Shown piece after piece: positions 1 to 64,000 of a stretch of 64,000 bases of DNA; position 1 is the stretch's first letter; each line of letters starts with the position of its first letter. This DNA is from an uncultured Solirubrobacteraceae bacterium. Its GTDB lineage: Bacteria > Actinomycetota > Thermoleophilia > Solirubrobacterales > Solirubrobacteraceae. The notes under the pieces were generated by a model. It saw only the letters and a list, made by a program, of their open reading frames with translations, had not been told where the DNA came from and ran no database searches. Where the stretch lies: contig CAZPQW010000008.1 of NCBI GenBank assembly GCA_964588985.1, positions 32,001 to 96,000 on the forward strand, read 5' to 3'. The translations under genes were made by a program, and so were the position numbers.

Positions 1-187
1 GCTGCAGGACCCGCGGCCGGACTACTCCTCGCGCGCGCTGGCGGCGCTTGCCCCGTTCACTCGCGCCGCGATCGACACGCAGGTGGCCGAGGAGCTGCTC
101 CCCCGTCTCACCGAAATGCCCGTCTGAAGACGGAGACAATTGCCGTAATTGCTGGAATCGGCGACAGCCGTGACCTAGGCTCGACCG

Positions 188-1846
188 GTGTCGGCTTCCG
201 ATCGCGTCAATCCTCCCGCGCGCCTCACCAGCACGAGCTCGTTCGAGGCGAAGGCACATCCGGTAAGCACCGCACGCACGGACCTGCTGCGCTGGAGCGG
301 CTATGCGTGGGGCGCGATTGGAGCGACCGCGGCGTTCATCGGCATCACCTGCTGGTGGCTCACGCAGGACCGCAGCATCCCGATCTACGACGTCGGCACG
401 CAGCTGCAGACGGTCTTCGAATACCACCGGATGCTGCAGGCGGGGGATCTGCTGGGGCCGTTCACCTTCGAAAACGTCTATCCGATCCTCGGCCACATCG
501 TGGGCGCGGTCGCGGCGCTGATCGGCGGCGTGAGCGTCGCCGCCCCGGTGCTCGGAGAGAACCTCGTCTTCGTCCCGCTGCTCGCGCTCGGCTGCTACCA
601 GACGGGCCGCCTCCTCTTCAGCCCTCTCGCGGGGATGCTCGCGGTGCTGGTGGTGTTCGGCTCGCCGCTGGTGATCGAGATGTTCCACGTGTTCCTGCTC
701 GACGCGCCGGTCGCGGCGATGGTGGCGCTCGCGATGTGGCTGATCCTCGCGAGCGAGGACTTTCGCCGCGTCGGGGTCTCGGGGCTGGCGGGCCTCGCGG
801 TGGGGTTGGGCATGAACGTGAAGGTGCAGTTCGCGCTGTTCGTCGTCGGCCTCACGGCCGTCGTCTTCCTCCATGGCGGGTGGCGCAACTGGCGCGGCTT
901 CGCCACGTTCGTCGCGGTCGCGCTCCTGGTCGGGACGCCCTGGTACATCCAGCACTCCTCCGAACTGGGGCGGATGATCGAACTCTCGAGCTCCGGGCCG
1001 GGTACGCCGCCGGGCAACATCCCGCCGACGTTCTCAATGGAAAACCTGCAGTGGTACTTCTGGAGCATCCTCAACTCCCAGCTGCTCCTGCCGCTCTTCC
1101 TCCTCGCGGTCGGCGGAATCGTATGGATGGCCGTCACGACCGTTCGCAGTCGGGGGAAGAACGCACTCAGACTGGAGTTCCTCCTCGGCGGCTTCCTGGC
1201 CTGGTTCGTCATCACGTTCCCGGACGCCCACCACGACATTCGCTATGGCCTGCCGATGATCGGCTTTCTCGCGGTCGTCGCAACGGGATGGATAGTGCAT
1301 CTTCCCCGGGCCGCCCGAAGCGCGGCCATCGCCGTGGTCGTCCTCGGAGTCAGCGCCAACACCCTGGGCATCACGTTCGGTGTCGGCGGCAACGCGGAAG
1401 CGAAGCTGACCAGCAACCCTCCGCCCACCGAGGCGTTCCCCGACCAAGTCAAGTTCTTTACCACGGCGGGTTTCCTGGTCGCTGCCCCTAGTCGTGACGG
1501 CGATGTCCCGGGGCTGCTCAAAGCGCTACGCCGCGAAGGGGTGACCACCATCTCCTGGAGCGCTTCCCAAAGCGTGGACCCCGAATTCTCCCTGGAAGGC
1601 CTCAGGCCGCTCGCGCAGATCGCCGGTCTCGCCCCTGCAATAACCGAACAGCCTCAGTATGCGCCACAGGCGAGCGTCGCGACGCTCCTCCGCGAACCGG
1701 TCACCGCACACACCCAGCCGCCGTGCACGCGTCTGCGGGATCACACGGGCGTGTGGGTCGTGCGCTACGAACCCGTGGCGGCGAAGCTGGCTATGTACTG
1801 CCCGACGCGCAGGCCGCGGTATTACGCCGCCGGATCGGTGCACTAA
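188..1846 (+). CDS. GT-C fold membrane glycosyltransferase (ArnT/PMT_2, GT39/83-like)
   Basis: About 11 hydrophobic helices, N-terminal loop 'SIPIYD', 'YP' motif, 'LLDAP', 'NVKVQF', 'PWY', 'DIRYGLP' as in PMT_2-type enzymes; start uncertain. Confidence 0.75.
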   Translation: MSASDRVNPPARLTSTSSFEAKAHPVSTARTDLLRWSGYAWGAIGATAAFIGITCWWLTQDRSIPIYDVGTQLQTVFEYHRMLQAGDLLGPFTFENVYPILGHIVGAVAALIGGVSVAAPVLGENLVFVPLLALGCYQTGRLLFSPLAGMLAVLVVFGSPLVIEMFHVFLLDAPVAAMVALAMWLILASEDFRRVGVSGLAGLAVGLGMNVKVQFALFVVGLTAVVFLHGGWRNWRGFATFVAVALLVGTPWYIQHSSELGRMIELSSSGPGTPPGNIPPTFSMENLQWYFWSILNSQLLLPLFLLAVGGIVWMAVTTVRSRGKNALRLEFLLGGFLAWFVITFPDAHHDIRYGLPMIGFLAVVATGWIVHLPRAARSAAIAVVVLGVSANTLGITFGVGGNAEAKLTSNPPPTEAFPDQVKFFTTAGFLVAAPSRDGDVPGLLKALRREGVTTISWSASQSVDPEFSLEGLRPLAQIAGLAPAITEQPQYAPQASVATLLREPVTAHTQPPCTRLRDHTGVWVVRYEPVAAKLAMYCPTRRPRYYAAGSVH

Positions 1847-1864
1847 AGGCTGGTCCGAGTCCAA

Positions 1865-1909
1865 AAGTCAGAAACTACACTTGCGGGAAGCTGGTAGCGA
1901 GCGTACGGT
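1865..1909 (+). promoter_or_regulatory. Conserved box AAGTCAGAAACT plus sigma70-type promoter TTGCGG-N17-TACGGT (cassette 1)
   Basis: Same architecture and exact 17-nt spacing at five loci in the window. Confidence 0.7.
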
Positions 1910-1957
1910 AGACGCTACGGAGTCACGTGTAATGGCTCCTTAGGGATGTCTAGGCTG

Positions 1958-1990
1958 ATGTTTGACGCTACTCCGGGTGGGCGCTTATAA
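1958..1990 (+). CDS. Putative TTA-containing leader peptide MFDATPGGRL (cassette 1)
   Basis: ATG TTT GAC GCT ACT CCG GGT GGG CGC TTA TAA; ATG and codon-10 TTA conserved in all four cassettes; its own SD is weak or distant. Confidence 0.5.
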   Translation: MFDATPGGRL

Positions 1991-2014
1991 GTCCAATCGT
2001 AAAGGAGTAGTTAG

Positions 2015-2638
2015 ATGAGGCGTACAACAACGACGGCAGTGGGGCTGGTGGCCCTTGTGGTGATGTTGGTGCTCGGCGTGTTCTCCGCCGGGTCAGCGTC
2101 AGCGCATTTATTCTTATACACGGGACCCTTACCCTCATTACTCTTAATATTAAGCGAGGGTCCGCAGATCTTCAACGTTACACCAGAAGGCTTCCAAATC
2201 AATTGTCCGCATTTCTTAGGTCATATTCAGGTCTCTAATGGTGTGATGTGGGGCTTAACGGCCAAAGTCACCGGTGACTATCCCGGCAAATGCACCGTGA
2301 CCGGTGGCTCCAAAGGGACGATCTCCCCGGTGGAATACGAAATCAGTGCTGACGGCACGATCTCTATTCTCAAAACCATTACAATCACGGCCGGGAGTCC
2401 GGCCAACTGCAGTCTCTTAGTCGAACCGACCGCAGAAAACCAGAACCTCTCAAGCCTCTTATTCTTAAAAGATCCCCTCAACTCTGGAGCGATATTAGGG
2501 CATGCCGCAGTTGGTGGCATCCACTCGAAAGGCACCAGCGGGGTCTGTTCTGAAAAGGAAGAAAATAACTACACTAAAGGTAGCTATTTCGGCTTATTCT
2601 TAGTGTGGGTGCATGGGGGTACTGTTGCTTGGGAGTAG
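2015..2638 (+). CDS. Secreted 4-Cys beta-rich protein, TTA-rich family, copy 1
   Basis: AAGGAG SD, signal peptide ending ASA, 4 Cys, 14 TTA codons; three homologues in window. Confidence 0.9.
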   Translation: MRRTTTTAVGLVALVVMLVLGVFSAGSASAHLFLYTGPLPSLLLILSEGPQIFNVTPEGFQINCPHFLGHIQVSNGVMWGLTAKVTGDYPGKCTVTGGSKGTISPVEYEISADGTISILKTITITAGSPANCSLLVEPTAENQNLSSLLFLKDPLNSGAILGHAAVGGIHSKGTSGVCSEKEENNYTKGSYFGLFLVWVHGGTVAWE

Positions 2639-2698
2639 TTTAGATATGGCAGTTTCACGCTGTGTTACAGGAGGTTATGAAGGCTAGTTAGCTGGCTT

Positions 2699-2733
2699 GG
2701 GTGGGGGTTGGGTTTGGTGTCTGGCTCCCACCC
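2699..2733 (+). terminator. Conserved 3' hairpin of cassette 1 (GGGTGGGGGTTGGG...CTGGCTCCCACCC)
   Basis: Homologous stems follow copies 2, 3 and 4; G-U rich here, no U-tract directly after the stem until GGTTTTG. Confidence 0.55.
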
Positions 2734-2816
2734 GGTTTTGTTGCGTGAGGGGAGTTGGTGTGGGTTTGTGTGGTTGTGATGGTGGTGGGGTTGGGTGTCT
2801 AGGAGGGGGTTGGGCT

Positions 2817-5483
2817 GTGGCTGGACCGGCGTTTAGGCGTGTTTGTTTGGTGGTGCTTGTTGTGGTGCTCTCTGGGTGTGTGGTGTGGGTGTCTGTGGCG
2901 GGTGCTGTGGTGTTGCCGGATGGTCGTGGCTATGAGCTGGTTTCGCCGGTGGCGAAGAATGGTTTGAGCCCGTATGCGGCGGTCCCTTCTACCACCGGTG
3001 GGGCGGTGGATTTTCAGGCGCGTGGGGCGTTTGCCGGCGCGACGTCTGGGGCTCTGAACCTGTATCAGGCGACGCGTACGGCTGGTGGCTGGCAGACAGC
3101 GCCGTTGACGCCGGCCCCGTCTACCCCGTTGGGGGCTTTGGAAGAGCAGGCGCCGGTATGGCTGTCGGCGGACTTGTCTGAGGCGATCTTCACGACCCCT
3201 GAGTCCTATGCTCCTGGCGATCAAGACGGCGGCGCGCTGAGCCTGTACGCAGAGGCTGTGGGTGGCGGGTTGAGCTGGCTATCGCAGGGATCTCAGGGAG
3301 GCACGGAATCGAGCGAGACGACGTTCGATGGAGCCTCACCAGACGGGAACCATGTCGTGTTCAGCAGCCACGCATCGCTGATCCCGCCCGCAACAGGGCT
3401 TGGGAGCGATGCAGCCCCAGAAGCGGAGTACCTCTACGAACGCAACGCTCCTGAAGCCCAAACACACCTGCTCAACGTAAACAATGCCGGGCAGATCATC
3501 GGCAGCCTCGAAACCACGCTTCCCAAAGGATACACACCAGGCCCAACGGCAAACTTTATCGCGGTCGCCCTTATCGAAGGAGAGGGCTTTTTCCCGGGGC
3601 AGTTCATCACGGTAGGCGAAGGTGAAAGCGAACTGACCACACAGATCACCCAGGTCTTCAAGATAAGCAGTACAACAGAGAGCTTGGGAGTGGGAAACAA
3701 CGCTGGATTGCCGATAGCGTATCCTGTGGGTACGCGTGTGGCGCATTTGTCGGAAGGCGCGATTTTGGGTGATGGTGGTGATTTGGCGTCGGGTGTGGCG
3801 CCTGCGAGTGAATATTTGCCGGCGGATGCTGGTAGTGGCTCCACGACCCATGCGGTGTCGAGTGATGGCTCGAAGGTGTTCTTCGAGAGCCCGAACCCCG
3901 CGGTTGGCGAGCCGGTGGGCCTATATGTGCGTATAGGTAATGCCACGACTGTAAAGATTGCTGGAGCGAGCGCTGATGGCACCAGACTCAGCGGGCTCCT
4001 CGAATCGGAGGCGGTCATATTCGGTTCGGCGCGGTTTGAGGGTGCGGCGGCGGACGGGTCGCTGGTGTTCTTCACTTCAGGTGAAGGGCTTGCTGGTGCG
4101 ACGAGTGGTGGGGAGGTGTATGAGTTCAACACGACCGGCCATGAAATCGGAGGGGTCAGCCCGTTGTCCGTCGGTGCCGTATCAGCCGGGCTGGGAGGCG
4201 ACAGAACCCCGGCAAGCACCCTCACCGCCACCGCGGCGGGGCGCAAACCGGGCGTAACCATCAGGGTCGCGAGCACGGCGGGGTTCCATGCCGGGGAAGA
4301 GATCATGTTCGCGCCGTTCGAAACAGAAGGAGAATTCGGAATGAGCTCGGGTGTGACGTCGAGGGTCGCGTCGGTGGACAGTGCGACCGAACTCACTCTC
4401 AGCGAAGGCCTGATCGGGGTAGGGTTCGGTGTTCCGGCTGGTACGGAAGTGCATGGTGTTCATCCGGCGTCTGTGGTTGCGGTCGCGGATGATGGTTCGC
4501 GTGTGTATTTCGTCTCGGATGGTGTGTTGGCGGAAAACACGAACGCTCAGGGTGCGAGCGCGGTCCCGGTGCAGCCGAACCTGTACGTGTTCGATACAGC
4601 GACCCAGGAAACCGCGTTTATCGGGACGTTGGCGTCGAGTGATGTGAGGGATGCGGGGGGTAACCCGTCGGGTTTGGTGGGCGAGCCGGATATCTCTCGG
4701 CCTGCTGTGCCGAGCCCTGACGGTGGTGTTCTGGTGTTCGCGTCTGCGGCTGATTTGACGGGCCAGAACCCGTGGCAGCAATACACCGAGATCTACCGGT
4801 ACTCGGTCGCGGGCAACTCGCTGGTGTGCGTGTCGTGCACCGCCCCGGGAGTGAAGCCCGCGGGGAACGCGTCGTTCGGGGAAACCGCCGGCGGCACTTA
4901 TGATCCGCCGGGCTTGACATCCCCGATGAGCGCAGATGGCGCTCGCGTGTTCTTCCAGACCCCAGACTCGCTTGTCGCGGAAGACACGAACGGGAGTGCT
5001 CCTGTGAGCCCGAAGTTCGGGACCCCAACCTCCACGGATGTGTATGAGTGGGAGGAAGGGCACGTGTCACTGATCTCCAGCGGCTCGGCGTCCACCCCGG
5101 CCGTTTTGATGGGCGCCACGCCCAGCGGAAACGATGCGCTGTTCACAACAACAGCGCAACTGGTACCCAGCGAGACTGACGGGGGCTATGAAAACGTGTT
5201 CGACGCACGCGTCGACGGGGGATTCCCCGCCGCAGCGAAAGCCGGCCCCTCATGCTCCGGCTCGGGGTGCACTGCAGCGTTCGGTCTCGCCCCCACGCTC
5301 CAAGCGCCCGCCAGCGCGTCACTACGCGGCCCCGGGAACACGCCCGCCAAGACAACCCCGAAACCAAAGCCAAAGCACATGGCCTGCGGGAAGCGACACG
5401 TACGACGACACGTGAAAGGCCGAACAGTATGCGCCCGACGAGCCAAGAACACCCAGAAAGCAGGCAGCACACATGCACACTAA
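2817..5483 (+). CDS. Large secreted TolB/WD40-like beta-propeller protein with basic C-terminal tail, copy A
   Basis: AGGAGG at 2801 then GTG at 2817; signal peptide; 'LPDGRGYELVSP'; repeated 'S.DG..VFF.S' blades; tail 'CGKRHVRRHVKGRTVC'. Confidence 0.85.
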   Translation: MAGPAFRRVCLVVLVVVLSGCVVWVSVAGAVVLPDGRGYELVSPVAKNGLSPYAAVPSTTGGAVDFQARGAFAGATSGALNLYQATRTAGGWQTAPLTPAPSTPLGALEEQAPVWLSADLSEAIFTTPESYAPGDQDGGALSLYAEAVGGGLSWLSQGSQGGTESSETTFDGASPDGNHVVFSSHASLIPPATGLGSDAAPEAEYLYERNAPEAQTHLLNVNNAGQIIGSLETTLPKGYTPGPTANFIAVALIEGEGFFPGQFITVGEGESELTTQITQVFKISSTTESLGVGNNAGLPIAYPVGTRVAHLSEGAILGDGGDLASGVAPASEYLPADAGSGSTTHAVSSDGSKVFFESPNPAVGEPVGLYVRIGNATTVKIAGASADGTRLSGLLESEAVIFGSARFEGAAADGSLVFFTSGEGLAGATSGGEVYEFNTTGHEIGGVSPLSVGAVSAGLGGDRTPASTLTATAAGRKPGVTIRVASTAGFHAGEEIMFAPFETEGEFGMSSGVTSRVASVDSATELTLSEGLIGVGFGVPAGTEVHGVHPASVVAVADDGSRVYFVSDGVLAENTNAQGASAVPVQPNLYVFDTATQETAFIGTLASSDVRDAGGNPSGLVGEPDISRPAVPSPDGGVLVFASAADLTGQNPWQQYTEIYRYSVAGNSLVCVSCTAPGVKPAGNASFGETAGGTYDPPGLTSPMSADGARVFFQTPDSLVAEDTNGSAPVSPKFGTPTSTDVYEWEEGHVSLISSGSASTPAVLMGATPSGNDALFTTTAQLVPSETDGGYENVFDARVDGGFPAAAKAGPSCSGSGCTAAFGLAPTLQAPASASLRGPGNTPAKTTPKPKPKHMACGKRHVRRHVKGRTVCARRAKNTQKAGSTHAH

Positions 5484-5499
5484 GACGAAGGGGAAGCGA

Positions 5500-6245
5500 A
5501 AGCTTGGGCCGTTGATGGCGAGGCATCGAGGCGTTGTGCAGGAGGCGACCGAGGGCGCCGGGACCAGCAGTGCCGGCGACGACCTTTATTAGAGGTGGTC
5601 TCGATCGAGTCGCGTGTAGCGATCCTTGTGCTCGATGAGCCGTAGGCCTCGCAACTCGGTGAGGCGTTTGTGGTTGAGCTCGGGCTGGAGTGTCGCGTCG
5701 AACTGTGGAGAAGTCCAGCGCGCACGATCCCTGGTAGCGAGTGAGCCACCGCACTGACCACGGTCAACGGAGCCCCCGACGTCAATCGCAAAATCGGAGG
5801 GAGGTGGGGCCACTTCGAGCGTCAAGAGCGTTGGTCCTTTTGCGAGCGCCCATTATGGATTCGGGCTGTGGCGGGGTCCCAGCTAGCTTCTCGAGGGTGC
5901 TGGTGAGGACGCTGCCACGGAACTCGTTGCCGTTGTCCGAGAGCATCCGTTCCAAGCGCCAGCCCGCGATCTTCAGTGCCCGTGCAACACGTCCGGCGAG
6001 CGCGATTGGGCTGCCTTGCTTGCAGATCACGAGCTCCGCCCAGGCGCAGGAGGACGCGATGTCGATCGCAATGAGCTGTCAGATCGGCGCCCGGTGCCCT
6101 TCTGTCGTCCGGCGTAGAAGCAGGGTGCTGCGTGGCCTGCGATCAGCGCGGGGCACTTGGCGCGGGTGTTCAGCCCGTGGCGGCGAAGAACCTTCCACGC
6201 CCCCGTTCGGCGAGACGATGATCTCGCCCCACTTCTTCAGGCACA
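5500..6245 (-). pseudogene. Degenerate IS481-family transposase remnant
   Basis: Minus-strand fragments in different frames: 'KWGEIIVSPNG', 'AIDIASSCAWAEL', 'GWRLERMLSDNGNEFRG'; boundaries approximate. Confidence 0.7.
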
Positions 6246-6486
6246 AGGATCTACCCCTGGTTTGTTGGAGTCGCGTGTTTAGAGTCCTGGCATCGGCTAG
6301 GAGGCAGAATGCCCGCGAGGTATCCATCAGCAGTGCGTCGTCAGGTCGTTGAGCTTGCTCGTGCGGGGACGCGTGTCGCGCAGCTGGCTGAGACGTTCGG
6401 GATGATGACGGGGTCCCTGTGATGTGAGCCAGGTGCTGTGCGTGTTTGTCATGTCCCGTTGGTGGGATGAGAGGATGGACACGATC

Positions 6487-6765
6487 ATGAAGCGACGTAG
6501 GCACACGCCGGAGCAGGCCGTTCGGAAGATCCGTGAGGGCGAACGACTGTTGAACGAGGGGCAGGATCTCGCCGAGGTGCTGAGGCATCTCGAGATCACC
6601 GAGTCGACGTTCAACCGGTGGCGCGCGCAATACGGCGGGCTGAAGGCCGATGAGGCCAAGCGGCTGAAGACGCTCGATGCCGAGAACCAGCGGCTGAAGA
6701 AGCTCGTGGCTGAGCAGGCGCTGGACATCGACATGCTCAAGGAGCTGGCGGAGGGAAACTTTTGA
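6487..6765 (+). CDS. IS3-B transposase OrfA
   Basis: MKRRRHTPEQAVRKIREG HTH, then 'RLKTLDAENQRLKKLVAEQALD' coiled coil. Confidence 0.9.
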   Translation: MKRRRHTPEQAVRKIREGERLLNEGQDLAEVLRHLEITESTFNRWRAQYGGLKADEAKRLKTLDAENQRLKKLVAEQALDIDMLKELAEGNF

Positions 6766-7609
6766 CCCCGGAACGTAGGCGCAGAGCTGTCGGTCGGCTC
6801 GAAGAGCGTTTCGGGGTTTCACAGCGCCGTGCGTGCCGGGTAGCTGGGCAGCATCGCTCGACGCAGCGCAAACCCCCGCCGGCGCCACGTCCGGCGGATG
6901 AGCGGCTCGCTGCCCGGTTGCGGGAGATCGCGGGTGAGCATCCGCGGTGGGGGTGGAAGACCGCCCATGAGACCCTGCTCAGGGAGGGCTGGGCACTGAA
7001 CCGCAAGCGAACACGCCGCATCTGGCGCCAGGAGGGCCTGCGGCGGCCCGTGAAGACACGGAAGCGTCGTCGGCTGCCCAGCGGGCAGAAACAGCGTCTG
7101 CGGGCGAGCAGGCCGAACGATGTACGGGCTGTTGATTTCCAGTTCGATGAGATCTCCGACCGGCGCAGGATCAAGCTGTGCAACATCGTGGATGAGTACA
7201 CCCGCGAGGCGCTCGCGATCCGCGTCGCCCGGTCCTGCACCGCCGACGACGTCGTTGAGGTCCTTGCCGGCCTGGTCGCTGAGCGGGGCGCACCCGCCTT
7301 TCTGCGCTCGGATAACGGCCCGGAGTTCATCGCGTGGCACTGCGGGACTACTGCCGAATGACGCTTATGGCCACAAGCTACATCGAGCCGGGATCGCCGT
7401 GGGAGAACCCGTTCGTTGAGTCCTTCAACGGCCGGCTCCGCGACGAGCTGCTGAACATCGAGGAGTTCGGCTCAATCACCGAGGCCAGGGTCGTGATCGA
7501 GGACTGGCGCCACGAGTACAACACCTACCGGCCCCACTCAGCCCTCGGAGGCCGCTGTCCAAGCGAGTACGCCACAATCACAACAACAAACAATCAAGAA
7601 CACACATAG
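6762..7609 (+). pseudogene. IS3-B transposase OrfB with a 1-nt frameshift near 7336
   Basis: 'RSDNGPEFIA' in one frame and 'ALRDYC...IEPGSPWENPFVESFNGRLRDE' in another; real lesion or sequencing error. Confidence 0.85.
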
Positions 7610-7838
7610 CCACTGGACTCCTCACTGGGGCCCCGTCAATGACCGAGACGACGATCTATAACTGGATCAATCAGGAGAAGATCGATCGTGGCGAGATCGT
7701 CGGGCAGACGACGGACCAGGCGTTGGAACTCGCCGCGGCGAAGCGCCGTATCCGAGAGCTCGAGACAGAGCTCGCGGTCTCGCGGAAGGTCAATGAGATC
7801 TTTCTCGATCAGGATCTCGCCCCAAAAGCCTCTTCCCG

Positions 7839-8702
7839 GTGATCGAGTCTCTGACCGGGCAGGGAATCAACGTCAGACACGCCTGCCGGGTCCTCGGCGT
7901 ATCCGAGTCCGGCTACTACGACTGGAAGGACAGGCCGCCGTCAGCGACGGCGCTCAGGCGCCTATGGCTCGCTGGCGAGATCACGGACGTGCACCGGGCC
8001 TCTGGCGGCATCTACGGCGCTGAACGCGTGACAGCCGAGCTGCGCTACGGCCGCGACATCCTCGTGAGCCACAACGCGGTATCGGACATCATGCGACGTC
8101 TCGGGCTCAAGGGCGTCCCGAATCGTCGGCTCCCGCGAGGGGCGCGGGCAGGCGCGTATCGCTCGCTTGACTTGGTTCGCCGCGACTTCTCGCGGCGTGC
8201 CCCGAACGAGCTATGGATGACCGACATCACCGAGCACCCCACGAGGGAGGGCAAGGTCTACTGCTGTGTCGTGCTCGATGCGTTCTCACGCATGGTCGTC
8301 GGCTGGGCCATCGATAGCACCCAGACGACCGCACTCGTCACGACAGCGCTCGGTATGGCGACCAGCACCCGCAACCCCGACAGCGGCCTGGTGCTGCATA
8401 GCGATCGCGGGGTTCAATTCACCTCTTGGGCCTTCAGCCGCAAGCTCCAAGACGCCGGGCTCGCACCATCGATGGGAGCCGTCGGGGCACCCGGAGACAA
8501 TGCCATGGTCGAGTCGTTCTGGGGACGCATGCAGGTCGAGCTACTCAACCGCAAACGATGGAAGACAAGGATCGAGCTCGCGACTGCGATCCACGACTAC
8601 ATCGAGACCTTCCGCAACACCACAAGACGCCACAGCGCGCTGAACATGCTCACACCAACCGAATACGAGAACCACTACCAATCAACCACCGCTACCGCCT
8701 GA
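7839..8702 (+). CDS. IS3-A transposase OrfB (DDE)
   Basis: 'WMTDITE', 'HSDRGVQF', 'DNAMVESFW'. Confidence 0.92.
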   Translation: MIESLTGQGINVRHACRVLGVSESGYYDWKDRPPSATALRRLWLAGEITDVHRASGGIYGAERVTAELRYGRDILVSHNAVSDIMRRLGLKGVPNRRLPRGARAGAYRSLDLVRRDFSRRAPNELWMTDITEHPTREGKVYCCVVLDAFSRMVVGWAIDSTQTTALVTTALGMATSTRNPDSGLVLHSDRGVQFTSWAFSRKLQDAGLAPSMGAVGAPGDNAMVESFWGRMQVELLNRKRWKTRIELATAIHDYIETFRNTTRRHSALNMLTPTEYENHYQSTTATA

Positions 8703-8805
8703 CCCCAAACCCACGACTCCGCAAAAATAGGGGTAGTGAGCCAGGCCGGTTTTGACGGGGGCCGTATTCCGTGGATATGTCCGCGGGAGGGGAGAGCCTT
8801 CTGGC

Positions 8806-9108
8806 ATGTCGAGACCGTCGAAGTACCCACCGGAGTTGATCGAGCGCGGGGTTCGTCTGGCGCTTGAGGGCGAGCGGCCGATTGCTCATGTCGCTGATGA
8901 TTTGGGCATCCACCGCGAGACGTTGCGCAAACACGTCAGGCAGGCCGAGGCTGATAGCGGCAAGCGAGGCGACCTGCTCTCGAGCGAGGAGCGGGAGGAG
9001 ATCAAGAAGCTGCGCCGCGAGAACTTCGAGTTGCGCAGGGCGAACGAGATCCTGAAGTCAGCGAGCGTGTTTTTCGCCAAGGAGCTCGACCCAGACCGAA
9101 CGAAGTGA
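8806..9108 (+). CDS. IS3-C transposase OrfA
   Basis: MSRPSKYPPELIERGVRL...'LRRANEILKSASVFFAKELD'. Confidence 0.9.
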   Translation: MSRPSKYPPELIERGVRLALEGERPIAHVADDLGIHRETLRKHVRQAEADSGKRGDLLSSEEREEIKKLRRENFELRRANEILKSASVFFAKELDPDRTK

Positions 9109-9701
9109 GCGCCTACGTGCAGGAGCACCGGGAGCGCTTCGGGGTCGAGCCGATCTGCAGCACTTTGGGCGTGTCGGCGTCCGCCTTCTACCAGCGCGCC
9201 ACCGGCCAACGATCGGCGAGGGCCGTGGAGGATGAGCGGCTGCTCGCCAGGATTCGTGAGGTGCATGAGGCGAACTACTGCGCCTATGGCTACCGCAGGA
9301 CCTGGAAGGCTCTCACGCGTGCGGGTGAGCGGGCGCCACGGTGTCGGGTGCAGCGGCTGATGCGGGCTCACGGGATCCAGGGAGCGAAGCGTCGAGGCAA
9401 GCCGTGGCGGACCACGACCCCCGATCCTGAAGCTCCCCGGCGGCCGGACTTGGTGAACCGTGATTTCACCGCCTCGGCGCCGAACGAGCTGTGGGTCGCG
9501 GACTTCAGCTATCTGCGTTGCTGGGAGGGGCTGGTGTTCTTCAGCTTCGTGATCGATGTCTACAGCCGCAAGGTCGTGGGCTGGCAGTTCGCCAGGCACA
9601 TGCGCACCACCTTGGTCCTCGACGCGCTACGGATGGCACTCTCGACAAGGCAACGGGTCGAGGAGGTCCGGCTCATTCACCACTCCGACAGGGGGTCGCA
9701 A

Positions 9702-11149
9702 GGCGGGCTCAACTGGTCGTCGCAACACGTTGATCGTGGAGGTGCTGATGGGCAGGCCAGCTGGGTGGATGACGGAGATAACGGGCAGGGCACCGATGAA
9801 GTCGCCTGGGAAGCCATCGCTTCGCCGAGATGTGGAGCGGTTGTTCTGGCGTGAGATCGCCAAGGGCCTGAGCAGTGAGGACGCTGCGTTGTCCGTCGGC
9901 GCCTCTTCGGCGGCAGGCAGCCGATGGTTCAGGGAACGTGGTGGCATGCCAACATTCATGCTTGCCTCGCTCTCGGGTCGCTATCTGTCATTCGAGGAGC
10001 GAGAGGAGATCTCGATTTGCAGGGCTCAGGGCGCCGGGGTTCGGGAGATCGCACAGCGGCTGGGGCGTTCCCCGTCGACGATCTCCAGGGAGCTGCACCG
10101 CAACGCTGCCACTCGCGGCGGGCAGTTCGACTATCGCGCATCGGTCGCGCAGTGGAAGGCGGAGCTGGTGGCACGCCGCCCAAAGACCGCGAAGCTCGCA
10201 GCCAACCCGCGGCTGAGCGAGTACGTGCACGAGCGGCTCTCCGGGGGAGTTCGCCGGCCGGACGGGACCGCGGTGCCGGGCCCAGCTACGGCGCCTTGGA
10301 AGGGCCGCAACAAGCCGATGCGCCAGGACCGCAAGTGGGCCAGAGCGTGGAGCCCGGAACAGATATCCAACCGCTTGAGGATCGACTTCCCCGATGATGA
10401 GGCGATGCGGATATCGCACGAGGCGATCTACCAGGCGCTCTACGTGCAGGGCCGCGGCGCGCTCCGGCGTGAGCTCACCGCGTGCTTGCGCAGCGGCAGG
10501 GCTCTGCGAGTTCCCAGAGCCCGCGTGCGCAGACGTGGCAAGAGCTACGTCACCGAGCAAATCATGATCAGTGAGCGTCCCGCCGAGGCCGAGGACCGCG
10601 CTGTGCCAGGGCACTGGGAGGGCGATCTCATCCTCGGTGCCGACCAGACAGCGATCGGGACGCTCGTCGAGCGCAGCACTCGGTTCACCATGCTGCTTCA
10701 CCTACCACCGATGCCCGGCCACGGCGGCACAAGAGTGAAGAACGGGCCACCGCTCGCCGGACGGGGAGCCGAGGCAGTGCGCGATGCCATCACCGCTCAG
10801 ATCACCACGTTGCCAGAGCAGCTACGCCGCTCCCTCACCTGGGACCAAGGAGCGGAGATGACACAACACGCACAGATCACAATCGACAGCGGGCTGAAGG
10901 TCTATTTCTGTGACCCTCAGAGCCCGTGGCAGCGAGGCACGAACGAGAACACCAACGGCCTGCTCCGCCAATACTTCCCCAAAGGCACCAACCTCGCCAG
11001 ACACACCGCCGAGGAGCTCGAGGCGGTCGCTGCAACGCTCAACAGCAGGCCACGCAAGACACTCGGCTGGCGCACACCCGCCGAAACACTCGACGAGCAT
11101 CTACGATCCCTCCCAACGCAAACCGTTGCGTCCACCAGTTGAATCCGCC
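9702..11149 (+). mobile_element. IS30-family element
   Basis: IRs GGCGGGCTCAACTGGTCGTCGCAAC / GTTGCGTCCACCAGTTGAATCCGCC; 3-bp duplication CAA. Confidence 0.92.
9748..11142 (+). CDS. IS30 transposase (appears intact)
   Basis: GGAGG SD then ATG; 'RYLSFEEREEI', 'GHWEGDLI', 'TWDQGAEM', 'WQRGTNENTNGLLRQYFPK'. Confidence 0.92.
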   Translation: MGRPAGWMTEITGRAPMKSPGKPSLRRDVERLFWREIAKGLSSEDAALSVGASSAAGSRWFRERGGMPTFMLASLSGRYLSFEEREEISICRAQGAGVREIAQRLGRSPSTISRELHRNAATRGGQFDYRASVAQWKAELVARRPKTAKLAANPRLSEYVHERLSGGVRRPDGTAVPGPATAPWKGRNKPMRQDRKWARAWSPEQISNRLRIDFPDDEAMRISHEAIYQALYVQGRGALRRELTACLRSGRALRVPRARVRRRGKSYVTEQIMISERPAEAEDRAVPGHWEGDLILGADQTAIGTLVERSTRFTMLLHLPPMPGHGGTRVKNGPPLAGRGAEAVRDAITAQITTLPEQLRRSLTWDQGAEMTQHAQITIDSGLKVYFCDPQSPWQRGTNENTNGLLRQYFPKGTNLARHTAEELEAVAATLNSRPRKTLGWRTPAETLDEHLRSLPTQTVASTS

Positions 11150-11685
11150 CAATATGTGTCGGGGGACTACACGCAGACCCTCGCCGACAACGACGTGCTC
11201 GCGTCAGTCGGGAGCACCGGCGATGCCTACGACAACAGCATGGCTGAGAGCTTCGTCGACAGCTTCAAGACAGAGCTCGTCGCCGACCGCGTCTGGCAAA
11301 CACGAAGCCAGCTCGAGCTCGCGATCGTGGAGTACATCAGCTGGTTCAACGACAGCCGCCTCCACGAAAACCTCGACGACCGGCCACCACGAGAGATCGA
11401 AGAACTCTACGCTGCAAAAGCAGGGACACCCATCACCACATCATGAAAGACAAAAGCTACTAATCCAGTCCCCGTCAAAACCGGTCCGGCTCATAGATCC
11501 CAACCTCTCTTCACTTGGCGATGAAGGAGGCAGCCTGAGCCGAGGCACGGACGGGCACCCCGATCGAAGAGCCCGTCCAACCCTCAATGACCCTCACGGA
11601 CCTGCCCAACCATGTCAGGCGACACGCTGTAGCGGCTGCCCTCGAAGAGGCGACCATCGGCCCTTGCGACCGACCTGCCGCGTGC

Positions 11686-12630
11686 CTATTCTCCGGTCCA
11701 GCCGCCAGCTTCGATGAGTTCTTGGACCTCGAGCTCCTCGCCGTTAGCGTCGATCGCCATCATGTTTTGACCTGCTTTGGAGGGGAGGCCAAGCTTACGG
11801 TCGATTGACGCATCCACCAGACCGCCACCTGAGGTGCCACAACCATTGGCTACGGGGACCGAGAACGAATTGCTCACCAATGTCGTGCCGAGGAGTTGTA
11901 CGGCGCCAGAGCGCTTTACGATGCGTTCGTACGCTTTGCCGTGGATCGGCTTCGCTGGCGGGGGCGGTTCGGTCATGCCGGCCGTCAGTGGAATGACGAG
12001 CGGTGTTGCGGCTGAGCCGATGTAGCAGTTAGCACCCAGGAACGGGCTCATGAGGTGGATCTTTACGCTCAGCGTCAGAGCGGTACCTGTTCGGGCATTC
12101 AGGAGCTTGCAGAGGTCAAATGTCGGCAGCGGATTTGTGCCGCAGGGGGTCAGAAGCCCGAACGCGGTGTCGGTCGCGACCGGCGTCGCCCATTCAACCA
12201 TGGCTGTGACTCCGGTAAGCTGGACATTTCCGATGGTTCCGAGCAGTCCACCGGGCACTGGCTGGGCTGGTCCGTGGATGATCCCATGAGGAGGCGAGAT
12301 CACGCATTCGGTGAAGCCCAGTGGAAAGCAGATCGCGGATACTTCTTCTTCTTCTGTGAGGCCTGCGTCAAAGGTGTCGCCCGGCACCGAGATCGGCACG
12401 CTCGAATGCCCGATCTGCACCACGCCGCCAGTCGTATACGAATGCACGCATTTGCCAGAGATCCCGATCACGCTCGCCTTGGGGCAATTCGCGAAGTCCG
12501 CAGTGGTCCCAGTGATCCCCGGCTCGGTGAAGGCTGGCGCGGCGGCCGCGAAGACCGAGAGCGCGACTAGACCGAGAACGCCTGCCGCGAAAAAGATTCG
12601 GCGTATTCCCCTACCGGCAGAAACAATCAC
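11686..12630 (-). CDS. Secreted Cys-containing hypothetical protein
   Basis: Signal peptide ending APA, 'FANCP', 'VPGGLLG', 'PFLGANCYIGS', 'LGLPS.AGQN'; GGGGAG SD. Confidence 0.85.
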   Translation of the reverse strand: MIVSAGRGIRRIFFAAGVLGLVALSVFAAAAPAFTEPGITGTTADFANCPKASVIGISGKCVHSYTTGGVVQIGHSSVPISVPGDTFDAGLTEEEEVSAICFPLGFTECVISPPHGIIHGPAQPVPGGLLGTIGNVQLTGVTAMVEWATPVATDTAFGLLTPCGTNPLPTFDLCKLLNARTGTALTLSVKIHLMSPFLGANCYIGSAATPLVIPLTAGMTEPPPPAKPIHGKAYERIVKRSGAVQLLGTTLVSNSFSVPVANGCGTSGGGLVDASIDRKLGLPSKAGQNMMAIDANGEELEVQELIEAGGWTGE

Positions 12631-12718
12631 GACACTCGATCTCCCCTCTTAGATTCAAAACCACAGACGCAGGTCGGTGGCGCAGAAGTCCAAATAGCCG
12701 CACAAATCCGGACTCCTT

Positions 12719-12764
12719 ACCCTACGCTCGCCACCAGTCTTATGCAAGTCTAGTTTCTGACTTT
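12719..12764 (-). promoter_or_regulatory. Same box and promoter on minus strand: AAAGTCAGAAACTAGAC-TTGCAT-N17-TAGGGT
   Basis: Close match to 1864-1909 including the spacer CTGGTRGCGAGCG. Confidence 0.7.
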
Positions 12765-12915
12765 CGACCCTCTCGTCTATCGCGGCTCGTGGCTTTGCCC
12801 GAACCCCGTCCATGGATCCACCGGGCCGCAGGCGGACGGGGGCGTATTGTCGCCCGCCGCACTTCGCAATATTCGCCAGCGGGTCGTTGCCTTGATCGGT
12901 TCGGCGCGGGTAAAG

Positions 12916-12960
12916 AAGTCAGAAACTACACTTGCGGAGCGCTAGTAGTCAGCGTACAGT
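12916..12960 (+). promoter_or_regulatory. Box plus promoter TTGCGG-N17-TACAGT (cassette 2)
   Basis: Same architecture as cassette 1. Confidence 0.7.
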
Positions 12961-13008
12961 AGAAGCTACGGTGTCACGTGTAATGGCTCCTTAGGGATGT
13001 CTAGGCTG

Positions 13009-13041
13009 ATGTTTGACGCTACTCCGGGTGGGCGCTTATAA
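13009..13041 (+). CDS. Putative TTA leader peptide (cassette 2)
   Basis: Identical to 1958-1990. Confidence 0.5.
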   Translation: MFDATPGGRL

Positions 13042-13065
13042 GTCCAATCGTAAAGGAGTAGTTAG

Positions 13066-13689
13066 ATGAGGCGTACAACAACGACGGCAGTGGGGCTGGT
13101 GGCCCTTGTGGTGATGTTGGTGCTCGGCGTGTTCTCCGCCGGGTCAGCGTCAGCGCATTTATTCTTATACACGGGACCCTTACCCTCATTACTCTTAATA
13201 TTAAGCGAGGGTCCGCAGATCTTCAACGTTACACCAGAAGGCTTCCAAATCAATTGTCCGCATTTCTTAGGTCATATTCAGGTCTCTAATGGTGTGATGT
13301 GGGGCTTAACGGCCAAAGTCACCGGTGACTATCCCGGCAAATGCACCGTGACCGGTGGCTCCAAAGGGACGATCTCCCCGGTGGAATACGAAATCAGTGC
13401 TGACGGCACGATCTCTATTCTCAAAACCATTACAATCACGGCCGGGAGTCCGGCCAACTGCAGTCTCTTAGTCGAACCGACCGCAGAAAACCAGAACCTC
13501 TCAAGCCTCTTATTCTTAAAAGATCCCCTCAACTCTGGAGCGATATTAGGGCATGCCGCAGTTGGTGGCATCCACTCGAAAGGCACCAGCGGGGTCTGTT
13601 CTGAAAAGGAAGAAAATAACTACACTAAAGGTAGCTATTTCGGCTTATTCTTAGTGTGGGTGCATGGGGGTACTGTTGCTTGGGAGTAG
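13066..13689 (+). CDS. Secreted TTA-rich protein, copy 2 (identical to copy 1)
   Basis: Identical translation. Confidence 0.9.
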   Translation: MRRTTTTAVGLVALVVMLVLGVFSAGSASAHLFLYTGPLPSLLLILSEGPQIFNVTPEGFQINCPHFLGHIQVSNGVMWGLTAKVTGDYPGKCTVTGGSKGTISPVEYEISADGTISILKTITITAGSPANCSLLVEPTAENQNLSSLLFLKDPLNSGAILGHAAVGGIHSKGTSGVCSEKEENNYTKGSYFGLFLVWVHGGTVAWE

Positions 13690-13867
13690 TTTAGATATGG
13701 CAGTTTCACGCTGTGTTACAGGAGGTTATGAAGGCTAGTTAGCTGGCTTGGGTGGGGGTTGGGTTTGGTGTCTGGCTCCCACCCGGTTTTGTTGCGTGAG
13801 GGGAGTTGGTGTGGGTTTGTGTGGTTGTGATGGTGGTGGGGTTGGGTGTCTAGGAGGGGGTTGGGCT

Positions 13868-16534
13868 GTGGCTGGACCGGCGTTTAGGCGTGTTTGTTTG
13901 GTGGTGCTTGTTGTGGTGCTCTCTGGGTGTGTGGTGTGGGTGTCTGTGGCGGGTGCTGTGGTGTTGCCGGATGGTCGTGGCTATGAGCTGGTTTCGCCGG
14001 TGGCGAAGAATGGTTTGAGCCCGTATGCGGCGGTCCCTTCTACCACCGGTGGGGCGGTGGATTTTCAGGCGCGTGGGGCGTTTGCCGGCGCGACGTCTGG
14101 GGCTCTGAACCTGTATCAGGCGACGCGTACGGCTGGTGGCTGGCAGACAGCGCCGTTGACGCCGGCCCCGTCTACCCCGTTGGGGGCTTTGGAAGAGCAG
14201 GCGCCGGTATGGCTGTCGGCGGACTTGTCTGAGGCGATCTTCACGACCCCTGAGTCCTATGCTCCTGGCGATCAAGACGGCGGCGCGCTGAGCCTGTACG
14301 CAGAGGCTGTGGGTGGCGGGTTGAGCTGGCTATCGCAGGGATCTCAGGGAGGCACGGAATCGAGCGAGACGACGTTCGATGGAGCCTCACCAGACGGGAA
14401 CCATGTCGTGTTCAGCAGCCACGCATCGCTGATCCCGCCCGCAACAGGGCTTGGGAGCGATGCAGCCCCAGAAGCGGAGTACCTCTACGAACGCAACGCT
14501 CCTGAAGCCCAAACACACCTGCTCAACGTAAACAATGCCGGGCAGATCATCGGCAGCCTCGAAACCACGCTTCCCAAAGGATACACACCAGGCCCAACGG
14601 CAAACTTTATCGCGGTCGCCCTTATCGAAGGAGAGGGCTTTTTCCCGGGGCAGTTCATCACGGTAGGCGAAGGTGAAAGCGAACTGACCACACAGATCAC
14701 CCAGGTCTTCAAGATAAGCAGTACAACAGAGAGCTTGGGAGTGGGAAACAACGCTGGATTGCCGATAGCGTATCCTGTGGGTACGCGTGTGGCGCATTTG
14801 TCGGAAGGCGCGATTTTGGGTGATGGTGGTGATTTGGCGTCGGGTGTGGCGCCTGCGAGTGAATATTTGCCGGCGGATGCTGGTAGTGGCTCCACGACCC
14901 ATGCGGTGTCGAGTGATGGCTCGAAGGTGTTCTTCGAGAGCCCGAACCCCGCGGTTGGCGAGCCGGTGGGCCTATATGTGCGTATAGGTAATGCCACGAC
15001 TGTAAAGATTGCTGGAGCGAGCGCTGATGGCACCAGACTCAGCGGGCTCCTCGAATCGGAGGCGGTCATATTCGGTTCGGCGCGGTTTGAGGGTGCGGCG
15101 GCGGACGGGTCGCTGGTGTTCTTCACTTCAGGTGAAGGGCTTGCTGGTGCGACGAGTGGTGGGGAGGTGTATGAGTTCAACACGACCGGCCATGAAATCG
15201 GAGGGGTCAGCCCGTTGTCCGTCGGTGCCGTATCAGCCGGGCTGGGAGGCGACAGAACCCCGGCAAGCACCCTCACCGCCACCGCGGCGGGGCGCAAACC
15301 GGGCGTAACCATCAGGGTCGCGAGCACGGCGGGGTTCCATGCCGGGGAAGAGATCATGTTCGCGCCGTTCGAAACAGAAGGAGAATTCGGAATGAGCTCG
15401 GGTGTGACGTCGAGGGTCGCGTCGGTGGACAGTGCGACCGAACTCACTCTCAGCGAAGGCCTGATCGGGGTAGGGTTCGGTGTTCCGGCTGGTACGGAAG
15501 TGCATGGTGTTCATCCGGCGTCTGTGGTTGCGGTCGCGGATGATGGTTCGCGTGTGTATTTCGTCTCGGATGGTGTGTTGGCGGAAAACACGAACGCTCA
15601 GGGTGCGAGCGCGGTCCCGGTGCAGCCGAACCTGTACGTGTTCGATACAGCGACCCAGGAAACCGCGTTTATCGGGACGTTGGCGTCGAGTGATGTGAGG
15701 GATGCGGGGGGTAACCCGTCGGGTTTGGTGGGCGAGCCGGATATCTCTCGGCCTGCTGTGCCGAGCCCTGACGGTGGTGTTCTGGTGTTCGCGTCTGCGG
15801 CTGATTTGACGGGCCAGAACCCGTGGCAGCAATACACCGAGATCTACCGGTACTCGGTCGCGGGCAACTCGCTGGTGTGCGTGTCGTGCACCGCCCCGGG
15901 AGTGAAGCCCGCGGGGAACGCGTCGTTCGGGGAAACCGCCGGCGGCACTTATGATCCGCCGGGCTTGACATCCCCGATGAGCGCAGATGGCGCTCGCGTG
16001 TTCTTCCAGACCCCAGACTCGCTTGTCGCGGAAGACACGAACGGGAGTGCTCCTGTGAGCCCGAAGTTCGGGACCCCAACCTCCACGGATGTGTATGAGT
16101 GGGAGGAAGGGCACGTGTCACTGATCTCCAGCGGCTCGGCGTCCACCCCGGCCGTTTTGATGGGCGCCACGCCCAGCGGAAACGATGCGCTGTTCACAAC
16201 AACAGCGCAACTGGTACCCAGCGAGACTGACGGGGGCTATGAAAACGTGTTCGACGCCCGCGTCAACGGGGGATTCCCCGCCGCAGCGAAAGCCGGCCCC
16301 TCATGCTCCGGCTCCGGGTGCACTGCAGCGTTCGGTCTCGCCCCCACGCTCCAAGCGCCCGCCAGCGCATCACTACACGGCCCCGGAAACACGCCCGCCA
16401 AGACAACCCCGAAACCAAAGCCAAAGCGAATGGCCTGCGGAAAGCGACACGTACGACGACACGTGAAAGGCCGAACAATCTGCGCCCGACGAGCCAAGAA
16501 CACCCAGAAGACAGGCAGCACACATGCACACTAA
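13868..16534 (+). CDS. Secreted beta-propeller protein, copy B
   Basis: Identical to copy A except for five substitutions in the last ~90 residues. Confidence 0.85.
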   Translation: MAGPAFRRVCLVVLVVVLSGCVVWVSVAGAVVLPDGRGYELVSPVAKNGLSPYAAVPSTTGGAVDFQARGAFAGATSGALNLYQATRTAGGWQTAPLTPAPSTPLGALEEQAPVWLSADLSEAIFTTPESYAPGDQDGGALSLYAEAVGGGLSWLSQGSQGGTESSETTFDGASPDGNHVVFSSHASLIPPATGLGSDAAPEAEYLYERNAPEAQTHLLNVNNAGQIIGSLETTLPKGYTPGPTANFIAVALIEGEGFFPGQFITVGEGESELTTQITQVFKISSTTESLGVGNNAGLPIAYPVGTRVAHLSEGAILGDGGDLASGVAPASEYLPADAGSGSTTHAVSSDGSKVFFESPNPAVGEPVGLYVRIGNATTVKIAGASADGTRLSGLLESEAVIFGSARFEGAAADGSLVFFTSGEGLAGATSGGEVYEFNTTGHEIGGVSPLSVGAVSAGLGGDRTPASTLTATAAGRKPGVTIRVASTAGFHAGEEIMFAPFETEGEFGMSSGVTSRVASVDSATELTLSEGLIGVGFGVPAGTEVHGVHPASVVAVADDGSRVYFVSDGVLAENTNAQGASAVPVQPNLYVFDTATQETAFIGTLASSDVRDAGGNPSGLVGEPDISRPAVPSPDGGVLVFASAADLTGQNPWQQYTEIYRYSVAGNSLVCVSCTAPGVKPAGNASFGETAGGTYDPPGLTSPMSADGARVFFQTPDSLVAEDTNGSAPVSPKFGTPTSTDVYEWEEGHVSLISSGSASTPAVLMGATPSGNDALFTTTAQLVPSETDGGYENVFDARVNGGFPAAAKAGPSCSGSGCTAAFGLAPTLQAPASASLHGPGNTPAKTTPKPKPKRMACGKRHVRRHVKGRTICARRAKNTQKTGSTHAH

Positions 16535-16556
16535 GACGAAGGAAACAGAGGGAGCG

Positions 16557-19445
16557 ATGATGAGTGTTGTGACTGACAACGGGTTTGCTCACGGCGGCGT
16601 TGGGGCTCGTGTGCGTTTCGCTCTCTTGATGGCGGTAGCGCTGGTGTTGGTCGCCGGCTCGAGTGTTGCGGGCGCGTCTGAAGGGTTTGGTGTGTCCTCC
16701 TTCTCGACGGGCGTGTCGTCGCTGCAGGCTGGTGGGCATGCGGATTTCACGACGGAATTCTCGGTGGGCCGGGAAGCGTTGGGTGGTCCGTTGGGGCAGG
16801 TCAAGAATTTGACGGAGACGCTGCCGGTGGGGTTGGTGGGTGATCCGCAGGACATTCCGCGGTGCACGCCGGCGCAGCTCACGGAATTCGATTGTCAGCC
16901 GTCTTCCCAGGTCGGTGTGTTGATTTCGCGGTTCTCGTTTCCGGCGACTGAAGAAGGCGAAGAACCGTTGGAAGTCGAAGAACGGAGTGGCGTCTACAAC
17001 ATGGTGCCCTCGCCTGGTCATCCGGCGACGTTCGCGACGCAGGTGGCGTTCGCGACGGTGTTGATCCAGGCTGATGTAAAGCGTGATGGTTCGTCGCGCT
17101 TGGTGGCTAGCGTGAGGGAACTTTCGACGCTGGAGCCGTTGGTGTCGACGTCGTTGACGATGTGGGGTGTGCCGGCGGATCCGTCGCATGATGCGTTGCG
17201 GTTTCTCGCGCCTCCGGGCGAAGGGGCGGGTGTCGGTGCTGGTGTTGCGCCGACGCCGTTCATGATCAACTCGAGTGACTGCACGGATGGGCCTTTGGAA
17301 AGCCGGCTCGAACTTCAATCGTGGTCGGGCGAAGAAGCGAGCGCGACAGCGGAAATGCCTGCCCCGACGGGGTGTGGCTCGCTGAGCGCGTCCCCGACGA
17401 TCTCGGTGGTCCCGGAAACGTCTCAGGCGGGGGCGCCGTCTGGGTATGAAGTTGATTTGAAGGTGCCGCAGGAACTAGCGCCTTATGCGTCCTCGACCCC
17501 GGATTTGCGTGACGCGGTCGTGACCTTGCCTGCTGGGACTGTGGCGTCGCCGTCGGCGGCGAATGGGCTTGAAGCTTGTAGCGAGTCCGAGTTTGGGTGG
17601 GAAGGGGTGACCCCGACCTCGGTGGGGCACGCGAACGAAAGCCCCGTGGCGTGCCCGGCCGGCTCGGAAATCGGGACGGTCGAAGTGCTGACGCCGCTGC
17701 TCGGGAGCCCGGTTAAGGGTTCGGTGTTCTTGGCGGCGCAGGACGCGAACCCGTTCAAGTCGTTGCTCGCGGTCTACATGGTGCTGGAAGGCGAAGGTGT
17801 GCAGGTCAAGCTCGCGGGGCGTGTGAGCCCGAATCCCGCGACGGGGCAGTTGACGACGAGCTTCACGGCGATTCCGCAGGTCCCGTTCAGCGAGTTGCGG
17901 TTGCATGTGCGTGGCGGACCGGCCGCTTCTCTGTCGAACCCGACCGTGTGTGGCCCGGCTAGGAGTGTGGCGGCGTTGACGTTCTACAGCAGCCCCGTCC
18001 CGGTGGAACCCTCGAGCGTGTTCGACGTGACGGGCTGTGGGGCGCCGAGGTTCGCGCCGTCGTTCACGGCCGGCACCACGACCCCTGTGGCGGGTGCGTT
18101 CAGCCCGATGAGCGTCCTGATCGCAAGGACCGACGCCGACCAGGACATCGAAGGGGTCCAGGCCACGACCCCGCCTGGGCTGCTTGGCGTGCTGGCGAGT
18201 GTCCCGCTCTGCGGAGAACCGGCCGCTTCGAAAGGCGAATGCCCTGCAGCATCGGAAATCGGGCATGTCGTCGTCGGAGCGGGCCCGGGCCCGGAACCGG
18301 TCTACATCCCCGAGACGGGTCACCCACAGAGCCCCGTTTTCCTCACGACCGGGTATAAGGGCGCCCCATTCGGGTTGAGCATCGTGGTGCCCGCTGTCGC
18401 GGGCCCGTTCAACCTGGGGACCGTGATCATGAGAGCCCGCGTGGATGTGGATCCCCATACCTCGCAGGCTGTGATCACGAGCGACCCTCTGCCCCAGATC
18501 CTGAAGGGCATACCCGTCCAGGGTCGCACCATCAACGTCGTCGTGGACCGCAAAGAATTTATGTTCAACCCGACAAGCTGCGAACCCCTCGCGGCTACAG
18601 GGGTGATCACCTCCGCGCAGGGTATGGTCGCGAACGTGAGCAGTCCGTTCCAGACGGGAGGCTGTCAGAAACTGTCGTTCAAACCGTCGTTCGCGGCCTC
18701 GGTGCAGGGGAATGGCACGTTCAAAGGGCACGGGGCATCCCTCACGGTCAGGGTCTCCACACACCAGGGGCCAACCGTCTCGGGTGGTGGGGAATCGAAC
18801 CTCGCTAAAGCCGATGTCCAGCTCCCGGTGGAGCTCCCATCCAGGGATGCGACCCTGCAGAAAGCTTGCACCGCGCAGGTGTTCGCGGCGAACCCCGCCG
18901 GGTGCCCGACAGCGTCGAGGGTCGGGACGGCGGTCGTGCACACTCCGCTGCTCGCTTCACCGCTGGAAGGTCCGGCAATCATCGTGAGCCATGCGGGGGC
19001 GGCGTTCCCCGACCTCGACTTGGTGCTGCAGGGCGATGGGGTCACGTTCGACCTGGTCGGAAACACTCAGATCAAGCACGGGATCACCTACAGCCACTTC
19101 GATACCGCCCCAGATGCTCCGTTCTCAAGCTTCGAACTGAAGCTCCCCGAGGGCCCCAACAGCATCCTCGCCGCTTTCCTGCCGCACGGCAGCACCCTCT
19201 GTACAACAACGATCGTGAAGAGCGTGAAGATCAAATCCCACGGGCGGACAAGACGCGTCAAACGCAACGTCCCAGCGCCGTTGCTGATGCCGACGACGCT
19301 GACCGCCCAAGACGGAGCAGTCATCAAACAGACCACGAAGATCGCGGTCACGGGGTGCCCGGCCCCAGCGAAAGCCCACAAGGCCAAGGCCCGGAAGGCC
19401 AGAAGAGCGCGAACCGCGCGCACGAACAGGAAGGCGGCCCACTGA
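16557..19445 (+). CDS. Large secreted beta-rich protein with internal repeats and basic tail
   Basis: GGAG SD, signal peptide, recurring 'LP.G...P....C...C P..S.IG.V' units, tail 'GCPAPAKAHKAKARKARRAR'. Confidence 0.85.
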   Translation: MMSVVTDNGFAHGGVGARVRFALLMAVALVLVAGSSVAGASEGFGVSSFSTGVSSLQAGGHADFTTEFSVGREALGGPLGQVKNLTETLPVGLVGDPQDIPRCTPAQLTEFDCQPSSQVGVLISRFSFPATEEGEEPLEVEERSGVYNMVPSPGHPATFATQVAFATVLIQADVKRDGSSRLVASVRELSTLEPLVSTSLTMWGVPADPSHDALRFLAPPGEGAGVGAGVAPTPFMINSSDCTDGPLESRLELQSWSGEEASATAEMPAPTGCGSLSASPTISVVPETSQAGAPSGYEVDLKVPQELAPYASSTPDLRDAVVTLPAGTVASPSAANGLEACSESEFGWEGVTPTSVGHANESPVACPAGSEIGTVEVLTPLLGSPVKGSVFLAAQDANPFKSLLAVYMVLEGEGVQVKLAGRVSPNPATGQLTTSFTAIPQVPFSELRLHVRGGPAASLSNPTVCGPARSVAALTFYSSPVPVEPSSVFDVTGCGAPRFAPSFTAGTTTPVAGAFSPMSVLIARTDADQDIEGVQATTPPGLLGVLASVPLCGEPAASKGECPAASEIGHVVVGAGPGPEPVYIPETGHPQSPVFLTTGYKGAPFGLSIVVPAVAGPFNLGTVIMRARVDVDPHTSQAVITSDPLPQILKGIPVQGRTINVVVDRKEFMFNPTSCEPLAATGVITSAQGMVANVSSPFQTGGCQKLSFKPSFAASVQGNGTFKGHGASLTVRVSTHQGPTVSGGGESNLAKADVQLPVELPSRDATLQKACTAQVFAANPAGCPTASRVGTAVVHTPLLASPLEGPAIIVSHAGAAFPDLDLVLQGDGVTFDLVGNTQIKHGITYSHFDTAPDAPFSSFELKLPEGPNSILAAFLPHGSTLCTTTIVKSVKIKSHGRTRRVKRNVPAPLLMPTTLTAQDGAVIKQTTKIAVTGCPAPAKAHKAKARKARRARTARTNRKAAH

Positions 19446-21928
19446 TGATGCGCAAACGCACACGCTCGCTCCCACGTCGTGCGCTCAAGGGAGCCCTGCT
19501 TGGCCTGGTCGTCCTTGCTGTGCTGCCGTCGGTGGCGTTCGCGGAAGCGCCGGAAGCGCCGGCGATGGAACCCGCGACGGCGATCACGGGCACGTCGGCG
19601 ACGTTGAACGGGGAACTGAACCCCGGGGCGAGCGTGGAAAAGGTGTCCTACCGGTTCTTCTATAGCCCTGGCGGGGAATGCACGAGCTTCCTCGCGGTGC
19701 CCGCCGAACCGCCGTTCCCGGAAGCCGAAGGCAGCCATCAGAAAGTCTCTGCGCCCGTGACTGGTTTGGAGGCGCTGACGACATATCAGGTGTGTCTGCT
19801 TGCGTCGAACCCGGCCAATGAAGCCGAAGCGACGTTCAGCCTCGCCCCGGACGTATTCGAAACGGCCGCGTCGAAGCCGGTCGTGATCTCTGAGACGGCG
19901 GCTGGCGTCACGCCGTTCGCAGCGAGCCTGCAGGCGGAAGTGAACCCGGAGAACCAGCCTACGACGAGCTGCGTGTTCGAATACGGCAAAGCGGCCCTCG
20001 GGGAAAACAAACTTCCCTGCGAACAGCTCGAATTCACGGGGGGCGCCCCTGGCACGGCGACCCGCACGCTGGCGGGCCTCTCACCGCACACGAAATACAA
20101 GTTCCGGGTGGTCGTGAAGAACGCCACCGGGGAAACGAAAGGCACAGAACAATCCTTCGAAACGCTCGCGGTGGAAACCCCGTCCGTTACGAGCGAGAGC
20201 GTCAGCAGCATTCAGCCTTTCCAGGCGCGCCTCGAAGGGATCCTGAACCCGAACTTCCAGCCCACAAAATGCAAGTTCTCCTACGGTCTGGCCGTGGGGG
20301 AACACGAAACGCCGTGCGAACCGGAACTCTTCGAAGGATTCGGGGAACAGGGGTTCGGGGCGAACGTCACCGGCCTTGAAGCCGGCACGACCTACCACTA
20401 CGAGGTCCTCGCCCGCAACGCCGCCGGAGAAACCACCGGCAGCGAACAGGAATTCACGACCCCGGCTCTCGAAGCACCCGTGTTTGGGGCCGAGAGCTCT
20501 TCGGGGATCACTTCCACGGACGCCCAGCTCGAAGCCAGGATCAACCCGGATGCGCAGGAAACGAGCGTGACGTTCGAATACTCAACCGAACAATCCGCTG
20601 TCGAAGAAGGCAAAGGCACGCCGGTGTCCGCCGCGGCCCTGCCGGCGGCCTTCGAAGAAGTCACAGCCGGCCCAGTCGACCTCGGCGGGAACCTCGCCCC
20701 CGGAACCACCTACTTCTACCGTGTCATCGCGACGAACCCGAAGGGGGAAACCGCGGGGCCCGTGGAACAGTTCACGACCAGCCCGGCGGAACCCCCGATC
20801 ATTCTCGGCGAGAGCGCGAGCAACGTCACCGAAACCGGGGCGGACCTGGAAGCCACGATCAACCCGAACAGCCACGAAGCGACCTACAGCTTCGAATACT
20901 CAACCGAAGAATCCGCCGTCCAGAAAGGCGAAGGCACGACCGTCAAAGGCAAAACCCCGCTCCCTGCCGTCAACGAAGAACTCCCCGCCGGCCCGATCCA
21001 CCTCGCCGGCCTGCAGGCAGCGACCGTCTACTACTACCGGATCATCGCGGTCAACCCCGTCATGGGCACCGTCGATGGGGCCGTCCAGAGCTTCCACACG
21101 CTCGGGAAGCCCGCGATCACGACCGAACCAGAAGCAACGACACGCACCACCGCGACGATCAACGCCACGATCAACCCAAACGGGTCCCCGACGCTCTACA
21201 GCATCCTCTACATCGCGGAATGCACCGAAGAAAGCACCCTGTGCCCTGAAGAAGAAAGCATCGGCATCCGCACCATCCCCACGAGCAGCTACACCCCCCA
21301 GCCAGCGGGCCCCGTGACCCTCCAGGAACTCAAACCGGGCACCACCTACTTCTACATCGTGATCGCGACCAACCAAGCCGGCACCACGATCAGCGAAGAA
21401 CAAGAATTCACAACCAGCCCCCGAACCCCACCCACCGCCACACTCAACCCCGCAACCAGCATCACCCCGACCACCGCGACCATCACCGCGACCATCGACA
21501 CCCGCGGGCTACCGACCACCATCAGCCTTCAGGTCGGCACCGAACCCGCCAACACCACCCCGATCAACGCCACCACCACACAAGAAAACAACACCATCCA
21601 CGCCACCGCCATCCTCCAAGGCCTACAACCCAACACCACCTACACCATCACCCTGACCGCCACCAACCCGGACGGCACAACCACACCCACCACAACCACC
21701 TTCACCACACCCCCCAACCCGGCCCTACTCACCACCCCGCCCACTTCGCCCACCCTCACCTACACGCCCATAACCACCATCACGACCCAACAAAACAAAG
21801 AAGACAAGCAAAACATTCAGCGAGAACTCCTCAACAAAGCACTGAAGACCTGCAGGCACAAGCCCAAGCACCAACGCAAGCACTGCGAACGGCAAGCACG
21901 CAAGAGATACGGCAAGAGAACGAGCTAG
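19445..21928 (+). CDS. Secreted fibronectin type III repeat protein (about 7 domains) with basic Cys-pair tail
   Basis: TGATG coupling with upstream gene; repeats 'A.L.A.INP...L.PGTTY.YRV.ATN..G......FTT'; tail 'LNKALKTCRHKPKHQRKHCERQARKRY'. Confidence 0.88.
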   Translation: MMRKRTRSLPRRALKGALLGLVVLAVLPSVAFAEAPEAPAMEPATAITGTSATLNGELNPGASVEKVSYRFFYSPGGECTSFLAVPAEPPFPEAEGSHQKVSAPVTGLEALTTYQVCLLASNPANEAEATFSLAPDVFETAASKPVVISETAAGVTPFAASLQAEVNPENQPTTSCVFEYGKAALGENKLPCEQLEFTGGAPGTATRTLAGLSPHTKYKFRVVVKNATGETKGTEQSFETLAVETPSVTSESVSSIQPFQARLEGILNPNFQPTKCKFSYGLAVGEHETPCEPELFEGFGEQGFGANVTGLEAGTTYHYEVLARNAAGETTGSEQEFTTPALEAPVFGAESSSGITSTDAQLEARINPDAQETSVTFEYSTEQSAVEEGKGTPVSAAALPAAFEEVTAGPVDLGGNLAPGTTYFYRVIATNPKGETAGPVEQFTTSPAEPPIILGESASNVTETGADLEATINPNSHEATYSFEYSTEESAVQKGEGTTVKGKTPLPAVNEELPAGPIHLAGLQAATVYYYRIIAVNPVMGTVDGAVQSFHTLGKPAITTEPEATTRTTATINATINPNGSPTLYSILYIAECTEESTLCPEEESIGIRTIPTSSYTPQPAGPVTLQELKPGTTYFYIVIATNQAGTTISEEQEFTTSPRTPPTATLNPATSITPTTATITATIDTRGLPTTISLQVGTEPANTTPINATTTQENNTIHATAILQGLQPNTTYTITLTATNPDGTTTPTTTTFTTPPNPALLTTPPTSPTLTYTPITTITTQQNKEDKQNIQRELLNKALKTCRHKPKHQRKHCERQARKRYGKRTS

Positions 21929-21959
21929 CTCGGTGACCAGCAGCACAGCGCCGGAGTAA

Positions 21960-21998
21960 GAAACTGCGCTTGCATAATGCTGACAGTTCCCTTATTAT
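21960..21998 (+). promoter_or_regulatory. GAAACTGCGC-TTGCAT-N17-TATTAT promoter (cassette 3)
   Basis: Shared architecture; -10 lies inside a perfect 12-bp inverted repeat. Confidence 0.7.
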
Positions 21999-22014
21999 TC
22001 AGAATAAGGGAACT
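21985..22014. repeat. Perfect 12-bp inverted repeat AGTTCCCTTATT-N6-AATAAGGGAACT
   Basis: Read directly. Confidence 0.85.
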
Positions 22015-22055
22015 ACTGGAAGATGCGGTTCCTGGAGGGATGTCCCCGAGCCTTC

Positions 22056-22100
22056 ATGATTGACGCTACTCCGAGTGGGCGCTTACAAGTCCAATCGTAA
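22056..22100 (+). CDS. Putative TTA leader peptide MIDATPSGRLQVQS (cassette 3)
   Basis: TTA at codon 10; TAA overlaps the main gene's AAGGAG. Confidence 0.5.
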   Translation: MIDATPSGRLQVQS

Positions 22101-22117
22101 AGGAGTGGTTGAGGCAT

Positions 22118-22735
22118 ATGAGGCGTGTAACAACGACAGCCATGGGGCTGGTGGCCCTTGTGGCGGTGCTGCTGCTCGGCGTGTTCTTCGCCGGGTCGGC
22201 ATCGGCGCACTTATTCTTATACACAGGACCCTTACCGACCTTACTGTTACTCTTAAGTGATAGCGCGCAGATCTTCAGCTTTGTGCCAGAAGGCCTGCAA
22301 ATAAGTTGTCCGCATTTCTTAGGTCACATCCTGTTCTCTGGCGGGACGATGTGGGGATTAACGACCAAAGTCACTGGTGACTATCCCGGCAAATGCACGA
22401 TGACCGGTGGCTCCAAACTGACTTTCTCACCGGTGGAATATGAACTCAATGCCGACGGAACGATATCGATTCTCAAAACTATCACGATTACGGCCGGTAG
22501 TCCGGCCAGCTGCAGTTTCTTAATCGAACCGACCGCAGCGAATCAGAACCTCTCAAGCCTCTTATTCTTAAAAGATCCTCTGAACTCTTCGGCACTGTTA
22601 GCGCACGTCGCTGTTGGAGGCATCCACTCAAAAGGAACCAATGGGCTATGCGCCGAAGGCGGGGAACACACGAACACAACATATTTCGGCTTAATCTTAG
22701 TGCGGGTCGATGGAGGTAACGTTACATGGGAGTAG
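22118..22735 (+). CDS. Secreted TTA-rich protein, copy 3
   Basis: Clear paralog; 14 TTA codons at the same aligned positions as copy 1. Confidence 0.9.
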   Translation: MRRVTTTAMGLVALVAVLLLGVFFAGSASAHLFLYTGPLPTLLLLLSDSAQIFSFVPEGLQISCPHFLGHILFSGGTMWGLTTKVTGDYPGKCTMTGGSKLTFSPVEYELNADGTISILKTITITAGSPASCSFLIEPTAANQNLSSLLFLKDPLNSSALLAHVAVGGIHSKGTNGLCAEGGEHTNTTYFGLILVRVDGGNVTWE

Positions 22736-22749
22736 CTCGTTAGCCGCCA

Positions 22750-22781
22750 GGTGGGAGCCGGGCTGATGTCCGGCTCCCACC
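22750..22781. terminator. Hairpin GGTGGGAGCCGGGC-TGAT-GTCCGGCTCCCACC after cassette 3
   Basis: 14-bp stem with one G-U pair, between convergent genes. Confidence 0.7.
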
Positions 22782-22810
22782 CGCGGTCATACCGGTCGTG
22801 GGTGAATGAC

Positions 22811-24559
22811 TCACGTGGATCGTCTACACAGGAGCCTGAATTTCGGCCAGGGCAGCGCGTTCGCCACTGCATCGGTGTTCAACCACGCCCGTCGCGCCGT
22901 AGCGACCCCCCAGCGCATGTTCGTCAGCGTAGCCGTCCGGTGCGCATCGGAGTCGATCACGATTCGAACGCCGGCCCGATGAGCGGCCTGAGCATGCACA
23001 TCGGACAAATCGCGCCGATCCGGATTCCCATTGATCTCTAGCGTCGTCCCAGTCCGCGCGGCCGCAGCAAACATAGTCTCAAGATCAACTGCGTAAGGCG
23101 CGCGCCGCCCGATCAGTCTCCCAGTCGGATGCCCGATCGTATCGACAAGCGGATGCTCAATCGCGGCTACTATCCGCTCAGTCATGGCCTGCTCACCCAT
23201 CCCGAATGACGTATGCACACTGGCGATGACCCAGTCGAGCTGCGCGAGCAGCTCATCCTCATAATCGAGCGACCCGTCGGGCAGGATGTTAACCTCGCTC
23301 CCCGCCAGCAGCTCGATCCCCGCGATCCGCTCGTTCGCCTCGCGCACCAACTCGATCTGCCGCCGCAACTGCTCAGGCGAGACGTCGTTGCCGAACCCGT
23401 GGCTGGCCGAGTGGTCGGTGATGGCGAGGTACTCGTATCCTCGCTCTCGAGCAGCAAGCGCCATCTCCTCGATCGTGTTGTGCCCATCGGAGGCGATGGT
23501 GTGGCAGTGCAGATCTCCGCGGATGTCCCCGAGCTCGATCAGTCTCGGCAGTCCGTTCGGCGACGAGGCCGCCTCCAGCTCGCCCCGGTTCTCCCGCAGC
23601 TCCGGCGGGATGTAGGCAAGCCCGAGCCGCGCATAGACCTCCGCCTCGCTCGTGTACGCGCCGGAGACCCCGGTGGCATCGTCGAGAACGCCGTACTCGG
23701 ACACATGCAGCCCACGCCTCACCGCCGCCTCCCGCAGCGCGGCGTTGTGCGCCCCCGAGCCGGTGAAGTGCTGCAGCAGGTTGCCGAGCTGTGCCGGCTT
23801 GGCGATCCGCAGGTCGATCCCGACCCCCGAGTGCGTGCGTGCCTTGGCCCCTGCCTTGCCGGCGGAGCTGACGCTCTCGATCTCCTCCAGCTTCGCCAGA
23901 CTCTTGGCGAGCGCCGTGGGACGCGTGGTCGCGGCGACGAGGTCGATGTCCTTGACGCTGTCGGCCTGCCGGCGCGCGGAGCCGGCGAGCTGCACGTACG
24001 TGCCCTCCCCGCCCAGCTCCAGCAGCCCCGCAACAAGCGCCTCGCCGATCTCGATCGCCCGCGGCAAGAGGATCCGCTGAGCTCCGGCGCCCGCCGGCCG
24101 TGCGTCCATCTCCGCGAGCGCGGCGAGGACCCCTTCCTCGAACTTGGCGCCCAGCCCGCGAACGGTCCGCAGCCGCTGCGCCAGGGCGGCCTCGCGCAGC
24201 GCCTGCGGCGAGTCGATCCCCAGCTCGGCGTGCAGCAGCCGGGCTCGCTTGGGGCCGAGCCCCGGCAGCCTGGTGATCGCGACGAGGCCGGCGGGGAACT
24301 TGGCGCGCAGCCGCTCGGCCGAGGGGATGGCGCCGGTCTGCGCGAGCGTGAGGATCTTCTCCTGCAGGGTCTTGCCGATGCCAGGCAGCTCGGTGGCTCG
24401 CCCCGCACGCGCGAGCGCGGCGACCGACACCGAGGCCTCACGCACGGCTTTGGCGGCGGTCCGGTACGCCACGACGCGGTGGACGATGGCGCCGTCGAGC
24501 TCGTAGAGATCGCCCAGCTCTTCGAAGGCATCCGCGATGACGGCGTTCGACGGGTCCAC
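22811..24559 (-). CDS. polX: DNA polymerase X / PHP 3'-5' exonuclease
   Basis: 'LPGIGK' HhH, 'AGSARR..DSVKDID', 'HFTGS..HN', PHP 'DLHCHT..SDG', 'TDHS', 'DSDAH'; GTG start chosen. Confidence 0.95.
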   Translation of the reverse strand: MDPSNAVIADAFEELGDLYELDGAIVHRVVAYRTAAKAVREASVSVAALARAGRATELPGIGKTLQEKILTLAQTGAIPSAERLRAKFPAGLVAITRLPGLGPKRARLLHAELGIDSPQALREAALAQRLRTVRGLGAKFEEGVLAALAEMDARPAGAGAQRILLPRAIEIGEALVAGLLELGGEGTYVQLAGSARRQADSVKDIDLVAATTRPTALAKSLAKLEEIESVSSAGKAGAKARTHSGVGIDLRIAKPAQLGNLLQHFTGSGAHNAALREAAVRRGLHVSEYGVLDDATGVSGAYTSEAEVYARLGLAYIPPELRENRGELEAASSPNGLPRLIELGDIRGDLHCHTIASDGHNTIEEMALAARERGYEYLAITDHSASHGFGNDVSPEQLRRQIELVREANERIAGIELLAGSEVNILPDGSLDYEDELLAQLDWVIASVHTSFGMGEQAMTERIVAAIEHPLVDTIGHPTGRLIGRRAPYAVDLETMFAAAARTGTTLEINGNPDRRDLSDVHAQAAHRAGVRIVIDSDAHRTATLTNMRWGVATARRAWLNTDAVANALPWPKFRLLCRRST

Positions 24560-24580
24560 TCCTCTAGGGTACGCGGACGA

Positions 24581-25300
24581 ATGTCTGGGGCGCCCTGGCT
24601 GATACTGCCCACCTACAACGAGGCTGAGAACGTGAAGGCGATCCTCGCCGCCGCCGGCGAGGTGCTCGCGAGCGCGGCTCCGGACGGCTTTCGCGTGCTG
24701 GTGGTCGACGACGGCTCGCCTGACGGCACGGGTCGGCTGGCGGATGAGATGGCGGCGGAGCACGAGTGGGTTCAGGTGCTCCACCGCACGGAGAAGAACG
24801 GCATCGGCCCCGCCTACCTGGCGGGCTTCCGTCACGCGCTCGACCAGGGCGCCGGCTACGTGATGGAGATGGACTCGGACTTCTCCCACGACCCGGCCGA
24901 CCTGGCGCGGCTGCTTGAGGCGGTCCGCGACGGCGCCGACCTGGCGCTCGGCTCGCGCTACGTCCCGGGCGGAGGGGTGACCGACTGGGGGCTCTTGCGA
25001 CGCTTCATCAGCGAGGGCGGCTCCACCTACGCGCGGCTCGTGCTCGGCCTGAAGGTGCGCGACCTGACGGGCGGCTTCAAGTGCTTCCGCCGCGAGGTAT
25101 TGGAGGCCATCCACTTCGACGGCGTGCGCTCGCAGGGCTACGCGTTCCAGGTCGAGCTGACCTATCGCGCGGTCCAGGCCGGCTTCAAGGTCGTCGAGGT
25201 GCCGATCGTGTTTCGCGACCGCCAGCAGGGGACAAGCAAGATGTCCTGGCGCATCGCCGCCGAGGCGATGTGGCTGGTTCCGCTTCTGCGCTTCAGGTAG
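24581..25300 (+). CDS. Polyprenol monophosphomannose synthase (GT2, Ppm1/DPM1-like)
   Basis: 'LPTYNEAEN', 'VDDGSPDGTG', 'MDSDFSHDP', 'DLTGGFKCFRR', 'GYAFQVEL'. Confidence 0.92.
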   Translation: MSGAPWLILPTYNEAENVKAILAAAGEVLASAAPDGFRVLVVDDGSPDGTGRLADEMAAEHEWVQVLHRTEKNGIGPAYLAGFRHALDQGAGYVMEMDSDFSHDPADLARLLEAVRDGADLALGSRYVPGGGVTDWGLLRRFISEGGSTYARLVLGLKVRDLTGGFKCFRREVLEAIHFDGVRSQGYAFQVELTYRAVQAGFKVVEVPIVFRDRQQGTSKMSWRIAAEAMWLVPLLRFR

Positions 25301-25326
25301 CCGCGCAGCAGGCCGATGTCGAACAC

Positions 25327-26076
25327 ATGGATGCGTCCGCATACGCGTTCGCCCACGGCGTGCGGCATACGCGCGCGACGCTCCGTGCGTGGCAGGAGCA
25401 GCCCGGCCGGGTGGTCGGTCGCTGGGTGGCGGGCTCGGCCGCTGCGTCCGCAGGCCTGCTCGTCGCGGTGCTCGTCATCGCCTCGCTCGATCACGGCTAC
25501 CAGCAGATCGTCAGTCTGCAGCCGCCGTTCGGTCAGGGCGACGTCGGAGACGTGCTGCACGTGCTGCGCAGCAACATGCTCGTGCTGGCCCTGCACGCGA
25601 TGGCGTGCGTGGCGGGGTTCATCGCCGGCAGCTCGCTGCCTCTGCAGGCCGAGCGCCACAGCGGCGTATCGCGCTGGGTCCACGAACACGGCGGGCGGAT
25701 CGCGATCGCGTTCGTCGCCTGCGCGACGACGTTCTCGCTGAGCGCGCAGGCGTATCTCATCGGGCACTCGCTCGCGGGAGTGTCGGGCTTCCTCGAAGTC
25801 TCGCCGGGGCTACTCCTGCTGGGCGTGCTGCCGCACGCGATCCCCGAGCTGATCGCGCTGTTCCTGCCGCTGGCGGCGTGGATCATCGCGAGCCGTCGCG
25901 GGGAGTGGGAGCAGCTGCTGGCGGCGACGGTCGTGACGGTGGCGCTGGCCGTGCCTGTGCTCGTCGTGGCCGCATTCGTAGAGGTCTACGTCTCGCCGCA
26001 CCTCTTCGCGGCTCTGACCCACATCCACCCGCCGATCGTGCGCCAATCCGAAGGGTGGACCGTCATCGTGCGCTAG
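25327..26076 (+). CDS. SpoIIM-like (DUF95) membrane protein
   Basis: 'LPHAIPEL', 'AAFVEVYVSP', multiple TM helices. Confidence 0.75.
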   Translation: MDASAYAFAHGVRHTRATLRAWQEQPGRVVGRWVAGSAAASAGLLVAVLVIASLDHGYQQIVSLQPPFGQGDVGDVLHVLRSNMLVLALHAMACVAGFIAGSSLPLQAERHSGVSRWVHEHGGRIAIAFVACATTFSLSAQAYLIGHSLAGVSGFLEVSPGLLLLGVLPHAIPELIALFLPLAAWIIASRRGEWEQLLAATVVTVALAVPVLVVAAFVEVYVSPHLFAALTHIHPPIVRQSEGWTVIVR

Positions 26077-26093
26077 GTCGCAAACGCTGGTAG

Positions 26094-26132
26094 GAAACTG
26101 CGCTTGCACGATACCGTCCGCGAGCATATAAT
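26094..26132 (+). promoter_or_regulatory. GAAACTGCGC-TTGCAC-N17-TATAAT promoter (cassette 4)
   Basis: Near-consensus sigma70 promoter with the shared upstream box. Confidence 0.78.
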
Positions 26133-26186
26133 TCTAGCTAAGGAGTCGTTTCGCATAGTTGGTTCCCTAAGGGGTGTCCTGGCCTG

Positions 26187-26231
26187 ATGATCGACGCTAC
26201 TCCGAGTGGGCGCTTACAAGTCCAATCGTAA
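26187..26231 (+). CDS. Putative TTA leader peptide MIDATPSGRLQVQS (cassette 4)
   Basis: Same peptide as cassette 3, one synonymous change (ATT/ATC). Confidence 0.5.
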   Translation: MIDATPSGRLQVQS

Positions 26232-26248
26232 AGGAGTGGTTGAGGCAC

Positions 26249-26875
26249 ATGAGACATGTAACAACGACAGCCACGGGTCTGATGGCCCTTGTGATGATGC
26301 TGGTGCTCGGGGTGTTCTCCGCCGGGTCGGCGTCGGCGCACTTATTTTTATACACAGGACCATTACCGGTCTTACTTTTACTCTTAAGTGACAATGCGCA
26401 GATCTTCAACCCTGCAGAGGGTAATGAAGGTACTAGCATTAGCTGCCCGCATTTCCGTGGCCACATACTATTCGCTGGTGGCACGATGTGGGGGTTAACG
26501 GCCAAAGTAACTGGCGAATATCCTGGAAAGTGCAAAGGATTCATCGGCGCCAAAGCAACCGTCTCACCGGTTGAATACGAAATCAATGCCGATGGCACGA
26601 TATCGGTTCTCAAAACCATTACGATCACGATCGGTAGTCCGTGGATCTGCAGTCTCTTAGTCGATCCGGTCGCCGCGAATCAGAATCTCTCGGGCCTCTT
26701 ATTCTTAAAAGATCCTCTGGCCCCGAGCTTAGCCCTATTAGTGCACGCTGCGGTTGGAGGCATCCACTCATTAGGCACAAACGGGGAATGTGCTGAAGCA
26801 GGAGAACATCCTGCAGGTACCTATTTCGGCTTAATCTTAGTATGGGCTCATGGGGGCACCGTTTCATGGGAGTAG
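26249..26875 (+). CDS. Secreted TTA-rich protein, copy 4
   Basis: Paralog with 15 TTA codons; ATG chosen by homology. Confidence 0.9.
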   Translation: MRHVTTTATGLMALVMMLVLGVFSAGSASAHLFLYTGPLPVLLLLLSDNAQIFNPAEGNEGTSISCPHFRGHILFAGGTMWGLTAKVTGEYPGKCKGFIGAKATVSPVEYEINADGTISVLKTITITIGSPWICSLLVDPVAANQNLSGLLFLKDPLAPSLALLVHAAVGGIHSLGTNGECAEAGEHPAGTYFGLILVWAHGGTVSWE

Positions 26876-26882
26876 TGGCGCA

Positions 26883-26915
26883 GGGTGGGAGTTGGCTGGT
26901 GTCTGGCTCCCGCCC
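26883..26915 (+). terminator. Conserved 3' hairpin GGGTGGGAGTTGG...CTGGCTCCCGCCC after cassette 4
   Basis: Homologous to the hairpins after copies 1-3. Confidence 0.6.
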
Positions 26916-27049
26916 ACCGTCCCGTCGCCCTCGCCACCCCGACCACGCGCGAGCCCAGCCTTCTGGGTAGCGCCACCCTGGACCGTCCTGGCCACCCCAG
27001 ACCGCCCCTTTACTTTGTATAGTGGATGGCAAGCAACCAAGGAGACCCC

Positions 27050-27382
27050 ATGGCAGGCACCCTGACGCAAGTCACCGACACCAACTTCGACGCGGAGGTC
27101 ATCGAGGCCGAGGGCCCCGTGCTCGTCGACTTCTGGGCGCCGTGGTGCGGCCCGTGCCGCGTCGTGGCCCCCGTGCTCGAGGAGATCGCTTCCGAGCGCC
27201 CCGAGCTGCGGATCGTGAAGCTCGACATCGACGAGAACCCGCAGACCGCCGCCCGCTTCCAGGTGCTCTCGATCCCGACGATGATCCTCTTCAAGGGCGG
27301 CCAGCCCGTCAAGACCGTGATCGGCGCCTACCCCAAGAAGAAGCTCGAGCAGGAGCTGGAGCCCTCACTAGCCGCGGCGTAG
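27050..27382 (+). CDS. trxA: Thioredoxin
   Basis: 'VDFWAPWCGPC', 'SIPT', AAGGAG SD. Confidence 0.95.
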   Translation: MAGTLTQVTDTNFDAEVIEAEGPVLVDFWAPWCGPCRVVAPVLEEIASERPELRIVKLDIDENPQTAARFQVLSIPTMILFKGGQPVKTVIGAYPKKKLEQELEPSLAAA

Positions 27383-30300
27383 GCCGATGCTCAGGGGCAG
27401 GCCGTCGATCTCGGCTTGCCCCGTGAGGCTCTCGGCGCCGGCGTCCCCGTCCCCAAAGCTGAGCTCGACCGCGAGCGTCTCGCCCATCAGGTAGTCGCGG
27501 TGCGCTCGCGCCGCCTCCAGCAGCTCTTCGGCTCCGCCCAGCGTCAGCTCGATCCGATCCTCCACCTGCAGGCCCGCCGTCTTACGCGCGTTCTGCACCG
27601 CATGCACGATCTCGCGCGCGAGACCCTCGCGTCGCAGCTCCTCGTCGATCGCGAGATCGAGCGCGACCGCGTGGGCGCCTTCGCGCTCGACGCTGTAGCC
27701 GTCGGGGGCGCGCATCGTGAGCAGCAGGTCCTCGGCTGAGAGGGTGTGCTCGCGGCCATTCACCGAGATCCCCACCTCCTCGCCCGCGCGGATCGCCGCC
27801 GCAACGTGCGCGGGATCGAGCGCCGCGATCGCCTCCGCCGCTAGCGGCATGTCCTTCCCGAACAGCGGCCCCAAAGTGCGGTAGTTGGCCTTCACCTCGT
27901 AGCTGCCCAGCTCCTCCGCGCCGGCCACGAAGCGAACGCGCCTCACGTTCAGCTCCTCGCGCACCACGTCCGCCAGCCGCTCGATCGCCGCGCGCTCTCG
28001 CCCCTCCGCCACCACCGCGGCCTCGCCCAGCGGCTGGCGCACCTTGATCTTCGCCTTCCCGCGCGCGCCCAGGCCGAGGCGCACCGTCTCGCGCGCGAGC
28101 GCCATCGCCTGCTCCAGCTCCTCGTCGCGCTCACCCACGTCCGCAGCGCTGGGGAAGTCGCACAGGTGGACGCTCGCGAGCGTGCCGTCGAGGTTGTCGT
28201 AGATCTCATCCGCCACGAACGGGCAGAAGGGGGCGAGCATCTTCGAGATCGCCAGCAGACACGCGCGCAGCGTCGCGAACGCCGCCGGGTCGCCGTCCCA
28301 GAAGCGCCGCCGCGAGCGGCGCACGTACCAGTTGGAGAGATCGTCCACCAGGGCCGCGATCGCGCGGCCCGCGGTCGTCGCGTCATACGCGTCCAGGCGC
28401 TCGGCCACCAGCTCCGCGGTGCTCGCCGTGCGCGACAGCGCCCAGCGGTCGAGGTCGCCCTCCGGCGGCGTGTCCGCCAGTGCCTGCGCGAGCTCTTCGC
28501 CCGACGCGTTGGCGTAGAGGACGTAGAAGTAGTACGTCGACCACAGCTGCTTGAGGAACAGGCGCACGCCCTCGCCGATGGTCTCCGCCGAGAAGCGGTA
28601 GCCGTCCCACGGCTGCTTGGAGGTGAAGAAGTACCAGCGCAGCGCGTCCGCGCCGTAGGCGTCGAGCACCTGCCACGGCTCGACCGTGTTGCCTTTCGAC
28701 TTCGACATCTTCTGCCCGTCCTCGTCCAGGATCAAGCCGAGGCACACGACGTTCCTGTAGGGAGCCGGCTTCTCCAGGAGCGTCGCCACCGCCAGCAGCG
28801 AGTAGAACCAGCCGCGCGTCTGGTCCTGCGCCTCGCAGATGAAGTCCGCCGGGAAGCGAGACTCGAACACGTCCTGGTTCTCGAACGGGAAGTGGTGCTG
28901 GGCAAACGGCATCGCGCCCGAGTCGAACCACACGTCGATCACCTCCGGCACGCGCCTCATCGCCGCCCCGCACGCCGACCCATCCTCATCAAAATTCGGA
29001 CACGGGAATGAGACCTCGTCCACATACGGGCGGTGGTGGTCATCCAGCGGCGTCCCCGAGCGCTCGGCCAGCTCCTCGAACGAGCCGACCACGTGCACGT
29101 GCCCGCTCTCGCAGCGCCACACCGGCAGCGGCGTGCCCCAGTAGCGCTCGCGCGAGAGCGCCCAGTCGACGTTGTTCTTCAGCCAGTCCCCGAAGCGGCC
29201 GTGCTTGACGTGCGGCGGGTGCCAGCCCACCGTCTCGTTCGCCGCGAGCAGCTCGTCGCGCAGCTTCGACGTCGCGATGTACCAAGACGGTTTGGCGTAG
29301 TACAGCAGCGGCGTGCCGCAGCGCCAGCAGTGCGGGTAGGAGTGCTCGTACTCCTGCACCCGCAGCAGCAGCCCGCGGGCGTCCAGGTCCGCGATCAGCT
29401 CCTTCGTCAGAGCTGGGTCCTTGACGAAGTGGCCCTCGTAGGGCTCCCCGTCGCGGCTCAGCACACGCGCGTCATACGTACCGTCGGGGCGCACCGGGTT
29501 ATAGAGAGAGTCGGCCTGCGTCGGGTCGAACCCCACCCGCGGCGAGGCAGCCGACACGCGGTAGTCGTCCTCGCCGAAGGCCGGCGCCAGGTGCACGATG
29601 CCCGTGCCGTCCTGCGTCGTCACGAAGTCGTCAGCCAGGATCGGGAGGGGGCCGGGCGCACGGTCCTCGGCCGCGAAGATCGGGCCCTCGTAGGAGCCGT
29701 AGCGCTCCACCAGCTCCGTCCCCGAGAAGGACTCGAGCGCCTCCGTCGCCTCGCCCAGCACCGCCTCCATCCGCGCCTCCGCGAGCACGAACACCTCATC
29801 GCCCACGCGCACGCGTGTATAGGTGGCCGTCGGCGAGACCGCCACCGCCACGTTCCCCGGAAGCGTCCACGGCGTGGTCGTCCACACCAGCAGCCTCTCC
29901 GCGGGGGCTCCTGTAATCGGCAGCTTCAGGAACACGCTCGGGTCGACCACGTCCTTGTAACCAAGCGCCACCTCGTGCGAGGACAGAGTCGTCTCACAAC
30001 GCGGGCAGTAAGGCACGACCTTGTGTCCCTCGTACAGCAGCCCCCGCCGCTCGATCCGCGCGAGCGCCCACCACACCGACTCGATGTAGGTCTCATCCAG
30101 CGTCCGGTATGCGTTCTCCAGGTCGAGCCAGAAGCCGATCCGCTCCGTCAGCCGGTCCCACTCCTCAAGGAACGTGAACACCGACTCGCGGCACTTCGCG
30201 TTGAAGCGCTCGATGCCGTACTCCTCGATCTCCGACTTGGACGCGATCCCCAGCTCCTTTTCCACCGCGATCTCAACCGGCAGGCCGTGGCAGTCCCAGC

Positions 30301-30592
30301 CGCCCTTGCGCTCCACGCGCAGGCCGCGCATCGTCTGGAAGCGCGGGTAGATGTCCTTGAACACGCGCGAGAGCACGTGGTGGGAGCCCGGCGGCCCGTT
30401 CGCCGTGGGCGGGCCCTCGTAGAAGACCCACTGCTTCGCCTGCGCGCGCAACCGCAGCGACTCCGCGAACACGTCGCGCTCGCGCCAGCGCTCCAGCACC
30501 TCGAGCTCGAGGGCCGGAAAGGCCTGCGCGGGGTCGATCGCGCGAGCGGGGATCAGGGAGCGTTGTGGAGTGTCTGCCACGAGGCGGCTCAT
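27368..30592 (-). CDS. ileS: Isoleucine--tRNA ligase, type 2
   Basis: 'FYEGPPTANG', 'GWDCHGLPVE', 'WTTTPWTLP', 'KMSKS', long type-2 C-terminus; start approximate. Confidence 0.96.
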   Translation of the reverse strand: MSRLVADTPQRSLIPARAIDPAQAFPALELEVLERWRERDVFAESLRLRAQAKQWVFYEGPPTANGPPGSHHVLSRVFKDIYPRFQTMRGLRVERKGGWDCHGLPVEIAVEKELGIASKSEIEEYGIERFNAKCRESVFTFLEEWDRLTERIGFWLDLENAYRTLDETYIESVWWALARIERRGLLYEGHKVVPYCPRCETTLSSHEVALGYKDVVDPSVFLKLPITGAPAERLLVWTTTPWTLPGNVAVAVSPTATYTRVRVGDEVFVLAEARMEAVLGEATEALESFSGTELVERYGSYEGPIFAAEDRAPGPLPILADDFVTTQDGTGIVHLAPAFGEDDYRVSAASPRVGFDPTQADSLYNPVRPDGTYDARVLSRDGEPYEGHFVKDPALTKELIADLDARGLLLRVQEYEHSYPHCWRCGTPLLYYAKPSWYIATSKLRDELLAANETVGWHPPHVKHGRFGDWLKNNVDWALSRERYWGTPLPVWRCESGHVHVVGSFEELAERSGTPLDDHHRPYVDEVSFPCPNFDEDGSACGAAMRRVPEVIDVWFDSGAMPFAQHHFPFENQDVFESRFPADFICEAQDQTRGWFYSLLAVATLLEKPAPYRNVVCLGLILDEDGQKMSKSKGNTVEPWQVLDAYGADALRWYFFTSKQPWDGYRFSAETIGEGVRLFLKQLWSTYYFYVLYANASGEELAQALADTPPEGDLDRWALSRTASTAELVAERLDAYDATTAGRAIAALVDDLSNWYVRRSRRRFWDGDPAAFATLRACLLAISKMLAPFCPFVADEIYDNLDGTLASVHLCDFPSAADVGERDEELEQAMALARETVRLGLGARGKAKIKVRQPLGEAAVVAEGRERAAIERLADVVREELNVRRVRFVAGAEELGSYEVKANYRTLGPLFGKDMPLAAEAIAALDPAHVAAAIRAGEEVGISVNGREHTLSAEDLLLTMRAPDGYSVEREGAHAVALDLAIDEELRREGLAREIVHAVQNARKTAGLQVEDRIELTLGGAEELLEAARAHRDYLMGETLAVELSFGDGDAGAESLTGQAEIDGLPLSIGLRRG

Positions 30593-30762
30593 TCTCGCAG
30601 GCAGGCGCCGCGGGCGGCCATCGTCATGCGATCCGCCGCTGCAGTCGTCGGCGTATTTGGAGACACTCGCACGCGTGTAGGGGCAGGTGAGGCAAGCCTT
30701 CCGCAATTCAAGTCAGTGACTCAAAACGCGTTGTGTATCGTCGCTTCGATGGCAGGCACACG

Positions 30763-31635
30763 ATGCTAGACCGCGTCTCCATGCTGGTTAAGCCGTCGGC
30801 GCTCGCGGGCTTGGCGCGCCTCGACGACCCGTTCCTGAGCTACGTCCCGGACACGTTCGAGGTCAACTGGTCGGAGGGCCTGGAGCAGCTGCACGAGGAG
30901 AGCAGCCGCACGCACTTCATCGAGGTCTGGACCAGGCGCGCGATGCTCACGCGTCTCGGACCCCTTCGCGACGCTCCGACGGTGATCGACGTCGGCTGCT
31001 CCACCGGGCACCTGCTCGCGGATCTGAGCGTGCGCTTGCCCGACGCGACCCTGCTCGGGGTCGATCTCGTGGCCGCCGGCCTGCGCAAGGCGCACCGGCA
31101 GGTTCCCGACGCCCTGCTCCTGCAGGCGGATGTCTGCGCGCTGCCCCTGGAAGACGAATGCGTCGACGTCGCGCTGAGCGCGAACCTGCTCGAGCACGTG
31201 CCCGACGACCAGCGCGCGCTCGCGGAGATCGCGCGCATCCTCCGCCCCGGAGGTCGCGCGGTGATCGTCGTCCCGGTCAACCCCGGAAGCTACGACTGCT
31301 ACGACCGCCTGCTCGGCCACGAGCGTCGCTACGCGCGCGGCGAGCTCGCGCGCAAGGCCAGCGGGGCGGGGTTCGAGGTTCTGCAGGACATCCACCTCGG
31401 CGCCCCCCTGTTCCCCGCGTTCTGGGTGGTCAAGCAGCGCAATCGCATGCGCCACGAAGACCTGCGCGGTGACGCCCTCGAAGACAAGGTCAAGAGCGAC
31501 ATCGAGCGCACCGGCAACTCCGCGCTCGGCCATCTCGCCTGCAACCTCGAGGAGCTCCTGCTGCGATATGGAGTGAGGCTCCCGTTCGGGATCCGCGGGC
31601 TGACGGTGCTCGAACGCCCGCGAGGGGCGCCATGA
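30763..31635 (+). CDS. Class I SAM-dependent methyltransferase
   Basis: 'IDVGCSTG', 'LLEHVPDD', 'LRPGG', 'GHERRY'. Confidence 0.85.
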   Translation: MLDRVSMLVKPSALAGLARLDDPFLSYVPDTFEVNWSEGLEQLHEESSRTHFIEVWTRRAMLTRLGPLRDAPTVIDVGCSTGHLLADLSVRLPDATLLGVDLVAAGLRKAHRQVPDALLLQADVCALPLEDECVDVALSANLLEHVPDDQRALAEIARILRPGGRAVIVVPVNPGSYDCYDRLLGHERRYARGELARKASGAGFEVLQDIHLGAPLFPAFWVVKQRNRMRHEDLRGDALEDKVKSDIERTGNSALGHLACNLEELLLRYGVRLPFGIRGLTVLERPRGAP

Positions 31636-32723
31636 GCCCGGTCGATCGCACCACGAGCGCGACGGGAGGCCCGGTGGGCCTCGTGGGACAGCGGTCGCGT
31701 CGCGCCGACTCGGGGCGTCCCCGCGACCCCGCGGCTGTCGGCTCGACGCCCTGGGCGGTGGACGCGCCCGAGAGACCCACGCGACGGCTGCTGAGCATCG
31801 TGATCCCCGCGTACAACGAGCAGGACAACATCCAGCGCGTCTACGACCGCCTCGGCGCGGCCCTCGACGGGCTCGATCTCGAGTGGGAGCTGATCTTCAG
31901 CGTCGACCCGTGCACCGACAGCACCGAAGAGCTGATCCTGCGTCTGTGCGCTCAGGACGCACGGGTGAAGATGCTCCGCTTCTCGCGCCGGTTCGGCCAG
32001 CCGATGGCGACGATCGCGGGGCTCGAGGCGGCGGCGGGTGACGCGGCGGTCGTGGTCGACTGCGACCTGCAGGACCCTCCGGAGCTGATCCCCGAGCTGG
32101 TCGAGCGATGGCTCGAAGGCTACGACGTGGTGTACGCGCAGCGACGCACCCGGGCCGGTGAGACGCTCCCGAAGCGGATCGTCTCCGCCGTCGGCTACCG
32201 CCTGATCAAGCGCATCGCGGACGTCGACATCCCTCCCAACACCGGCGACTTCCGCCTGATGAGCCGCCGCGTGATCGACAACGTGGTGGCGCTCAAGGAG
32301 GGGCACGGCTTTCTGCGCGGCCTCGTCGGCCTGGTCGGGTTCCGCCAGACGAGCGTCCTCTACGATCGCGACGCGCGGGCGGCGGGGAACAGCAAGTACA
32401 ACCGCTTCCTGGGCTCGCTCGTGATCGGCCTCAACGGGATCGTCGGCTTCTCCCGCTACCCGCTGCACCTGATCTCGCTGATCGGGATGGCGCTCTCGGG
32501 CCTGGCCTTCACCCTCGCGATCGTCTACCTGGGCCTGAAGCTCGGCAGCGTTCCATTTCCCGTGGGCAACCCCACGATCGTGATCGTGATGTCGCTCTTC
32601 AGCGGCATCCAGCTCCTGTCGCTCGGTGTGATCGGCGAGTACGTCGGGCGGATCTACGACGAATCGCGCAATCGCCCGAAGTACATCGTCGAGTCTCGCC
32701 ACGGGTGGGACAGGAAAGCGTGA
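31632..32723 (+). CDS. GtrB-like polyprenol-phosphate glycosyltransferase (GT2, two C-terminal TMs)
   Basis: 'IPAYNEQ', 'FSRRFG', 'DCDLQDPPE', 'GDFRLM', 'GEYVGRIY..RP.Y'. Confidence 0.92.
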   Translation: MSPVDRTTSATGGPVGLVGQRSRRADSGRPRDPAAVGSTPWAVDAPERPTRRLLSIVIPAYNEQDNIQRVYDRLGAALDGLDLEWELIFSVDPCTDSTEELILRLCAQDARVKMLRFSRRFGQPMATIAGLEAAAGDAAVVVDCDLQDPPELIPELVERWLEGYDVVYAQRRTRAGETLPKRIVSAVGYRLIKRIADVDIPPNTGDFRLMSRRVIDNVVALKEGHGFLRGLVGLVGFRQTSVLYDRDARAAGNSKYNRFLGSLVIGLNGIVGFSRYPLHLISLIGMALSGLAFTLAIVYLGLKLGSVPFPVGNPTIVIVMSLFSGIQLLSLGVIGEYVGRIYDESRNRPKYIVESRHGWDRKA

Positions 32724-33220
32724 CGGCGGCCACGACGACGAGTCGCCGCCATCTCGCCCGCGCGTTCCTGCGCGACATCCGCTCTCCCCGGTGGGGCGTC
32801 GCGGGCCAGGGCTTCCGCTTCGCGCTCACCGGGAGCTTGGTGGCGGGGGTCTACGTTGGTGTCACCACGCTCCTGCACAGCGCGTTCGCGGTGCCGTTCC
32901 AGATCGCCCTCGCGATCGGGTTCGTGATGGGCGTTGCTCTGCACTTCACCCTCCAGCGCGTGTTCGTGTGGCGACACGACGAGCGCTTCGCGCTCGCCGT
33001 TCAGCATCAGGCCGCCCGTTACCTGCTGATGTGCGCGTTCCAGTACGGGGCCACGGCGCTCTCGACATCACAGCTGCCCGATCTGCTGGGGCTCCCGGTG
33101 GAGGCTGTCTACCTGGCAACCATGCTCACGCTCGCGAGTCTGAACTTCCTCATCTTCCGGGGGCGGATCTTTCACCCTGGATCCGGCGTCGCCGGCAAGC
33201 AGGGCGTCGTGCGTCGCTAG
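32720..33220 (+). CDS. GtrA-family flippase
   Basis: 'RFALTG', 'HFTLQRVFVW', four TMs. Confidence 0.85.
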   Translation: MTAATTTSRRHLARAFLRDIRSPRWGVAGQGFRFALTGSLVAGVYVGVTTLLHSAFAVPFQIALAIGFVMGVALHFTLQRVFVWRHDERFALAVQHQAARYLLMCAFQYGATALSTSQLPDLLGLPVEAVYLATMLTLASLNFLIFRGRIFHPGSGVAGKQGVVRR

Positions 33221-33693
33221 CCCGAGTCGTCGGTGCGCTTGTGCACGTGAAATACGCCGGTGCGAAACACCAGGAAGTTGAACACCGTGATCAGCGCCGC
33301 GGTCCCCAGGTACACGACCTCGGCGGAAACGCCGAGCAACGGCGGCAGCGCGGCGGTGGTGGCGGCACTCACACCGAGCTGAGAGACAGCCACGAGCAGA
33401 TAGCGCCCAATCTGGCGCCCGAACGTCAACGCGAACGCCTCGCCGCGTGACCACACGAACGTCCGCTGCAGTGTGAAGTGAACGACGATCGCCACGCTCC
33501 ACCCGATCGCGAGCGCGATTTGGAAACGCATGTGTGACATCGTCGAGAGCACCGTGGTGATCGTGATGTAGACGGCCGACACCACCGCGCCGCTGAGCGC
33601 GAATCGCATCCCCTGCGCAAGCACGCCATCCGCCCAGAGCGCCGCCAGGCTCCCGGTCAACGCTTGCCGTCGAAGCTCGAACGCAGCCCTCAT
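33217..33693 (-). CDS. GtrA-family flippase (paralog, convergent)
   Basis: 'RFALSG', 'HFTLQRTFVW'. Confidence 0.85.
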   Translation of the reverse strand: MRAAFELRRQALTGSLAALWADGVLAQGMRFALSGAVVSAVYITITTVLSTMSHMRFQIALAIGWSVAIVVHFTLQRTFVWSRGEAFALTFGRQIGRYLLVAVSQLGVSAATTAALPPLLGVSAEVVYLGTAALITVFNFLVFRTGVFHVHKRTDDSG

Positions 33694-33961
33694 CTGTCGC
33701 AGGGGTTCATTGCCGATCGAATGTTACGCTCGGTCGGATCCGGAAACCCAAGGCGAGGTTGCAGGCCCCTCGTTCCCGCCCCTATGGGGGCGTCGGATGT
33801 CTCCGACTCGCGCTCTCACGCAGGGTGAGACACACCCGCGAGGCGGAGATAGCGCAAAGTGCCAAGCAATGGAACTCATCAAGAGAACTGCAACTCACGT
33901 CCGGTAGGGTGGTTTCACGCTCGGGCGTCCGCCAAGCCAACTCATTGTGTGACAGCCAACC

Positions 33962-35692
33962 ATGCAAATCGACTCGACACGCCTAGCGACGGGAGCCACG
34001 CTCGAGGCAGATGTGGCGATCGCGGGGGCGGGTCCGGTGGGTATAACGCTCGCCTTGGAGCTTGCGGCCAGCGGGCACCGCGTGCTCTTGATCGAGAGCG
34101 GTGGCGATGCCTACGACGCTGACGTGCAGCGTCTCGGCGAACTCGCGGGAAGCGATCCAGCGCATGTCCCGATGTCGCTCGCCACGCGACGCCAGGTTGG
34201 CGGTACCTCGAACCTGTGGGCGGGACGCTGCGTGCCGTTCGATCCGATCGACTTCGAGAGTCGCGAGATCGTCGGCGGCGCTCGCTGGCCGGTGAGCTAT
34301 GCGGAGATGGAGCGGTACTTCGAGCGGGCGTGCGAATGGTGTGTCTGCGGCGAGCCGGTCTTCGACGCCGACCGGATCCCAGAGCTGTCCGGCGACTCGC
34401 TGATACCAGGCTGGCCGGGTGGCGACGTCCTGGCAACGTCGCTGGAGCGGTGGTCGCTACCCACCAACTTCGGCCGGTTCTATCGGGCCAGACTCAGGGA
34501 GTCGAAGCTACTCACCCTGGTCGACAAGCTCACCTGCACCGAGATCGTGTGCGCCGCGGATGGCCACAGCGTCGAGCGCGTCATCGCACAGACGCTTTCG
34601 GGCAAGCGCGTGAACATACAAGCCAAGAAGTACGTGCTTGCCTGTGGCGGCATCGAATCCACGCGCCTGCTGTTCTCCTCCAACCGCCACCACCGCGCTG
34701 GCATCGGCAATCACTCGGGCCATCTTGGCCGCTGGTACATGGGCCACCTCGGGGCCGCGGTCGCGGATGTTCGCTTTTCGACGCCGGCGGCCGCGACGAT
34801 GTACGGCTTCGAGCGGGACTCCGCCGGTACGTATGTCAGGCGGCGCTTCTCGTTTGCCCGCGACTACCTGTTAGAGCACGAATTGCCGAACGCGGCGCTG
34901 TGGCTCGAGAACCCGGAGATCGGCGACCCGACCCACGAGAGCGAGATCCTGTCATTCATCTATCTGGCCTTGACGTCGCCCGCCGGAGGGTACTTCGTGC
35001 CGGAGGGCATACGGCGACGCAAGATCGACACGGATATCCGCGGGTCGAGCATCCTGCACCTGAGAAACATCCTGCGCCGACTCCCGCATGTGGTGCGGTT
35101 CGCTCTCTCCTTTGGCTATGAACGCTACGTCAGGCCCGGATACAAGGTGCCGGGAATCTACATTTCCAGCCCATCGAACACATATCGGCTCTACTACCAC
35201 GGCGAGCACCTGCCGCACTACGAGAGTCGCATCTTCCCGACCTCCGAGTCCGATGCGCTCGGACTGCCGCGCATGGCGACTCGCCTGCGCTTCAGCGACG
35301 AGGACATCGAGGGCGCGTTGCGGATACACGATCATCTCGATCGATACCTCCAGCGCCACGGGCTCGGGCGCCTGAATTACCTGTATGACGACCCCGCGTC
35401 GGCATTGCGCGAGCAGCTGGTCGACGGTTACCATCAGGCGGGCACGACGCGCATGTCCGAGCGTCCCGAGGATGGGGTGCTCGACTCGCAGATGGCGGTT
35501 CACGGATTCGACGACCTGTTCGTGGCGAGCAGCTCGGCCTTTGTGTCCTCGGGGCAGGCCAACTCGACGTTCATGATCGTCGTGTTCGCGCTGCGGCTGG
35601 CGGAGCACATTCACAGGACCCTGCGTCCGACCGTGACTGTCACCACGACGCCGCCGCGCCTCGAGTTGGAGACATTGAGTCCCGATAATTAG
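33962..35692 (+). CDS. GMC-family FAD oxidoreductase
   Basis: 'GAGPVG', 'GGTSNLWAG', 'LACGGIESTRLL', 'HQAGTTRM', 'ANST'. Confidence 0.9.
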   Translation: MQIDSTRLATGATLEADVAIAGAGPVGITLALELAASGHRVLLIESGGDAYDADVQRLGELAGSDPAHVPMSLATRRQVGGTSNLWAGRCVPFDPIDFESREIVGGARWPVSYAEMERYFERACEWCVCGEPVFDADRIPELSGDSLIPGWPGGDVLATSLERWSLPTNFGRFYRARLRESKLLTLVDKLTCTEIVCAADGHSVERVIAQTLSGKRVNIQAKKYVLACGGIESTRLLFSSNRHHRAGIGNHSGHLGRWYMGHLGAAVADVRFSTPAAATMYGFERDSAGTYVRRRFSFARDYLLEHELPNAALWLENPEIGDPTHESEILSFIYLALTSPAGGYFVPEGIRRRKIDTDIRGSSILHLRNILRRLPHVVRFALSFGYERYVRPGYKVPGIYISSPSNTYRLYYHGEHLPHYESRIFPTSESDALGLPRMATRLRFSDEDIEGALRIHDHLDRYLQRHGLGRLNYLYDDPASALREQLVDGYHQAGTTRMSERPEDGVLDSQMAVHGFDDLFVASSSAFVSSGQANSTFMIVVFALRLAEHIHRTLRPTVTVTTTPPRLELETLSPDN

Positions 35693-35724
35693 CCAAATTG
35701 TTGCGGCTGACATAAGCTCGACCG

Positions 35725-37194
35725 ATGCGTCCCGAATCGCTGCCGTCCGTGCGAGAGATCCTCGCGACCCGCGTCGGCGAGGAGATGGCGCTCAACGACC
35801 GTTACCTGAATCCGCAGATGGGGAGGATCGTGAGAGCCGTGGGGTTCGACCGGGTCTGGACCGGCGGCGACGGCGCTCACCTGATCGACTCGACCGGCCG
35901 TCGCTACCTAGATCTGTTCGGTGGGCATGGCGTGTTCGCCGTCGGACGCAACCACCCCGAGGTCGTCGCCGCGCTGGAGGACGTGCTCGAGGCACGCACC
36001 GGAAACCTGCCCCAGCTGGGGGTGACGCTGCTCAGCGGAGTGCTGGCGGAGCAACTGCTGGCCCGCGCTCCCGGGAGCGTCGGCGCGATGGTGCCGTCGA
36101 ACACCGGCGCGGAGGCGGTCGAGGGAGCCGTCAAGATCGCCCGCGCGGCGACCGGACGCCCACGCATCCTCTACGCCGAGCAGGCATTTCACGGTCTCAC
36201 CCTCGGCGCGCTCTCGCTCAACGGCAACCCCGAGTTCCGGGAGGGCTTCGGACCGCTCGTTCCCGGCTGCGATGTCGTGCCGTTCGGCGATCTCGACGAG
36301 CTCGAGCGCGAGCTGTGCAGGGGCGACGTGGCCGCTTTCCTGATCGAGCCGATCCAGGGCAAGGGCGTCAACATGCCTCCGATCGGCTATCTCGAGGGCG
36401 CGCAGACGCTCTGTCGAGCGGCCGGGACGCTGTTCGTGTGCGACGAGGTGCAGACCGGCATTGGGCGGACGGGGCGCCTGCTGGCGCTCGAGCACTGGGG
36501 CCTGGAACCGGACATGATCTGCCTGTCGAAGGCGCTCTCGGGCGGGTTCGTGCCGATCGGGGCCCTGCTCGTCAGTCGCTCCGCCTTCGAGCGGGTGTTC
36601 GACCGGATGAAGCGGGCTGTGCGTCACGGCTCGACGTTCGGTGGAAACGACCTCGCCGCCGCCGCCGCGCTGGCGACGTTGCGCGCGTTCGACCGCGAAG
36701 ACCTGATCGCTCACGCCGAGCGCATGGGCGATCTGCTGTTCGCGCTGACCCGACCGCTGGTTGAACGCTACGAGATCGTCCGCGACGTGCGCGGCAAGGG
36801 GCTGATGTGGGGGATCGAACTGGGCCCACCCGAACGCAACGGCAAGCTGTCGATGTGGAGCGCAATCGAGCGCGCGCAGCCGGGAGTGTTCTCACAGCTG
36901 GTGACCGTGCCGCTGTTCCACGACCATCAGATCTTCTGCCAGGTCGCGGGCCGCCACATGAACGTGATCAAGGCGCTGCCCGCGATGGTCATCGAGGAAC
37001 GGGAGATCAGGCGCTTCGCGGCCGCCCTCGAGGAGGTCGTCGCCGGAGCCGAGCACGCGTCGCGGGCGATGGTGCGGCTCGGCTGGCGCACCGCCCGCCG
37101 GGTCTCGCGCGAACAGCTCGACGGCCGCCCATTCGCGCATACGGGGCCCCGCAACGGCTCCCACCCGCGCCACCTGGCGAAAGCCGGTCGCTAG
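35725..37194 (+). CDS. Class III PLP aminotransferase (HpnO-like)
   Basis: 'FHGLT', 'EPIQGKG', 'DEVQTGIGRTG', 'KALSGG', 'HGSTFGGN'. Confidence 0.88.
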   Translation: MRPESLPSVREILATRVGEEMALNDRYLNPQMGRIVRAVGFDRVWTGGDGAHLIDSTGRRYLDLFGGHGVFAVGRNHPEVVAALEDVLEARTGNLPQLGVTLLSGVLAEQLLARAPGSVGAMVPSNTGAEAVEGAVKIARAATGRPRILYAEQAFHGLTLGALSLNGNPEFREGFGPLVPGCDVVPFGDLDELERELCRGDVAAFLIEPIQGKGVNMPPIGYLEGAQTLCRAAGTLFVCDEVQTGIGRTGRLLALEHWGLEPDMICLSKALSGGFVPIGALLVSRSAFERVFDRMKRAVRHGSTFGGNDLAAAAALATLRAFDREDLIAHAERMGDLLFALTRPLVERYEIVRDVRGKGLMWGIELGPPERNGKLSMWSAIERAQPGVFSQLVTVPLFHDHQIFCQVAGRHMNVIKALPAMVIEEREIRRFAAALEEVVAGAEHASRAMVRLGWRTARRVSREQLDGRPFAHTGPRNGSHPRHLAKAGR

Positions 37195-37830
37195 ATGGCA
37201 TCTCGCGTCGAGCCGATGAAGCGGGAGGATCACGCCGCTCGTCGCGCCACCGCAGCCGACCTGCCGGTGCTCACGCGGATGCTCGTACGCGCCTTTATGG
37301 ACGATCCGGTGGCGGTGTGGGCGTGCAGGCGGGAGCGATTGCGCCCGCGGATGCTCGAAGGCATGTATCGCTCGCGGTTGCGCCAGATGCTCGCGCACGA
37401 GGAGGTCTGGACCAACCCGGACCGCACCAGCGCGGCGCTGTGGATGCCACCCGAGCGCTGGAAAACCACGCTGCGTCAAGACGCGGCGCTGGTTCGATGC
37501 TTCTTGAGCCCACACCTGATGGTGCGCCTGCCGATGATCGCCGTGGGTCTCAGCGGCGTGCAGCGAGCGCATCCGCGCACGCCGCCCCACTGGTACCTGT
37601 CGCTGCTCGGCACCGATCCGGACGCCCAGGGTCAGGGGTATGGGTCGGCGGTTCTCCGGCCGGTGCTCGAACAGTGCGACATCGACGGCGTGGGGGCGTA
37701 TCTCGAGTCTTCCAAGCGACGCAACCTCGACTTCTACGCGCGCTACGGCTTTCGGGTCGAGGGTGAGCTGCGACTTCCGTTCGGCGGCCCCACGATGTGG
37801 CCGATGTGGCGTGAGCCGCTGGGCGGATGA
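37195..37830 (+). CDS. GNAT acetyltransferase
   Basis: 'WYLSLLGTDPDAQGQGYGS', 'AYLESS..NL.FY.RYGF'. Confidence 0.9.
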   Translation: MASRVEPMKREDHAARRATAADLPVLTRMLVRAFMDDPVAVWACRRERLRPRMLEGMYRSRLRQMLAHEEVWTNPDRTSAALWMPPERWKTTLRQDAALVRCFLSPHLMVRLPMIAVGLSGVQRAHPRTPPHWYLSLLGTDPDAQGQGYGSAVLRPVLEQCDIDGVGAYLESSKRRNLDFYARYGFRVEGELRLPFGGPTMWPMWREPLGG

Positions 37831-37843
37831 CTCTGACCGATAG

Positions 37844-39526
37844 CTAGAAGACGCGACCGAACCGCGTCGCGATGTCGTAAGGGTAGATGTACATGGTCAT
37901 CGCTTCGAAGCGATAGGCGGCGAGCGGCTTCCCGAGCCCCGCGGGAAGCGCGCGGACTTCGATGCCGTTGGCGTCCACCACGAGGAACGTGTGCCGCCGC
38001 TGTGGGACGTACCACGCCGGCACGTACGCCTGGAAGCCCGGGCAGAGGTTCGTGCCTTCAGGGTTTTCGCAGTCCTCCACGGGTCTGAGAAGCACGCGGT
38101 TGTGAGAGGCCCACGTCACGCCGGACGCATCACCGAAGTTGGTGTAGCCGACCTGCACGTGGTTGGCCGCGGCGATGCGGATGATGTTCTCTCCGCTGCT
38201 GGCGGTCGTCTTGGTGACGTTCACATAGTCGCTGGTCAGGCCCACGAGGCTCGCGACGAAGAACACCGACGCGCCGAGCGCGATCAGCCATCGTGTCGCC
38301 GAGCGCCTCGCCATGAGCAGGGGGATCACCGCGCCCACCGCGAAGAGGGCGGTCGCGTAATACGATTCGTGCGTCGTCGTCGGACCTTCCCCCGCTATCC
38401 AGAACGCGCCTGCCGCGCACGCCGGGGAGCTGACCCAGTAGATGATGTGAAGGGAGCGCGCGAGCTCGCCGGGCGGTCGCGAGAGGGCCCGGCGAAGGCC
38501 GGACCAGACGAACGTGCCGGCGGTCCAGAGGCCGACGACGATCAGCGCGAGCAGCGCAGCCGACATCACCACGTCGCTCGCGATCCCCAGCGCGGCGTGC
38601 ATCGGGCCCGGCGCTTCGGTTCCGAGATAGCCGTTGAAGAGCTGCTTCAGCCCCTTGAACAGCAGTTCCGCCCTGGCCGGGAGTTCCGCCAGGGTCGCGG
38701 TGTGAATCGGCGAGGGCAGCAGGAGGAAGCCTTCCGCTTTCATGATCGCCGCCGTGATCTTCTCCACCGGGATCGACACGGCCACCGTCGTCAGGGCGGA
38801 TACGGCGAGCAGTCGGGAGCGCCTGTCTCGCTGTGCGGCCGCGAACAGCGCGGTGAGCGCGAGCGGGACGACGGTCGTGATCGCCAGCAGCAGATCGGAG
38901 GCGAGACACGCGCCGACCACGACGCCCAGGATCGGCGGGACCGCGAACGTCGTCAGCCGCCGTCGTCCCTCCTCGCGCGTCAGCCAGATCAGGTACGCGC
39001 CCACCAGCGCGGTGCACGGATAGACCGTGTTGTGCGAGAACGGCGCCATGAAGAACGTCAGCGCTATCGGCGAGGCGACGACGCCGAGGAGCACCGCGAG
39101 GATCGCCGCGCGGCGGCCGGCCAGCTGCTGGACCGACCACCCCACGATCAGGGCGGTGATGAAGAACAGCAGCGTCGGCGCGACGCTCCACAGCTCCCGG
39201 TGCAGCGGCAGCTTCGCGGTCAGCAGCCCGAACCAGAGCGAGGCCCACTGCGGGGAGGAGCCCATCACCGTATGCCCGCCGGTGCCCGTTTCGACGAGCG
39301 TTTCCGGCATCACGTATGCAGAGCCGACGCTCGGGTTCCACGCGAGTGCCGCGAGGTTATGCGGCAGTTGCGCTGCGAACACGACCAGATAGCCGGCCGC
39401 GATCGCGAACGGGACGAGCCAGGGCAGGAGGCTTGCGTCGAGCGAGCGCGGGAAGGAGCCGTCCCGGGCGATCGCCTCCGCGTGCCCCCACGGCTCGCCG
39501 CCGACGTCAATCTTGCTGCGGGCCAA
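37844..39526 (-). CDS. Polytopic membrane protein, possible GT-C glycosyltransferase
   Basis: Many TMs plus a C-terminal soluble domain; paralog of the next gene. Confidence 0.7.
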   Translation of the reverse strand: MARSKIDVGGEPWGHAEAIARDGSFPRSLDASLLPWLVPFAIAAGYLVVFAAQLPHNLAALAWNPSVGSAYVMPETLVETGTGGHTVMGSSPQWASLWFGLLTAKLPLHRELWSVAPTLLFFITALIVGWSVQQLAGRRAAILAVLLGVVASPIALTFFMAPFSHNTVYPCTALVGAYLIWLTREEGRRRLTTFAVPPILGVVVGACLASDLLLAITTVVPLALTALFAAAQRDRRSRLLAVSALTTVAVSIPVEKITAAIMKAEGFLLLPSPIHTATLAELPARAELLFKGLKQLFNGYLGTEAPGPMHAALGIASDVVMSAALLALIVVGLWTAGTFVWSGLRRALSRPPGELARSLHIIYWVSSPACAAGAFWIAGEGPTTTHESYYATALFAVGAVIPLLMARRSATRWLIALGASVFFVASLVGLTSDYVNVTKTTASSGENIIRIAAANHVQVGYTNFGDASGVTWASHNRVLLRPVEDCENPEGTNLCPGFQAYVPAWYVPQRRHTFLVVDANGIEVRALPAGLGKPLAAYRFEAMTMYIYPYDIATRFGRVF

Positions 39527-41243
39527 GGCGCGAGGCGATGTCGTAGGGGTATATGTACATGCTCATCGCTCCCAGCCGATATGTGGCGAGCGGCTTGCCG
39601 AGGCCGGGCGGGAGGGAGCTGACCCAGCCTTCGCCGCTCACCGTCAGCAGGAAGGTGTGGCGTTCCCGGGGTACGTACCACGCCGGCGTGCTCATCAGGT
39701 AGAAGGGGCAGATGTCGGCGCCCTGTGGGTTTTCGCACGCCATCAGCGGCCTGACGGTCACGCGCCCGTGCGTGATCCACGTGAAGACCGACGTTCCGTA
39801 GCCGCCGTAGCCGACCGGCACGTTGTTCGCGCGGGCGATTCGGGTGACGCTCGCGGTGTCAGCGGCGATCCCGTTGGTTAGGTTCATGTAATTGCCCGTC
39901 AGCCCCACGAGGCTCGCGAGGAAGAAGATCGAAGCGCCCACGGGAACCAGGATGCGGCCCAGCCGGCCGGCGGACAGCAGCAGCGGTATCACCGCGGCCA
40001 CCGAGAACAGGGCGGTCGCGTAATACGATTCGTGGAGGTCCGTCCCGCCGCCCGTTTCCGCCGCGATCCAGAACACGGCGCACACCGAGGCCGCCGACCC
40101 AACCCAGTAAACGACGTGCAGAGAGCGGGCCAGCTCATCCGGCGTCTGCGCGCCGCGCCTGCGCAGCGCCGCCCAGATGAGCCTCGCCGTGGCGAGTATC
40201 CCGAGCACGATCAGCGCGAGCAGGGCAGCGGACATGACCACGTCGCTCGCGAGCCCCAGCGCGGGGTGAAGGGTGCCGGGCGCGGTCGGGCCGCCCAGAT
40301 AGCCGTTGAAGAGGCCCTTCAAGCCCTTGAACAGGAGCGTCGCGCGTTCGGGGAGTTCCGACAGCGGTACCGCGTGGGCAGGCGTGGGCAGCTTGAGATA
40401 CCCGGACGAGCGCATGATCGACGAGATCAGCGAGGACACCCCGAGCGCCACCGCCAACGTGCTCAGGGCCGACACGGCGAGCACGCGCGCACGGCGGCCC
40501 GGTTGCACGCCGGCGAGGATCGCCGTCACGGCCAGCGGGACGATCGCCGTGGCCACGAACAGCAGGTCCGATGCCAGGCACGCGCCGACCGCCACCCCCG
40601 CGAGCGGCGGCACCGCCCAGGTCAACGCCGGCCTTCGTCCCTCTCCGCGCGCCAGCCAGACGAGGTACGCGCCGAGCAGGGCGGTGCCCGGGTACACGAA
40701 GTTGTGCGCGTTGGGCGCCATGAAGAACACGAGCGCGAACGGCGAGGCGATCACGCAGATCAGCACGGCGAGGATCGCCGCGCGTCGGGTGCTCAGGCGC
40801 GCGACCGACCAGCCGACGATCAGGGCGGTCGCGAGGAACAGCAGCGTCGGCGCGATCTCCCACAGCTGGCGATGCAGCGGCAGCCCCGCCGTGAGCAGGC
40901 CGATCCACAGCGACAGCCACTGCCCCGAGGAGCTGATCACGGTGTTGCCCCCGGAGCCTGAGCCGGCGAGCGTTTCCGGCAAGGCGAAGGCCGACGCGTA
41001 GTCTGGGTCCCACTGCAGCTCGGTCACGTTGCGCTGCAGGTGCACTACGAACACCACGACATACACGGTCGCGATCGCGAGCGGGAGCTGCCACAGCAGG
41101 GTGAGGAGCTTGTCTCCACCCAGCCTGTCGGCCAGGGGGCGCGCGGACCAGTGCGCGGAGGTGGTGTTCGCGACGCCTGGTGCGCCCGCCGCCTCCGACG
41201 CCAGGTCCGCGTCGGCCGAGTGTCGATGCTCACGCCACCACAT
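39507..41243 (-). CDS. Polytopic membrane protein, possible GT-C glycosyltransferase (tandem paralog)
   Basis: Shared 'LPLHR.LW..APT', 'CLASDLL', 'HESYYATALF', 'YIYPYDIA'; 'WDPD' in first loop. Confidence 0.7.
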   Translation of the reverse strand: MWWREHRHSADADLASEAAGAPGVANTTSAHWSARPLADRLGGDKLLTLLWQLPLAIATVYVVVFVVHLQRNVTELQWDPDYASAFALPETLAGSGSGGNTVISSSGQWLSLWIGLLTAGLPLHRQLWEIAPTLLFLATALIVGWSVARLSTRRAAILAVLICVIASPFALVFFMAPNAHNFVYPGTALLGAYLVWLARGEGRRPALTWAVPPLAGVAVGACLASDLLFVATAIVPLAVTAILAGVQPGRRARVLAVSALSTLAVALGVSSLISSIMRSSGYLKLPTPAHAVPLSELPERATLLFKGLKGLFNGYLGGPTAPGTLHPALGLASDVVMSAALLALIVLGILATARLIWAALRRRGAQTPDELARSLHVVYWVGSAASVCAVFWIAAETGGGTDLHESYYATALFSVAAVIPLLLSAGRLGRILVPVGASIFFLASLVGLTGNYMNLTNGIAADTASVTRIARANNVPVGYGGYGTSVFTWITHGRVTVRPLMACENPQGADICPFYLMSTPAWYVPRERHTFLLTVSGEGWVSSLPPGLGKPLATYRLGAMSMYIYPYDIASRLGPQQD

Positions 41244-41467
41244 GGAAGCGCGAGTCTAAACAGCGTTGTGACTAAAGCAAGAACGATGTGGCTGATTGGA
41301 ATTCCGACAACGCTCGTGGGACCCTCAATTGGCATGAAATCTATCTTCGCCGCCACGAGCCAGTCGGAAACATAAGTAGCCAAATCAGTGAAAAACGCAC
41401 GATCTTCTGTCGCGATCACCTACGATGCGACGAAATGGGATCGCGGCTGAGAAATCGAAAAGGGTAA

Positions 41468-42091
41468 ATGTCACTGTCCGACAACAGTCACAGCGTCACC
41501 TACCTGTCCGCGGCCGCCGACCTGGCGTGGACGATCGAGCCATGCGACCTCGACGCGATGGCGCGGGGGCTCGCGGCGGTCCGTGAGCGCCGCGGCAGGC
41601 TGTTCATCCTCGGGGTGGGCGGTGGCGCCGGACACGCTTCGCACGCGGTCAACGACTTCCGCAAGCTGTGCGCGATCGAGAGCTACGCGCCGACCGACAA
41701 CGTCTCCGAGCTGACCGCACGGACCAACGACGATGGCTGGGAGACGGCGTACAGCGCTTGGCTGGAGGTCTCGCGGCTGTCCGAGCGCGACGCGCTGCTC
41801 GTGTTCTCCGTCGGCGGCGGATCGCGCGAGCACAACGTCTCCACGAATCTGGTGCGGGCGATGGAGGCCGCACACGAGGCCGGGGCGTCGATCTACGGCG
41901 TCGTCGGCGCTCCCGGCGGCACGCTCGGGGAACTCGCCGACGTGGCGATCCGCATCGAACCGCCGGCGGCGCTGCGCACCCCTCTCGTGGAGTCGTTTCA
42001 AGCGGTTGTCTGGCACGCGCTCGTCTCCCATCCAGAGCTTGCGGTCAAAGAAGGCCACTGGGAGTCGCTCGCCGCACCCGCCAAGCCGTGA
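41468..42091 (+). CDS. SIS-domain phosphosugar isomerase (GmhA/LmbN-like)
   Basis: 'GVGGGAGHASHAVND', 'TARTNDDG', 'FSVGGGS', 'ESFQAVVWH'. Confidence 0.88.
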   Translation: MSLSDNSHSVTYLSAAADLAWTIEPCDLDAMARGLAAVRERRGRLFILGVGGGAGHASHAVNDFRKLCAIESYAPTDNVSELTARTNDDGWETAYSAWLEVSRLSERDALLVFSVGGGSREHNVSTNLVRAMEAAHEAGASIYGVVGAPGGTLGELADVAIRIEPPAALRTPLVESFQAVVWHALVSHPELAVKEGHWESLAAPAKP

Positions 42092-42744
42092 GCGCCGGCT
42101 GGGCCTTCGCGCCCGACCGCGGTCCCATGGTGCTCGCGTCAGCTTCCCGCGAAGGTCCCGCGCGCAGCCCGCGAGCGGCGGTGTTCCTGGATCGCGACGG
42201 AGTCATCAACGAGCTGATCGCGGACCCGATCACCGGGCGGGGCGAGTCTCCGCTGCGCGTGGAGGACGTGAGGCTCCTCCCCGGCGCCGCCGCGGCGGTC
42301 GCACTCCTCGCGCGGGCCGGCTACGTGCTGGTGTGCGTCTCCAATCAGCCCGCGGCCGCGAAGGCCACCGTATCGCTCGCAGGGCTGCGGGACGTGCACG
42401 AGCGAGTGATCGAGCTGCTGGCCCGCGAGGGTGTCCGTCTCGACCGCTCCTATCTGTGTCCACACCATCCCGAAGGCGTGGTGGCCGAGCTCGCCGGGGC
42501 GTGCGACTGCCGCAAGCCACGCCCCGGGATGCTGGATGCGGCCTGCGACGCGCTCGCCCTCGACCGTGGCGGATCCTGGATGGTCGGAGACACCGACGCG
42601 GATATCGGAGCGGGCCTCGCGGCCGGATGTCGGACGCTGATGATCCGCAACTCGGGCAGCGCTCACAAGCGTTTGCAGGGATTCCACGCGGACGCCATCG
42701 CCGACAGTCTCATCGACGGGATCGAGCGGCTTCCCCTCGATTAA
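42088..42744 (+). CDS. HAD-IIIA sugar bisphosphate phosphatase (GmhB/LmbK-like)
   Basis: 'FLDRDGVIN', 'SNQP', 'CPHHP..CDCRKP.PGM', 'MVGD'. Confidence 0.9.
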   Translation: MSAGWAFAPDRGPMVLASASREGPARSPRAAVFLDRDGVINELIADPITGRGESPLRVEDVRLLPGAAAAVALLARAGYVLVCVSNQPAAAKATVSLAGLRDVHERVIELLAREGVRLDRSYLCPHHPEGVVAELAGACDCRKPRPGMLDAACDALALDRGGSWMVGDTDADIGAGLAAGCRTLMIRNSGSAHKRLQGFHADAIADSLIDGIERLPLD

Positions 42745-42802
42745 ACAGAGACATTCACACAAATCGTCGCTCGTTATGGTGGCGCTCGACAGGGAATTCA
42801 TC

Positions 42803-43513
42803 ATGCTCGATCAGATCTCCACACGCATATTCGCCGACGGCGCCGACCTCGACGGCATCCTCGCTCTTGCCGCCGATCCACACATATCGGGATTCACCAC
42901 CAACCCGACGTTGATGCGCAAGGTGGGACTCACTGACTACGGGCGCTTCGCGCAGGAGCTGCTCGAGCGCGTCACCGAGCACCCGATCTCCTTCGAGGTG
43001 TTCGCCGACACCGCTCCGGAGATGCGCCGCCAGGCCCACACGATCGCCTCCTGGGGAGAGAACGTGTACGTGAAGATCCCCGTCACGTCGACGACCGGTG
43101 AGTCGATGGCGCAGCTGGCGAGAGAGCTCTCCGAGGATGGGGTGAAAGTGAACGTGACCGCGCTGTTCACCACCGCGCAGGTCGAGCTGATCGCGGCGGC
43201 GGTCGCGAACGGCGCGCCGTCGTACATCTCCGTGTTCGCCGGCCGCATCGCGGACGCGGGAGTCGATCCGATCCCGATCATGGCGCGCTCACTCGAGATC
43301 ATGGAGCAGGCGCCCCACGCGGAGCTGATCTGGGCCTCGCCGCGGGAGATCCTCAACCTCGTCCAGGCAAACGAGATCGGCTGTCACATCATCACGATCA
43401 CCCACGACCTGCTGAAGAAGCTCGACAGCCTCGGCAAGAGCCTCGAGCAGTACTCGCTCGAGACCGTCCAGATGTTCCACGACGACGCGTTGGCCGCGGG
43501 CTTCACCCTCTAG
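42803..43513 (+). CDS. Small transaldolase (LmbR-like)
   Basis: 'FADGAD', 'GFTTNPTL', 'YVKIP', 'VNVTALF', 'SVFAGR'. Confidence 0.92.
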   Translation: MLDQISTRIFADGADLDGILALAADPHISGFTTNPTLMRKVGLTDYGRFAQELLERVTEHPISFEVFADTAPEMRRQAHTIASWGENVYVKIPVTSTTGESMAQLARELSEDGVKVNVTALFTTAQVELIAAAVANGAPSYISVFAGRIADAGVDPIPIMARSLEIMEQAPHAELIWASPREILNLVQANEIGCHIITITHDLLKKLDSLGKSLEQYSLETVQMFHDDALAAGFTL

Positions 43514-43517
43514 TCGC

Positions 43518-44501
43518 GTGAGTAGAGCCTGCATCACCGGTGGCGCGGGGTTCATCGGCAGCAACCTCGCCGATCGGCTCGTCGAGCGCGGATTCGAGGT
43601 CGCGATCCTCGACGACTTCAGCACCGGGCGTCGCGAGTTCGTCACGGAGCTCGAGAACACGCCGGGCGTGCGGCTGATCGAGGGCGACGTGCGCGACATC
43701 TCCGCGGTAGAGAGCGCCGTCGAGGGCTGCGACTGGGTCTTTCACCTGCAGGCGAACGCCGATCTGCGTGGCGGCGTGGAACATCCGCGGCGCGACCTCG
43801 AACAGAACACGATCACGACCGCGAACGTGCTCGAGGCGATGCGACGCCACGGCGTCAGCCGGATCGTGTTCTCCTCCACCGGCTCCGTCTACGGCGAGCC
43901 GGAGGTCTTCCCAACCCCGGAGGACGCCCCCTTCCCTGTGCAGACCTCGCTGTACGCGGCGTCCAAGCTCGCCGGCGAGGGTCTGATCGAGGCCTACGCG
44001 ACCGGCTTTGGCTTCACGGGCGTGATCTGCAGATTCGTGTCGGTGCTCGGCGAGCGCTACACCCACGGGCACGTGTTCGACTTCTACCGCGCGCTCAAGC
44101 GCGACCCCACGCGCCTGCGCGTGCTCGGCGACGGCCGCCAGGAGAAGTCCTACCTGTACGTACAGGACTGCGTCGCGGCGATCCTCGCCGCGGTCGATCG
44201 CCACGGCGAGGATCCGGGCGCGCACATCTACAACCTCGGGACCGACGAAACCCTCGTGGTCGACGAGTCGATCGCGCTGATCGCCGGGCACCTCTCCGCC
44301 TCGCCCGAGATCGAGCACACCGGCGGGCGTCGGGGATGGGTCGGCGACAGCCCGCTCATCCGCCTCGACACCACGCGCATCCGCAGCCTCGGCTGGCGCC
44401 CGCAGCTGACCATCGAGCAGGCCGTGGTCCGCACGCTCGAGTGGTTCGACGCCAACGAGTACGCGTGGGCCGAACAGGAGATCGAGAGCGCGCTGTCATG
44501 A
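43518..44501 (+). CDS. NAD-dependent nucleotide-sugar epimerase (LmbM-like)
   Basis: 'TGGAGFIG', 'SSTGSVYG', 'YAASK'. Confidence 0.92.
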   Translation: MSRACITGGAGFIGSNLADRLVERGFEVAILDDFSTGRREFVTELENTPGVRLIEGDVRDISAVESAVEGCDWVFHLQANADLRGGVEHPRRDLEQNTITTANVLEAMRRHGVSRIVFSSTGSVYGEPEVFPTPEDAPFPVQTSLYAASKLAGEGLIEAYATGFGFTGVICRFVSVLGERYTHGHVFDFYRALKRDPTRLRVLGDGRQEKSYLYVQDCVAAILAAVDRHGEDPGAHIYNLGTDETLVVDESIALIAGHLSASPEIEHTGGRRGWVGDSPLIRLDTTRIRSLGWRPQLTIEQAVVRTLEWFDANEYAWAEQEIESALS

Positions 44502-45484
44502 GCGTCATCTTCAGCCGCGCGCCCTTGCGGATCTCGCTCGGCGGGGGCGGCACCGACCTGCCCTCCTACTACCGCGAGCACGGCGGCTTCCTCGTCTCGG
44601 GCGCGATCGACAAGTACGCCTACATGCTCACCCACACCACCTTCCAGCGGCGCTACAGGATGAAGTACTCCGAGCTGGAGGAGGTCGAGGAGATCAGCCA
44701 GATCCGCCACCCGATACTGCGCGAGAGCCTGCTGCGCCACTGGGCCGGCAGCCCCCTCGAGATCGCCTCCGTGGCCGACGTCCCGGCCGGCACCGGGATG
44801 GGGTCCTCCGGCGCATACACGGTGGCGCTGCTGAAGGGCCTCGCGCGCGCACGCTGCACCGCGATCACCCCCGGGGACCTGGCCGAGGCGGCGTGCGAGA
44901 TCGAGATCGACGTGCTCGGCGAGCCGGTCGGCAAGCAGGACCCCTACGTCGCCGCCCACGGCGGGATCTGCGCCTACACGTTCAACCCGGACGGGAGCGT
45001 CGACGTCGAGCCGCTCGAGCTGGACCCCACGACGCTGAGGCGGATGCGCGACCAGCTGCTGCTGTTCTACACCGGCGAGGCGCGCTCGGCCTCGCACATG
45101 CTCGCCGACCAGGACACGCGTTCGAAGGCCGGGGACGAGCAGATGCTCGCCAACCTGCATCGCACGAAGGAGCTGGGTCGGCAGAGTCACGAGCTGCTGC
45201 GCGGCGGGCGCCTGGAGGAGTACGCGGAGCTGATGCACGAGCACTGGGAGCACAAGCGCGCCCGCTCGCCGGGGATGAGCGACGGCCGCATCGACATGCT
45301 GTATGAGATCGCGCGCCGCACCGGCGCCATCGGCGGCAAGCTCGTGGGCGCCGGCGGCGGCGGGTTCCTGCTCGTCTACACGCTCAGGCCCGAGGAGACC
45401 AGGCAGGCGATGGCGGAGGAGAACGCGCAGGAGCTCGCGTTCGACTTCGAGTTCTCCGGCGCATACGCGAGCGAGTACGCATGA
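44498..45484 (+). CDS. GHMP sugar-phosphate kinase (HddA/LmbP-like)
   Basis: 'RAPLRISLGGGGTD', 'PAGTGMGSS', 'GKQD', 'GAGGGG'. Confidence 0.92.
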   Translation: MSVIFSRAPLRISLGGGGTDLPSYYREHGGFLVSGAIDKYAYMLTHTTFQRRYRMKYSELEEVEEISQIRHPILRESLLRHWAGSPLEIASVADVPAGTGMGSSGAYTVALLKGLARARCTAITPGDLAEAACEIEIDVLGEPVGKQDPYVAAHGGICAYTFNPDGSVDVEPLELDPTTLRRMRDQLLLFYTGEARSASHMLADQDTRSKAGDEQMLANLHRTKELGRQSHELLRGGRLEEYAELMHEHWEHKRARSPGMSDGRIDMLYEIARRTGAIGGKLVGAGGGGFLLVYTLRPEETRQAMAEENAQELAFDFEFSGAYASEYA

Positions 45485-46515
45485 GCAGAGACGGCCTGAG
45501 GGTGGCCGTGCTCGGCTGCGGGCAGATCGGCGCCAAGAGGGCACAGGCCCTCGCGCCACAGGACACGATCGTCGGCTGCTGCGACCTGAACATCGCGGCT
45601 GCCGAGGAGCTCGCCGCGCGTCACGGCGCCCGTGTGTGCGCCACGCCACAGGAGCTGGTCGCGCTCGATCCGGACGTGGTGGTCGTCGCCGCCGTCCACG
45701 ACCAGCTCGCGGGGCTCGTCGAGCTGTCCCTCGCCGCGGGGGCGCACGTGCTCGTCGAGAAGCCCGCCGCGATCTCGACCGCGCAGATCGATCGCCTGCT
45801 CGTCTGCCAGCGGATCAGCGGCCGACTCGTGAAGGTCGGCTTCAACCACCGCTTCCACCCCGGGATCGCCCGCGCCGTCGAGGAGGTTCATTCCGGGCGC
45901 CACGGCGAGCTGATGCACCTGCGAGCCCGCTACGGCCACGGCGGGCGCCCCGGCTACGACCGCGAGTGGCGCGCCCAGCCGGCCCGCTCGGGCGGCGGCG
46001 AGCTGATCGACCAGGGGATGCACCTGCTGGACCTCACCAACTGGATCGCCGGTCCGCTGCCGCTGCACTCCGCGCTGCTGCGCACGCAGTTCTGGGACGC
46101 GGAGGTCGAGGACAACGCCGCGCTGTTGCTCGGCGAGCCGGGGCAGCGGACCGGCCCGTGGGCGATGCTGCACGTGAGCTGGACGGAGTGGAAGAACCTC
46201 TTCTCGCTCGAGATCTACTGCCATACCGCCAAGCTCCAGATCGACGGGCTCGTGCGCTCCTACGGACCGCAGCGGCTGCGGATCTACACGATGGGACCGG
46301 AGCTCGGGCCCCCCGCGCTCGAGGAGATCCATTACTCGGCGGAGGATGGCTCGTGGGCCGCGGAATGGGAGCACTTCGCGGAGGCCGTGGTATCCGGCGA
46401 CGGGCGCGCGCTGCTCGGCGATCTGCGCTCCGCGCGCGACGCCTGGGAGCAGGTGGAGGCCGCGTACGAGACCGACGTGTACGCCGACATGCGCTCGTTG
46501 GCGACGCTTCGATAG
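45481..46515 (+). CDS. Gfo/Idh/MocA oxidoreductase (LmbZ-like)
   Basis: 'GCGQIG', 'VEKP', 'GFNHRFHP', 'GGGELIDQGMH'. Confidence 0.9.
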   Translation: MSRDGLRVAVLGCGQIGAKRAQALAPQDTIVGCCDLNIAAAEELAARHGARVCATPQELVALDPDVVVVAAVHDQLAGLVELSLAAGAHVLVEKPAAISTAQIDRLLVCQRISGRLVKVGFNHRFHPGIARAVEEVHSGRHGELMHLRARYGHGGRPGYDREWRAQPARSGGGELIDQGMHLLDLTNWIAGPLPLHSALLRTQFWDAEVEDNAALLLGEPGQRTGPWAMLHVSWTEWKNLFSLEIYCHTAKLQIDGLVRSYGPQRLRIYTMGPELGPPALEEIHYSAEDGSWAAEWEHFAEAVVSGDGRALLGDLRSARDAWEQVEAAYETDVYADMRSLATLR

Positions 46516-46528
46516 TAGAGGTCACGAG

Positions 46529-47926
46529 ATGGACGCCCCAGTCGAGACGAATCGCTCCGAGCCGATCGCCGTGGTGGGCCTCTGGCACCTGGGGAGCGTG
46601 ATCGCGGCATGCCTGGCGGACGCCGGCAACGACGTCATCGGCCTCGACCCCGACCGCGCCGTCGTCGTCGGGCTCGGCGAAGGTCACCCGCCGGTTTCCG
46701 AGCCGGGACTCCAGGAGCTGCTCGCCGGCAACGCCTCACGCATGGAGTTCACCAGCGACCCGAGGGAGCTCGCGCGGGCGCGCTGCGCGTGGCTGACATT
46801 CGACACACCCGTCGCCGACGACGACGTCGCGGACGTCGAATGGGTGCTCGACCAGGCGGTCGAGCTGCTCGCGCACCTGCGCGAGGACACGCTCGTGGTC
46901 GTCTCCTCGCAGCTGCCCGTCGGCAGCAGCGCGCGCCTGCACGAGCGCTGTGCCGCCGCGCGCGGCCCGGCCGGTGCGCTGCGCTTCGCGTGCGTGCCCG
47001 AGAACCTCAGGCTCGGCAGCGCACTCGAGTCGTTCCGCGAGCCCGACCGGATCGTCGCGGGGGTGCGCACCGAGGCCGACCGCGACGAGCTCGCCGAGCT
47101 GCTCGCGCCGTTTTGCTCGGAGGTGCAGTGGATGCGGGTGGAGTCCGCGGAGATGACCAAGCACGCGCTCAACGGGTTCCTCGCCACGTCGGTCGCGTTC
47201 ATCAACGAGATCGCGTCGATCTGCGAGTCGGTCGGAGCCGACGCGCAGGAGGTCTCGCGCGGCCTCAAGAGCGAGCGGCGGATCGGCCCGCGCGCGTACC
47301 TAGGTCCGGGCGACGCGTTCGCCGGCGGAACGCTCGCGCGCGACATCGGCTTCCTGCGCGGCCTGGCCAAGCGCGAGGGGCTGCCCGCACACGTGTTCGC
47401 CGGAGTCGCGGACGGCAACGCCGCGCACAAGCACTGGACCCGGCGCAAGCTGACCGAGCTGCTCGGCGAGGATCTCGAGGACGGACATGACGTCCTGCGC
47501 GACCGCCGCGTGGCGATCTGGGGGCTCACCTACAAGCCGGGCACCGACACCCTGCGTCGGTCGAGCGCGATCGAGCTGTGCCGATGGCTGCTCACCGAGG
47601 GCGCCAACGTGCGCGCCCACGACCCGGCCGTCAGTGCGCTGCCCTCGGACCTCGCGACCAGGATCGAGCTGTGCGACTCCCCGTTGGAGGCCGCCCGCGA
47701 CGCGGAGATCCTCGTCGTGTGCACGCCCTGGCCCGACTACCTCGAGGTGCCCGCTGAGGAGGTGCTCGAGGCCATGGCGTATGCGAGTGTGATCGACCCG
47801 GCGGGAGCGCTCAGCGCCACGCTCGGCCACCACCCGGGCCTGCGCTACGTGCGCGTCGGCTCGCCGTCGGAGCTCCCCGTGAGCAGGGGAACCGCCACCA
47901 CGGCCGCGCAAGAGGCTCGCAGATGA
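46529..47926 (+). CDS. UDP-glucose/GDP-mannose dehydrogenase-family protein lacking the catalytic Cys (LmbL-like)
   Basis: 'GLWHLG', 'SAEMTKHALN', 'AFAGGTLARD' in place of GFGGSCFPKD, 'GLTYKPGTD'. Confidence 0.85.
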   Translation: MDAPVETNRSEPIAVVGLWHLGSVIAACLADAGNDVIGLDPDRAVVVGLGEGHPPVSEPGLQELLAGNASRMEFTSDPRELARARCAWLTFDTPVADDDVADVEWVLDQAVELLAHLREDTLVVVSSQLPVGSSARLHERCAAARGPAGALRFACVPENLRLGSALESFREPDRIVAGVRTEADRDELAELLAPFCSEVQWMRVESAEMTKHALNGFLATSVAFINEIASICESVGADAQEVSRGLKSERRIGPRAYLGPGDAFAGGTLARDIGFLRGLAKREGLPAHVFAGVADGNAAHKHWTRRKLTELLGEDLEDGHDVLRDRRVAIWGLTYKPGTDTLRRSSAIELCRWLLTEGANVRAHDPAVSALPSDLATRIELCDSPLEAARDAEILVVCTPWPDYLEVPAEEVLEAMAYASVIDPAGALSATLGHHPGLRYVRVGSPSELPVSRGTATTAAQEARR

Positions 47927-48798
47927 GCGAGGTCCTCGCCGGGCGCACCGCGCTGATCACGGGGGCAAGCCACGGACTCGGGTTGGAGATCGCGCGCGCG
48001 TATCTCGACGCGGGCGCGGCCGGCATCGTCATCTGTGGGCGCGACCGGATCGCGCTGGAGGGCGCGCTCGGCGAGTTGAGCGAGCGGGCGGCCCCGGGCC
48101 AGACGGTGCTCGGCGAGCCGGCGGACGTTTCGCGCGCGGACGACGTCGAGCGGCTTGTGGCACTTGCGCTGGACCGGCTGGGGGAGGTCACGATCCTCGT
48201 GTCGAACGCCGGCGTGTACGGGCCGAAGGGCGCGATCGAGGACGTGGACTGGCTCGAGTGGACGCGGGCGGTGGAGATCAACCTGCTCGGCTCGGTGCTG
48301 CCCGCGCGGGCGCTCGTCCCGCACTTCCGCGAGCGTGGCTACGGCAAGATCGTCCAGCTCTCAGGGGGAGGAGCGACCGGCCCGCTCCCGGGTCTCAGCG
48401 CCTACGCTGCCTCCAAGGCGGCGGTCGTGCGCTTCGCGGAGACGCTCGCGGAAGAGCTGCGCGAGAGCCGCGTCGACGTCAACGCGATCGCGCCCGGGGC
48501 GCTCAACACGCGGATGCTCGACGAGGTTCTCAACGCCGGCGCCGAGCGGGTGGGGGAGGACTTCTACCGGCGCGCGCTCGAGCAGCAACGCAGCGGCGGA
48601 GTCCCGCTGAGCAAGGGGGCCGAGCTGGCGGTGTTCCTCGGCTCGGCCGCGAGCGACGGCATCACCGGCAAGCTGCTCAGCGCGGTCTGGGATCCATGGG
48701 CGGATCTCCCGGCGCACGTCGCGGAGCTCGAATCGGACGTCTACACCCTGCGCCGGATCGTGCCCGGAGATCGGGGACTGGACTGGGGGGAGGTGTGA
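47923..48798 (+). CDS. SDR-family oxidoreductase
   Basis: 'TGASHGLG', 'SNAG', 'YAASK'. Confidence 0.92.
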   Translation: MSEVLAGRTALITGASHGLGLEIARAYLDAGAAGIVICGRDRIALEGALGELSERAAPGQTVLGEPADVSRADDVERLVALALDRLGEVTILVSNAGVYGPKGAIEDVDWLEWTRAVEINLLGSVLPARALVPHFRERGYGKIVQLSGGGATGPLPGLSAYAASKAAVVRFAETLAEELRESRVDVNAIAPGALNTRMLDEVLNAGAERVGEDFYRRALEQQRSGGVPLSKGAELAVFLGSAASDGITGKLLSAVWDPWADLPAHVAELESDVYTLRRIVPGDRGLDWGEV

Positions 48799-49535
48799 GT
48801 GCCCGCGCGGAGCCGCCTCCGGTGTGCATCCTCGCGGGCGGACGCGGAACGCGCCTCGGAGAGCGCGCCCGCGGCGTGCCGAAGCCGCTCGTCGAGGTCG
48901 CCGGAGAGCCGTTCCTGATCCACCAGCTGCGGCTGCTCGCGACGCACCGCGTGCGCGAGGTCGTGATCTGCGTCGGATACCGGGGCGAGATGATCGAGTC
49001 GCGCATCGGCATGGAGCGCTTCGGGATCGAGATCGCCTACAGCTACGACAGCCCGGCCCTGGACGGCACGCTCGGCGCGATCCGGCGTGCGCTCGCGCTG
49101 CTGGGCGAGCGCTTCCTCGTCCTCTACGGGGACACGTATCTACGCGTCGACTACGAGGCCGCGGACAGGGCGTGGCGCGACAGCGGGCTCGCGGCGCTGA
49201 TGGTCGTGCTGCGCAACGATGGGAGATGGGACGCCTCGAACGTCCGCTACGAGCGCGGGCGCGTCCTCGCGCACGACAAGCAAGCCCCCACGGCCGACAT
49301 GCGGTGGATCGACTACGGCCTGGGCGGGCTCACGGCGCGGGCGCTGGAGGCCGTGCCGGAGTCCGAGTCCGACCTCTCGGCGCTCTACCGCGAGCTCGCC
49401 CGGCGCGGACAGCTGTGCGGCTACCCGGTCGACGAGCGCTTCTACGAGATCGGCACGCCCGACGCCCTTGAGGAGACGGCGGAGTTCCTGCGCGAAAGCG
49501 CCCGCGACGACGCTCAGGCCGCGCGCCGCGCGTAG
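48795..49535 (+). CDS. Sugar-1-phosphate nucleotidyltransferase (HddC/LmbO-like)
   Basis: 'ILAGGRGTRL', 'PKPL', 'YGD', 'EIGTP'. Confidence 0.9.
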   Translation: MSARAEPPPVCILAGGRGTRLGERARGVPKPLVEVAGEPFLIHQLRLLATHRVREVVICVGYRGEMIESRIGMERFGIEIAYSYDSPALDGTLGAIRRALALLGERFLVLYGDTYLRVDYEAADRAWRDSGLAALMVVLRNDGRWDASNVRYERGRVLAHDKQAPTADMRWIDYGLGGLTARALEAVPESESDLSALYRELARRGQLCGYPVDERFYEIGTPDALEETAEFLRESARDDAQAARRA

Positions 49536-50506
49536 ACGCCACGGCGCATCGCGAGCGAGTGGCGCAGGTCGATCGAGTGGTCGAGCGACTCCGCCGGTGG
49601 CAGCGGCAGCCGTGGGCTCGACCCTCCCGCGCGCCAGCCCGCGAGCCGTCCTCGCAGCGCGAGCAGATCGCGGGAGATCCACAGGTCGCCGCACACCACG
49701 ATCGCCTCGGTGACCAGCGTCCTCAGAGTCGTGGAGCCGTGCAGGAGGCCGTAGCGGCGCAGCATGTACCCGCGCCCGTAGCCCGCCTGACGACGTTGCC
49801 ACGGTGAGCGATATCCGTGCGTCGCGGAGCCGATGTGGATTCCCACGGCATCCGGTTCGGCCACCGAGCGCCAGCCCGCGACACGCAGTCTGACCGCGAG
49901 GTCGAAGTCCTCCATGTAGGCGACGATCGTCTCGTCCAGGCCACCCAGCTCCTCCCACGCCGCGCGCCGGTAGAGCCCGGCGGAGCCTCCGGCGCCGAGG
50001 AACACGGGCTTGGAGTCATGCGCACGCGAGGCCGGGAGCCCCTGCAGGCGTGGGAAGCCGGCGAGGATCGGGTCTGCGGCAAAGCCCATGCCGTCGATCA
50101 GCTCCTCGCCCGGTTTGAGCATCAGCGAGCCGACCGAGCCCACGCCCGGGTCCCCTTCGAGGTGGCGGACCATTCGCTCAAGGAAGTCGGGACGACAGTC
50201 GACGTCGTTGTTGAGCAGCAATACGGCTTCGCCCGAGCCCGCGGCGACGCCCAGGTTGCACGCAACGGGGAAGCCGAGATTCTCGTCGATCTCCACGACC
50301 TGCACCGCCGGCCACTCGGCGTACAACCGCGCCCGCGTGTCGTCGGTCGAGCCGTTGTCCACCACGATCACGTGGTGCGGGATCGTCTGGGCACGCAGGT
50401 GACGCAGGCAGCTCTCGGTGAGCTCAAAGCGGTTGTAGGCGAGCATCACCACGTCGATCGACATCGGCATGGGGGCAATGTAGTCGCTGCGGTCCGTGTT
50501 CGCCAC
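49514..50506 (-). CDS. GT2 glycosyltransferase (WbbL-like)
   Basis: 'VDNGSTD', 'NLGF...CN', 'LLNND', 'YMEDFDL'. Confidence 0.9.
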   Translation of the reverse strand: MANTDRSDYIAPMPMSIDVVMLAYNRFELTESCLRHLRAQTIPHHVIVVDNGSTDDTRARLYAEWPAVQVVEIDENLGFPVACNLGVAAGSGEAVLLLNNDVDCRPDFLERMVRHLEGDPGVGSVGSLMLKPGEELIDGMGFAADPILAGFPRLQGLPASRAHDSKPVFLGAGGSAGLYRRAAWEELGGLDETIVAYMEDFDLAVRLRVAGWRSVAEPDAVGIHIGSATHGYRSPWQRRQAGYGRGYMLRRYGLLHGSTTLRTLVTEAIVVCGDLWISRDLLALRGRLAGWRAGGSSPRLPLPPAESLDHSIDLRHSLAMRRGVYARRAA

Positions 50507-50693
50507 TAGTCAGAAACGAAGTTGTGAAAGAGGCCGGTTGCGTGAATGAGTGACAGGGCTCTCGACGGCACGGCTCTGTTCCCTGTAAACGCTGGTGTTG
50601 ATCGGGTTTCCCGATTCGGCGTCGGACTGGACCGGGCGGTGAGCACGAGTCGGTCTCGACAGCCGCGCTGCAAGTGCGACGACCGCTGGTAGC

Positions 50694-52046
50694 TTGCGGG
50701 CCGTGCAGTCTCCACGTACAAGCTTGACGACGCGCACCACGTGTCGGATCTGCGGCTCGCCGCATCTGGTGCCGGTGCTATCGCTGGGTGAGCAGTACAT
50801 CGCGGGCGCGTTCGCGGAGCCCGGCGGCGAACAGCCGGTCTCGCGACGCATACCGCTCGACCTGGTGAGATGCGACACGGCGCGCAACGAGAACGGCTGC
50901 GGCCTGGTGCAACTGCGTCACACCGTGCCTGGGGCCATTCTCTATCGCTCTTACTGGTATCGCAGCGGCGTCAACCGCACGATGACGCGAAACCTGCACG
51001 AGATCGCGGCTCAGGCGGAGGAGATGGTGAACCTGGGCCCTGGTGATTTGGTAATCGACATCGGCTGCAACGACGGCACGCTGCTCGACGGGTACAAGGC
51101 CTCTGATCTGAAGTACCTGGGCTTCGATCCCTCCGACGTCGGTCGCTACGCGGTCGAGAAGGGCTATGAGGTGGTGCGCGACTTCTACGCGTATGAGCAC
51201 CTGCGCGAGCGGCACGTCGACCGCAAGGCCCGGATCATCACCAGCATCGCGATGTTCTATGACCTCGAGTATCCGTGCGCGTTCGTCGAAGCCGTCTCGC
51301 GGGCGCTCGCGGACGACGGTGTGTGGGTGATGGAGCTGCACTACCTGCCCGCGATGCTCGACATGAACCAGTTCGACGCGATCGTGCACGAGCATCTGGA
51401 GTACTACTCGCTCGCGGTGATCGAGCGGCTGCTGGGCGACGCCGGCCTGCGGGTCGTACGCGCCGAGCTAAACGACATCAACGGGGGCTCGATACGCCTC
51501 TTCATACGCCGCGCCAATCGCTTCGCGCCCGCGGGCGAACACGCGGAGAAACTCCAGCAGCTGCGCGTTCGCGAGTTCGAGATGGCGCTCGACGCGCCCG
51601 AACCTTACGAGCGCTTCGCGTCGGCGACCGAAGCGGTCCGCGACAGCCTGGCGTCGATGTGTCGCACGCTCGTCGAGGAAGGCAAGACGATCCACGTGTA
51701 CGGCGCATCGACGAAGGGCAACACGATCCTCCAATACGCGGGCATCGACAGCACGCTCGTTCCCTACGCGGCCGACCGCAACCCCGACAAGCACGGCTCG
51801 GAGACGATCGGCACGAAGATCCCGATCATCAGCGAGGAGCAATCCCGGGAGATGCGTCCCGACTACTACCTCGCGCTGCCGTGGCACTTCCTCGACGAGT
51901 TCCTCGATCGCGAGCGCGAGTTCCTCGAGCGCGGAGGTCAGTTCATAGTGCCGATGCCCGAGGTTCACCTCGTCTCGGCGATGCCGGATGTGCAGATCGA
52001 ATCGCGCGCGCATGAGGGTGGGCTCGTCTCACACACCAACTCCTGA
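50694..52046 (+). CDS. NDP-sugar C-methyltransferase-family protein (Zn-finger plus SAM domain)
   Basis: 'CRICGS', 'DIGCNDGTLL', 'HEHLEYY', 'YGASTKGNT', 'LPWHF'; start uncertain. Confidence 0.88.
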   Translation: MRAVQSPRTSLTTRTTCRICGSPHLVPVLSLGEQYIAGAFAEPGGEQPVSRRIPLDLVRCDTARNENGCGLVQLRHTVPGAILYRSYWYRSGVNRTMTRNLHEIAAQAEEMVNLGPGDLVIDIGCNDGTLLDGYKASDLKYLGFDPSDVGRYAVEKGYEVVRDFYAYEHLRERHVDRKARIITSIAMFYDLEYPCAFVEAVSRALADDGVWVMELHYLPAMLDMNQFDAIVHEHLEYYSLAVIERLLGDAGLRVVRAELNDINGGSIRLFIRRANRFAPAGEHAEKLQQLRVREFEMALDAPEPYERFASATEAVRDSLASMCRTLVEEGKTIHVYGASTKGNTILQYAGIDSTLVPYAADRNPDKHGSETIGTKIPIISEEQSREMRPDYYLALPWHFLDEFLDREREFLERGGQFIVPMPEVHLVSAMPDVQIESRAHEGGLVSHTNS

Positions 52047-52065
52047 CCGCGATCTGACCGAGTCA

Positions 52066-53070
52066 ATGCCGATTCGCGTCGGAATCCTCAGCACATGGAA
52101 CACTCGCTGCGGGATCGCGGAGTACACGCGGCACCTCGTGGACGCCATGCGCAGGCAGGGCGAAGTGGAGGTGACTGTGCTGAGCTCGCGCAATTTCGGA
52201 GAGCGCGCCCTGGCGCCGCCGGAGGATTGGGTCGAGCCCGCCTTCGACGTGCAGATCTGGCATCCCGAACACAGCTTCGATCTCGACGTCGAGACGATCC
52301 TCGATCTCGACCTCGACGTTCTCCACGTCCAGTACAGCAACCTGTTCTACGACCGCGGTCGTCTGATCGAGCTGTTGCGGCGCTTCCCGGGGGTGACGGC
52401 GCTCACCTACCACGACAAGGGCGGCGTGCGCTCCTTCCCGTACGACCTGCCCGATCTTCTCTACGCCCACCGTGAGGATGTGGGCGTCGGGCCGCGGCGT
52501 TTCATCCCTCAGGGAATCGACCTGCGCAGGCCGGTCGTCAAGACGTTCGGACTGGGCAAGTCACGGCTGGACGTGATCGGGGAGATCTGCGATCGCAACG
52601 ACTGGGACTTCCAGCACAGCTTCGGCGAGGATCGCTGGCTCGAGAGCGAGGAGCTCTTCGCCTGGCTGAGGGACTCCGACGCGATCGTGCTGTGGTACGA
52701 CGAAGACCCGCGGTCTGGCGGAAGCGCCGGCGCGCCGCTGGCCATCGGCACCCGCAGACCGGTGTTCGTCAACGACACGGAGTGGTTCAGCGATCTCCCC
52801 GAGCGCACCTCGACGCTGCGCAAGCTTCACACTCCTGAGGAGCTCGAGCTGGCGATGCGCGAGGTGCTCGACGATCCCTACGCCGAGAGGCGCACCTGGG
52901 ATCGGGTCGCCCAGACGCTGCTGAGCGACTTCCGCGCGGCGCGTTCGAGGCCGCCGATGCATGTCCCCAGGACGTGCGATCCAGTGCGGGGGCGCATCTT
53001 CGTGACGCTCGACCACAAGCCCCTTCGGCGCGTTGCTCGCCAAATGAAGTCGCTCGCACCCAGCGTGTGA
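52066..53070 (+). CDS. Glycosyltransferase, GT-B/GT4-like, compact
   Basis: 'STWNTRCGIAEYT', 'LHVQY', 'DAIVLWY'. Confidence 0.7.
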   Translation: MPIRVGILSTWNTRCGIAEYTRHLVDAMRRQGEVEVTVLSSRNFGERALAPPEDWVEPAFDVQIWHPEHSFDLDVETILDLDLDVLHVQYSNLFYDRGRLIELLRRFPGVTALTYHDKGGVRSFPYDLPDLLYAHREDVGVGPRRFIPQGIDLRRPVVKTFGLGKSRLDVIGEICDRNDWDFQHSFGEDRWLESEELFAWLRDSDAIVLWYDEDPRSGGSAGAPLAIGTRRPVFVNDTEWFSDLPERTSTLRKLHTPEELELAMREVLDDPYAERRTWDRVAQTLLSDFRAARSRPPMHVPRTCDPVRGRIFVTLDHKPLRRVARQMKSLAPSV

Positions 53071-54575
53071 GCGATCCATCGCGTCCGGTCGCACAGCCGG
53101 TGGACGTCTGGGGCGAGACGCCGTCCGACGTGCTCGACACGCCGGATGCGGGGGTGGCGGCGATCCGCGGTGGCGCCATGCGCATCAGCGGCTACGCGAT
53201 CTGCATCGCGGCGAGCGTCGTCTCCTCCGCGCTGATGCTCCGACATTTGGGTGTGGTGGCCACCGGCGAGTACGTCACCGTGCTGTCGCTCGTGACGATC
53301 AGCAGCAGCATCACCGACGGCGGCCTGGCGACGATCGGGGTGCGCGAGCTGAGCACGCTTCCACCAGCGCGCGCCCGGAGCTTCTTCCGAAACCTCGCGG
53401 GGGCGCGTCTGCTGTTCATCGCCGGCGGGATGATCTTCGCGCTCGCGTTCGCGCTCCTCAGCGGGTACTCCACGACGATGGTGGAGGGTGTGGTGTTCGC
53501 GAGCATCGGGTTCGCATCGCTCACCACGCAGACGACCTATCTGCTGCCGCTGATGGCCCGGTTGCGCTTGGACTGGGTGACCGCGGTCGAAACCCTGCGA
53601 CAGATCGGCGCGGCGGTCGTGGTGGTGATGCTCGTGCTCATCGGCGCGCCGCTGCTGCCGTTCTGGGCGGCGACGATCCCGGCCGGGATCGTGGCGACGG
53701 CGCTCGCGGCGGTCCTGATACGCCGATCGATGCCGCTGCTGCCCGCGTTCGACCGCGCCGTGTTGGGGCCACTCATACGTCGCACGCTGCCATATTCGCT
53801 GGCGACCGCCGTCGGCATCGTCTACTTCCGGCTCGCGATCCTGGTCATGTCGTACGTGTCCACCGGCCAGCAGACCGGCTACTACGGAGCCTCCTTCCGA
53901 ATCGTCGAAGCCCTGTTCGTGATCCCGCACCTGATCGTCGGGTCGACGCTCCCCATCTTCGCGAGGGCGGCGCGCGACGACCGCAAACGCCTGGACTACG
54001 CGCTCGGCCGCACGTTCGAGGTGTGCCTGCTGACGGGCCTGGCGGCGGGGCTCGCTCTCGTCACGGGCTCGCACTTCATCATCCAGGTCGTCGCGGGGCC
54101 GAAGTTCGCGCCAGCCGCCATCGTCCTGAGCATCCAGGGAGTCGCGCTGGTCGCGACGTTCGTGGGAGCGGTGTTCGGCTACGGGCTTTTGAGCCTCGAG
54201 CGCTATCGCGAGGTGCTCGTGATCAACCTGGGGGTTCTCCTGTTGAGCGGCCTGCTCACCGGCGTGTTCGCCTCGCGCTACGGTGCGCTCGGCGCGGCCG
54301 GCGCGACGACCTTCGTGGAGCTGCTCTACACGGGGCTGCTCGCCCTCGCGCTAGTTCGCGCGGGCGCCCGGCCGCAGACGTCGCTCGCCGGGATGGCCCG
54401 CTTCGTCTTCTCGGCGCTGCTCGGCGTGCCTCTCCTATTGGTCCCGGGCATCCCCGACGTCGCGAGGCCGGCACTGGCCGTTGCCGTCTACTGCGCGGCG
54501 CTGCTGGCGCTCGGCGCGGTGCCGCGCGAGATCCTGGTCCTGATTCCCGGCCTGCGTCGCAAACTGCCTCTCTGA
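53067..54575 (+). CDS. Wzx-like polysaccharide flippase
   Basis: About 14 TMs, 'RHLGVVATGEY', 'GYYGASFRI'. Confidence 0.88.
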   Translation: MSDPSRPVAQPVDVWGETPSDVLDTPDAGVAAIRGGAMRISGYAICIAASVVSSALMLRHLGVVATGEYVTVLSLVTISSSITDGGLATIGVRELSTLPPARARSFFRNLAGARLLFIAGGMIFALAFALLSGYSTTMVEGVVFASIGFASLTTQTTYLLPLMARLRLDWVTAVETLRQIGAAVVVVMLVLIGAPLLPFWAATIPAGIVATALAAVLIRRSMPLLPAFDRAVLGPLIRRTLPYSLATAVGIVYFRLAILVMSYVSTGQQTGYYGASFRIVEALFVIPHLIVGSTLPIFARAARDDRKRLDYALGRTFEVCLLTGLAAGLALVTGSHFIIQVVAGPKFAPAAIVLSIQGVALVATFVGAVFGYGLLSLERYREVLVINLGVLLLSGLLTGVFASRYGALGAAGATTFVELLYTGLLALALVRAGARPQTSLAGMARFVFSALLGVPLLLVPGIPDVARPALAVAVYCAALLALGAVPREILVLIPGLRRKLPL

Positions 54576-54585
54576 GACGGAGGAC

Positions 54586-55476
54586 TCACCGCATCGGTGT
54601 CGCGAGCCAGTTGACGATCTTCGACGAGTCCGCGAAAGCGGAGCGTGCGAACGGCCCTTCGCCCGTGAGCGAGAAGATGCGATAGCCGAGCTCCGTGAGC
54701 ACGTCCCACGGGGCCTCCGGTGGATCTCCGTACATGGCGGAAGCCTCCGCGACGTGCTCGAAGATAACGACCGGTTGCACCCTGGCGAGCACGCCGCGCC
54801 CACCCTCCAGCACCGCGCGCTCAGCTCCCTCGACGTCGATCTTGACGACGCTCGGGGTCAGCTCGCCGATCTCGTCATCCAGCGTTGAGACCTGCACGTC
54901 GATGTAAACCGGGCCGCCCTGAGCGTCGCTGAGACTCGGATGTCTGCGCAGGCCGCTCCAGCCGTCGAGCTTGGTGAAGTGACAGAACTTCGTCACCTCT
55001 TTCCTCGCGCCGATCGCGAGCGCTCGACAGTCCACGGCCGGGAACTCGCGGGCGATCTCGGTGGCCAGGCCCGGGATCGGCTCGAATGCCAGGTGGCGCC
55101 CGCGTGGCGCGATCCGCACCGCGTCGCGCAGGCCCTGCCCTTTGTTGGCTCCCACGTCGACGTATGTGCTGTCGCTTCTAAGCAAGCTCGCGAGGGCCAC
55201 CTCCATCGCGAGGTCTTCGCGCAGCGCTTGGCGCGCCTCCGCGTCGATCGCCCCCAACAGGTGGGTCTTCTGTGTACGCAGCGCCACCCCCCAGATCGCT
55301 CTTTTGTACAAGGACACGCGCGTGAGCGTATCTGCAGGCCGCGCTGAGATTGGACGTCTGCGTCGCTCGGTCGCTCGTATGGGGTCTCCAGCCGGTCCAC
55401 GTTGTCTCTGACCGCGTCGTCGTCCGAGGTCTCGCGACCTACGATGCTGTTGTGGCTCTCCTTGGCTTGCGTCCAT
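54586..55476 (-). CDS. FkbM-family methyltransferase (true start probably near 55320)
   Basis: 'VDVGANKG', 'AFEP', 'KIDVEGAE'. Confidence 0.85.
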   Translation of the reverse strand: MDASQGEPQQHRRSRDLGRRRGQRQRGPAGDPIRATERRRRPISARPADTLTRVSLYKRAIWGVALRTQKTHLLGAIDAEARQALREDLAMEVALASLLRSDSTYVDVGANKGQGLRDAVRIAPRGRHLAFEPIPGLATEIAREFPAVDCRALAIGARKEVTKFCHFTKLDGWSGLRRHPSLSDAQGGPVYIDVQVSTLDDEIGELTPSVVKIDVEGAERAVLEGGRGVLARVQPVVIFEHVAEASAMYGDPPEAPWDVLTELGYRIFSLTGEGPFARSAFADSSKIVNWLATPMR

Positions 55477-56314
55477 GAGGCTTCGCCTCTACCACCATCC
55501 GGACGGCGCGCGCGTGGCCTACCGCGAGCTCGGAGCGGGCCCGCCCCTCGCGCTGCTGCACTCCGGCCTGCTGTCGCACAAGGAGTGGGAGCCGGCTGTC
55601 GAGCAGCTCACCGACCGCTTCCGCGTGGTGCTCCCCGACCTGCCGCTGCACGGCGACTCCGAGGATCGGCCGCGCCACCCCTACACGCTCGACTGGTTCG
55701 CCGACGTGCTCGGCGGCTTCGCGGCGGAGGTGCTCGGGCCGCGACCTCTGATCGCCGGCCACGCGGCCGGCGCCGAGATCGCCCTGCAGGCCGTCCTGTC
55801 CGGTCGAGTTCGGCCCGGGCGCCTGGTGCTGATGCCCAACCGCCTGCACGCCGCACCGGCGGGAAGCGCCGCGCGCACCGCCTGGCAGCTGACCGCGAGG
55901 GCGGCCGCCGTCCCCGGGCTCGACCGCCTGCTCTCCCACGGCACGCGCGCGGTGTTCACCCCCGAGCGCGGCCTGCGCCTCTCCGCCCGCGCCAACCCCG
56001 CCGCCGCGGACCTCTTCCGCCACGCCTTCGCGGACGTTCCCGGCAACTCCAGCCTCGCGCGCTCGTGGGCGAAGTGCGCGCGCGGGTGGCCGCGGGGACC
56101 GCAGACGCACCTGCTCGAGCTCTACCCGCGGCTGGAGATGCCCGTGCTCCTGCTGTGGGCGGACCGCGACCGATTGCACCCGCTCGCGGCGGCCGAAGAG
56201 GCGCTCGCGCTGCTGCCGCGGGGCCAGCTGCGCGTGCTCGAGAGCACGGGGTTCCTGATGGCCTACGACGACCCGGTGGGGCTCGCACGGGAGCTGGCCG
56301 CGTTCTGCGGGTAG
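55475..56314 (+). CDS. Alpha/beta-hydrolase-fold protein lacking the nucleophile Ser
   Basis: 'LLHSG', 'PDLPLHGDS', 'GHAAG' at the GxSxG position. Confidence 0.8.
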   Translation: MRLRLYHHPDGARVAYRELGAGPPLALLHSGLLSHKEWEPAVEQLTDRFRVVLPDLPLHGDSEDRPRHPYTLDWFADVLGGFAAEVLGPRPLIAGHAAGAEIALQAVLSGRVRPGRLVLMPNRLHAAPAGSAARTAWQLTARAAAVPGLDRLLSHGTRAVFTPERGLRLSARANPAAADLFRHAFADVPGNSSLARSWAKCARGWPRGPQTHLLELYPRLEMPVLLLWADRDRLHPLAAAEEALALLPRGQLRVLESTGFLMAYDDPVGLARELAAFCG

Positions 56315-56353
56315 GGTTCGAGGCGCCAAATTTCCGTGTCACGAGGAGACCAA

Positions 56354-57679
56354 ATGCCATCCGAGCAGCAGCTGTGGGGCGCAGAGACAACCAAGGCCGT
56401 CGAGAACTTCCCGATCTCCGGTGAGACCGTGCCCGTATCCGTGGTCCACTGGCTCGCGCGCATCAAGGGCGCCGCGGCGGTCGTCAACGGCGAGCTCGGC
56501 CTGCTCTCCAAGCGCAGCGCCACACGCATCCACAAGGCGGCCGGCGAGATCGCGGCGGGCAAGCACGACAGCCAGTTCCCGATCGACGTGTTCCAGACCG
56601 GCTCGGGCACCTCGACGAACATGAACGCCAACGAGGTGATCGGCAAGCTCGCAGGGGAGGGCGTCCATCCGAATGACCACGTCAACATGGGCCAGTCCTC
56701 CAACGACGTGTTCCCCTCCGCGGTGCACCTCGCGGCGCTCGACGTCGCCCAGAACGAGCTGCTGCCGGCGCTCAAACTGCTCGAGCGCTCGTTCGCGAAA
56801 AAGGCGAAGAGCTTCCACAACGTGGTGAAGTCCGGCCGCACCCACCTGATGGACGCCGTTCCCGTCACCGTCGGGCAGGAGTTCGCGGGCTACGCCGCGC
56901 AGATGGCGCTGGGTCAAGAGCGCGTGCAGGCGGCACTCGTCCACGTCGGGCAGATCCCGCTCGGCGGCACCGCCACCGGCACCGGCCTGAACACCCACCC
57001 GAAGTTCGCGGAGAAGGTGCGCGCGCGCCTGAAGAGGGAATCGGGCCTCAAGCAGATCGCCGCTCCGCTCGACCCGTTCGAGGCGCAGGCCAACCGCGAC
57101 GCGCTCGTGGAGCTCTCCGGGGCGCTGAAGGTGATCGCCGTGTCGCTCACCAAGATCGCGGGCGACCTCGCGCTGATGGGCTCGGGCCCGCGCGCGGGCA
57201 TCGGCGAGCTGTTCCTGCCCGAGCTGCAGAAGGGCTCCTCGATCATGCCCGGCAAGGTCAACCCGGTGATCCCCGAGGTCGTGCTGCAGGTCTCCGCGCA
57301 GGTGATCGGCAACGACACAGCGATCACCGTCGGCGGGCTGCAGGGCCAGTTCGAGCTGAACGTGCGCATCCCGCTGATCGCCCGCAACCTGCTCCAGTCG
57401 CTCGGGCTGCTGTCCTCCACCGCGCGCGTGTTCGCGGAGAAGTGTGTCGACGGGATCCAGGTCAACAAGGCCGGCGCGGCGGCGTCCGCCGGGGCCACGC
57501 TCGCGGTGGCCACTGCCCTCAACGGCGCGATCGGCTACGACAAGGCGACCGTGATCGTCAAAAAGGCGACCGCCACAGGGCGCCCGCTGCGCGAGATCGC
57601 GCTCGAGGAGGGCGTCGACGCGAAGCTGTACGACGAAACGATCGACCTGCGCAAGATCGCGCGAGGGAACCAGGCGTAG
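56354..57679 (+). CDS. fumC: Class II fumarate hydratase
   Basis: 'QTGSGTSTNMN', 'GRTHLMDA', 'GSSIMPGKVNP'. Confidence 0.95.
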   Translation: MPSEQQLWGAETTKAVENFPISGETVPVSVVHWLARIKGAAAVVNGELGLLSKRSATRIHKAAGEIAAGKHDSQFPIDVFQTGSGTSTNMNANEVIGKLAGEGVHPNDHVNMGQSSNDVFPSAVHLAALDVAQNELLPALKLLERSFAKKAKSFHNVVKSGRTHLMDAVPVTVGQEFAGYAAQMALGQERVQAALVHVGQIPLGGTATGTGLNTHPKFAEKVRARLKRESGLKQIAAPLDPFEAQANRDALVELSGALKVIAVSLTKIAGDLALMGSGPRAGIGELFLPELQKGSSIMPGKVNPVIPEVVLQVSAQVIGNDTAITVGGLQGQFELNVRIPLIARNLLQSLGLLSSTARVFAEKCVDGIQVNKAGAAASAGATLAVATALNGAIGYDKATVIVKKATATGRPLREIALEEGVDAKLYDETIDLRKIARGNQA

Positions 57680-57812
57680 GACGTCGACGCTGAGCCTCGC
57701 TACCAATCACCTTGGCGGACAGAGGCGACCCAACTGCCTTCGGCACCGCGCGTAGCACTTGTCCTGCTCTCCATGACGGTCGTGCTCCCCTTTCTGGGAC
57801 AATCTCGCACGG

Positions 57813-58316
57813 ATGTATCGGAGACTTGTCCTTGCGCTCGCAGTATGCGCCCCGGTCGCGGCCTTCGTCCTGTTGACCAGCCAGCCGGTCCGATACGCTT
57901 CGCGTCTGGCGCCACCTCTGCCGCGTTACGCACTAGTGCCCCCGGTCGTATCCATCGCATCGCTGAGGGGTGGCCCTGTGCTTGTGAACTTCTGGGCTAG
58001 CTGGTGTCATCCCTGCCAGGAAGAGGCTGCTGCGCTCGCCGCTTTCGCACACACTCGAAGAGCCCACGGTCGGCTCGTCGGCATCGATGTCGGGGACGAC
58101 GCTGCGGACGGCGAGAAGTTTGTCGCCCGGTACAAGTGGGATTTTTCGGCTCTTCGTGATCCCAGCGAAAGGGTCGCTGGTGCGTACGCCGTACCGGGTC
58201 TGCCGACGACGATCATCCTTGATAGCCAGAGCCGCATCATCGGGCGGCTTTTCGGGCCTCAGACCGAGGTATCACTCAGCCATGCGCTGCAGCTCGCCTC
58301 GGCGGGCCATGTCTGA
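57813..58316 (+). CDS. TlpA/ResA-like membrane-anchored thiol-disulfide reductase
   Basis: N-terminal TM, 'VNFWASWCHPC', 'GLPTT'. Confidence 0.85.
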   Translation: MYRRLVLALAVCAPVAAFVLLTSQPVRYASRLAPPLPRYALVPPVVSIASLRGGPVLVNFWASWCHPCQEEAAALAAFAHTRRAHGRLVGIDVGDDAADGEKFVARYKWDFSALRDPSERVAGAYAVPGLPTTIILDSQSRIIGRLFGPQTEVSLSHALQLASAGHV

Positions 58317-58401
58317 TGTGCTGGTGATCCCACACGCCATGCAAAGACGCTTCCGCCGCCCATAGGCGACGGAAGCGGGCGCGGTGCTCGTTACGTCCTG
58401 G

Positions 58402-58764
58402 TCATTCCGTCCGTTTGTATTTGGCGCTAAAGCCCGATGTGAACGTCGAGTGGTCGTGCGCGTAGGGTTCCGAGTTGATGGTTTTAAAGGCTTCAAAAAT
58501 CTGCGCACGTGCTTCCGGCGGGCAGATAAGGCCTTCGTTGCGTATGCCAGGGCAAATGATTCCTACACCTGCTGGTTCGGTTAGGTTCCAGATCAATTCC
58601 ACTTTCGGACCGAACACGCTTTCGCCGCTTTTGATTCCGTGGTTGGTGGCCCACTGGACCCATTCGGATGCGCTCGCCTGGCCGACTCCAACTGTCGACA
58701 TGGAAGTTGTAATAACTGCCACAGTGCATAGGAAGCGCCTTGCTGCACGTGGAGAGATGGCCAT
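58402..58764 (-). CDS. Small secreted hypothetical protein
   Basis: GAGGA SD, signal peptide ending ASA, two Cys in the mature part; lower GC. Confidence 0.65.
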   Translation of the reverse strand: MAISPRAARRFLCTVAVITTSMSTVGVGQASASEWVQWATNHGIKSGESVFGPKVELIWNLTEPAGVGIICPGIRNEGLICPPEARAQIFEAFKTINSEPYAHDHSTFTSGFSAKYKRTE

Positions 58765-58768
58765 CCTC

Positions 58769-59434
58769 TCATCCTCCTTGGATTGTGATGGTAGAGCCAC
58801 CGGGCAATGGGGTAAGGCTTACCGGCACGCTCGCTGACTCTAGAGCCCATCCGTTCTCTACGACGGGAACCGCTCTAGTGGTCCCGTCCGAAAAGGCGAC
58901 CTGTACTGATGACACGCCGGTTGGCTCGATACCGGCCATCGCCACGTTTCCCCCCGTTGGATAGTAATAAGTCTCAAACGTACCTTGAGAATTGGCAGCT
59001 GGCTCAGTGCATGTCGAGCCTTTCGGGTAGCGACCGTCAGCGCTGCGGTTAGGAGAGATTGTGACACATATCCCGCCTTCACCGGACTGAGAGATCCAGC
59101 TCGCGACGGCCGGTGCCGTCGTGGGCAGCCGCCGAATCGTGGATGGTATTGGGAAGTTCGGGCCGTCGGAGCCCGGTTCGAGTCGCCAGGTTGGTCCGTC
59201 GGCGCCAATCGTGGCGGCAGCGGCGAATGCCGCACTTGGAGTCAGGCCAGTCGGTCCGGTGCTGTTGAGCGCCGGATAAAGCTCTGAAATCGACGGCGTC
59301 GTTGCTGCGGTTGCTTTGCCACTGCCAGTGTCAATGAAATAAATGAGCGTCGCGGTGGCTGCGAGGCAGACTAGGCCCGCAAGCTGGGCCAGTCTCTTAC
59401 CCCGCAGGCTGAAACCATCGAGGGGGCCTGTCAT
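58769..59434 (-). CDS. Membrane-anchored or secreted hypothetical protein
   Basis: GAGG SD, N-terminal TM, 'G.EP.GVSSV.V...DG....VPV.ENG' C-terminal domain. Confidence 0.65.
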   Translation of the reverse strand: MTGPLDGFSLRGKRLAQLAGLVCLAATATLIYFIDTGSGKATAATTPSISELYPALNSTGPTGLTPSAAFAAAATIGADGPTWRLEPGSDGPNFPIPSTIRRLPTTAPAVASWISQSGEGGICVTISPNRSADGRYPKGSTCTEPAANSQGTFETYYYPTGGNVAMAGIEPTGVSSVQVAFSDGTTRAVPVVENGWALESASVPVSLTPLPGGSTITIQGG

Positions 59435-59702
59435 AGATTACTTCCTCTCGGTAGGCTCTACATGGATCAGGCTAGTGAAATGATATTAGCAGCTCGCACC
59501 CGAGACCGTCGAGCAGGATTCACTCCGCATGCGTCAAACTCGAACCATGGCATGTAGCCTAGCGTCCGAGGTCGATCGATGATGCTAGCTCAGCATCTTG
59601 GCACTTGTGGCTGAAGGCCATGAGGTAAATGAACCTGGTTGACTCGGCCGCACCGGAACCCGGCGTAGCCGTTTTAGTTCCCGGCATTTATCGGGCCATT
59701 AG

Positions 59703-61556
59703 CTAGAGCGCGTCGAACAGGCGCCCGACGGTCCTCGCGGCCGGCTTGGCCCGCCCGGCGTAGGTGAACAGCCCCTTCTGGTTGATCCCTTCGATCAGCT
59801 TCAGGCGCGGCAGCACGCGGTGGATCGAGCCGCCGTTGAAGGTCGGCGTGAGCGGGTAGTCGCGCAGCAGCCACACGAGCATCGCGCTGAGCTTCGGGTC
59901 GGCGGCGTACACGGCGATGTGCGCCGCGAGCAGCCGCGACTGGAACGCGTAGCTCCCGGCGCTCCCCGGCGGGTTGAGCGCGTTCGATTCGGCGCCGAAC
60001 TCGCTGATCACGAGCACCTTGCCCGCGAACGTGCGCTCCATCGCCGCGAGTCGCGCGCGCATCTGCGCCCGCAGCTGGGCGGTCGTCGCGTGCGGCGAGT
60101 CATACCAGCCGGAGTAGTCCGTCTCGGCGACCGCGTCCGCTTCCGAGTACAGCGCGCCCGCGTGCACGGGCGGGTGAGTGCCCCACACGTCCACCGCGAC
60201 CATCCGCGTCGGGTCGTGCGCGTGCAGCCAGCCGCACAGGTCGCGCACGTATCGGATCTCCTCGCTCGAGTGCCCGTTGTCGGCGACCTCGTTGACGAGG
60301 TTCCACGCGAAGATCGACGGGTGCAGCTCGGCGGCGGTCGCCGCGGTGCGCGCCTGCTGCTCGGCTTCCGCGTTCAGTTGCGGCGTGCTCGGGAGCCAGT
60401 TGCCGGCGCCTTCCACCGGCCCGACCCCCTGCCACACGAGGATCCCCGCCGCGTCGAGCCGTTCCAGCAGAGCGGGGTCGAGCGGGTGCTGCGCGCGTGC
60501 CGCGTTCGCGTGGATCGCCTTCAGCTCCGCCACGATCTCGTCCTCGTCGCTCGCGGTGAGCGCGTCGCCGTGTCCGCGCGCGTCCTCCTGGATCGACGCG
60601 CCGTGGAGCTTCAGCTGTTCTCCATTTAGATAGATATGGCCGCCGTGCCAGGTCAGCTGGCGCAGGCCGATCCGTGCGCTGTAGCTGGACTCCGCGCCGG
60701 CCGCCAGGGTCAGCTGGTAGAGGTTGGGATGCGTCGGCGACCACAGGGCGGGCTGAGTCACGTCCGCGGTTGCCGTCGCGGTCGCCGACTGGCCCTGGGC
60801 GAGCGTCACCGCGTGGAACGCGAGGGGGATCGTCTGGGCTTCGTGGACGAGCGAGCCCGTGGGGACGATCGTCCGTTCGGGCCCGTAGTTGTGCACCAAC
60901 ACGCTCACCTTCACGCGCGCGTCGCCGGCCTGCAGGGTCGTCTGGAGCGTGGGGCTCGACAGCTCGCTCGCGCCGATCGGGCGCACTTCGACCTCGCCGT
61001 CGAGGCCGCCCCAGTTGAACCACGTGCGGTGAAAGCCCGCGCGCGACTGCGCCGCGGGGTTGCGCCAGTCGATCCGCACGACCACCGCGTGCGTGCCCGC
61101 GGCAAGGCTCGCGCGCTCTTCGAACGGCACGTAGGAGCCCCGGTGCGAGCCGAGTTTGCGCCCGTCCACGAACACGCTCGCCTGGAAGTTCGCCGACTGG
61201 AAGCTCAGCGCGTAGGTGCCCGCCTGCGCGGCCTTGAACGTCGTGCGGTACCACGCCACCGAGCCTTCGTAGTTGACCGTTCCCCTGGGGCCGGTGTAGT
61301 GGGTGGCGTCGACCACGTTCGGAACGGTCACGGCGGCGCCCGAGAAGCGGCCGCGCTGCCAGCCGAGCGCCGCGCCGTGGTCCTTCGGGTCGGTGCGCAG
61401 CGTCCAACGAGTGAGCGCGGTGCGCCCGCCTGGGCCTTCGAACAGCAGCAGCTGGCTCGGCGGCGCGTACGCCGCGGCGGCGGTCGCCGCGAGCATCAGG
61501 CAGGCGATCGCGATAGCTAACGCTGTCTTTCGCTGAAGCATGTTCTCCCTCAACAA
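59703..61556 (-). CDS. Secreted glycoside hydrolase family 2 (beta-glucuronidase-like)
   Basis: 'WYRTTF', 'LWSP..P.LY', 'WNLVNE', 'ISEFGAE', 'NQKGLF'. Confidence 0.88.
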   Translation of the reverse strand: MLRENMLQRKTALAIAIACLMLAATAAAAYAPPSQLLLFEGPGGRTALTRWTLRTDPKDHGAALGWQRGRFSGAAVTVPNVVDATHYTGPRGTVNYEGSVAWYRTTFKAAQAGTYALSFQSANFQASVFVDGRKLGSHRGSYVPFEERASLAAGTHAVVVRIDWRNPAAQSRAGFHRTWFNWGGLDGEVEVRPIGASELSSPTLQTTLQAGDARVKVSVLVHNYGPERTIVPTGSLVHEAQTIPLAFHAVTLAQGQSATATATADVTQPALWSPTHPNLYQLTLAAGAESSYSARIGLRQLTWHGGHIYLNGEQLKLHGASIQEDARGHGDALTASDEDEIVAELKAIHANAARAQHPLDPALLERLDAAGILVWQGVGPVEGAGNWLPSTPQLNAEAEQQARTAATAAELHPSIFAWNLVNEVADNGHSSEEIRYVRDLCGWLHAHDPTRMVAVDVWGTHPPVHAGALYSEADAVAETDYSGWYDSPHATTAQLRAQMRARLAAMERTFAGKVLVISEFGAESNALNPPGSAGSYAFQSRLLAAHIAVYAADPKLSAMLVWLLRDYPLTPTFNGGSIHRVLPRLKLIEGINQKGLFTYAGRAKPAARTVGRLFDAL

Positions 61557-61569
61557 CTTCCGCGCGCGA

Positions 61570-63909
61570 TCAGAGCGGCGCGACCACAGCGGGCTCGGCC
61601 GCCGCGGCGAGCAGCCGCTCGAGCAGCACGCGCGCGCCGGCCTTGTGCAGGGGTTCGTTGAGGTTGCCGCACTTGGGCGACTGTACGCACGACGGGCAGC
61701 CTTTGGAGCACGGGCACTCCGCGATCAGGCGGTGCGCGTCGCCGCACAGCTCCTCGAAACGAGCGAACGCCGTGCGCGTGATTCCGATCCCACCCGGGTG
61801 GCCGTCATATATAAAAATCGTCGGAACCCCGGTCTGCGGGTGGAAGTTCGTCGACAGGCCGCCGATGTCCCAGCGGTCGCACATCGCGATCAGCGGCAGC
61901 ACCGCGATCTGCGCATGCTCCGTCGCGTGCAGCGAGCCCAGCAGCGCCTCCATCGACAGCTCCTCCGCCAGCTCCGTCGCGTCGAGCTCGAACCACAGCG
62001 CCTGCGTCGAGAAGCTCGTCGACGGCAGGTCGAGCGCCACGATGTCCACCTGCGCGTGGTCGATGAGTCGCCTGCGCTGGTAGGCGAGCACCGTGTCGGT
62101 CACCGACACCTCGCCAAACGACAGCGTTACCCCAAGCGTTTCGCGGCGATCGAGCAGTTTCACGATCTCCGTGTCGGTGTCGCTCTTCGGCTGCGTGTAC
62201 CAGTCGCCGTCGAACGGCGACACCAGCGCGCGGCGGCGCTCGAGGTCGAGCTCGCGGACCTCGTACGAGCGCCCCTGGTGCATGTAGATCGCGCCCTCGT
62301 GCACCGTCGAGTGGGCGCGCGCCGCCTCCGTGGAGCCGAGCAGCTCGCCCGAGGAGACGTCCACGATCGCGAAGCTCTCAGGCGAAGCCGAGCGCAGCGA
62401 CACCTCGCCCGCCGGGTAGCCGCCCGGCTGGCGCAGCACGTACGTCGTCGGCGCCACCGTCCCACGGCGCCTGAGCGCGCCCGCGCTCTCCAGGTGCTCC
62501 GCGTGAGTCTCCCAGCGCGGCCCCAGGAACTCCGCGTCCCCGCCGCTCAGCGGACCCTCGTGCGCCGCGCACAGCAGGTGCGAGCGGAAGATCGGCGCGC
62601 TCTCGTGGTCGAGGATCGCCGCCTCCACCGGCCGGTCGAGGAAGTCTTCGGGGTGGCGGCAGAAGAACTGGTCGAGCGCGTCCTCGCCCGCCACGTACAT
62701 CGCCAGGCCCCGCCCGCGGCGTCCCGCACGCCCCCACATCTGGCGCAGCGACGCGACCGTGCCGGGGAACGTCACCACCACCGCCGCGTCGAGCTCGCCG
62801 ATGTCGATCCCCAGCTCCAGCGCGTCGGTCGTGATCACCGCGTGCAGCTCGCCCTTCGTCAACCGCGCCTCCAGCTCGCGACGCTGCTGGGCGGTGTAGC
62901 CCGCGCGGTAGGGGACCACCAGCTCGGCCAGCCTGTGCCCGTCAGGGTGCTCCGGGTCGGTGTCCTGCAGGTCCTGTTTGACCAGGCGCGCCAGCACCTC
63001 CACGCCCTTGCGCGACTTCATGAAGCAGATCGTCCGCGCGCCGTCGCGCACCAGCCGCGCCAACAGCTCCGCCGCCTCGCCCAGCGCCGAGCGGCGCGTG
63101 CCGAGCTTGTCGTCCGTCAGAGGCGGGTTCCACACCGCGATTCGCCGCTGCGGCGCCGGCGAGCCGTCCTCGTCGATCAGGCGCACGTCCTCCAGGCCCG
63201 TCAGACGCTCCGCCAGCTCGACCGGGTTCGCGATCGTCGCCGAGGTCATCAGGAAGATTGGCTCCGTTCCATAAGCCGCCGCGATCCGGCGCAGGCGGCG
63301 CAGCACGTTCGCCACGTGCGAGCCGAACACGCCGCGGTACACGTGCGCCTCGTCGATCACCACCACCGCCAGGTTCGCGAACAGGTCCGCCCACGCCGCG
63401 TGGTTCGGCAGGATGCCCACGTGCAGCATGTCGGGGTTCGTCAGCACCACGTTCGCCGACCTGCGGATCTGCGCGCGCGCCTCGCGCGGCGTGTCGCCGT
63501 CGTAGATCGCCGGGCGCACCCGCTTCGGCAGGCCGAACGAGGTCAGCGCGCGCGCCTGGTCCTGGGCGAGCGCCTTCGTCGGATACAGGTACAGCGCCCG
63601 CGCACGCGTCTGTTCGCACAGGATGTGAAGCGTCGGCAGGTTGAAGCACATCGACTTCCCCGACGCCGTCCCCGTCGTCACGATCGTCGGGCCTTCGGTC
63701 GCAGCGTGGATCGCCTCCGCCTGGTGGGAGTACAGGCGCTCGATCCCCATCCGCTCGAGCGCTGCCAGCACCTCCGGGTGAAGTTCCACAGGAACGTTTA
63801 TCAGCCGCGCCTTGGTCGGGCCTTCGCGCGCCTCGCGCACCAGCCGCCCGTCCTCCAACCCTGCATCGAGCAGCGCGCTCCACGGCTCGGTTTTACGGTC
63901 GAGGGCCAA
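61570..63909 (-). CDS. DEAH helicase with DUF1998 (Hrq1/YprA/SftH-like)
   Basis: 'TGTASGKS', 'YPTKALAQDQ', 'DEAH', 'SAT', 'GRAGR', 'CPCSKGCPSC'; start uncertain (63909-63981). Confidence 0.92.
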   Translation of the reverse strand: MALDRKTEPWSALLDAGLEDGRLVREAREGPTKARLINVPVELHPEVLAALERMGIERLYSHQAEAIHAATEGPTIVTTGTASGKSMCFNLPTLHILCEQTRARALYLYPTKALAQDQARALTSFGLPKRVRPAIYDGDTPREARAQIRRSANVVLTNPDMLHVGILPNHAAWADLFANLAVVVIDEAHVYRGVFGSHVANVLRRLRRIAAAYGTEPIFLMTSATIANPVELAERLTGLEDVRLIDEDGSPAPQRRIAVWNPPLTDDKLGTRRSALGEAAELLARLVRDGARTICFMKSRKGVEVLARLVKQDLQDTDPEHPDGHRLAELVVPYRAGYTAQQRRELEARLTKGELHAVITTDALELGIDIGELDAAVVVTFPGTVASLRQMWGRAGRRGRGLAMYVAGEDALDQFFCRHPEDFLDRPVEAAILDHESAPIFRSHLLCAAHEGPLSGGDAEFLGPRWETHAEHLESAGALRRRGTVAPTTYVLRQPGGYPAGEVSLRSASPESFAIVDVSSGELLGSTEAARAHSTVHEGAIYMHQGRSYEVRELDLERRRALVSPFDGDWYTQPKSDTDTEIVKLLDRRETLGVTLSFGEVSVTDTVLAYQRRRLIDHAQVDIVALDLPSTSFSTQALWFELDATELAEELSMEALLGSLHATEHAQIAVLPLIAMCDRWDIGGLSTNFHPQTGVPTIFIYDGHPGGIGITRTAFARFEELCGDAHRLIAECPCSKGCPSCVQSPKCGNLNEPLHKAGARVLLERLLAAAAEPAVVAPL

Positions 63910-64000
63910 GGACTTGAGATAGTAGGGGGGATGTCCGCCGAGGTCGCCGAGCGCTGGGCCAAAGCCCGCTCCTTCCACCATTCGCTCTATCCCGCCGAGC

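Follow-up and report, generated by a model that had tools for sequence, protein, structure and literature searches.

In Streptomyces, a defined set of genes depends on the tRNA(UAA) encoded by bldA (PMC2000904). That tRNA is, as far as is known, the only decoder of UUA, has the normal long arm and serves targets with one or a few TTA codons. [quoted passage not shown] 2019, PMC6614811). It is the only class-I tRNA-Leu known to have been studied in bacteria. Here we describe four paralogous genes for predicted secreted beta-barrel proteins in a window of 64,000 nucleotides (the whole stretch of DNA that was analysed) from an uncultured Solirubrobacteraceae bacterium. Their TTA codons are locked in place, the genome encodes a second tRNA(UAA), and TTA in this lineage may be something other than an ordinary codon for leucine.

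The products of copies 1–4 are signal-peptide proteins of ~205 aa (Table 1). The repeat that carries copies 1 and 2 shows 97–100% identity per 100-nt bin, falling to 89% at its 3′ end. A PD40 gene also adjoins the barrel gene, on its 3′ or 5′ side, in homologue loci L042–L044, and a relative of the fibronectin-III gene lies 5′ of it in L045 and L046. Independent runs on rhizosphere metagenomes (X4 and X6) gave contigs that match copies 3 and 4 without a difference. The named relatives are Solirubrobacteraceae MAGs, which agrees with the Thermoleophilia of the earlier note. In the 5′ UTR of copy 1, GCTACTCC could pair with the Shine-Dalgarno (SD) stretch GGAGTAGT; leaders have a mean identity of 72% (7 sequences from 4 genomes/contigs), and the 8-bp anti-SD helix is present in 8/9 leader sequences, in which a search for covariation found none.

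Table 1. Coordinates of the barrel genes, their surroundings and the second tRNA(UAA) (window positions unless a contig is given).
Feature	Position	Strand	Remarks
Copy 1	2015..2638	+	predicted secreted beta-barrel paralog, 207 aa, 14 TTA
Copy 2	13066..13689	+	same DNA as copy 1, no differences; 14 TTA
Copy 3	22118..22735	+	ATG 22118, ORF opens TTG 22109; 14 TTA; protein 77% identical to that of copy 1
Copy 4	26249..26875	+	ATG 26249, ORF opens 26174; 15 TTA; protein 72% identical to that of copy 1
PD40 (beta-propeller) repeat protein, 928 aa	2697..5483	+	immediately 3′ of copy 1
Second 928-aa PD40 gene, duplicate	13748..16534	+	3′ of copy 2
~3.6-kb repeated segment	1900..5480 and 12951..16531		offset 11051
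Transposase ORF nest	5741..11142	+	in the interval between the repeat copies; IS3-type (HTH_Tnp_1 + rve) and IS30-type (HTH_38 + rve)
Two large ORFs	16524..21928	+	separate copies 2 and 3; one of 1020 aa has several fibronectin-III domains, the other, of 973 aa, has no Pfam match
Conserved leader of copy 1	1866..2014	+	promoter-like CTTGCG...TA(C/T)(G/A)GT, then ~110-nt 5′ UTR
Equivalent leaders of other copies	~12917-13065, 21955-22117, 26089-26248		
Class-I tRNA, anticodon UAA, 73 nt	G000 contig C5, 104171-104243	minus	outside the window

A recount agreed with the earlier note, which had reported 14–15 in-frame TTA codons per paralog: the 20 mature-region Leu codons of copies 1 and 2 are 14 TTA and 6 CTC, their signal-peptide Leu codons are CTG, CTT, TTG and CTC, and the alternating runs TTA-CTC-TTA-ATA-TTA, TTA-CTG-TTA-CTC-TTA and TTA-CTT-TTA-CTC-TTA are exact. 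When the 13,072 six-frame ORFs of ≥90 aa in this 68% GC genome are ranked by in-frame TTA, the four copies come first to fourth. TTA is the rarest Leu codon in 2,193 typical ORFs (146/87,823, 0.2%) and is not common in lower-GC genes either, at 1.3% of Leu codons (372/28,835) in non-family ORFs with GC3 <0.6; given the gene's own base composition, the probability of at least 14/24 TTA is 4.8e-5. Six DNA homologues from other genomes (L042–L047, 41–62% aa identity) carry 10–18 TTA each.

Aligned by codon, copies 1 and 3 keep 14/14 TTA columns while 43/139 other same-residue degenerate columns differ synonymously; for copies 1 and 4 the figures are 13/15 and 54/129, the two changes being TTA<->CGT and AAA<->TTA and never a synonymous Leu codon. 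When the three distinct copies of the window are aligned by codon with L042–L047 (nine sequences, pairwise 40–77% aa identity), a single codon occupies 10/10 conserved Leu-TTA columns, as against 3/53 other conserved columns and 1/5 conserved CTN-Leu columns, with a synonymous difference in 31–64% of same-residue columns. The 'Leu' columns fall into two classes: TTA columns swap with AAA, ACN, GAA, CAR, TCN, AGG and GGA, with TTG once and with CTN never, and CTN/TTG columns swap with ATH, GTN and TTC and never with TTA, not even at the one conserved CTN column where two sequences have CTA, a single step away from TTA. The proposal of the earlier note that TTA and CTN are not interchangeable in the barrel genes is well supported: homologues as distant as 41% identity retain the codon lock, and free switching from TTA to CTN was not seen. 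Judging from these alignments, the TTA codon itself is under purifying selection in the barrel genes. Because buried Leu columns never became TTA, a uniform codon preference for TTA cannot explain the pattern.

In a family alignment of 30 sequences (846 ordered pairs below 60% identity), TTA is partnered by K 695, T 685, E 406, S 306, V 278, L(CTN) 229 and I 103 times, a profile matched most closely by E, R, K, S and T, with Leu ranking 15th of 19. One column is TTA in five paralog lineages (~30% identity) and K/T/E/Q/A in the others, with no I/V/M/F or CTN-Leu. In ordinary genes and other low-GC3 families of the genome, TTA behaves as Leu, aligning with L/I/V/M or paralogue CTN-Leu, and at the third codon of the signal peptide four paralogs have 'MR-TTA' where two others have 'MR-Leu(CTN)'.

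Inspecting tRNA(UAA), as the earlier note had suggested, turned up a second, class-I tRNA with this anticodon beside the normal 87-nt long-arm tRNA-Leu(UAA) (Rfam tRNA scores of 65.2 and 56.4 bits, respectively); both types occur together in G000, G003, G005 and G023. The anticodon is UAA in 13/13 orthologues, with compensatory changes in the D and anticodon stems, and the class-I tRNA is at most 64% identical to every other tRNA of the genome. The same P450 gene adjoins it at 14/14 loci, and its flanks also hold an N-monooxygenase-like gene, a fused PabA/B-like gene and others. Under its covariance model we detected it in 12/24 same-genus genomes and then in 8/10 further ones (98–107 bits, next-best tRNA ≤67 bits); searches of 16 genomes from other genera of the order did not find it, nor did BLAST of 300 other genomes of the phylum, and within the genomes searched it occurs only in one Solirubrobacteraceae genus. 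Both MAGs with close TTA-rich homologues carry it at 99% identity. The co-occurrence of TTA-rich family genes with this tRNA is not statistically significant, and G365 (93% complete, 150 contigs), where the tRNA was not found, has a family homologue with 5 TTA. The tRNA has a 4-nt variable loop, U8:A14, A73 and a D-loop that we take to be Leu-like; its body, with no G3:U70 and no long arm, fits no identity class tested. Cognate tRNAs are present for all six Leu codons. A search for a dedicated synthetase found none: the class II aaRS genes form the usual complement, and the sole extra enzyme is a LeuRS-like paralog in 24/24 genus genomes, which is not co-distributed with the tRNA because genomes without the tRNA have it as well.

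The AlphaFold2 model (pLDDT 77, pTM 0.72) is an 8-stranded up-and-down beta-barrel, and Pfam gave no match for the protein; the likeness to BslA and chaplins that the earlier note had drawn is not supported. TTA sites map in the model to a barrel face that is polar in relatives, and at least seven strands would carry them at i/i+2 spacing. Aligned over residues ~31–203, the model matches membrane barrels (NspA, Z 9.9, rmsd 3.5, 137 aligned; OprF-N, 9.9; OmpW, 9.3; OmpA, 9.2), designed transmembrane barrels (Z 8.6) and soluble barrels (YceI, Z 7.1; LpqH, 6.9; avidins, 5.6–5.9), Z below ~8 being common background in such comparisons; Foldseek against the PDB returned no match at E ≤ 0.001. Mature GRAVY is +0.16 to +0.41 with TTA read as Leu and −0.19 to +0.03 with a Thr-like reading, compared with −0.35 to −0.05 in TTA-free relatives. 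Among family relatives, more TTA goes with less K and T+S, with D+E constant and hydrophobic residues kept, and those with few TTA are predicted to have polar, soluble-barrel-like exteriors.

The two alternatives raised by the earlier note, an extreme tRNA gate and insertion of something other than Leu, stay the leading readings. Tentatively, and at somewhat less than an even chance, we prefer a reading in which the decoding of UUA is separate from that of the remaining Leu codons and yields a residue different from ordinary Leu. The genus-restricted class-I tRNA(UAA), coexisting with the normal tRNA-Leu(UAA), would serve a superfamily of small secreted 8-stranded beta-barrels whose outward-facing strand positions are apparently written in TTA; it would read these codons and carry a non-Leu residue attached by a presumptive charging enzyme, and the TTA sites could receive another amino acid or, from the two competing tRNAs, a regulated mixture. 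Since TTA is under purifying selection and its sites behave as polar surface, the residue there is most probably no equivalent of ordinary leucine. The second tRNA with its fixed anticodon and 4-nt variable loop, its presence in both MAGs with close TTA-rich homologues and the GRAVY values also favour this reading. However, an exposed, functionally needed Leu would yield the same polar partner profile, and with the normal tRNA-Leu(UAA) retained UUA would be ambiguously read. The co-occurrence test and the G365 homologue also count against this reading, as do the 'MR' signal peptides. Of nearly equal credibility is that UUA is leucine and the class-I tRNA a second Leu isoacceptor charged by LeuRS, as in S. 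coelicolor, where a class-I tRNA-Leu is leucylated; LeuRS does not read anticodons (PMC6614811). Against this, the 4-nt variable loop seen here falls short of the 5 nt that S. coelicolor LeuRS needs. The Leu-like behaviour of TTA elsewhere in the genome and the synthetase search, including the distribution of the LeuRS-like paralog, speak for leucine. TTA leucines would form an outer hydrophobic belt for membrane insertion, hydrophobic-surface binding or self-association, and would tie synthesis to class-I tRNA supply, a bldA-like gate with its own tRNA and possibly an SD-sequestering leader. The lipid-embedded best matches, the strand periodicity and the loss of K and T+S at steady D+E, as for a surface turning hydrophobic, fit such a belt, but soluble barrels match too, within the background range, and the modelled interior is also hydrophobic, unlike the interior positions of outer-membrane barrels. 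A gate, moreover, needs some TTA, not each, and predicts turnover of TTA among Leu columns, against ten fixed columns, buried and signal-peptide Leu columns without TTA, and TTA columns with one TTG and no CTN; since the genome has a cognate tRNA for each of the six Leu codons, no strong harm would be expected from TTG or CTA. Of the earlier interpretation, non-interchangeability is supported and the plain bldA-type gate is not, given two tRNA(UAA) genes and its failure to explain the site-by-site fixity and the TTA-free buried Leu.

We consider it improbable that decoding is ordinary and that history and a family-wide codon preference (AAA, GAA, TTA) produced the pattern, exposed Leu having arisen from A-rich polar codons via TTA and been held there by a bias against TTG and CTA. 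In that case the extra tRNA would be unrelated, serving for example a tRNA-dependent biosynthetic step of the neighbouring P450 gene cluster, with which its flanking genes and the insecure co-occurrence agree. The superfamily does prefer AAA over AAG and GAA over GAG, 0-TTA homologues and genomes in which the tRNA was not detected included (GAA:GAG of 23:2 in G014 and 34:5 in G016; the genome-wide shares are 14% for AAA among Lys codons and 17% for GAA among Glu codons), and conserved K and E columns of the nine-sequence alignment are nearly fixed (AAA in 15/17 cells, GAA in 9/9). Gln, however, favours CAG (8/9 cells), which argues against simple A/T enrichment, and four-fold boxes show no preference for A. 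CTN columns should have converted through CTA, and none did; the invariant UAA among varying stems points to a decoding role, and the column with TTA in five lineages is otherwise polar or Ala. TRAP binds spaced GAG/UAG repeats, and TTA, recurring with 3-nt spacers (TTA-NNN-TTA-NNN-TTA) below a conserved structured leader, could be a nucleic-acid rather than a coding signal, as UUA repeats bound by an RNA-binding protein or as antisense TAA stops. To this we give very little credence: the triplets are always in frame and recur gene-wide with the structural periodicity of the strands, no ORF of at least 100 aa overlaps copy 1 on either strand, the triple pattern in relatives is not enriched over a reversed control, and an Rfam scan of the window, leader included, gave no family match.

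Among known systems, the barrel itself resembles the small 8-stranded up-and-down barrels of OmpA, NspA, OmpW and OprF-N (membrane) and of YceI, LpqH and avidin (soluble) in its predicted fold, and differs from them in matching no sequence family and in its actinobacterial host. As in Streptomyces, the host is a high-GC actinobacterium with TTA as its rarest codon (0.2% of Leu here), and a defined gene set probably depends on tRNA(UAA); unlike bldA, there are two tRNA(UAA) genes, one of class I, and the targets hold 10–18 TTA, site-fixed across 41–77% identity. Compared by description, the S. coelicolor tRNA-Leu(CAA) is likewise an actinobacterial class-I tRNA with a Leu anticodon and U8:A14 that coexists with class-II tRNA-Leu, but it is the sole reader of its codon and has a 5-nt variable loop, whereas ours has 4 nt, duplicates a class-II anticodon, UAA, and is confined to one genus. 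Ascoidea and Saccharomycopsis, the CUG-Ser/Leu yeasts, similarly combine one anticodon with two tRNA bodies in one cell (tRNA-Ser(CAG) and tRNA-Leu(CAG)) and place the codon at sites with a non-standard residue in homologues (bioRxiv 10.1101/2023.07.05.547863). In contrast to their second tRNA, which there has a clear seryl identity and for which proteomics exists, the one described here is known from sequence and has a body that fits no tested class; it occurs in a bacterium, with one secreted protein superfamily, in a genome where the codon is otherwise Leu-like.

Copies 1–4 hold 14, 14, 14 and 15 TTA codons, as the earlier note had counted by hand; in copy 1 these make up 14 of the 20 mature-region leucine codons (the other 6 are CTC), with none in the signal peptide. 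Across the source genome, G000 (3.41 Mb, 68.3% GC, 48 contigs), TTA accounts for 146 of 87,823 leucine codons (0.2%; 2,193 typical ORFs), and the four copies take ranks 1–4 for in-frame TTA among 13,072 ORFs. Low GC does not by itself make TTA common, since it reaches only 1.3% of leucine codons in non-family ORFs with GC3 < 0.6. The claim that TTA is kept while synonymous sites drift was borne out: among the three distinct copies, 31–42% of same-residue degenerate columns differ synonymously, yet no TTA column changed synonymously, the sole changes there being TTA<->CGT and AAA<->TTA.

A protein search returned 21 homologues at 36–98% identity, the named relatives being Solirubrobacteraceae MAGs, and DNA was obtained for six of them, from two MAGs (L042–L044) and from metagenome contigs (L045–L047). 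These carry 10, 13, 13, 13, 10 and 18 TTA codons, respectively, at 41–62% identity to copy 1. When they were codon-aligned with the three distinct window copies (nine sequences, copy-1 numbering), TTA occupied columns 39, 42, 44, 46, 151, 194 and 196 in all nine sequences and columns 34, 149 and 161 in eight of the nine. Over 68 conserved columns, Met and Trp columns left out, a single codon was used in 10/10 conserved Leu-TTA columns, compared with 3/53 other conserved columns and 1/5 Leu-CTN columns, as expected if TTA and CTN are not interchangeable here. Variable TTA columns hold AAA, ACN, GAA, CAR, TCN, AGG, GGA or GCA, plus one TTG; CTN/TTG columns exchange with ATH, GTN and TTC, and TTA never appears in them. 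When one of several synonymous codons stays fixed at site after site despite saturated divergence, this is classically the mark of a codon whose meaning departs from the standard table. The spacing TTA-N3-TTA-N3-TTA was discarded, since in 41 genomes it did not rise above its reversed control except in G000. The specific pattern P-TTA-P-x-TTA-x-TTA-x-TTA occurs four times in G000 and in 0/250 other genomes of the genus, so the close subfamily is too rare for a distribution test.

Features of the TTA-rich genes, the tRNAs and the synthetase-like locus (window positions refer to C8:32001-96000; other C numbers are G000 contigs and L numbers other loci)
Feature	Position	Strand	Remarks
Copy 1	window 2015-2638	+	secreted paralog
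Copy 2	window 13066-13689	+	secreted paralog, identical to copy 1
Copy 3	window 22118-22735	+	secreted paralog, 77% identity to copy 1
Copy 4	window 26249-26875	+	secreted paralog, 72% identity to copy 1
Conserved leader, ~150 nt	window 1866-2014, 12917-13065, 21955-22117, 26089-26248		also upstream of L042–L047
Near-exact repeat, ~3.6 kb	window 1900-5480 = 12951-16531		carries copy 1/copy 2 and a 928-aa PD40-repeat gene
IS3-/IS30-type transposase ORF nest	window 5741-11142		bracketed by both copies of the 3.6-kb repeat
PolX-type DNA polymerase with PHP domain	window 22811-25342	-	between copies 3 and 4
SpoIIM-like membrane protein	window 25081-26076	+	between copies 3 and 4
Isoleucyl-tRNA synthetase	window 27368-30706	-	directly downstream of copy 4, opposite strand; TIGR00392, 861 bits
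Normal long-arm tRNA-Leu(UAA)	C1		87 nt; ARAGORN
Class-I tRNA(UAA)	C5:104171-104243	-	73 nt; ARAGORN; Rfam tRNA model 65.2 bits
Class-I tRNA neighbour ORFs	L001:4291-7950, 8391-9818, 9669-11297	-, +, -	include a Lys/Orn N-monooxygenase-like gene
tRNA-like gene, four-base anticodon (ggag)	C27:31243-31339	-	97 nt; ARAGORN
Odd-length tRNA-Arg(gcg)	C4:150012-150105	-	94 nt; ARAGORN
Odd-length tRNA-Arg(gcg)	C39:15065-15142	+	78 nt; ARAGORN
LeuRS-like paralog	C18:24816-27104 = L068:9817-12105	+	762 aa
Second threonine synthase	L068:12102-13430		downstream of the LeuRS-like paralog; 46% identical to the C9 copy
Free-standing YbaK-like aminoacyl-tRNA editing domain protein	L068:15049-15552	-	Pfam tRNA_edit 86.5 bits

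Each copy encodes a signal peptide with a SASA end, followed by about 177 mature residues including four Cys, and none of the four paralogs matched a Pfam family at E <= 0.1. The 3.6-kb repeat that duplicates copy 1 stems either from a recent IS-associated duplication or from collapse or expansion in the assembly. We saw no sign of a functional link between the isoleucyl-tRNA synthetase gene and its neighbor, copy 4. All four copies end in TAG (window 2636-2638 in copy 1, and the equivalent positions), as do four of the six DNA homologues; the other two end in TAA. Among the public sequencing runs, one diverged contig in run X10 covers part of copy 3, and no RNA run holding the locus is listed.

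AlphaFold2, run with a 22-sequence alignment, gave an all-beta model (pLDDT 77.2, pTM 0.72), from which the paralogs are predicted to be eight-stranded up-and-down barrels. Foldseek returned no match to the model in the PDB at E <= 0.001. With VIA-align, the model matched NspA, a Legionella porin and OprF-N (Z 9.9), OmpW (9.3) and OmpA (9.2), the membrane-barrel alignments spanning 119–144 residues at 3.0–3.5 rmsd and 2–6% identity, followed by the soluble YceI, LpqH and avidins (Z 7.1–5.6). The predicted fold is thus like that of OmpA-like membrane barrels, while the sequences fall outside that family. Neighbors in the ESM Atlas are unnamed actinobacterial secreted proteins. For the chaplins and BslA, with which the earlier note compared the proteins, there was no Pfam match and neither is among the 50 structural matches listed, although a real relationship could be missing from such a list. 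Strand periodicity and the residues of paralogs suggest that the TTA positions lie on the side of the strands that carries polar residues in relatives.

The four copies belong to a wider superfamily. The next most TTA-rich ORFs of G000 (11, 9, 9, 9, 8, 6, 6... TTA) all encode proteins of 190–390 aa whose signal peptide is related. Many share about 30% identity with the four copies. In these paralogs TTA again falls at i/i+2 within strands, e.g., G-TTA-L-TTA-A-K. At these sites other paralogs carry K or T and the intervening residue remains Leu(CTN); one column has TTA in five paralog lineages and K/T/E/Q/A/S in the rest, with no I, V, M, F or CTN-Leu in that column. In a second subfamily, TTA at matching positions is kept between G000 and another genome, G339. 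We tabulated residue exchange for 30 sequences of the family (846 ordered pairs < 60% identity, which are not independent of one another). TTA is aligned with K (695), T (685), E (406), S (306), V (278), L (229), A (208) and N (201), whereas CTN-Leu is aligned with L (1980), V (1083) and I (998). The best fits to the TTA profile are E, R, K, S and T, with Leu 15th of 19, although an exposed leucine would produce the same profile. With increasing TTA count, K (slope -0.48) and T+S (slope -0.54) fall and D+E stays level; charge balance was dropped as a clue to the residue, since constant D+E with falling K is compatible with either reading.

Upstream of the barrel genes, the leader is more conserved across paralogs and species than the synonymous sites of the gene. 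It comprises promoter-like hexamers and then a 5' UTR in which GCTACTCC is able to pair with the Shine-Dalgarno stretch GGAGTAGT over 8 bp, a pairing predicted from sequence that is kept in eight of nine sequences without covariation. An upstream GGAGTC could compete for this pairing. The leader matched no Rfam family, and it may serve to control translation.

ARAGORN finds 48 tRNAs in G000, two of them with anticodon UAA. The shorter, which we term the class-I tRNA, has A73, U8:A14, a 4-bp D stem from C10 and the anticodon loop CUUAAAC. Its variable region is 4 nt (CGAU, UGAU or AGAU) in all 13 orthologues including that of G000, in which T8, A14 and the anticodon UAA are also invariant and the D and anticodon stems show compensatory changes. 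The body is unlike that of class-II Leu tRNAs and lacks the G3:U70 of Ala and the long arm of Ser. Arg tRNAs are identified by A20/C35, which is likewise missing. Identity to any other G000 tRNA is at most 64%; the best match, Arg(CCU) at 64%, was rejected as a parent, and no clear parent emerged. In the covariance model used (R2), the orthologues score 98–107 bits, cleanly apart from the next-best matches, Lys(UUU), Met(CAU), Trp(CCA) and Arg(UCU), at no more than 67 bits; an earlier model (R1), built on an RNAalifold structure, was discarded as not a cloverleaf.

BLAST recovered orthologues over their full length from 12 of 24 genomes in the genus, and the covariance model found the class-I tRNA in 8 of 10 further ones. 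Searches of 16 genomes from other genera of the order did not yield it, and neither did BLAST against 300 further genomes in the phylum, with three candidates scored per genome. The same P450 gene adjoins it in 14/14 loci, indicating that it is vertically inherited and not mobile. On its other side lies a fused glutamine-amidotransferase/chorismate-binding (PabA/B-like) ORF, and the neighborhood may be a small biosynthetic cluster. Both tRNA(UAA) types occur together in G000, G003, G005 and G023; in G008 our search did not find the long-arm type. Both MAGs with close TTA-rich homologues carry the class-I tRNA at 99% identity. In 23 genomes whose tRNA status is known, the best family homologues have at least 4 TTA in four tRNA-positive genomes and also in G365, which yielded no class-I tRNA; the other five genomes that did not yield it have 0 TTA, as do 10 of the 17 tRNA-positive genomes. 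This co-occurrence was set aside as not significant, and the genomes are mutually related.

G000 has one extra aaRS-like gene, a LeuRS-like paralog that reaches 451 bits with the model for bacterial leuS, under its cut-off of 548, and is annotated in NCBI MAGs as "class I tRNA ligase family protein." The canonical LeuRS gene spans the end of contig C17 and the start of C10. In the paralog, compared with a solved LeuRS (7nua), HIGH and KMSK are kept, whereas the pocket motif LSMFPYPSG has become IKPSAPFTSG, the pocket motif GGIEHA..HLLY has become AGSDSGNFVFD and the editing motif TTRPDT has become FTPYGDA; we take these motifs to line the sites for leucine binding and for editing. Both the leucine-specific insertion and the C-terminal (tRNA-binding) domain are missing. 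The gene overlaps the start of the second threonine synthase gene by ATGA (translational coupling) in 11/11 genus loci, and the gene for the YbaK-like editing protein lies about 3 kb away, past an MFS transporter gene. By its sequence the paralog would be a candidate charging enzyme, but its broader occurrence argues against a dedicated enzyme: it occurs in 24/24 genus genomes, including those without the class-I tRNA, and in two of three genomes of another genus. We therefore rejected it as the dedicated synthetase and claim no link between the two; no dedicated synthetase for the class-I tRNA was found.

We tentatively favor recoding or dual decoding of UUA, as a possibility rather than the probable outcome. 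A product other than leucine at UUA would explain why the codon is locked, why its sites exchange with polar residues and why two dissimilar tRNAs for one anticodon are retained. Against this reading, TTA in ordinary G000 genes aligns with L/I/V/M in paralogues and is thus Leu-like, two paralogs have CTN-Leu in the signal peptide where four others have TTA, no dedicated synthetase turned up, and a class-I tRNA-Leu of S. coelicolor is leucylated, although in that system (PMC6614811) a 4-nt loop nearly abolished charging. A natural code expansion or split, in which the class-I tRNA would act as an orthogonal adaptor inserting a non-Leu residue at UUA, we consider rather unlikely; the residue would possibly be a non-standard amino acid, or a polar one competing, in a regulated manner, with Leu-tRNA(UAA). 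If such a split were true, one gene could give a soluble or a hydrophobic-belted barrel. It is quite conceivable, if not our first choice, that UUA is leucine and that these leucines form a hydrophobic belt, with synthesis linked to the tRNA. A bldA-like gate, while accounting for many TTA codons, does not account for their site-by-site fixation.

History combined with codon bias, the tRNA being unrelated, is improbable. In its favor, all superfamily members (G000 paralogs; L005, L087–L114) strongly prefer AAA and GAA, which are rare in G000 (14% and 17% genome-wide), and the preference extends throughout the genus to members with 0 TTA and to genomes in which the class-I tRNA did not turn up. 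A uniform codon preference nevertheless fails because superfamily Gln prefers CAG, four-fold boxes show no preference for A and buried Leu is never TTA despite CTA occurring. We give very little weight to an RNA- or DNA-level signal residing in the TTA triplets.

To our knowledge, bacterial sense-codon changes so far all concern arginine codons and were all found via Pfam-covered genes, an approach that would overlook a change limited to secreted proteins outside Pfam. Our literature search, of incomplete coverage, found nothing on class-I tRNA(UAA), TTA-locked genes or bacterial UUA reassignment. Even if UUA is leucine, a genus that retains two structurally different tRNAs for one anticodon and a family in which a single codon is set aside for a barrel's outer face both appear undescribed. 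The system could also supply an orthogonal tRNA of natural origin that reads a sense codon.

Known systems match these features in part. Sense-codon reassignment predicts a codon at non-standard positions in homologues, which TTA occupies, although exposed Leu gives the same picture; it also predicts a genome-wide purge or changed meaning, whereas TTA in ordinary G000 genes stays Leu-like. The type I tRNA-Leu of S. coelicolor shares a leucine anticodon, a short variable loop and U8:A14 with the class-I tRNA of G000. According to the S. coelicolor study (PMC6614811), LeuRS can leucylate the class-I tRNA-Leu(CAA) and 5 nt is the shortest variable loop with good leucylation, compared with 4 nt in the G000 tRNA. 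The bldA-type gate proposed in the earlier note holds up for the rarity of TTA, common to bldA systems and G000, and not for the rest: bldA is the single UUA reader, whereas G000 has tRNA(UAA) genes of 87 and 73 nt, and bldA targets carry one or a few TTA codons without site fixation, whereas the copies and their six DNA homologues carry 10–18 with 10/10 columns fixed.

Follow-up and report, generated by a model that had tools for sequence, protein, structure and literature searches.

The 64-kb window, by which we mean the whole stretch of DNA analysed here, comes from an uncultured Solirubrobacteraceae bacterium and carries nine + strand ORFs that fill positions 41468-49535 exactly (Table 1, G1-G9). 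Pfam and NCBIfam assigned these ORFs to nine families, all of them intact and translationally coupled, with 4-base overlaps at four of the eight junctions (G4/G5, G5/G6, G7/G8, and G8/G9) and gaps of 4, 13, 35, and 58 bases at the others, the last of which shrinks to 31 bases if the alternative start of G3 is used; the start of G2 was picked by alignment with its relatives. The nine tightly coupled genes of named families that a sequence-only reading had described at this position are therefore real. No Rfam family or tRNA gene turned up when the window was scanned for them.

Table 1. Coordinates (numbered from the first base of the window), strand, and assignment of the cassette genes and their neighbours.
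Gene	Position	Strand	Assignment	Basis
Methyltransferase	30733..31635	+	class I SAM methyltransferase	Pfam Methyltransf_11; homologue in 26/82 loci
GT2a	31632..32723	+	polyprenyl-phosphate glycosyltransferase, ArnC/GtrB/PgfS type	Pfam Glycos_transf_2
GtrA	33217..33693	-	GtrA-family small membrane protein	Pfam GtrA_DPMS_TM, 49.5 bits (cut-off 26.1)
GMC	33962-35692	+	GMC flavoprotein oxidoreductase	Pfam, NCBIfam
Aminotransferase	35725-37194	+	class-III aminotransferase	Pfam, NCBIfam
GNAT	37195-37830	+	GNAT acetyltransferase	Pfam, NCBIfam
U1	37844..39526	-	polytopic membrane protein, putative GT-C glycosyltransferase	~8 hydrophobic segments
U2	39507..41243	-	putative ArnT-like GT-C glycosyltransferase	AlphaFold model + Foldseek
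G1	41468..42091	+	SIS-domain sugar-phosphate isomerase	Pfam SIS_2
G2	42127..42744	+	HAD-IIIA phosphatase, GmhB/HisB-N type	Pfam Hydrolase_like/HAD
G3	42803..43513 (alternative start 42776)	+	transaldolase, short TAL/FSA type	Pfam TAL_FSA
G4	43518..44501	+	extended-SDR NDP-sugar epimerase, GalE-like	Pfam Epimerase
G5	44498..45484	+	GHMP anomeric sugar kinase, HddA-like	Pfam GHMP_kinases_N/C
G6	45481..46515	+	Gfo/Idh/MocA NAD(P) oxidoreductase	Pfam GFO_IDH_MocA plus C3
G7	46529..47926	+	UDP-glucose/GDP-mannose-dehydrogenase-like, Cys-less	three UDPG_MGDP_dh domains
G8	47923..48798	+	classical SDR	Pfam adh_short
G9	48795..49535	+	sugar-1-phosphate nucleotidyltransferase	Pfam NTP_transferase
GT2b	49514-50506	-	GT2 glycosyltransferase	Pfam, NCBIfam
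TylC3-type	50694-52046	+	TylC3-type sugar C-methyltransferase	Pfam, NCBIfam
GT4-like	51988-53070	+	weakly GT4-like protein	Pfam E 0.005, below cut-off
Wzx-like	52974-54575	+	Wzx-like MOP membrane protein	NCBIfam Wzx_EPS 41 bits (cut-off 800); many hydrophobic segments
FkbM	54586-55476	-	FkbM methyltransferase	Pfam, NCBIfam

We fetched 82 loci through G7, namely the best 80 genome matches to G7 together with a Lawsonia plasmid and a Rhizobium plasmid. All nine families were present in 46 of the 82 loci and eight families in 12, and since all nine recur together so often, their grouping is far beyond chance. Individual families were found in 58 (G1), 75 (G4), 72 (G6), and 64 (G9) loci. The 80 genome loci bear the labels of about ten phyla; carriers include Solirubrobacterales, Chloroflexota, Acidobacteriota, Myxococcota, Planctomycetota, Nitrospirota, and other groups, besides the two plasmids. 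No Streptomyces locus was among the best 80 genome matches to G7, and relatives retrieved with the most Streptomyces-like representative (P0267) were metagenome proteins only.

Four of the genes recall the synthesis of GDP-D-glycero-alpha-D-manno-heptose (GmhA, HddA, GmhB, and HddC), a pathway that shares four families with the cassette as well as the logic of isomerising, phosphorylating, dephosphorylating, and nucleotidylating a sugar; among named proteins and solved structures, its enzymes come nearest to G1, G2, G5, and G9. Nevertheless, all four proteins scored below the NCBIfam equivalog cut-offs: G1 reached 43.8 bits against gmhA (cut-off 209; E 6e-9 against PDB phosphoheptose isomerases), G2, which carries the motif FLDRDGV, 125.5 bits against GmhB PRK08942 (cut-off 178), G5 128 bits against HddA (cut-off 600; E 3e-40 against PDB heptose kinases), and G9 73.7 bits against HddC (cut-off 300), next to 99.9 bits against MurU, also below its cut-off. 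G3 matched Pfam TAL_FSA (151 bits) with the VKIP lysine motif present and exceeded the cut-off of NCBIfam TIGR02134 (321.9 bits; cut-off 281.95), which NCBI names as an ordinary transaldolase; its sequence revealed no feature showing a preference for ribose-5-P. These relationships would suit a GDP-heptose derivative, for which the transaldolase would only boost sedoheptulose-7-P, G1, G5, G2, and G9 would be divergent GmhA, HddA, GmhB, and HddC, and G4, G6, G7, and G8 would modify C4-C7, the heptose C6 being likewise a secondary alcohol that a Cys-less dehydrogenase could oxidise. Against this stand bit scores far under the curated cut-offs and the gene linkage, since the transaldolase and the four redox/epimerase genes are obligatory companions in the cassette: SIS and transaldolase genes occur together in 56 of the 82 loci, with three exceptions, all cut by contig ends, such that a dedicated transaldolase accompanies the isomerase wherever the locus is not cut, and this in organisms expected to make sedoheptulose-7-P anyway. 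To our knowledge, the known GDP-heptose loci have no transaldolase. We consider a heptose product unlikely and prefer an octose as the candidate product of the cassette.

Among the modification genes, G4 matched Pfam Epimerase (166 bits) and the GalE-like structure 3ehe (255 bits), and G6, judged from an alignment of 43 sequences from many phyla with 59 invariant columns, is a member of a distinct, highly conserved Gfo/Idh/MocA subfamily. G7 scored 267 bits against TIGR03026 (cut-off 189.8) and shares with UDP-glucose 6-dehydrogenase (PDB 4a7p and 2y0e) the three domains and the active-site Lys, Asn, and Asp (K211, N215, and D272). In contrast, its AGGTLARD aligns with GGSCFPKD of 4a7p (214 bits), which places Thr at the catalytic Cys and confirms the earlier claim that this homologue is Cys-less; it also has GLWHLG rather than GxGxxG in the Rossmann motif, PENLRLG for PEFLREG, and an obligatory SDR partner. 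Thr occupies this site in 142 of 151 sequences of the G7 subfamily, whose signatures are GLWHLG, PENLRLG, and GGTLARD, and by this alignment the Cys-less state defines a large subfamily of at least 150 clusters at 50% identity, currently annotated as UDP-glucose 6-dehydrogenase and found in the protein atlas in generic 'nucleotide sugar dehydrogenase' clusters only. We propose that G7 is a two-electron dehydrogenase with an LmbL-like role, which would take the secondary alcohol at C6 as far as the ketone and no further, since it lacks the thiol for the second oxidation. A complex prediction of G7 with G6 scored 0.00, which counts neither for nor against binding.

The gene next to G7 encodes a classical SDR (G8; Pfam adh_short 155 bits; motifs TGxxxGxG and YxxxK), whose family is present in 80 of the 82 loci and adjoins the Cys-less dehydrogenase in nearly all of them; in six of eight long relatives examined, a classical SDR is fused to the G7-type domain. 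Long stop-to-stop ORFs in three further loci (L058, L078, and L080) were rejected as fusions, as each contains one cassette family by Pfam. Going by gene linkage, no cassette gene is tied more closely to the Cys-less dehydrogenase than the classical SDR, which is a core cassette member; we propose that it acts after G7 as a ketoreductase. The sequence-only reading had the SDR standing where the lincomycin aminotransferase would act; it was right that an SDR is present and a DegT-type aminotransferase absent, but the SDR is no local stand-in for LmbS, being so widely retained and fused, and since the nine-gene set is conserved as a block across phyla it would be an original core member. The near-constant adjacency and the fusions would fit equally well the hand-over of a ketone to a reductase, that is, an NDP-octose made without deoxygenation, whereby G7 and G8 oxidise and then reduce C6 to invert it, and G6 does likewise elsewhere, yielding an octose epimer that keeps all its hydroxyl groups; moreover, Pfam and NCBIfam placed no dehydratase-type family in the cassette. 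Yet an epimerase (G4) is already present, and in lincomycin synthesis the published role assignments (PMC12945683 and PMC4351081) ascribe the conversion leading to a 6,8-dideoxy sugar to these same two families (LmbL and LmbZ), and we regard the non-deoxygenating route as quite improbable. As for the preferred 8-deoxy-octose, orthology with the Lmb enzymes, a C8 product, and 8-deoxygenation are inferences, with '8-deoxy' drawn only from the analogy with LmbL and LmbZ.

The likeness to the lincosamide sugar pathway (Lmb/Ccb; S. lincolnensis and S. caelestis) is one of protein families only. Set against the roles listed in PMC12945683 (Table 1) and PMC4351081 (Table 2), eight of the nine genes match the Lmb sugar enzymes family for family, as had been claimed: the transaldolase, SIS isomerase, GHMP kinase, HAD phosphatase, and nucleotidyltransferase are likewise clustered, and the epimerase, nucleotide-sugar-dehydrogenase-like, and Gfo/Idh/MocA families of LmbM, LmbL, and LmbZ are in the cassette too. 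LmbR is described in PMC5854111 as making an octulose from fructose-6-P or sedoheptulose-7-P plus ribose-5-P. The cassette proteins are close in length to their Ccb counterparts (CcbL 436, CcbR 222, CcbM 325, CcbN 202, CcbP 323, CcbO 232, and CcbK 185; PMC4351081 supplement, Table DS1-1), and the order of Gfo, kinase, and nucleotidyltransferase genes, as far as the operon name lmbVTQRSOPZNML gives it, equals the G6-G5-G9 order of most non-Solirubrobacterales loci. In 2015, the best non-Lmb relative of CcbL was only 33% identical (PMC4351081 supplement), therefore LmbL may lie outside the Thr subfamily; no Lmb sugar enzyme was among the PDB matches to G1 and G3-G7. Unlike the Lmb/Ccb clusters, the cassette has the classical SDR as a fixed ninth member and is without carrier-protein fusions, LmbT/C/D/E/F/V, and resistance genes; neither it nor the window contains an LmbS-type (DegT) sugar aminotransferase, the sole aminotransferase being of class III and 4 kb upstream. 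In the literature searched, octose and Lmb terms appeared in lincosamide, paulomycin/yersiniose-type branched octose, apramycin, and eukaryotic octulose contexts only, and we found no description of the cassette. Such a gene set has so far been described only for lincomycin-type antibiotics; here it is conserved as a block across many unrelated bacterial groups.

The neighbours of the cassette were said to comprise GT2 and GT4 glycosyltransferases, Wzx, and methyltransferases. Two GT2 and three methyltransferase genes were recovered by Pfam, whereas Wzx and GT4 gave weak matches only, and the downstream glycan genes (49514..55476) are variable, occurring in only 5 to 9 of the 32 Solirubrobacterales-type loci. 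In contrast, a homologue of GT2a neighbours the cassette in 42 of the 82 loci (30 of the 32 Solirubrobacterales-type loci and 12 of the other 50). GT2a scored 242.9 bits against NCBIfam PgfS and 160.2 bits against ArnC, both below the cut-offs, and its hydrophobic segments at residues 277-336 correspond to C-terminal membrane helices; we propose that it charges undecaprenyl phosphate with the sugar. GtrA, which may act as the flippase of that lipid-linked sugar, is present in 21 of the 32 Solirubrobacterales-type loci. U1 and U2 are paralogues (56% identical) with no family match in Pfam or NCBIfam. The AlphaFold model of U2 is of moderate confidence (pLDDT 65; pTM 0.65), and in a Foldseek search of the PDB with this model the first 12-13 matches were all polyprenyl-phosphate-dependent GT-C enzymes (best, ArnT 5ezm; E 5e-4; TM 0.41); atlas neighbours of U2 carry PMT_2. 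Thus modelled, U2 is a putative user of a lipid-linked sugar outside the membrane. By gene neighbourhood, the conserved cassette partner is the ArnC/GtrB-like GT2, here with GtrA and putative GT-C proteins, and not Wzx or GT4, and this set of neighbours points to undecaprenyl-phosphate delivery to an envelope glycan. The arrangement resembles known three-component systems (ArnC/ArnT, GtrA/GtrB/GtrC, CsbB/GtcA/YfhO, and PgfS) in bringing together an ArnC/PgfS-like GT2, GtrA, and GT-C-fold candidates, but the donor here would be a dedicated higher-carbon sugar, and the GT-C candidates match no Pfam or NCBIfam family. In other phyla, cassette neighbours include PMT_2, YfhO, DUF2079, Wzy_C, Bac_transf, and LPG_synthase_TM proteins.

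Since eight families match the Lmb sugar genes, one might take the locus for a lincosamide-like secondary-metabolite cluster, a reading that we judge extremely improbable: no genes of adenylation, condensation, carrier-protein, LmbT-type, mycothiol-related, or resistance function were found in the 64-kb window, the cassette is flanked by ArnC-like GT2, GtrA, GT-C-like, Wzx-like, and GT2 genes, and in many relatives the cassette lies between the housekeeping IleRS and fumarase genes. The GT2, GtrA, and GT-C-like neighbours and the absent antibiotic genes uphold the initial view of a surface-glycan locus rather than an antibiotic cluster; the cassette output is predicted to go to a lipid carrier and GT-C, whereas that of Lmb goes to a thio-sugar antibiotic. 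A triad of GMC oxidoreductase, aminotransferase, and GNAT genes, unmentioned in the sequence-only reading, lies 4-8 kb upstream of the cassette and is beside it in only 4 to 6 of the 32 Solirubrobacterales-type loci. Possibly it oxidises, aminates, and acetylates a sugar, and the end-product sugar of this strain could therefore still carry an amino group.

Taken as one pathway, with steps inferred from families and gene linkage, G3 would use fructose-6-P or sedoheptulose-7-P as the donor of a C3 unit and ribose-5-P as its acceptor (an LmbR-like role), yielding octulose-8-P, which G1, a distant GmhA relative, would isomerise to octose-8-P (LmbN-like). G5 would phosphorylate C1 (LmbP-like), G2 would remove the terminal phosphate (LmbK-like), and G9 would form an NDP-octose, probably GDP-linked (LmbO/HddC-like). 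C4 and C6-C8 would then be remodelled by G4 (a proposed LmbM-like role), G7, G6 (LmbZ-like), and G8. The LmbL/LmbZ step is reportedly, in PNAS 2020, a 6,8-dehydration, and by analogy our leading guess is that the same reaction, followed by keto-reduction, gives an 8-deoxy-octose. The ArnC/GtrB-like GT2 would put this sugar on undecaprenyl phosphate, GtrA would flip it, and the two putative GT-C enzymes of ArnT type would transfer it to an acceptor in the envelope, with the methyltransferases and the upstream triad as strain-variable extras. We know of no octose from any envelope glycan of the carrier groups. On balance we lean, by a little, towards the reading that the nine genes are one copy of an ancient, lineage-hopping operon whose most likely product is a nucleotide-activated higher-carbon sugar, probably an octose, destined for the cell envelope.

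A bolder and more tentative extension, which may well prove wrong, is that an eight-carbon sugar, most likely the 8-deoxy-octose, is a widespread unseen envelope component in at least ten phyla, which the nine-gene operon produces and undecaprenyl phosphate carries to GT-C enzymes, and that the lincomycin/celesticetin pathway is a captured operon whose terminal SDR was swapped for an aminotransferase. If so, octose synthesis, so far seen as peculiar to two Streptomyces antibiotics, would commonly serve to make a surface sugar, with carriers among soil Actinomycetota, Chloroflexota, Acidobacteria, and myxobacteria as well as a rhizobial megaplasmid and a plasmid from Lawsonia, a pathogen of pigs. 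Envelope glycobiology would gain a new class of monosaccharide, the origin of the lincosamide sugar genes would be explained, and the large orphan subfamily of Cys-less 'UDP-glucose dehydrogenases' would have a function.

Some loci carry only part of the cassette, which counts against our preferred reading. Ten of the 82 loci (L045, L046, L050, L054, L055, L059, L062, L069, L071, and L075), with no contig end within 1 kb, have modification genes without SIS, phosphatase, and transaldolase genes; seven of the ten are also without G9, and in L062 and L075 only the G7-G8 pair is present. The early and modification halves can therefore be separate, or the modifying enzymes may act on another sugar there.

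Within high-GC DNA (0.57–0.73 across the window in 2-kb windows), the region from 41468 to 49535 carries nine genes, G1 to G9, arranged head to tail on the plus strand and overlapping by 4 bases at four of their eight junctions. We assigned families with Pfam and NCBIfam, and chose the start codons of G2, G3, G7 and G9 by alignment to relatives. The translations contain the motifs FLDRDGV (G2), VKIP (G3), YAASK (G4 and G8), GTGMGSSGA (G5), EKP (G6) and GGRGTRLG (G9), the usual cofactor and catalytic motifs of the respective families. The sequence-only reading had named nine tightly coupled genes of these families, and it was right in every particular.

Coordinates of the cassette genes and of other features in the window
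Feature	Position	Strand	Assignment
G1	41468-42091	+	SIS isomerase
G2	42127-42744	+	HAD-IIIA phosphatase, GmhB/HisB-N type
G3	42803-43513	+	short transaldolase; TIGR02134 321.9 bits, above cut-off
G4	43518-44501	+	extended SDR, GalE-like
G5	44498-45484	+	GHMP kinase, HddA-like
G6	45481-46515	+	Gfo/Idh/MocA oxidoreductase
G7	46529-47926	+	homologue of UDP-glucose/GDP-mannose-dehydrogenase, three domains
G8	47923-48798	+	classical SDR
G9	48795-49535	+	sugar-phosphate nucleotidyltransferase
GT2a	31632-32723		GT2
Triad	33962-37830		GMC flavoprotein oxidoreductase, class-III aminotransferase, GNAT in a row
C-methyltransferase	50694-52046		TylC3-type, NDP-sugar (Methyltransf_13, Methyltransf_23, Methyltransf_14 domains)
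Duplicated segment	1860-5490; 12910-16540		207-aa and 928-aa proteins
Transposase	7839-8702		IS3-like
Transposase	9556-11142		IS30-like
Paralogous ORFs	2015-2638; 13066-13689; 22109-22735; 26174-26875		
Further genes	188-1846; 18866-21928; 22811-25342		

When G7 was aligned to a UDP-glucose dehydrogenase of known structure (4a7p, 214 bits), AGGTLARD was found in place of the active-site GGSCFPKD, with Thr at the position of the nucleophilic Cys, in agreement with its earlier description as Cys-less. K211, N215 and D272, corresponding to the remaining catalytic Lys, Asn and Asp of UDP-glucose dehydrogenases, are invariant in a 61-sequence alignment. Thr occupies the Cys column in 142 of 151 sequences (G7 and its best 150 representatives at 50% clustering), indicating that the Thr-for-Cys exchange is a family trait. 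Further signatures of the subfamily are SSQLPVG, PENLRLG, SAEMxKHAxNAFLA and, in place of the Rossmann GxGxxG, GLWHLG (residues 17-22 of G7), in which a conserved Trp takes the place of the middle Gly. A tblastn search of 72,556 plasmids gave five records at 45–51% identity, followed by one at 35.6%, a gap that sets the subfamily sharply off from ordinary UDP-glucose dehydrogenases. Because G7 keeps the acid-base residues without the thiol, it should halt after one two-electron oxidation, a reaction that would suit a secondary alcohol, for instance the one at C6 in a heptose or octose.

Two plasmids illustrate the conservation of the cassette across phyla. Lawsonia intracellularis plasmid 3 has, annotated within 17 kb, an epimerase, SIS, HAD-IIIA, transaldolase, nucleotide sugar dehydrogenase, SDR, Gfo/Idh/MocA, 'galactokinase' and nucleotidyltransferase; on Rhizobium jaguaris pRCCGE525c, each of the nine families is found in a single run, with GT2, GT4 and acyltransferase genes alongside. 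Scanning GTDB species genomes with two subfamily-specific peptide patterns matched at least 600 stretches, at least 554 of which encode relatives, and we analyzed the best 80 of these (30 labelled Solirubrobacterales/-aceae, 2 actinobacteria, 15 Chloroflexota, 12 Acidobacteriota, 6 Myxococcota/'delta proteobacteria', 2 Syntrophobacter-type, 3 Pseudomonadota-labelled, 2 Planctomycetota, 2 Nitrospirota, 1 Lentisphaerae, 1 Obscuribacterales and 4 unclassified). BLASTP of the window proteins against all ORFs of 82 loci, namely these best 80 and the Lawsonia and Rhizobium plasmids, revealed homologues of G7 in 82, G8 in 80, G4 in 75, G6 in 72, G5 in 68, G9 in 64, G1 in 58, G3 in 57 and G2 in 54. 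When an identity of at least 35% was required, nine families were present in 46 of the 82 and eight in 12, the absent one being the divergent phosphatase in 8 of those 12; among the 24 loci that retain no more than six families, 14 are short contigs or reach a contig end <1 kb past the final cassette gene. In loci from outside Solirubrobacterales, the genes usually stand in the order G4-G7-G8-G6-G5-G9-G1-G2-G3, and median identity to the window proteins is 39%–62%. We conclude that the window cassette is one copy of a nine-gene operon that occurs widely and probably makes a nucleotide-activated higher-carbon sugar. Searches of open-access papers and of the main texts of bioRxiv preprints yielded neither a description of this cassette nor any envelope glycan reported to contain an unbranched octose.

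The two halves of the cassette appear separable, since ten of the 82 loci (L045, L046, L050, L054, L055, L059, L062, L069, L071 and L075), with no contig end within 1 kb, carry modification genes without SIS, phosphatase and transaldolase; G9 is also absent from seven of these, and L062 and L075 consist of G7-G8 only. G8 homologues, present in 80 of the 82 loci, are immediate same-strand neighbours of G7 in at least 67. A Pfam scan of eight unusually long G7 relatives found adh_short fused to the dehydrogenase-like part in six, N-terminally in P0122 and P0142 and C-terminally in P0133, P0235, P0243 and P0230, so that the Cys-less domain and a classical SDR occur naturally fused in either order. 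In another relative, P0371, the fusion partner is an epimerase-type domain (precomputed Pfam list). The earlier proposal that an SDR stands here in place of an aminotransferase does not survive these fusions and the near-universal occurrence of G8, which argue that it is part of the unit.

Which sugar the cassette makes can be approached by comparison with known pathways. The early genes share the isomerase, kinase, phosphatase and nucleotidyltransferase logic of GDP-heptose synthesis, but the proteins score far under the NCBIfam equivalog cut-offs for its enzymes (G1, 43.8 bits against 209; G5, 128 against 600; G2, 125.5 against 178; G9, 73.7 against 300). The SIS gene is paired with a dedicated transaldolase in 56 of the 82 loci, and the three exceptions (L036, L041 and L065) are all cut by contig ends. 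Since sedoheptulose-7-P is an ordinary metabolite, a pathway starting from it should need no transaldolase of its own. The one characterized pathway sharing the gene content of the cassette, at family level, is that of the lincosamide sugar, in which a 2020 PNAS study reportedly assigned 6,8-dehydration to LmbL and CcbZ jointly. LmbR makes an octulose by moving a C3 unit from F6P or S7P to ribose-5-P (PMC5854111); LmbN, P, K and O take this octulose to GDP-octose, and LmbM, LmbL, CcbZ and CcbS convert this to GDP-lincosamide (PMC12945683, PMC4351081). Three links are weaker: the Ccb proteins have lengths near those of the cassette proteins (PMC4351081 supplement); the name lmbVTQRSOPZNML, if it reflects gene order, places Gfo, kinase and nucleotidyltransferase in the G6-G5-G9 arrangement of most cassette copies; and in 2015 CcbK, N, P, O and Z had their nearest non-Lmb relatives in Solibacter, Sorangium, Acidobacterium and an uncultured acidobacterium (PMC4351081 supplement), lineages with cassette-bearing relatives among the best 80 loci. 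Counting against these links, the best non-Lmb relative of CcbL was only 33% identical in 2015 (PMC4351081 supplement), so LmbL may lie at the far edge of the Thr subfamily or outside it. An octose is our leading reading of the product of the cassette. The lincosamide pathway is its closest characterized counterpart and may have descended from the nine-gene operon.

The genes around the cassette point to use of the sugar on a lipid carrier. GT2a, ten kb upstream, scores best with PgfS (242.9 bits) and ArnC (160.2 bits), both below the NCBIfam equivalog cut-offs, and ends in C-terminal hydrophobic segments, the architecture of enzymes that charge undecaprenyl phosphate with a sugar; after it comes a gene of the GtrA family. 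The cassette has a GT2a homologue next to it in 30 of 32 Solirubrobacterales-type loci and in 12 of the 50 others (best 80 and two plasmids). Immediately upstream of G1 are U1 and U2, two paralogous membrane proteins of 560–578 residues without a family match. A structure model of U2 built from 15 sequences (pLDDT 65, pTM 0.65) gave ArnT 5ezm as its best Foldseek match (E 5e-4, TM 0.41), and the first 13 PDB matches were to ArnT, AglB, AftA, PimE, ALG3, STT3 and DPY19, all of them GT-C enzymes using polyprenyl-phosphate sugars; atlas neighbours of U2 carry PMT_2. Among 23 proteins neighbouring the cassette in other phyla, six had no match, and the families found included PMT_2, YfhO, DUF2079, Wzy_C, Bac_transf, GT4 and LPG_synthase_TM. 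Since the neighbours resemble lipid-carrier glycosylation genes and the 64-kb window holds no adenylation, carrier-protein or resistance genes, a surface glycan is well supported and an antibiotic is not; the cassette appears to be coupled to lipid-carrier glycosylation. Of the sequence-only interpretation, the surface glycan therefore stands and the SDR as a local substitute does not, and the locus is better seen as a copy of a widespread operon. Lawsonia (L001, 10911-11894) and a Chloroflexota genome (L048, 8008-9027) have LPG_synthase_TM (MprF flippase-like) proteins within or next to the cassette, and these proteins may serve as the flippase in loci without GtrA.

Solirubrobacterales-type loci share a frame, with isoleucyl-tRNA synthetase at one flank, an alpha/beta-hydrolase and fumarase at the opposite one, and the cassette, GT2, GtrA and a class I methyltransferase in between. 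Inserts vary among the 32 such loci: U1 occurs in 6, U2 in 9, the GMC oxidoreductase/aminotransferase/GNAT triad in only 4–6, and a block of a second GT2, the TylC3-type C-methyltransferase, a weakly GT4-like and a Wzx-like gene in 5–9; the window holds all of these. The pairing of GMC oxidoreductase and aminotransferase resembles aminoglycoside 6'-amination, whose logic is alcohol oxidation followed by transamination, and in this strain the triad could add an amino and an acetyl group to the sugar. The window shows no NDP-hexose 4,6-dehydratase, and the keto-sugar substrate of the C-methyltransferase might be a cassette intermediate.

Elsewhere in the window, a 3.6-kb segment is duplicated at an offset of 11,051 bases with 100% identity across ~3.2 kb, its 928-aa product having a weak PD40 beta-propeller match. 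Two transposase genes lie between the copies, and the duplication is either recent and IS-associated or an assembly artefact. Four paralogous ORFs of ~207–233 aa, without a family match, share a conserved 5' region of 222–300 nt (68–100% identity). The three further genes comprise, in order of position, one for another PMT_2-type GT-C protein, one for a fibronectin-III-rich protein of 1020 aa, located where AT and GC skew are strong, and one for a DNA polymerase of family X that has a PHP domain.
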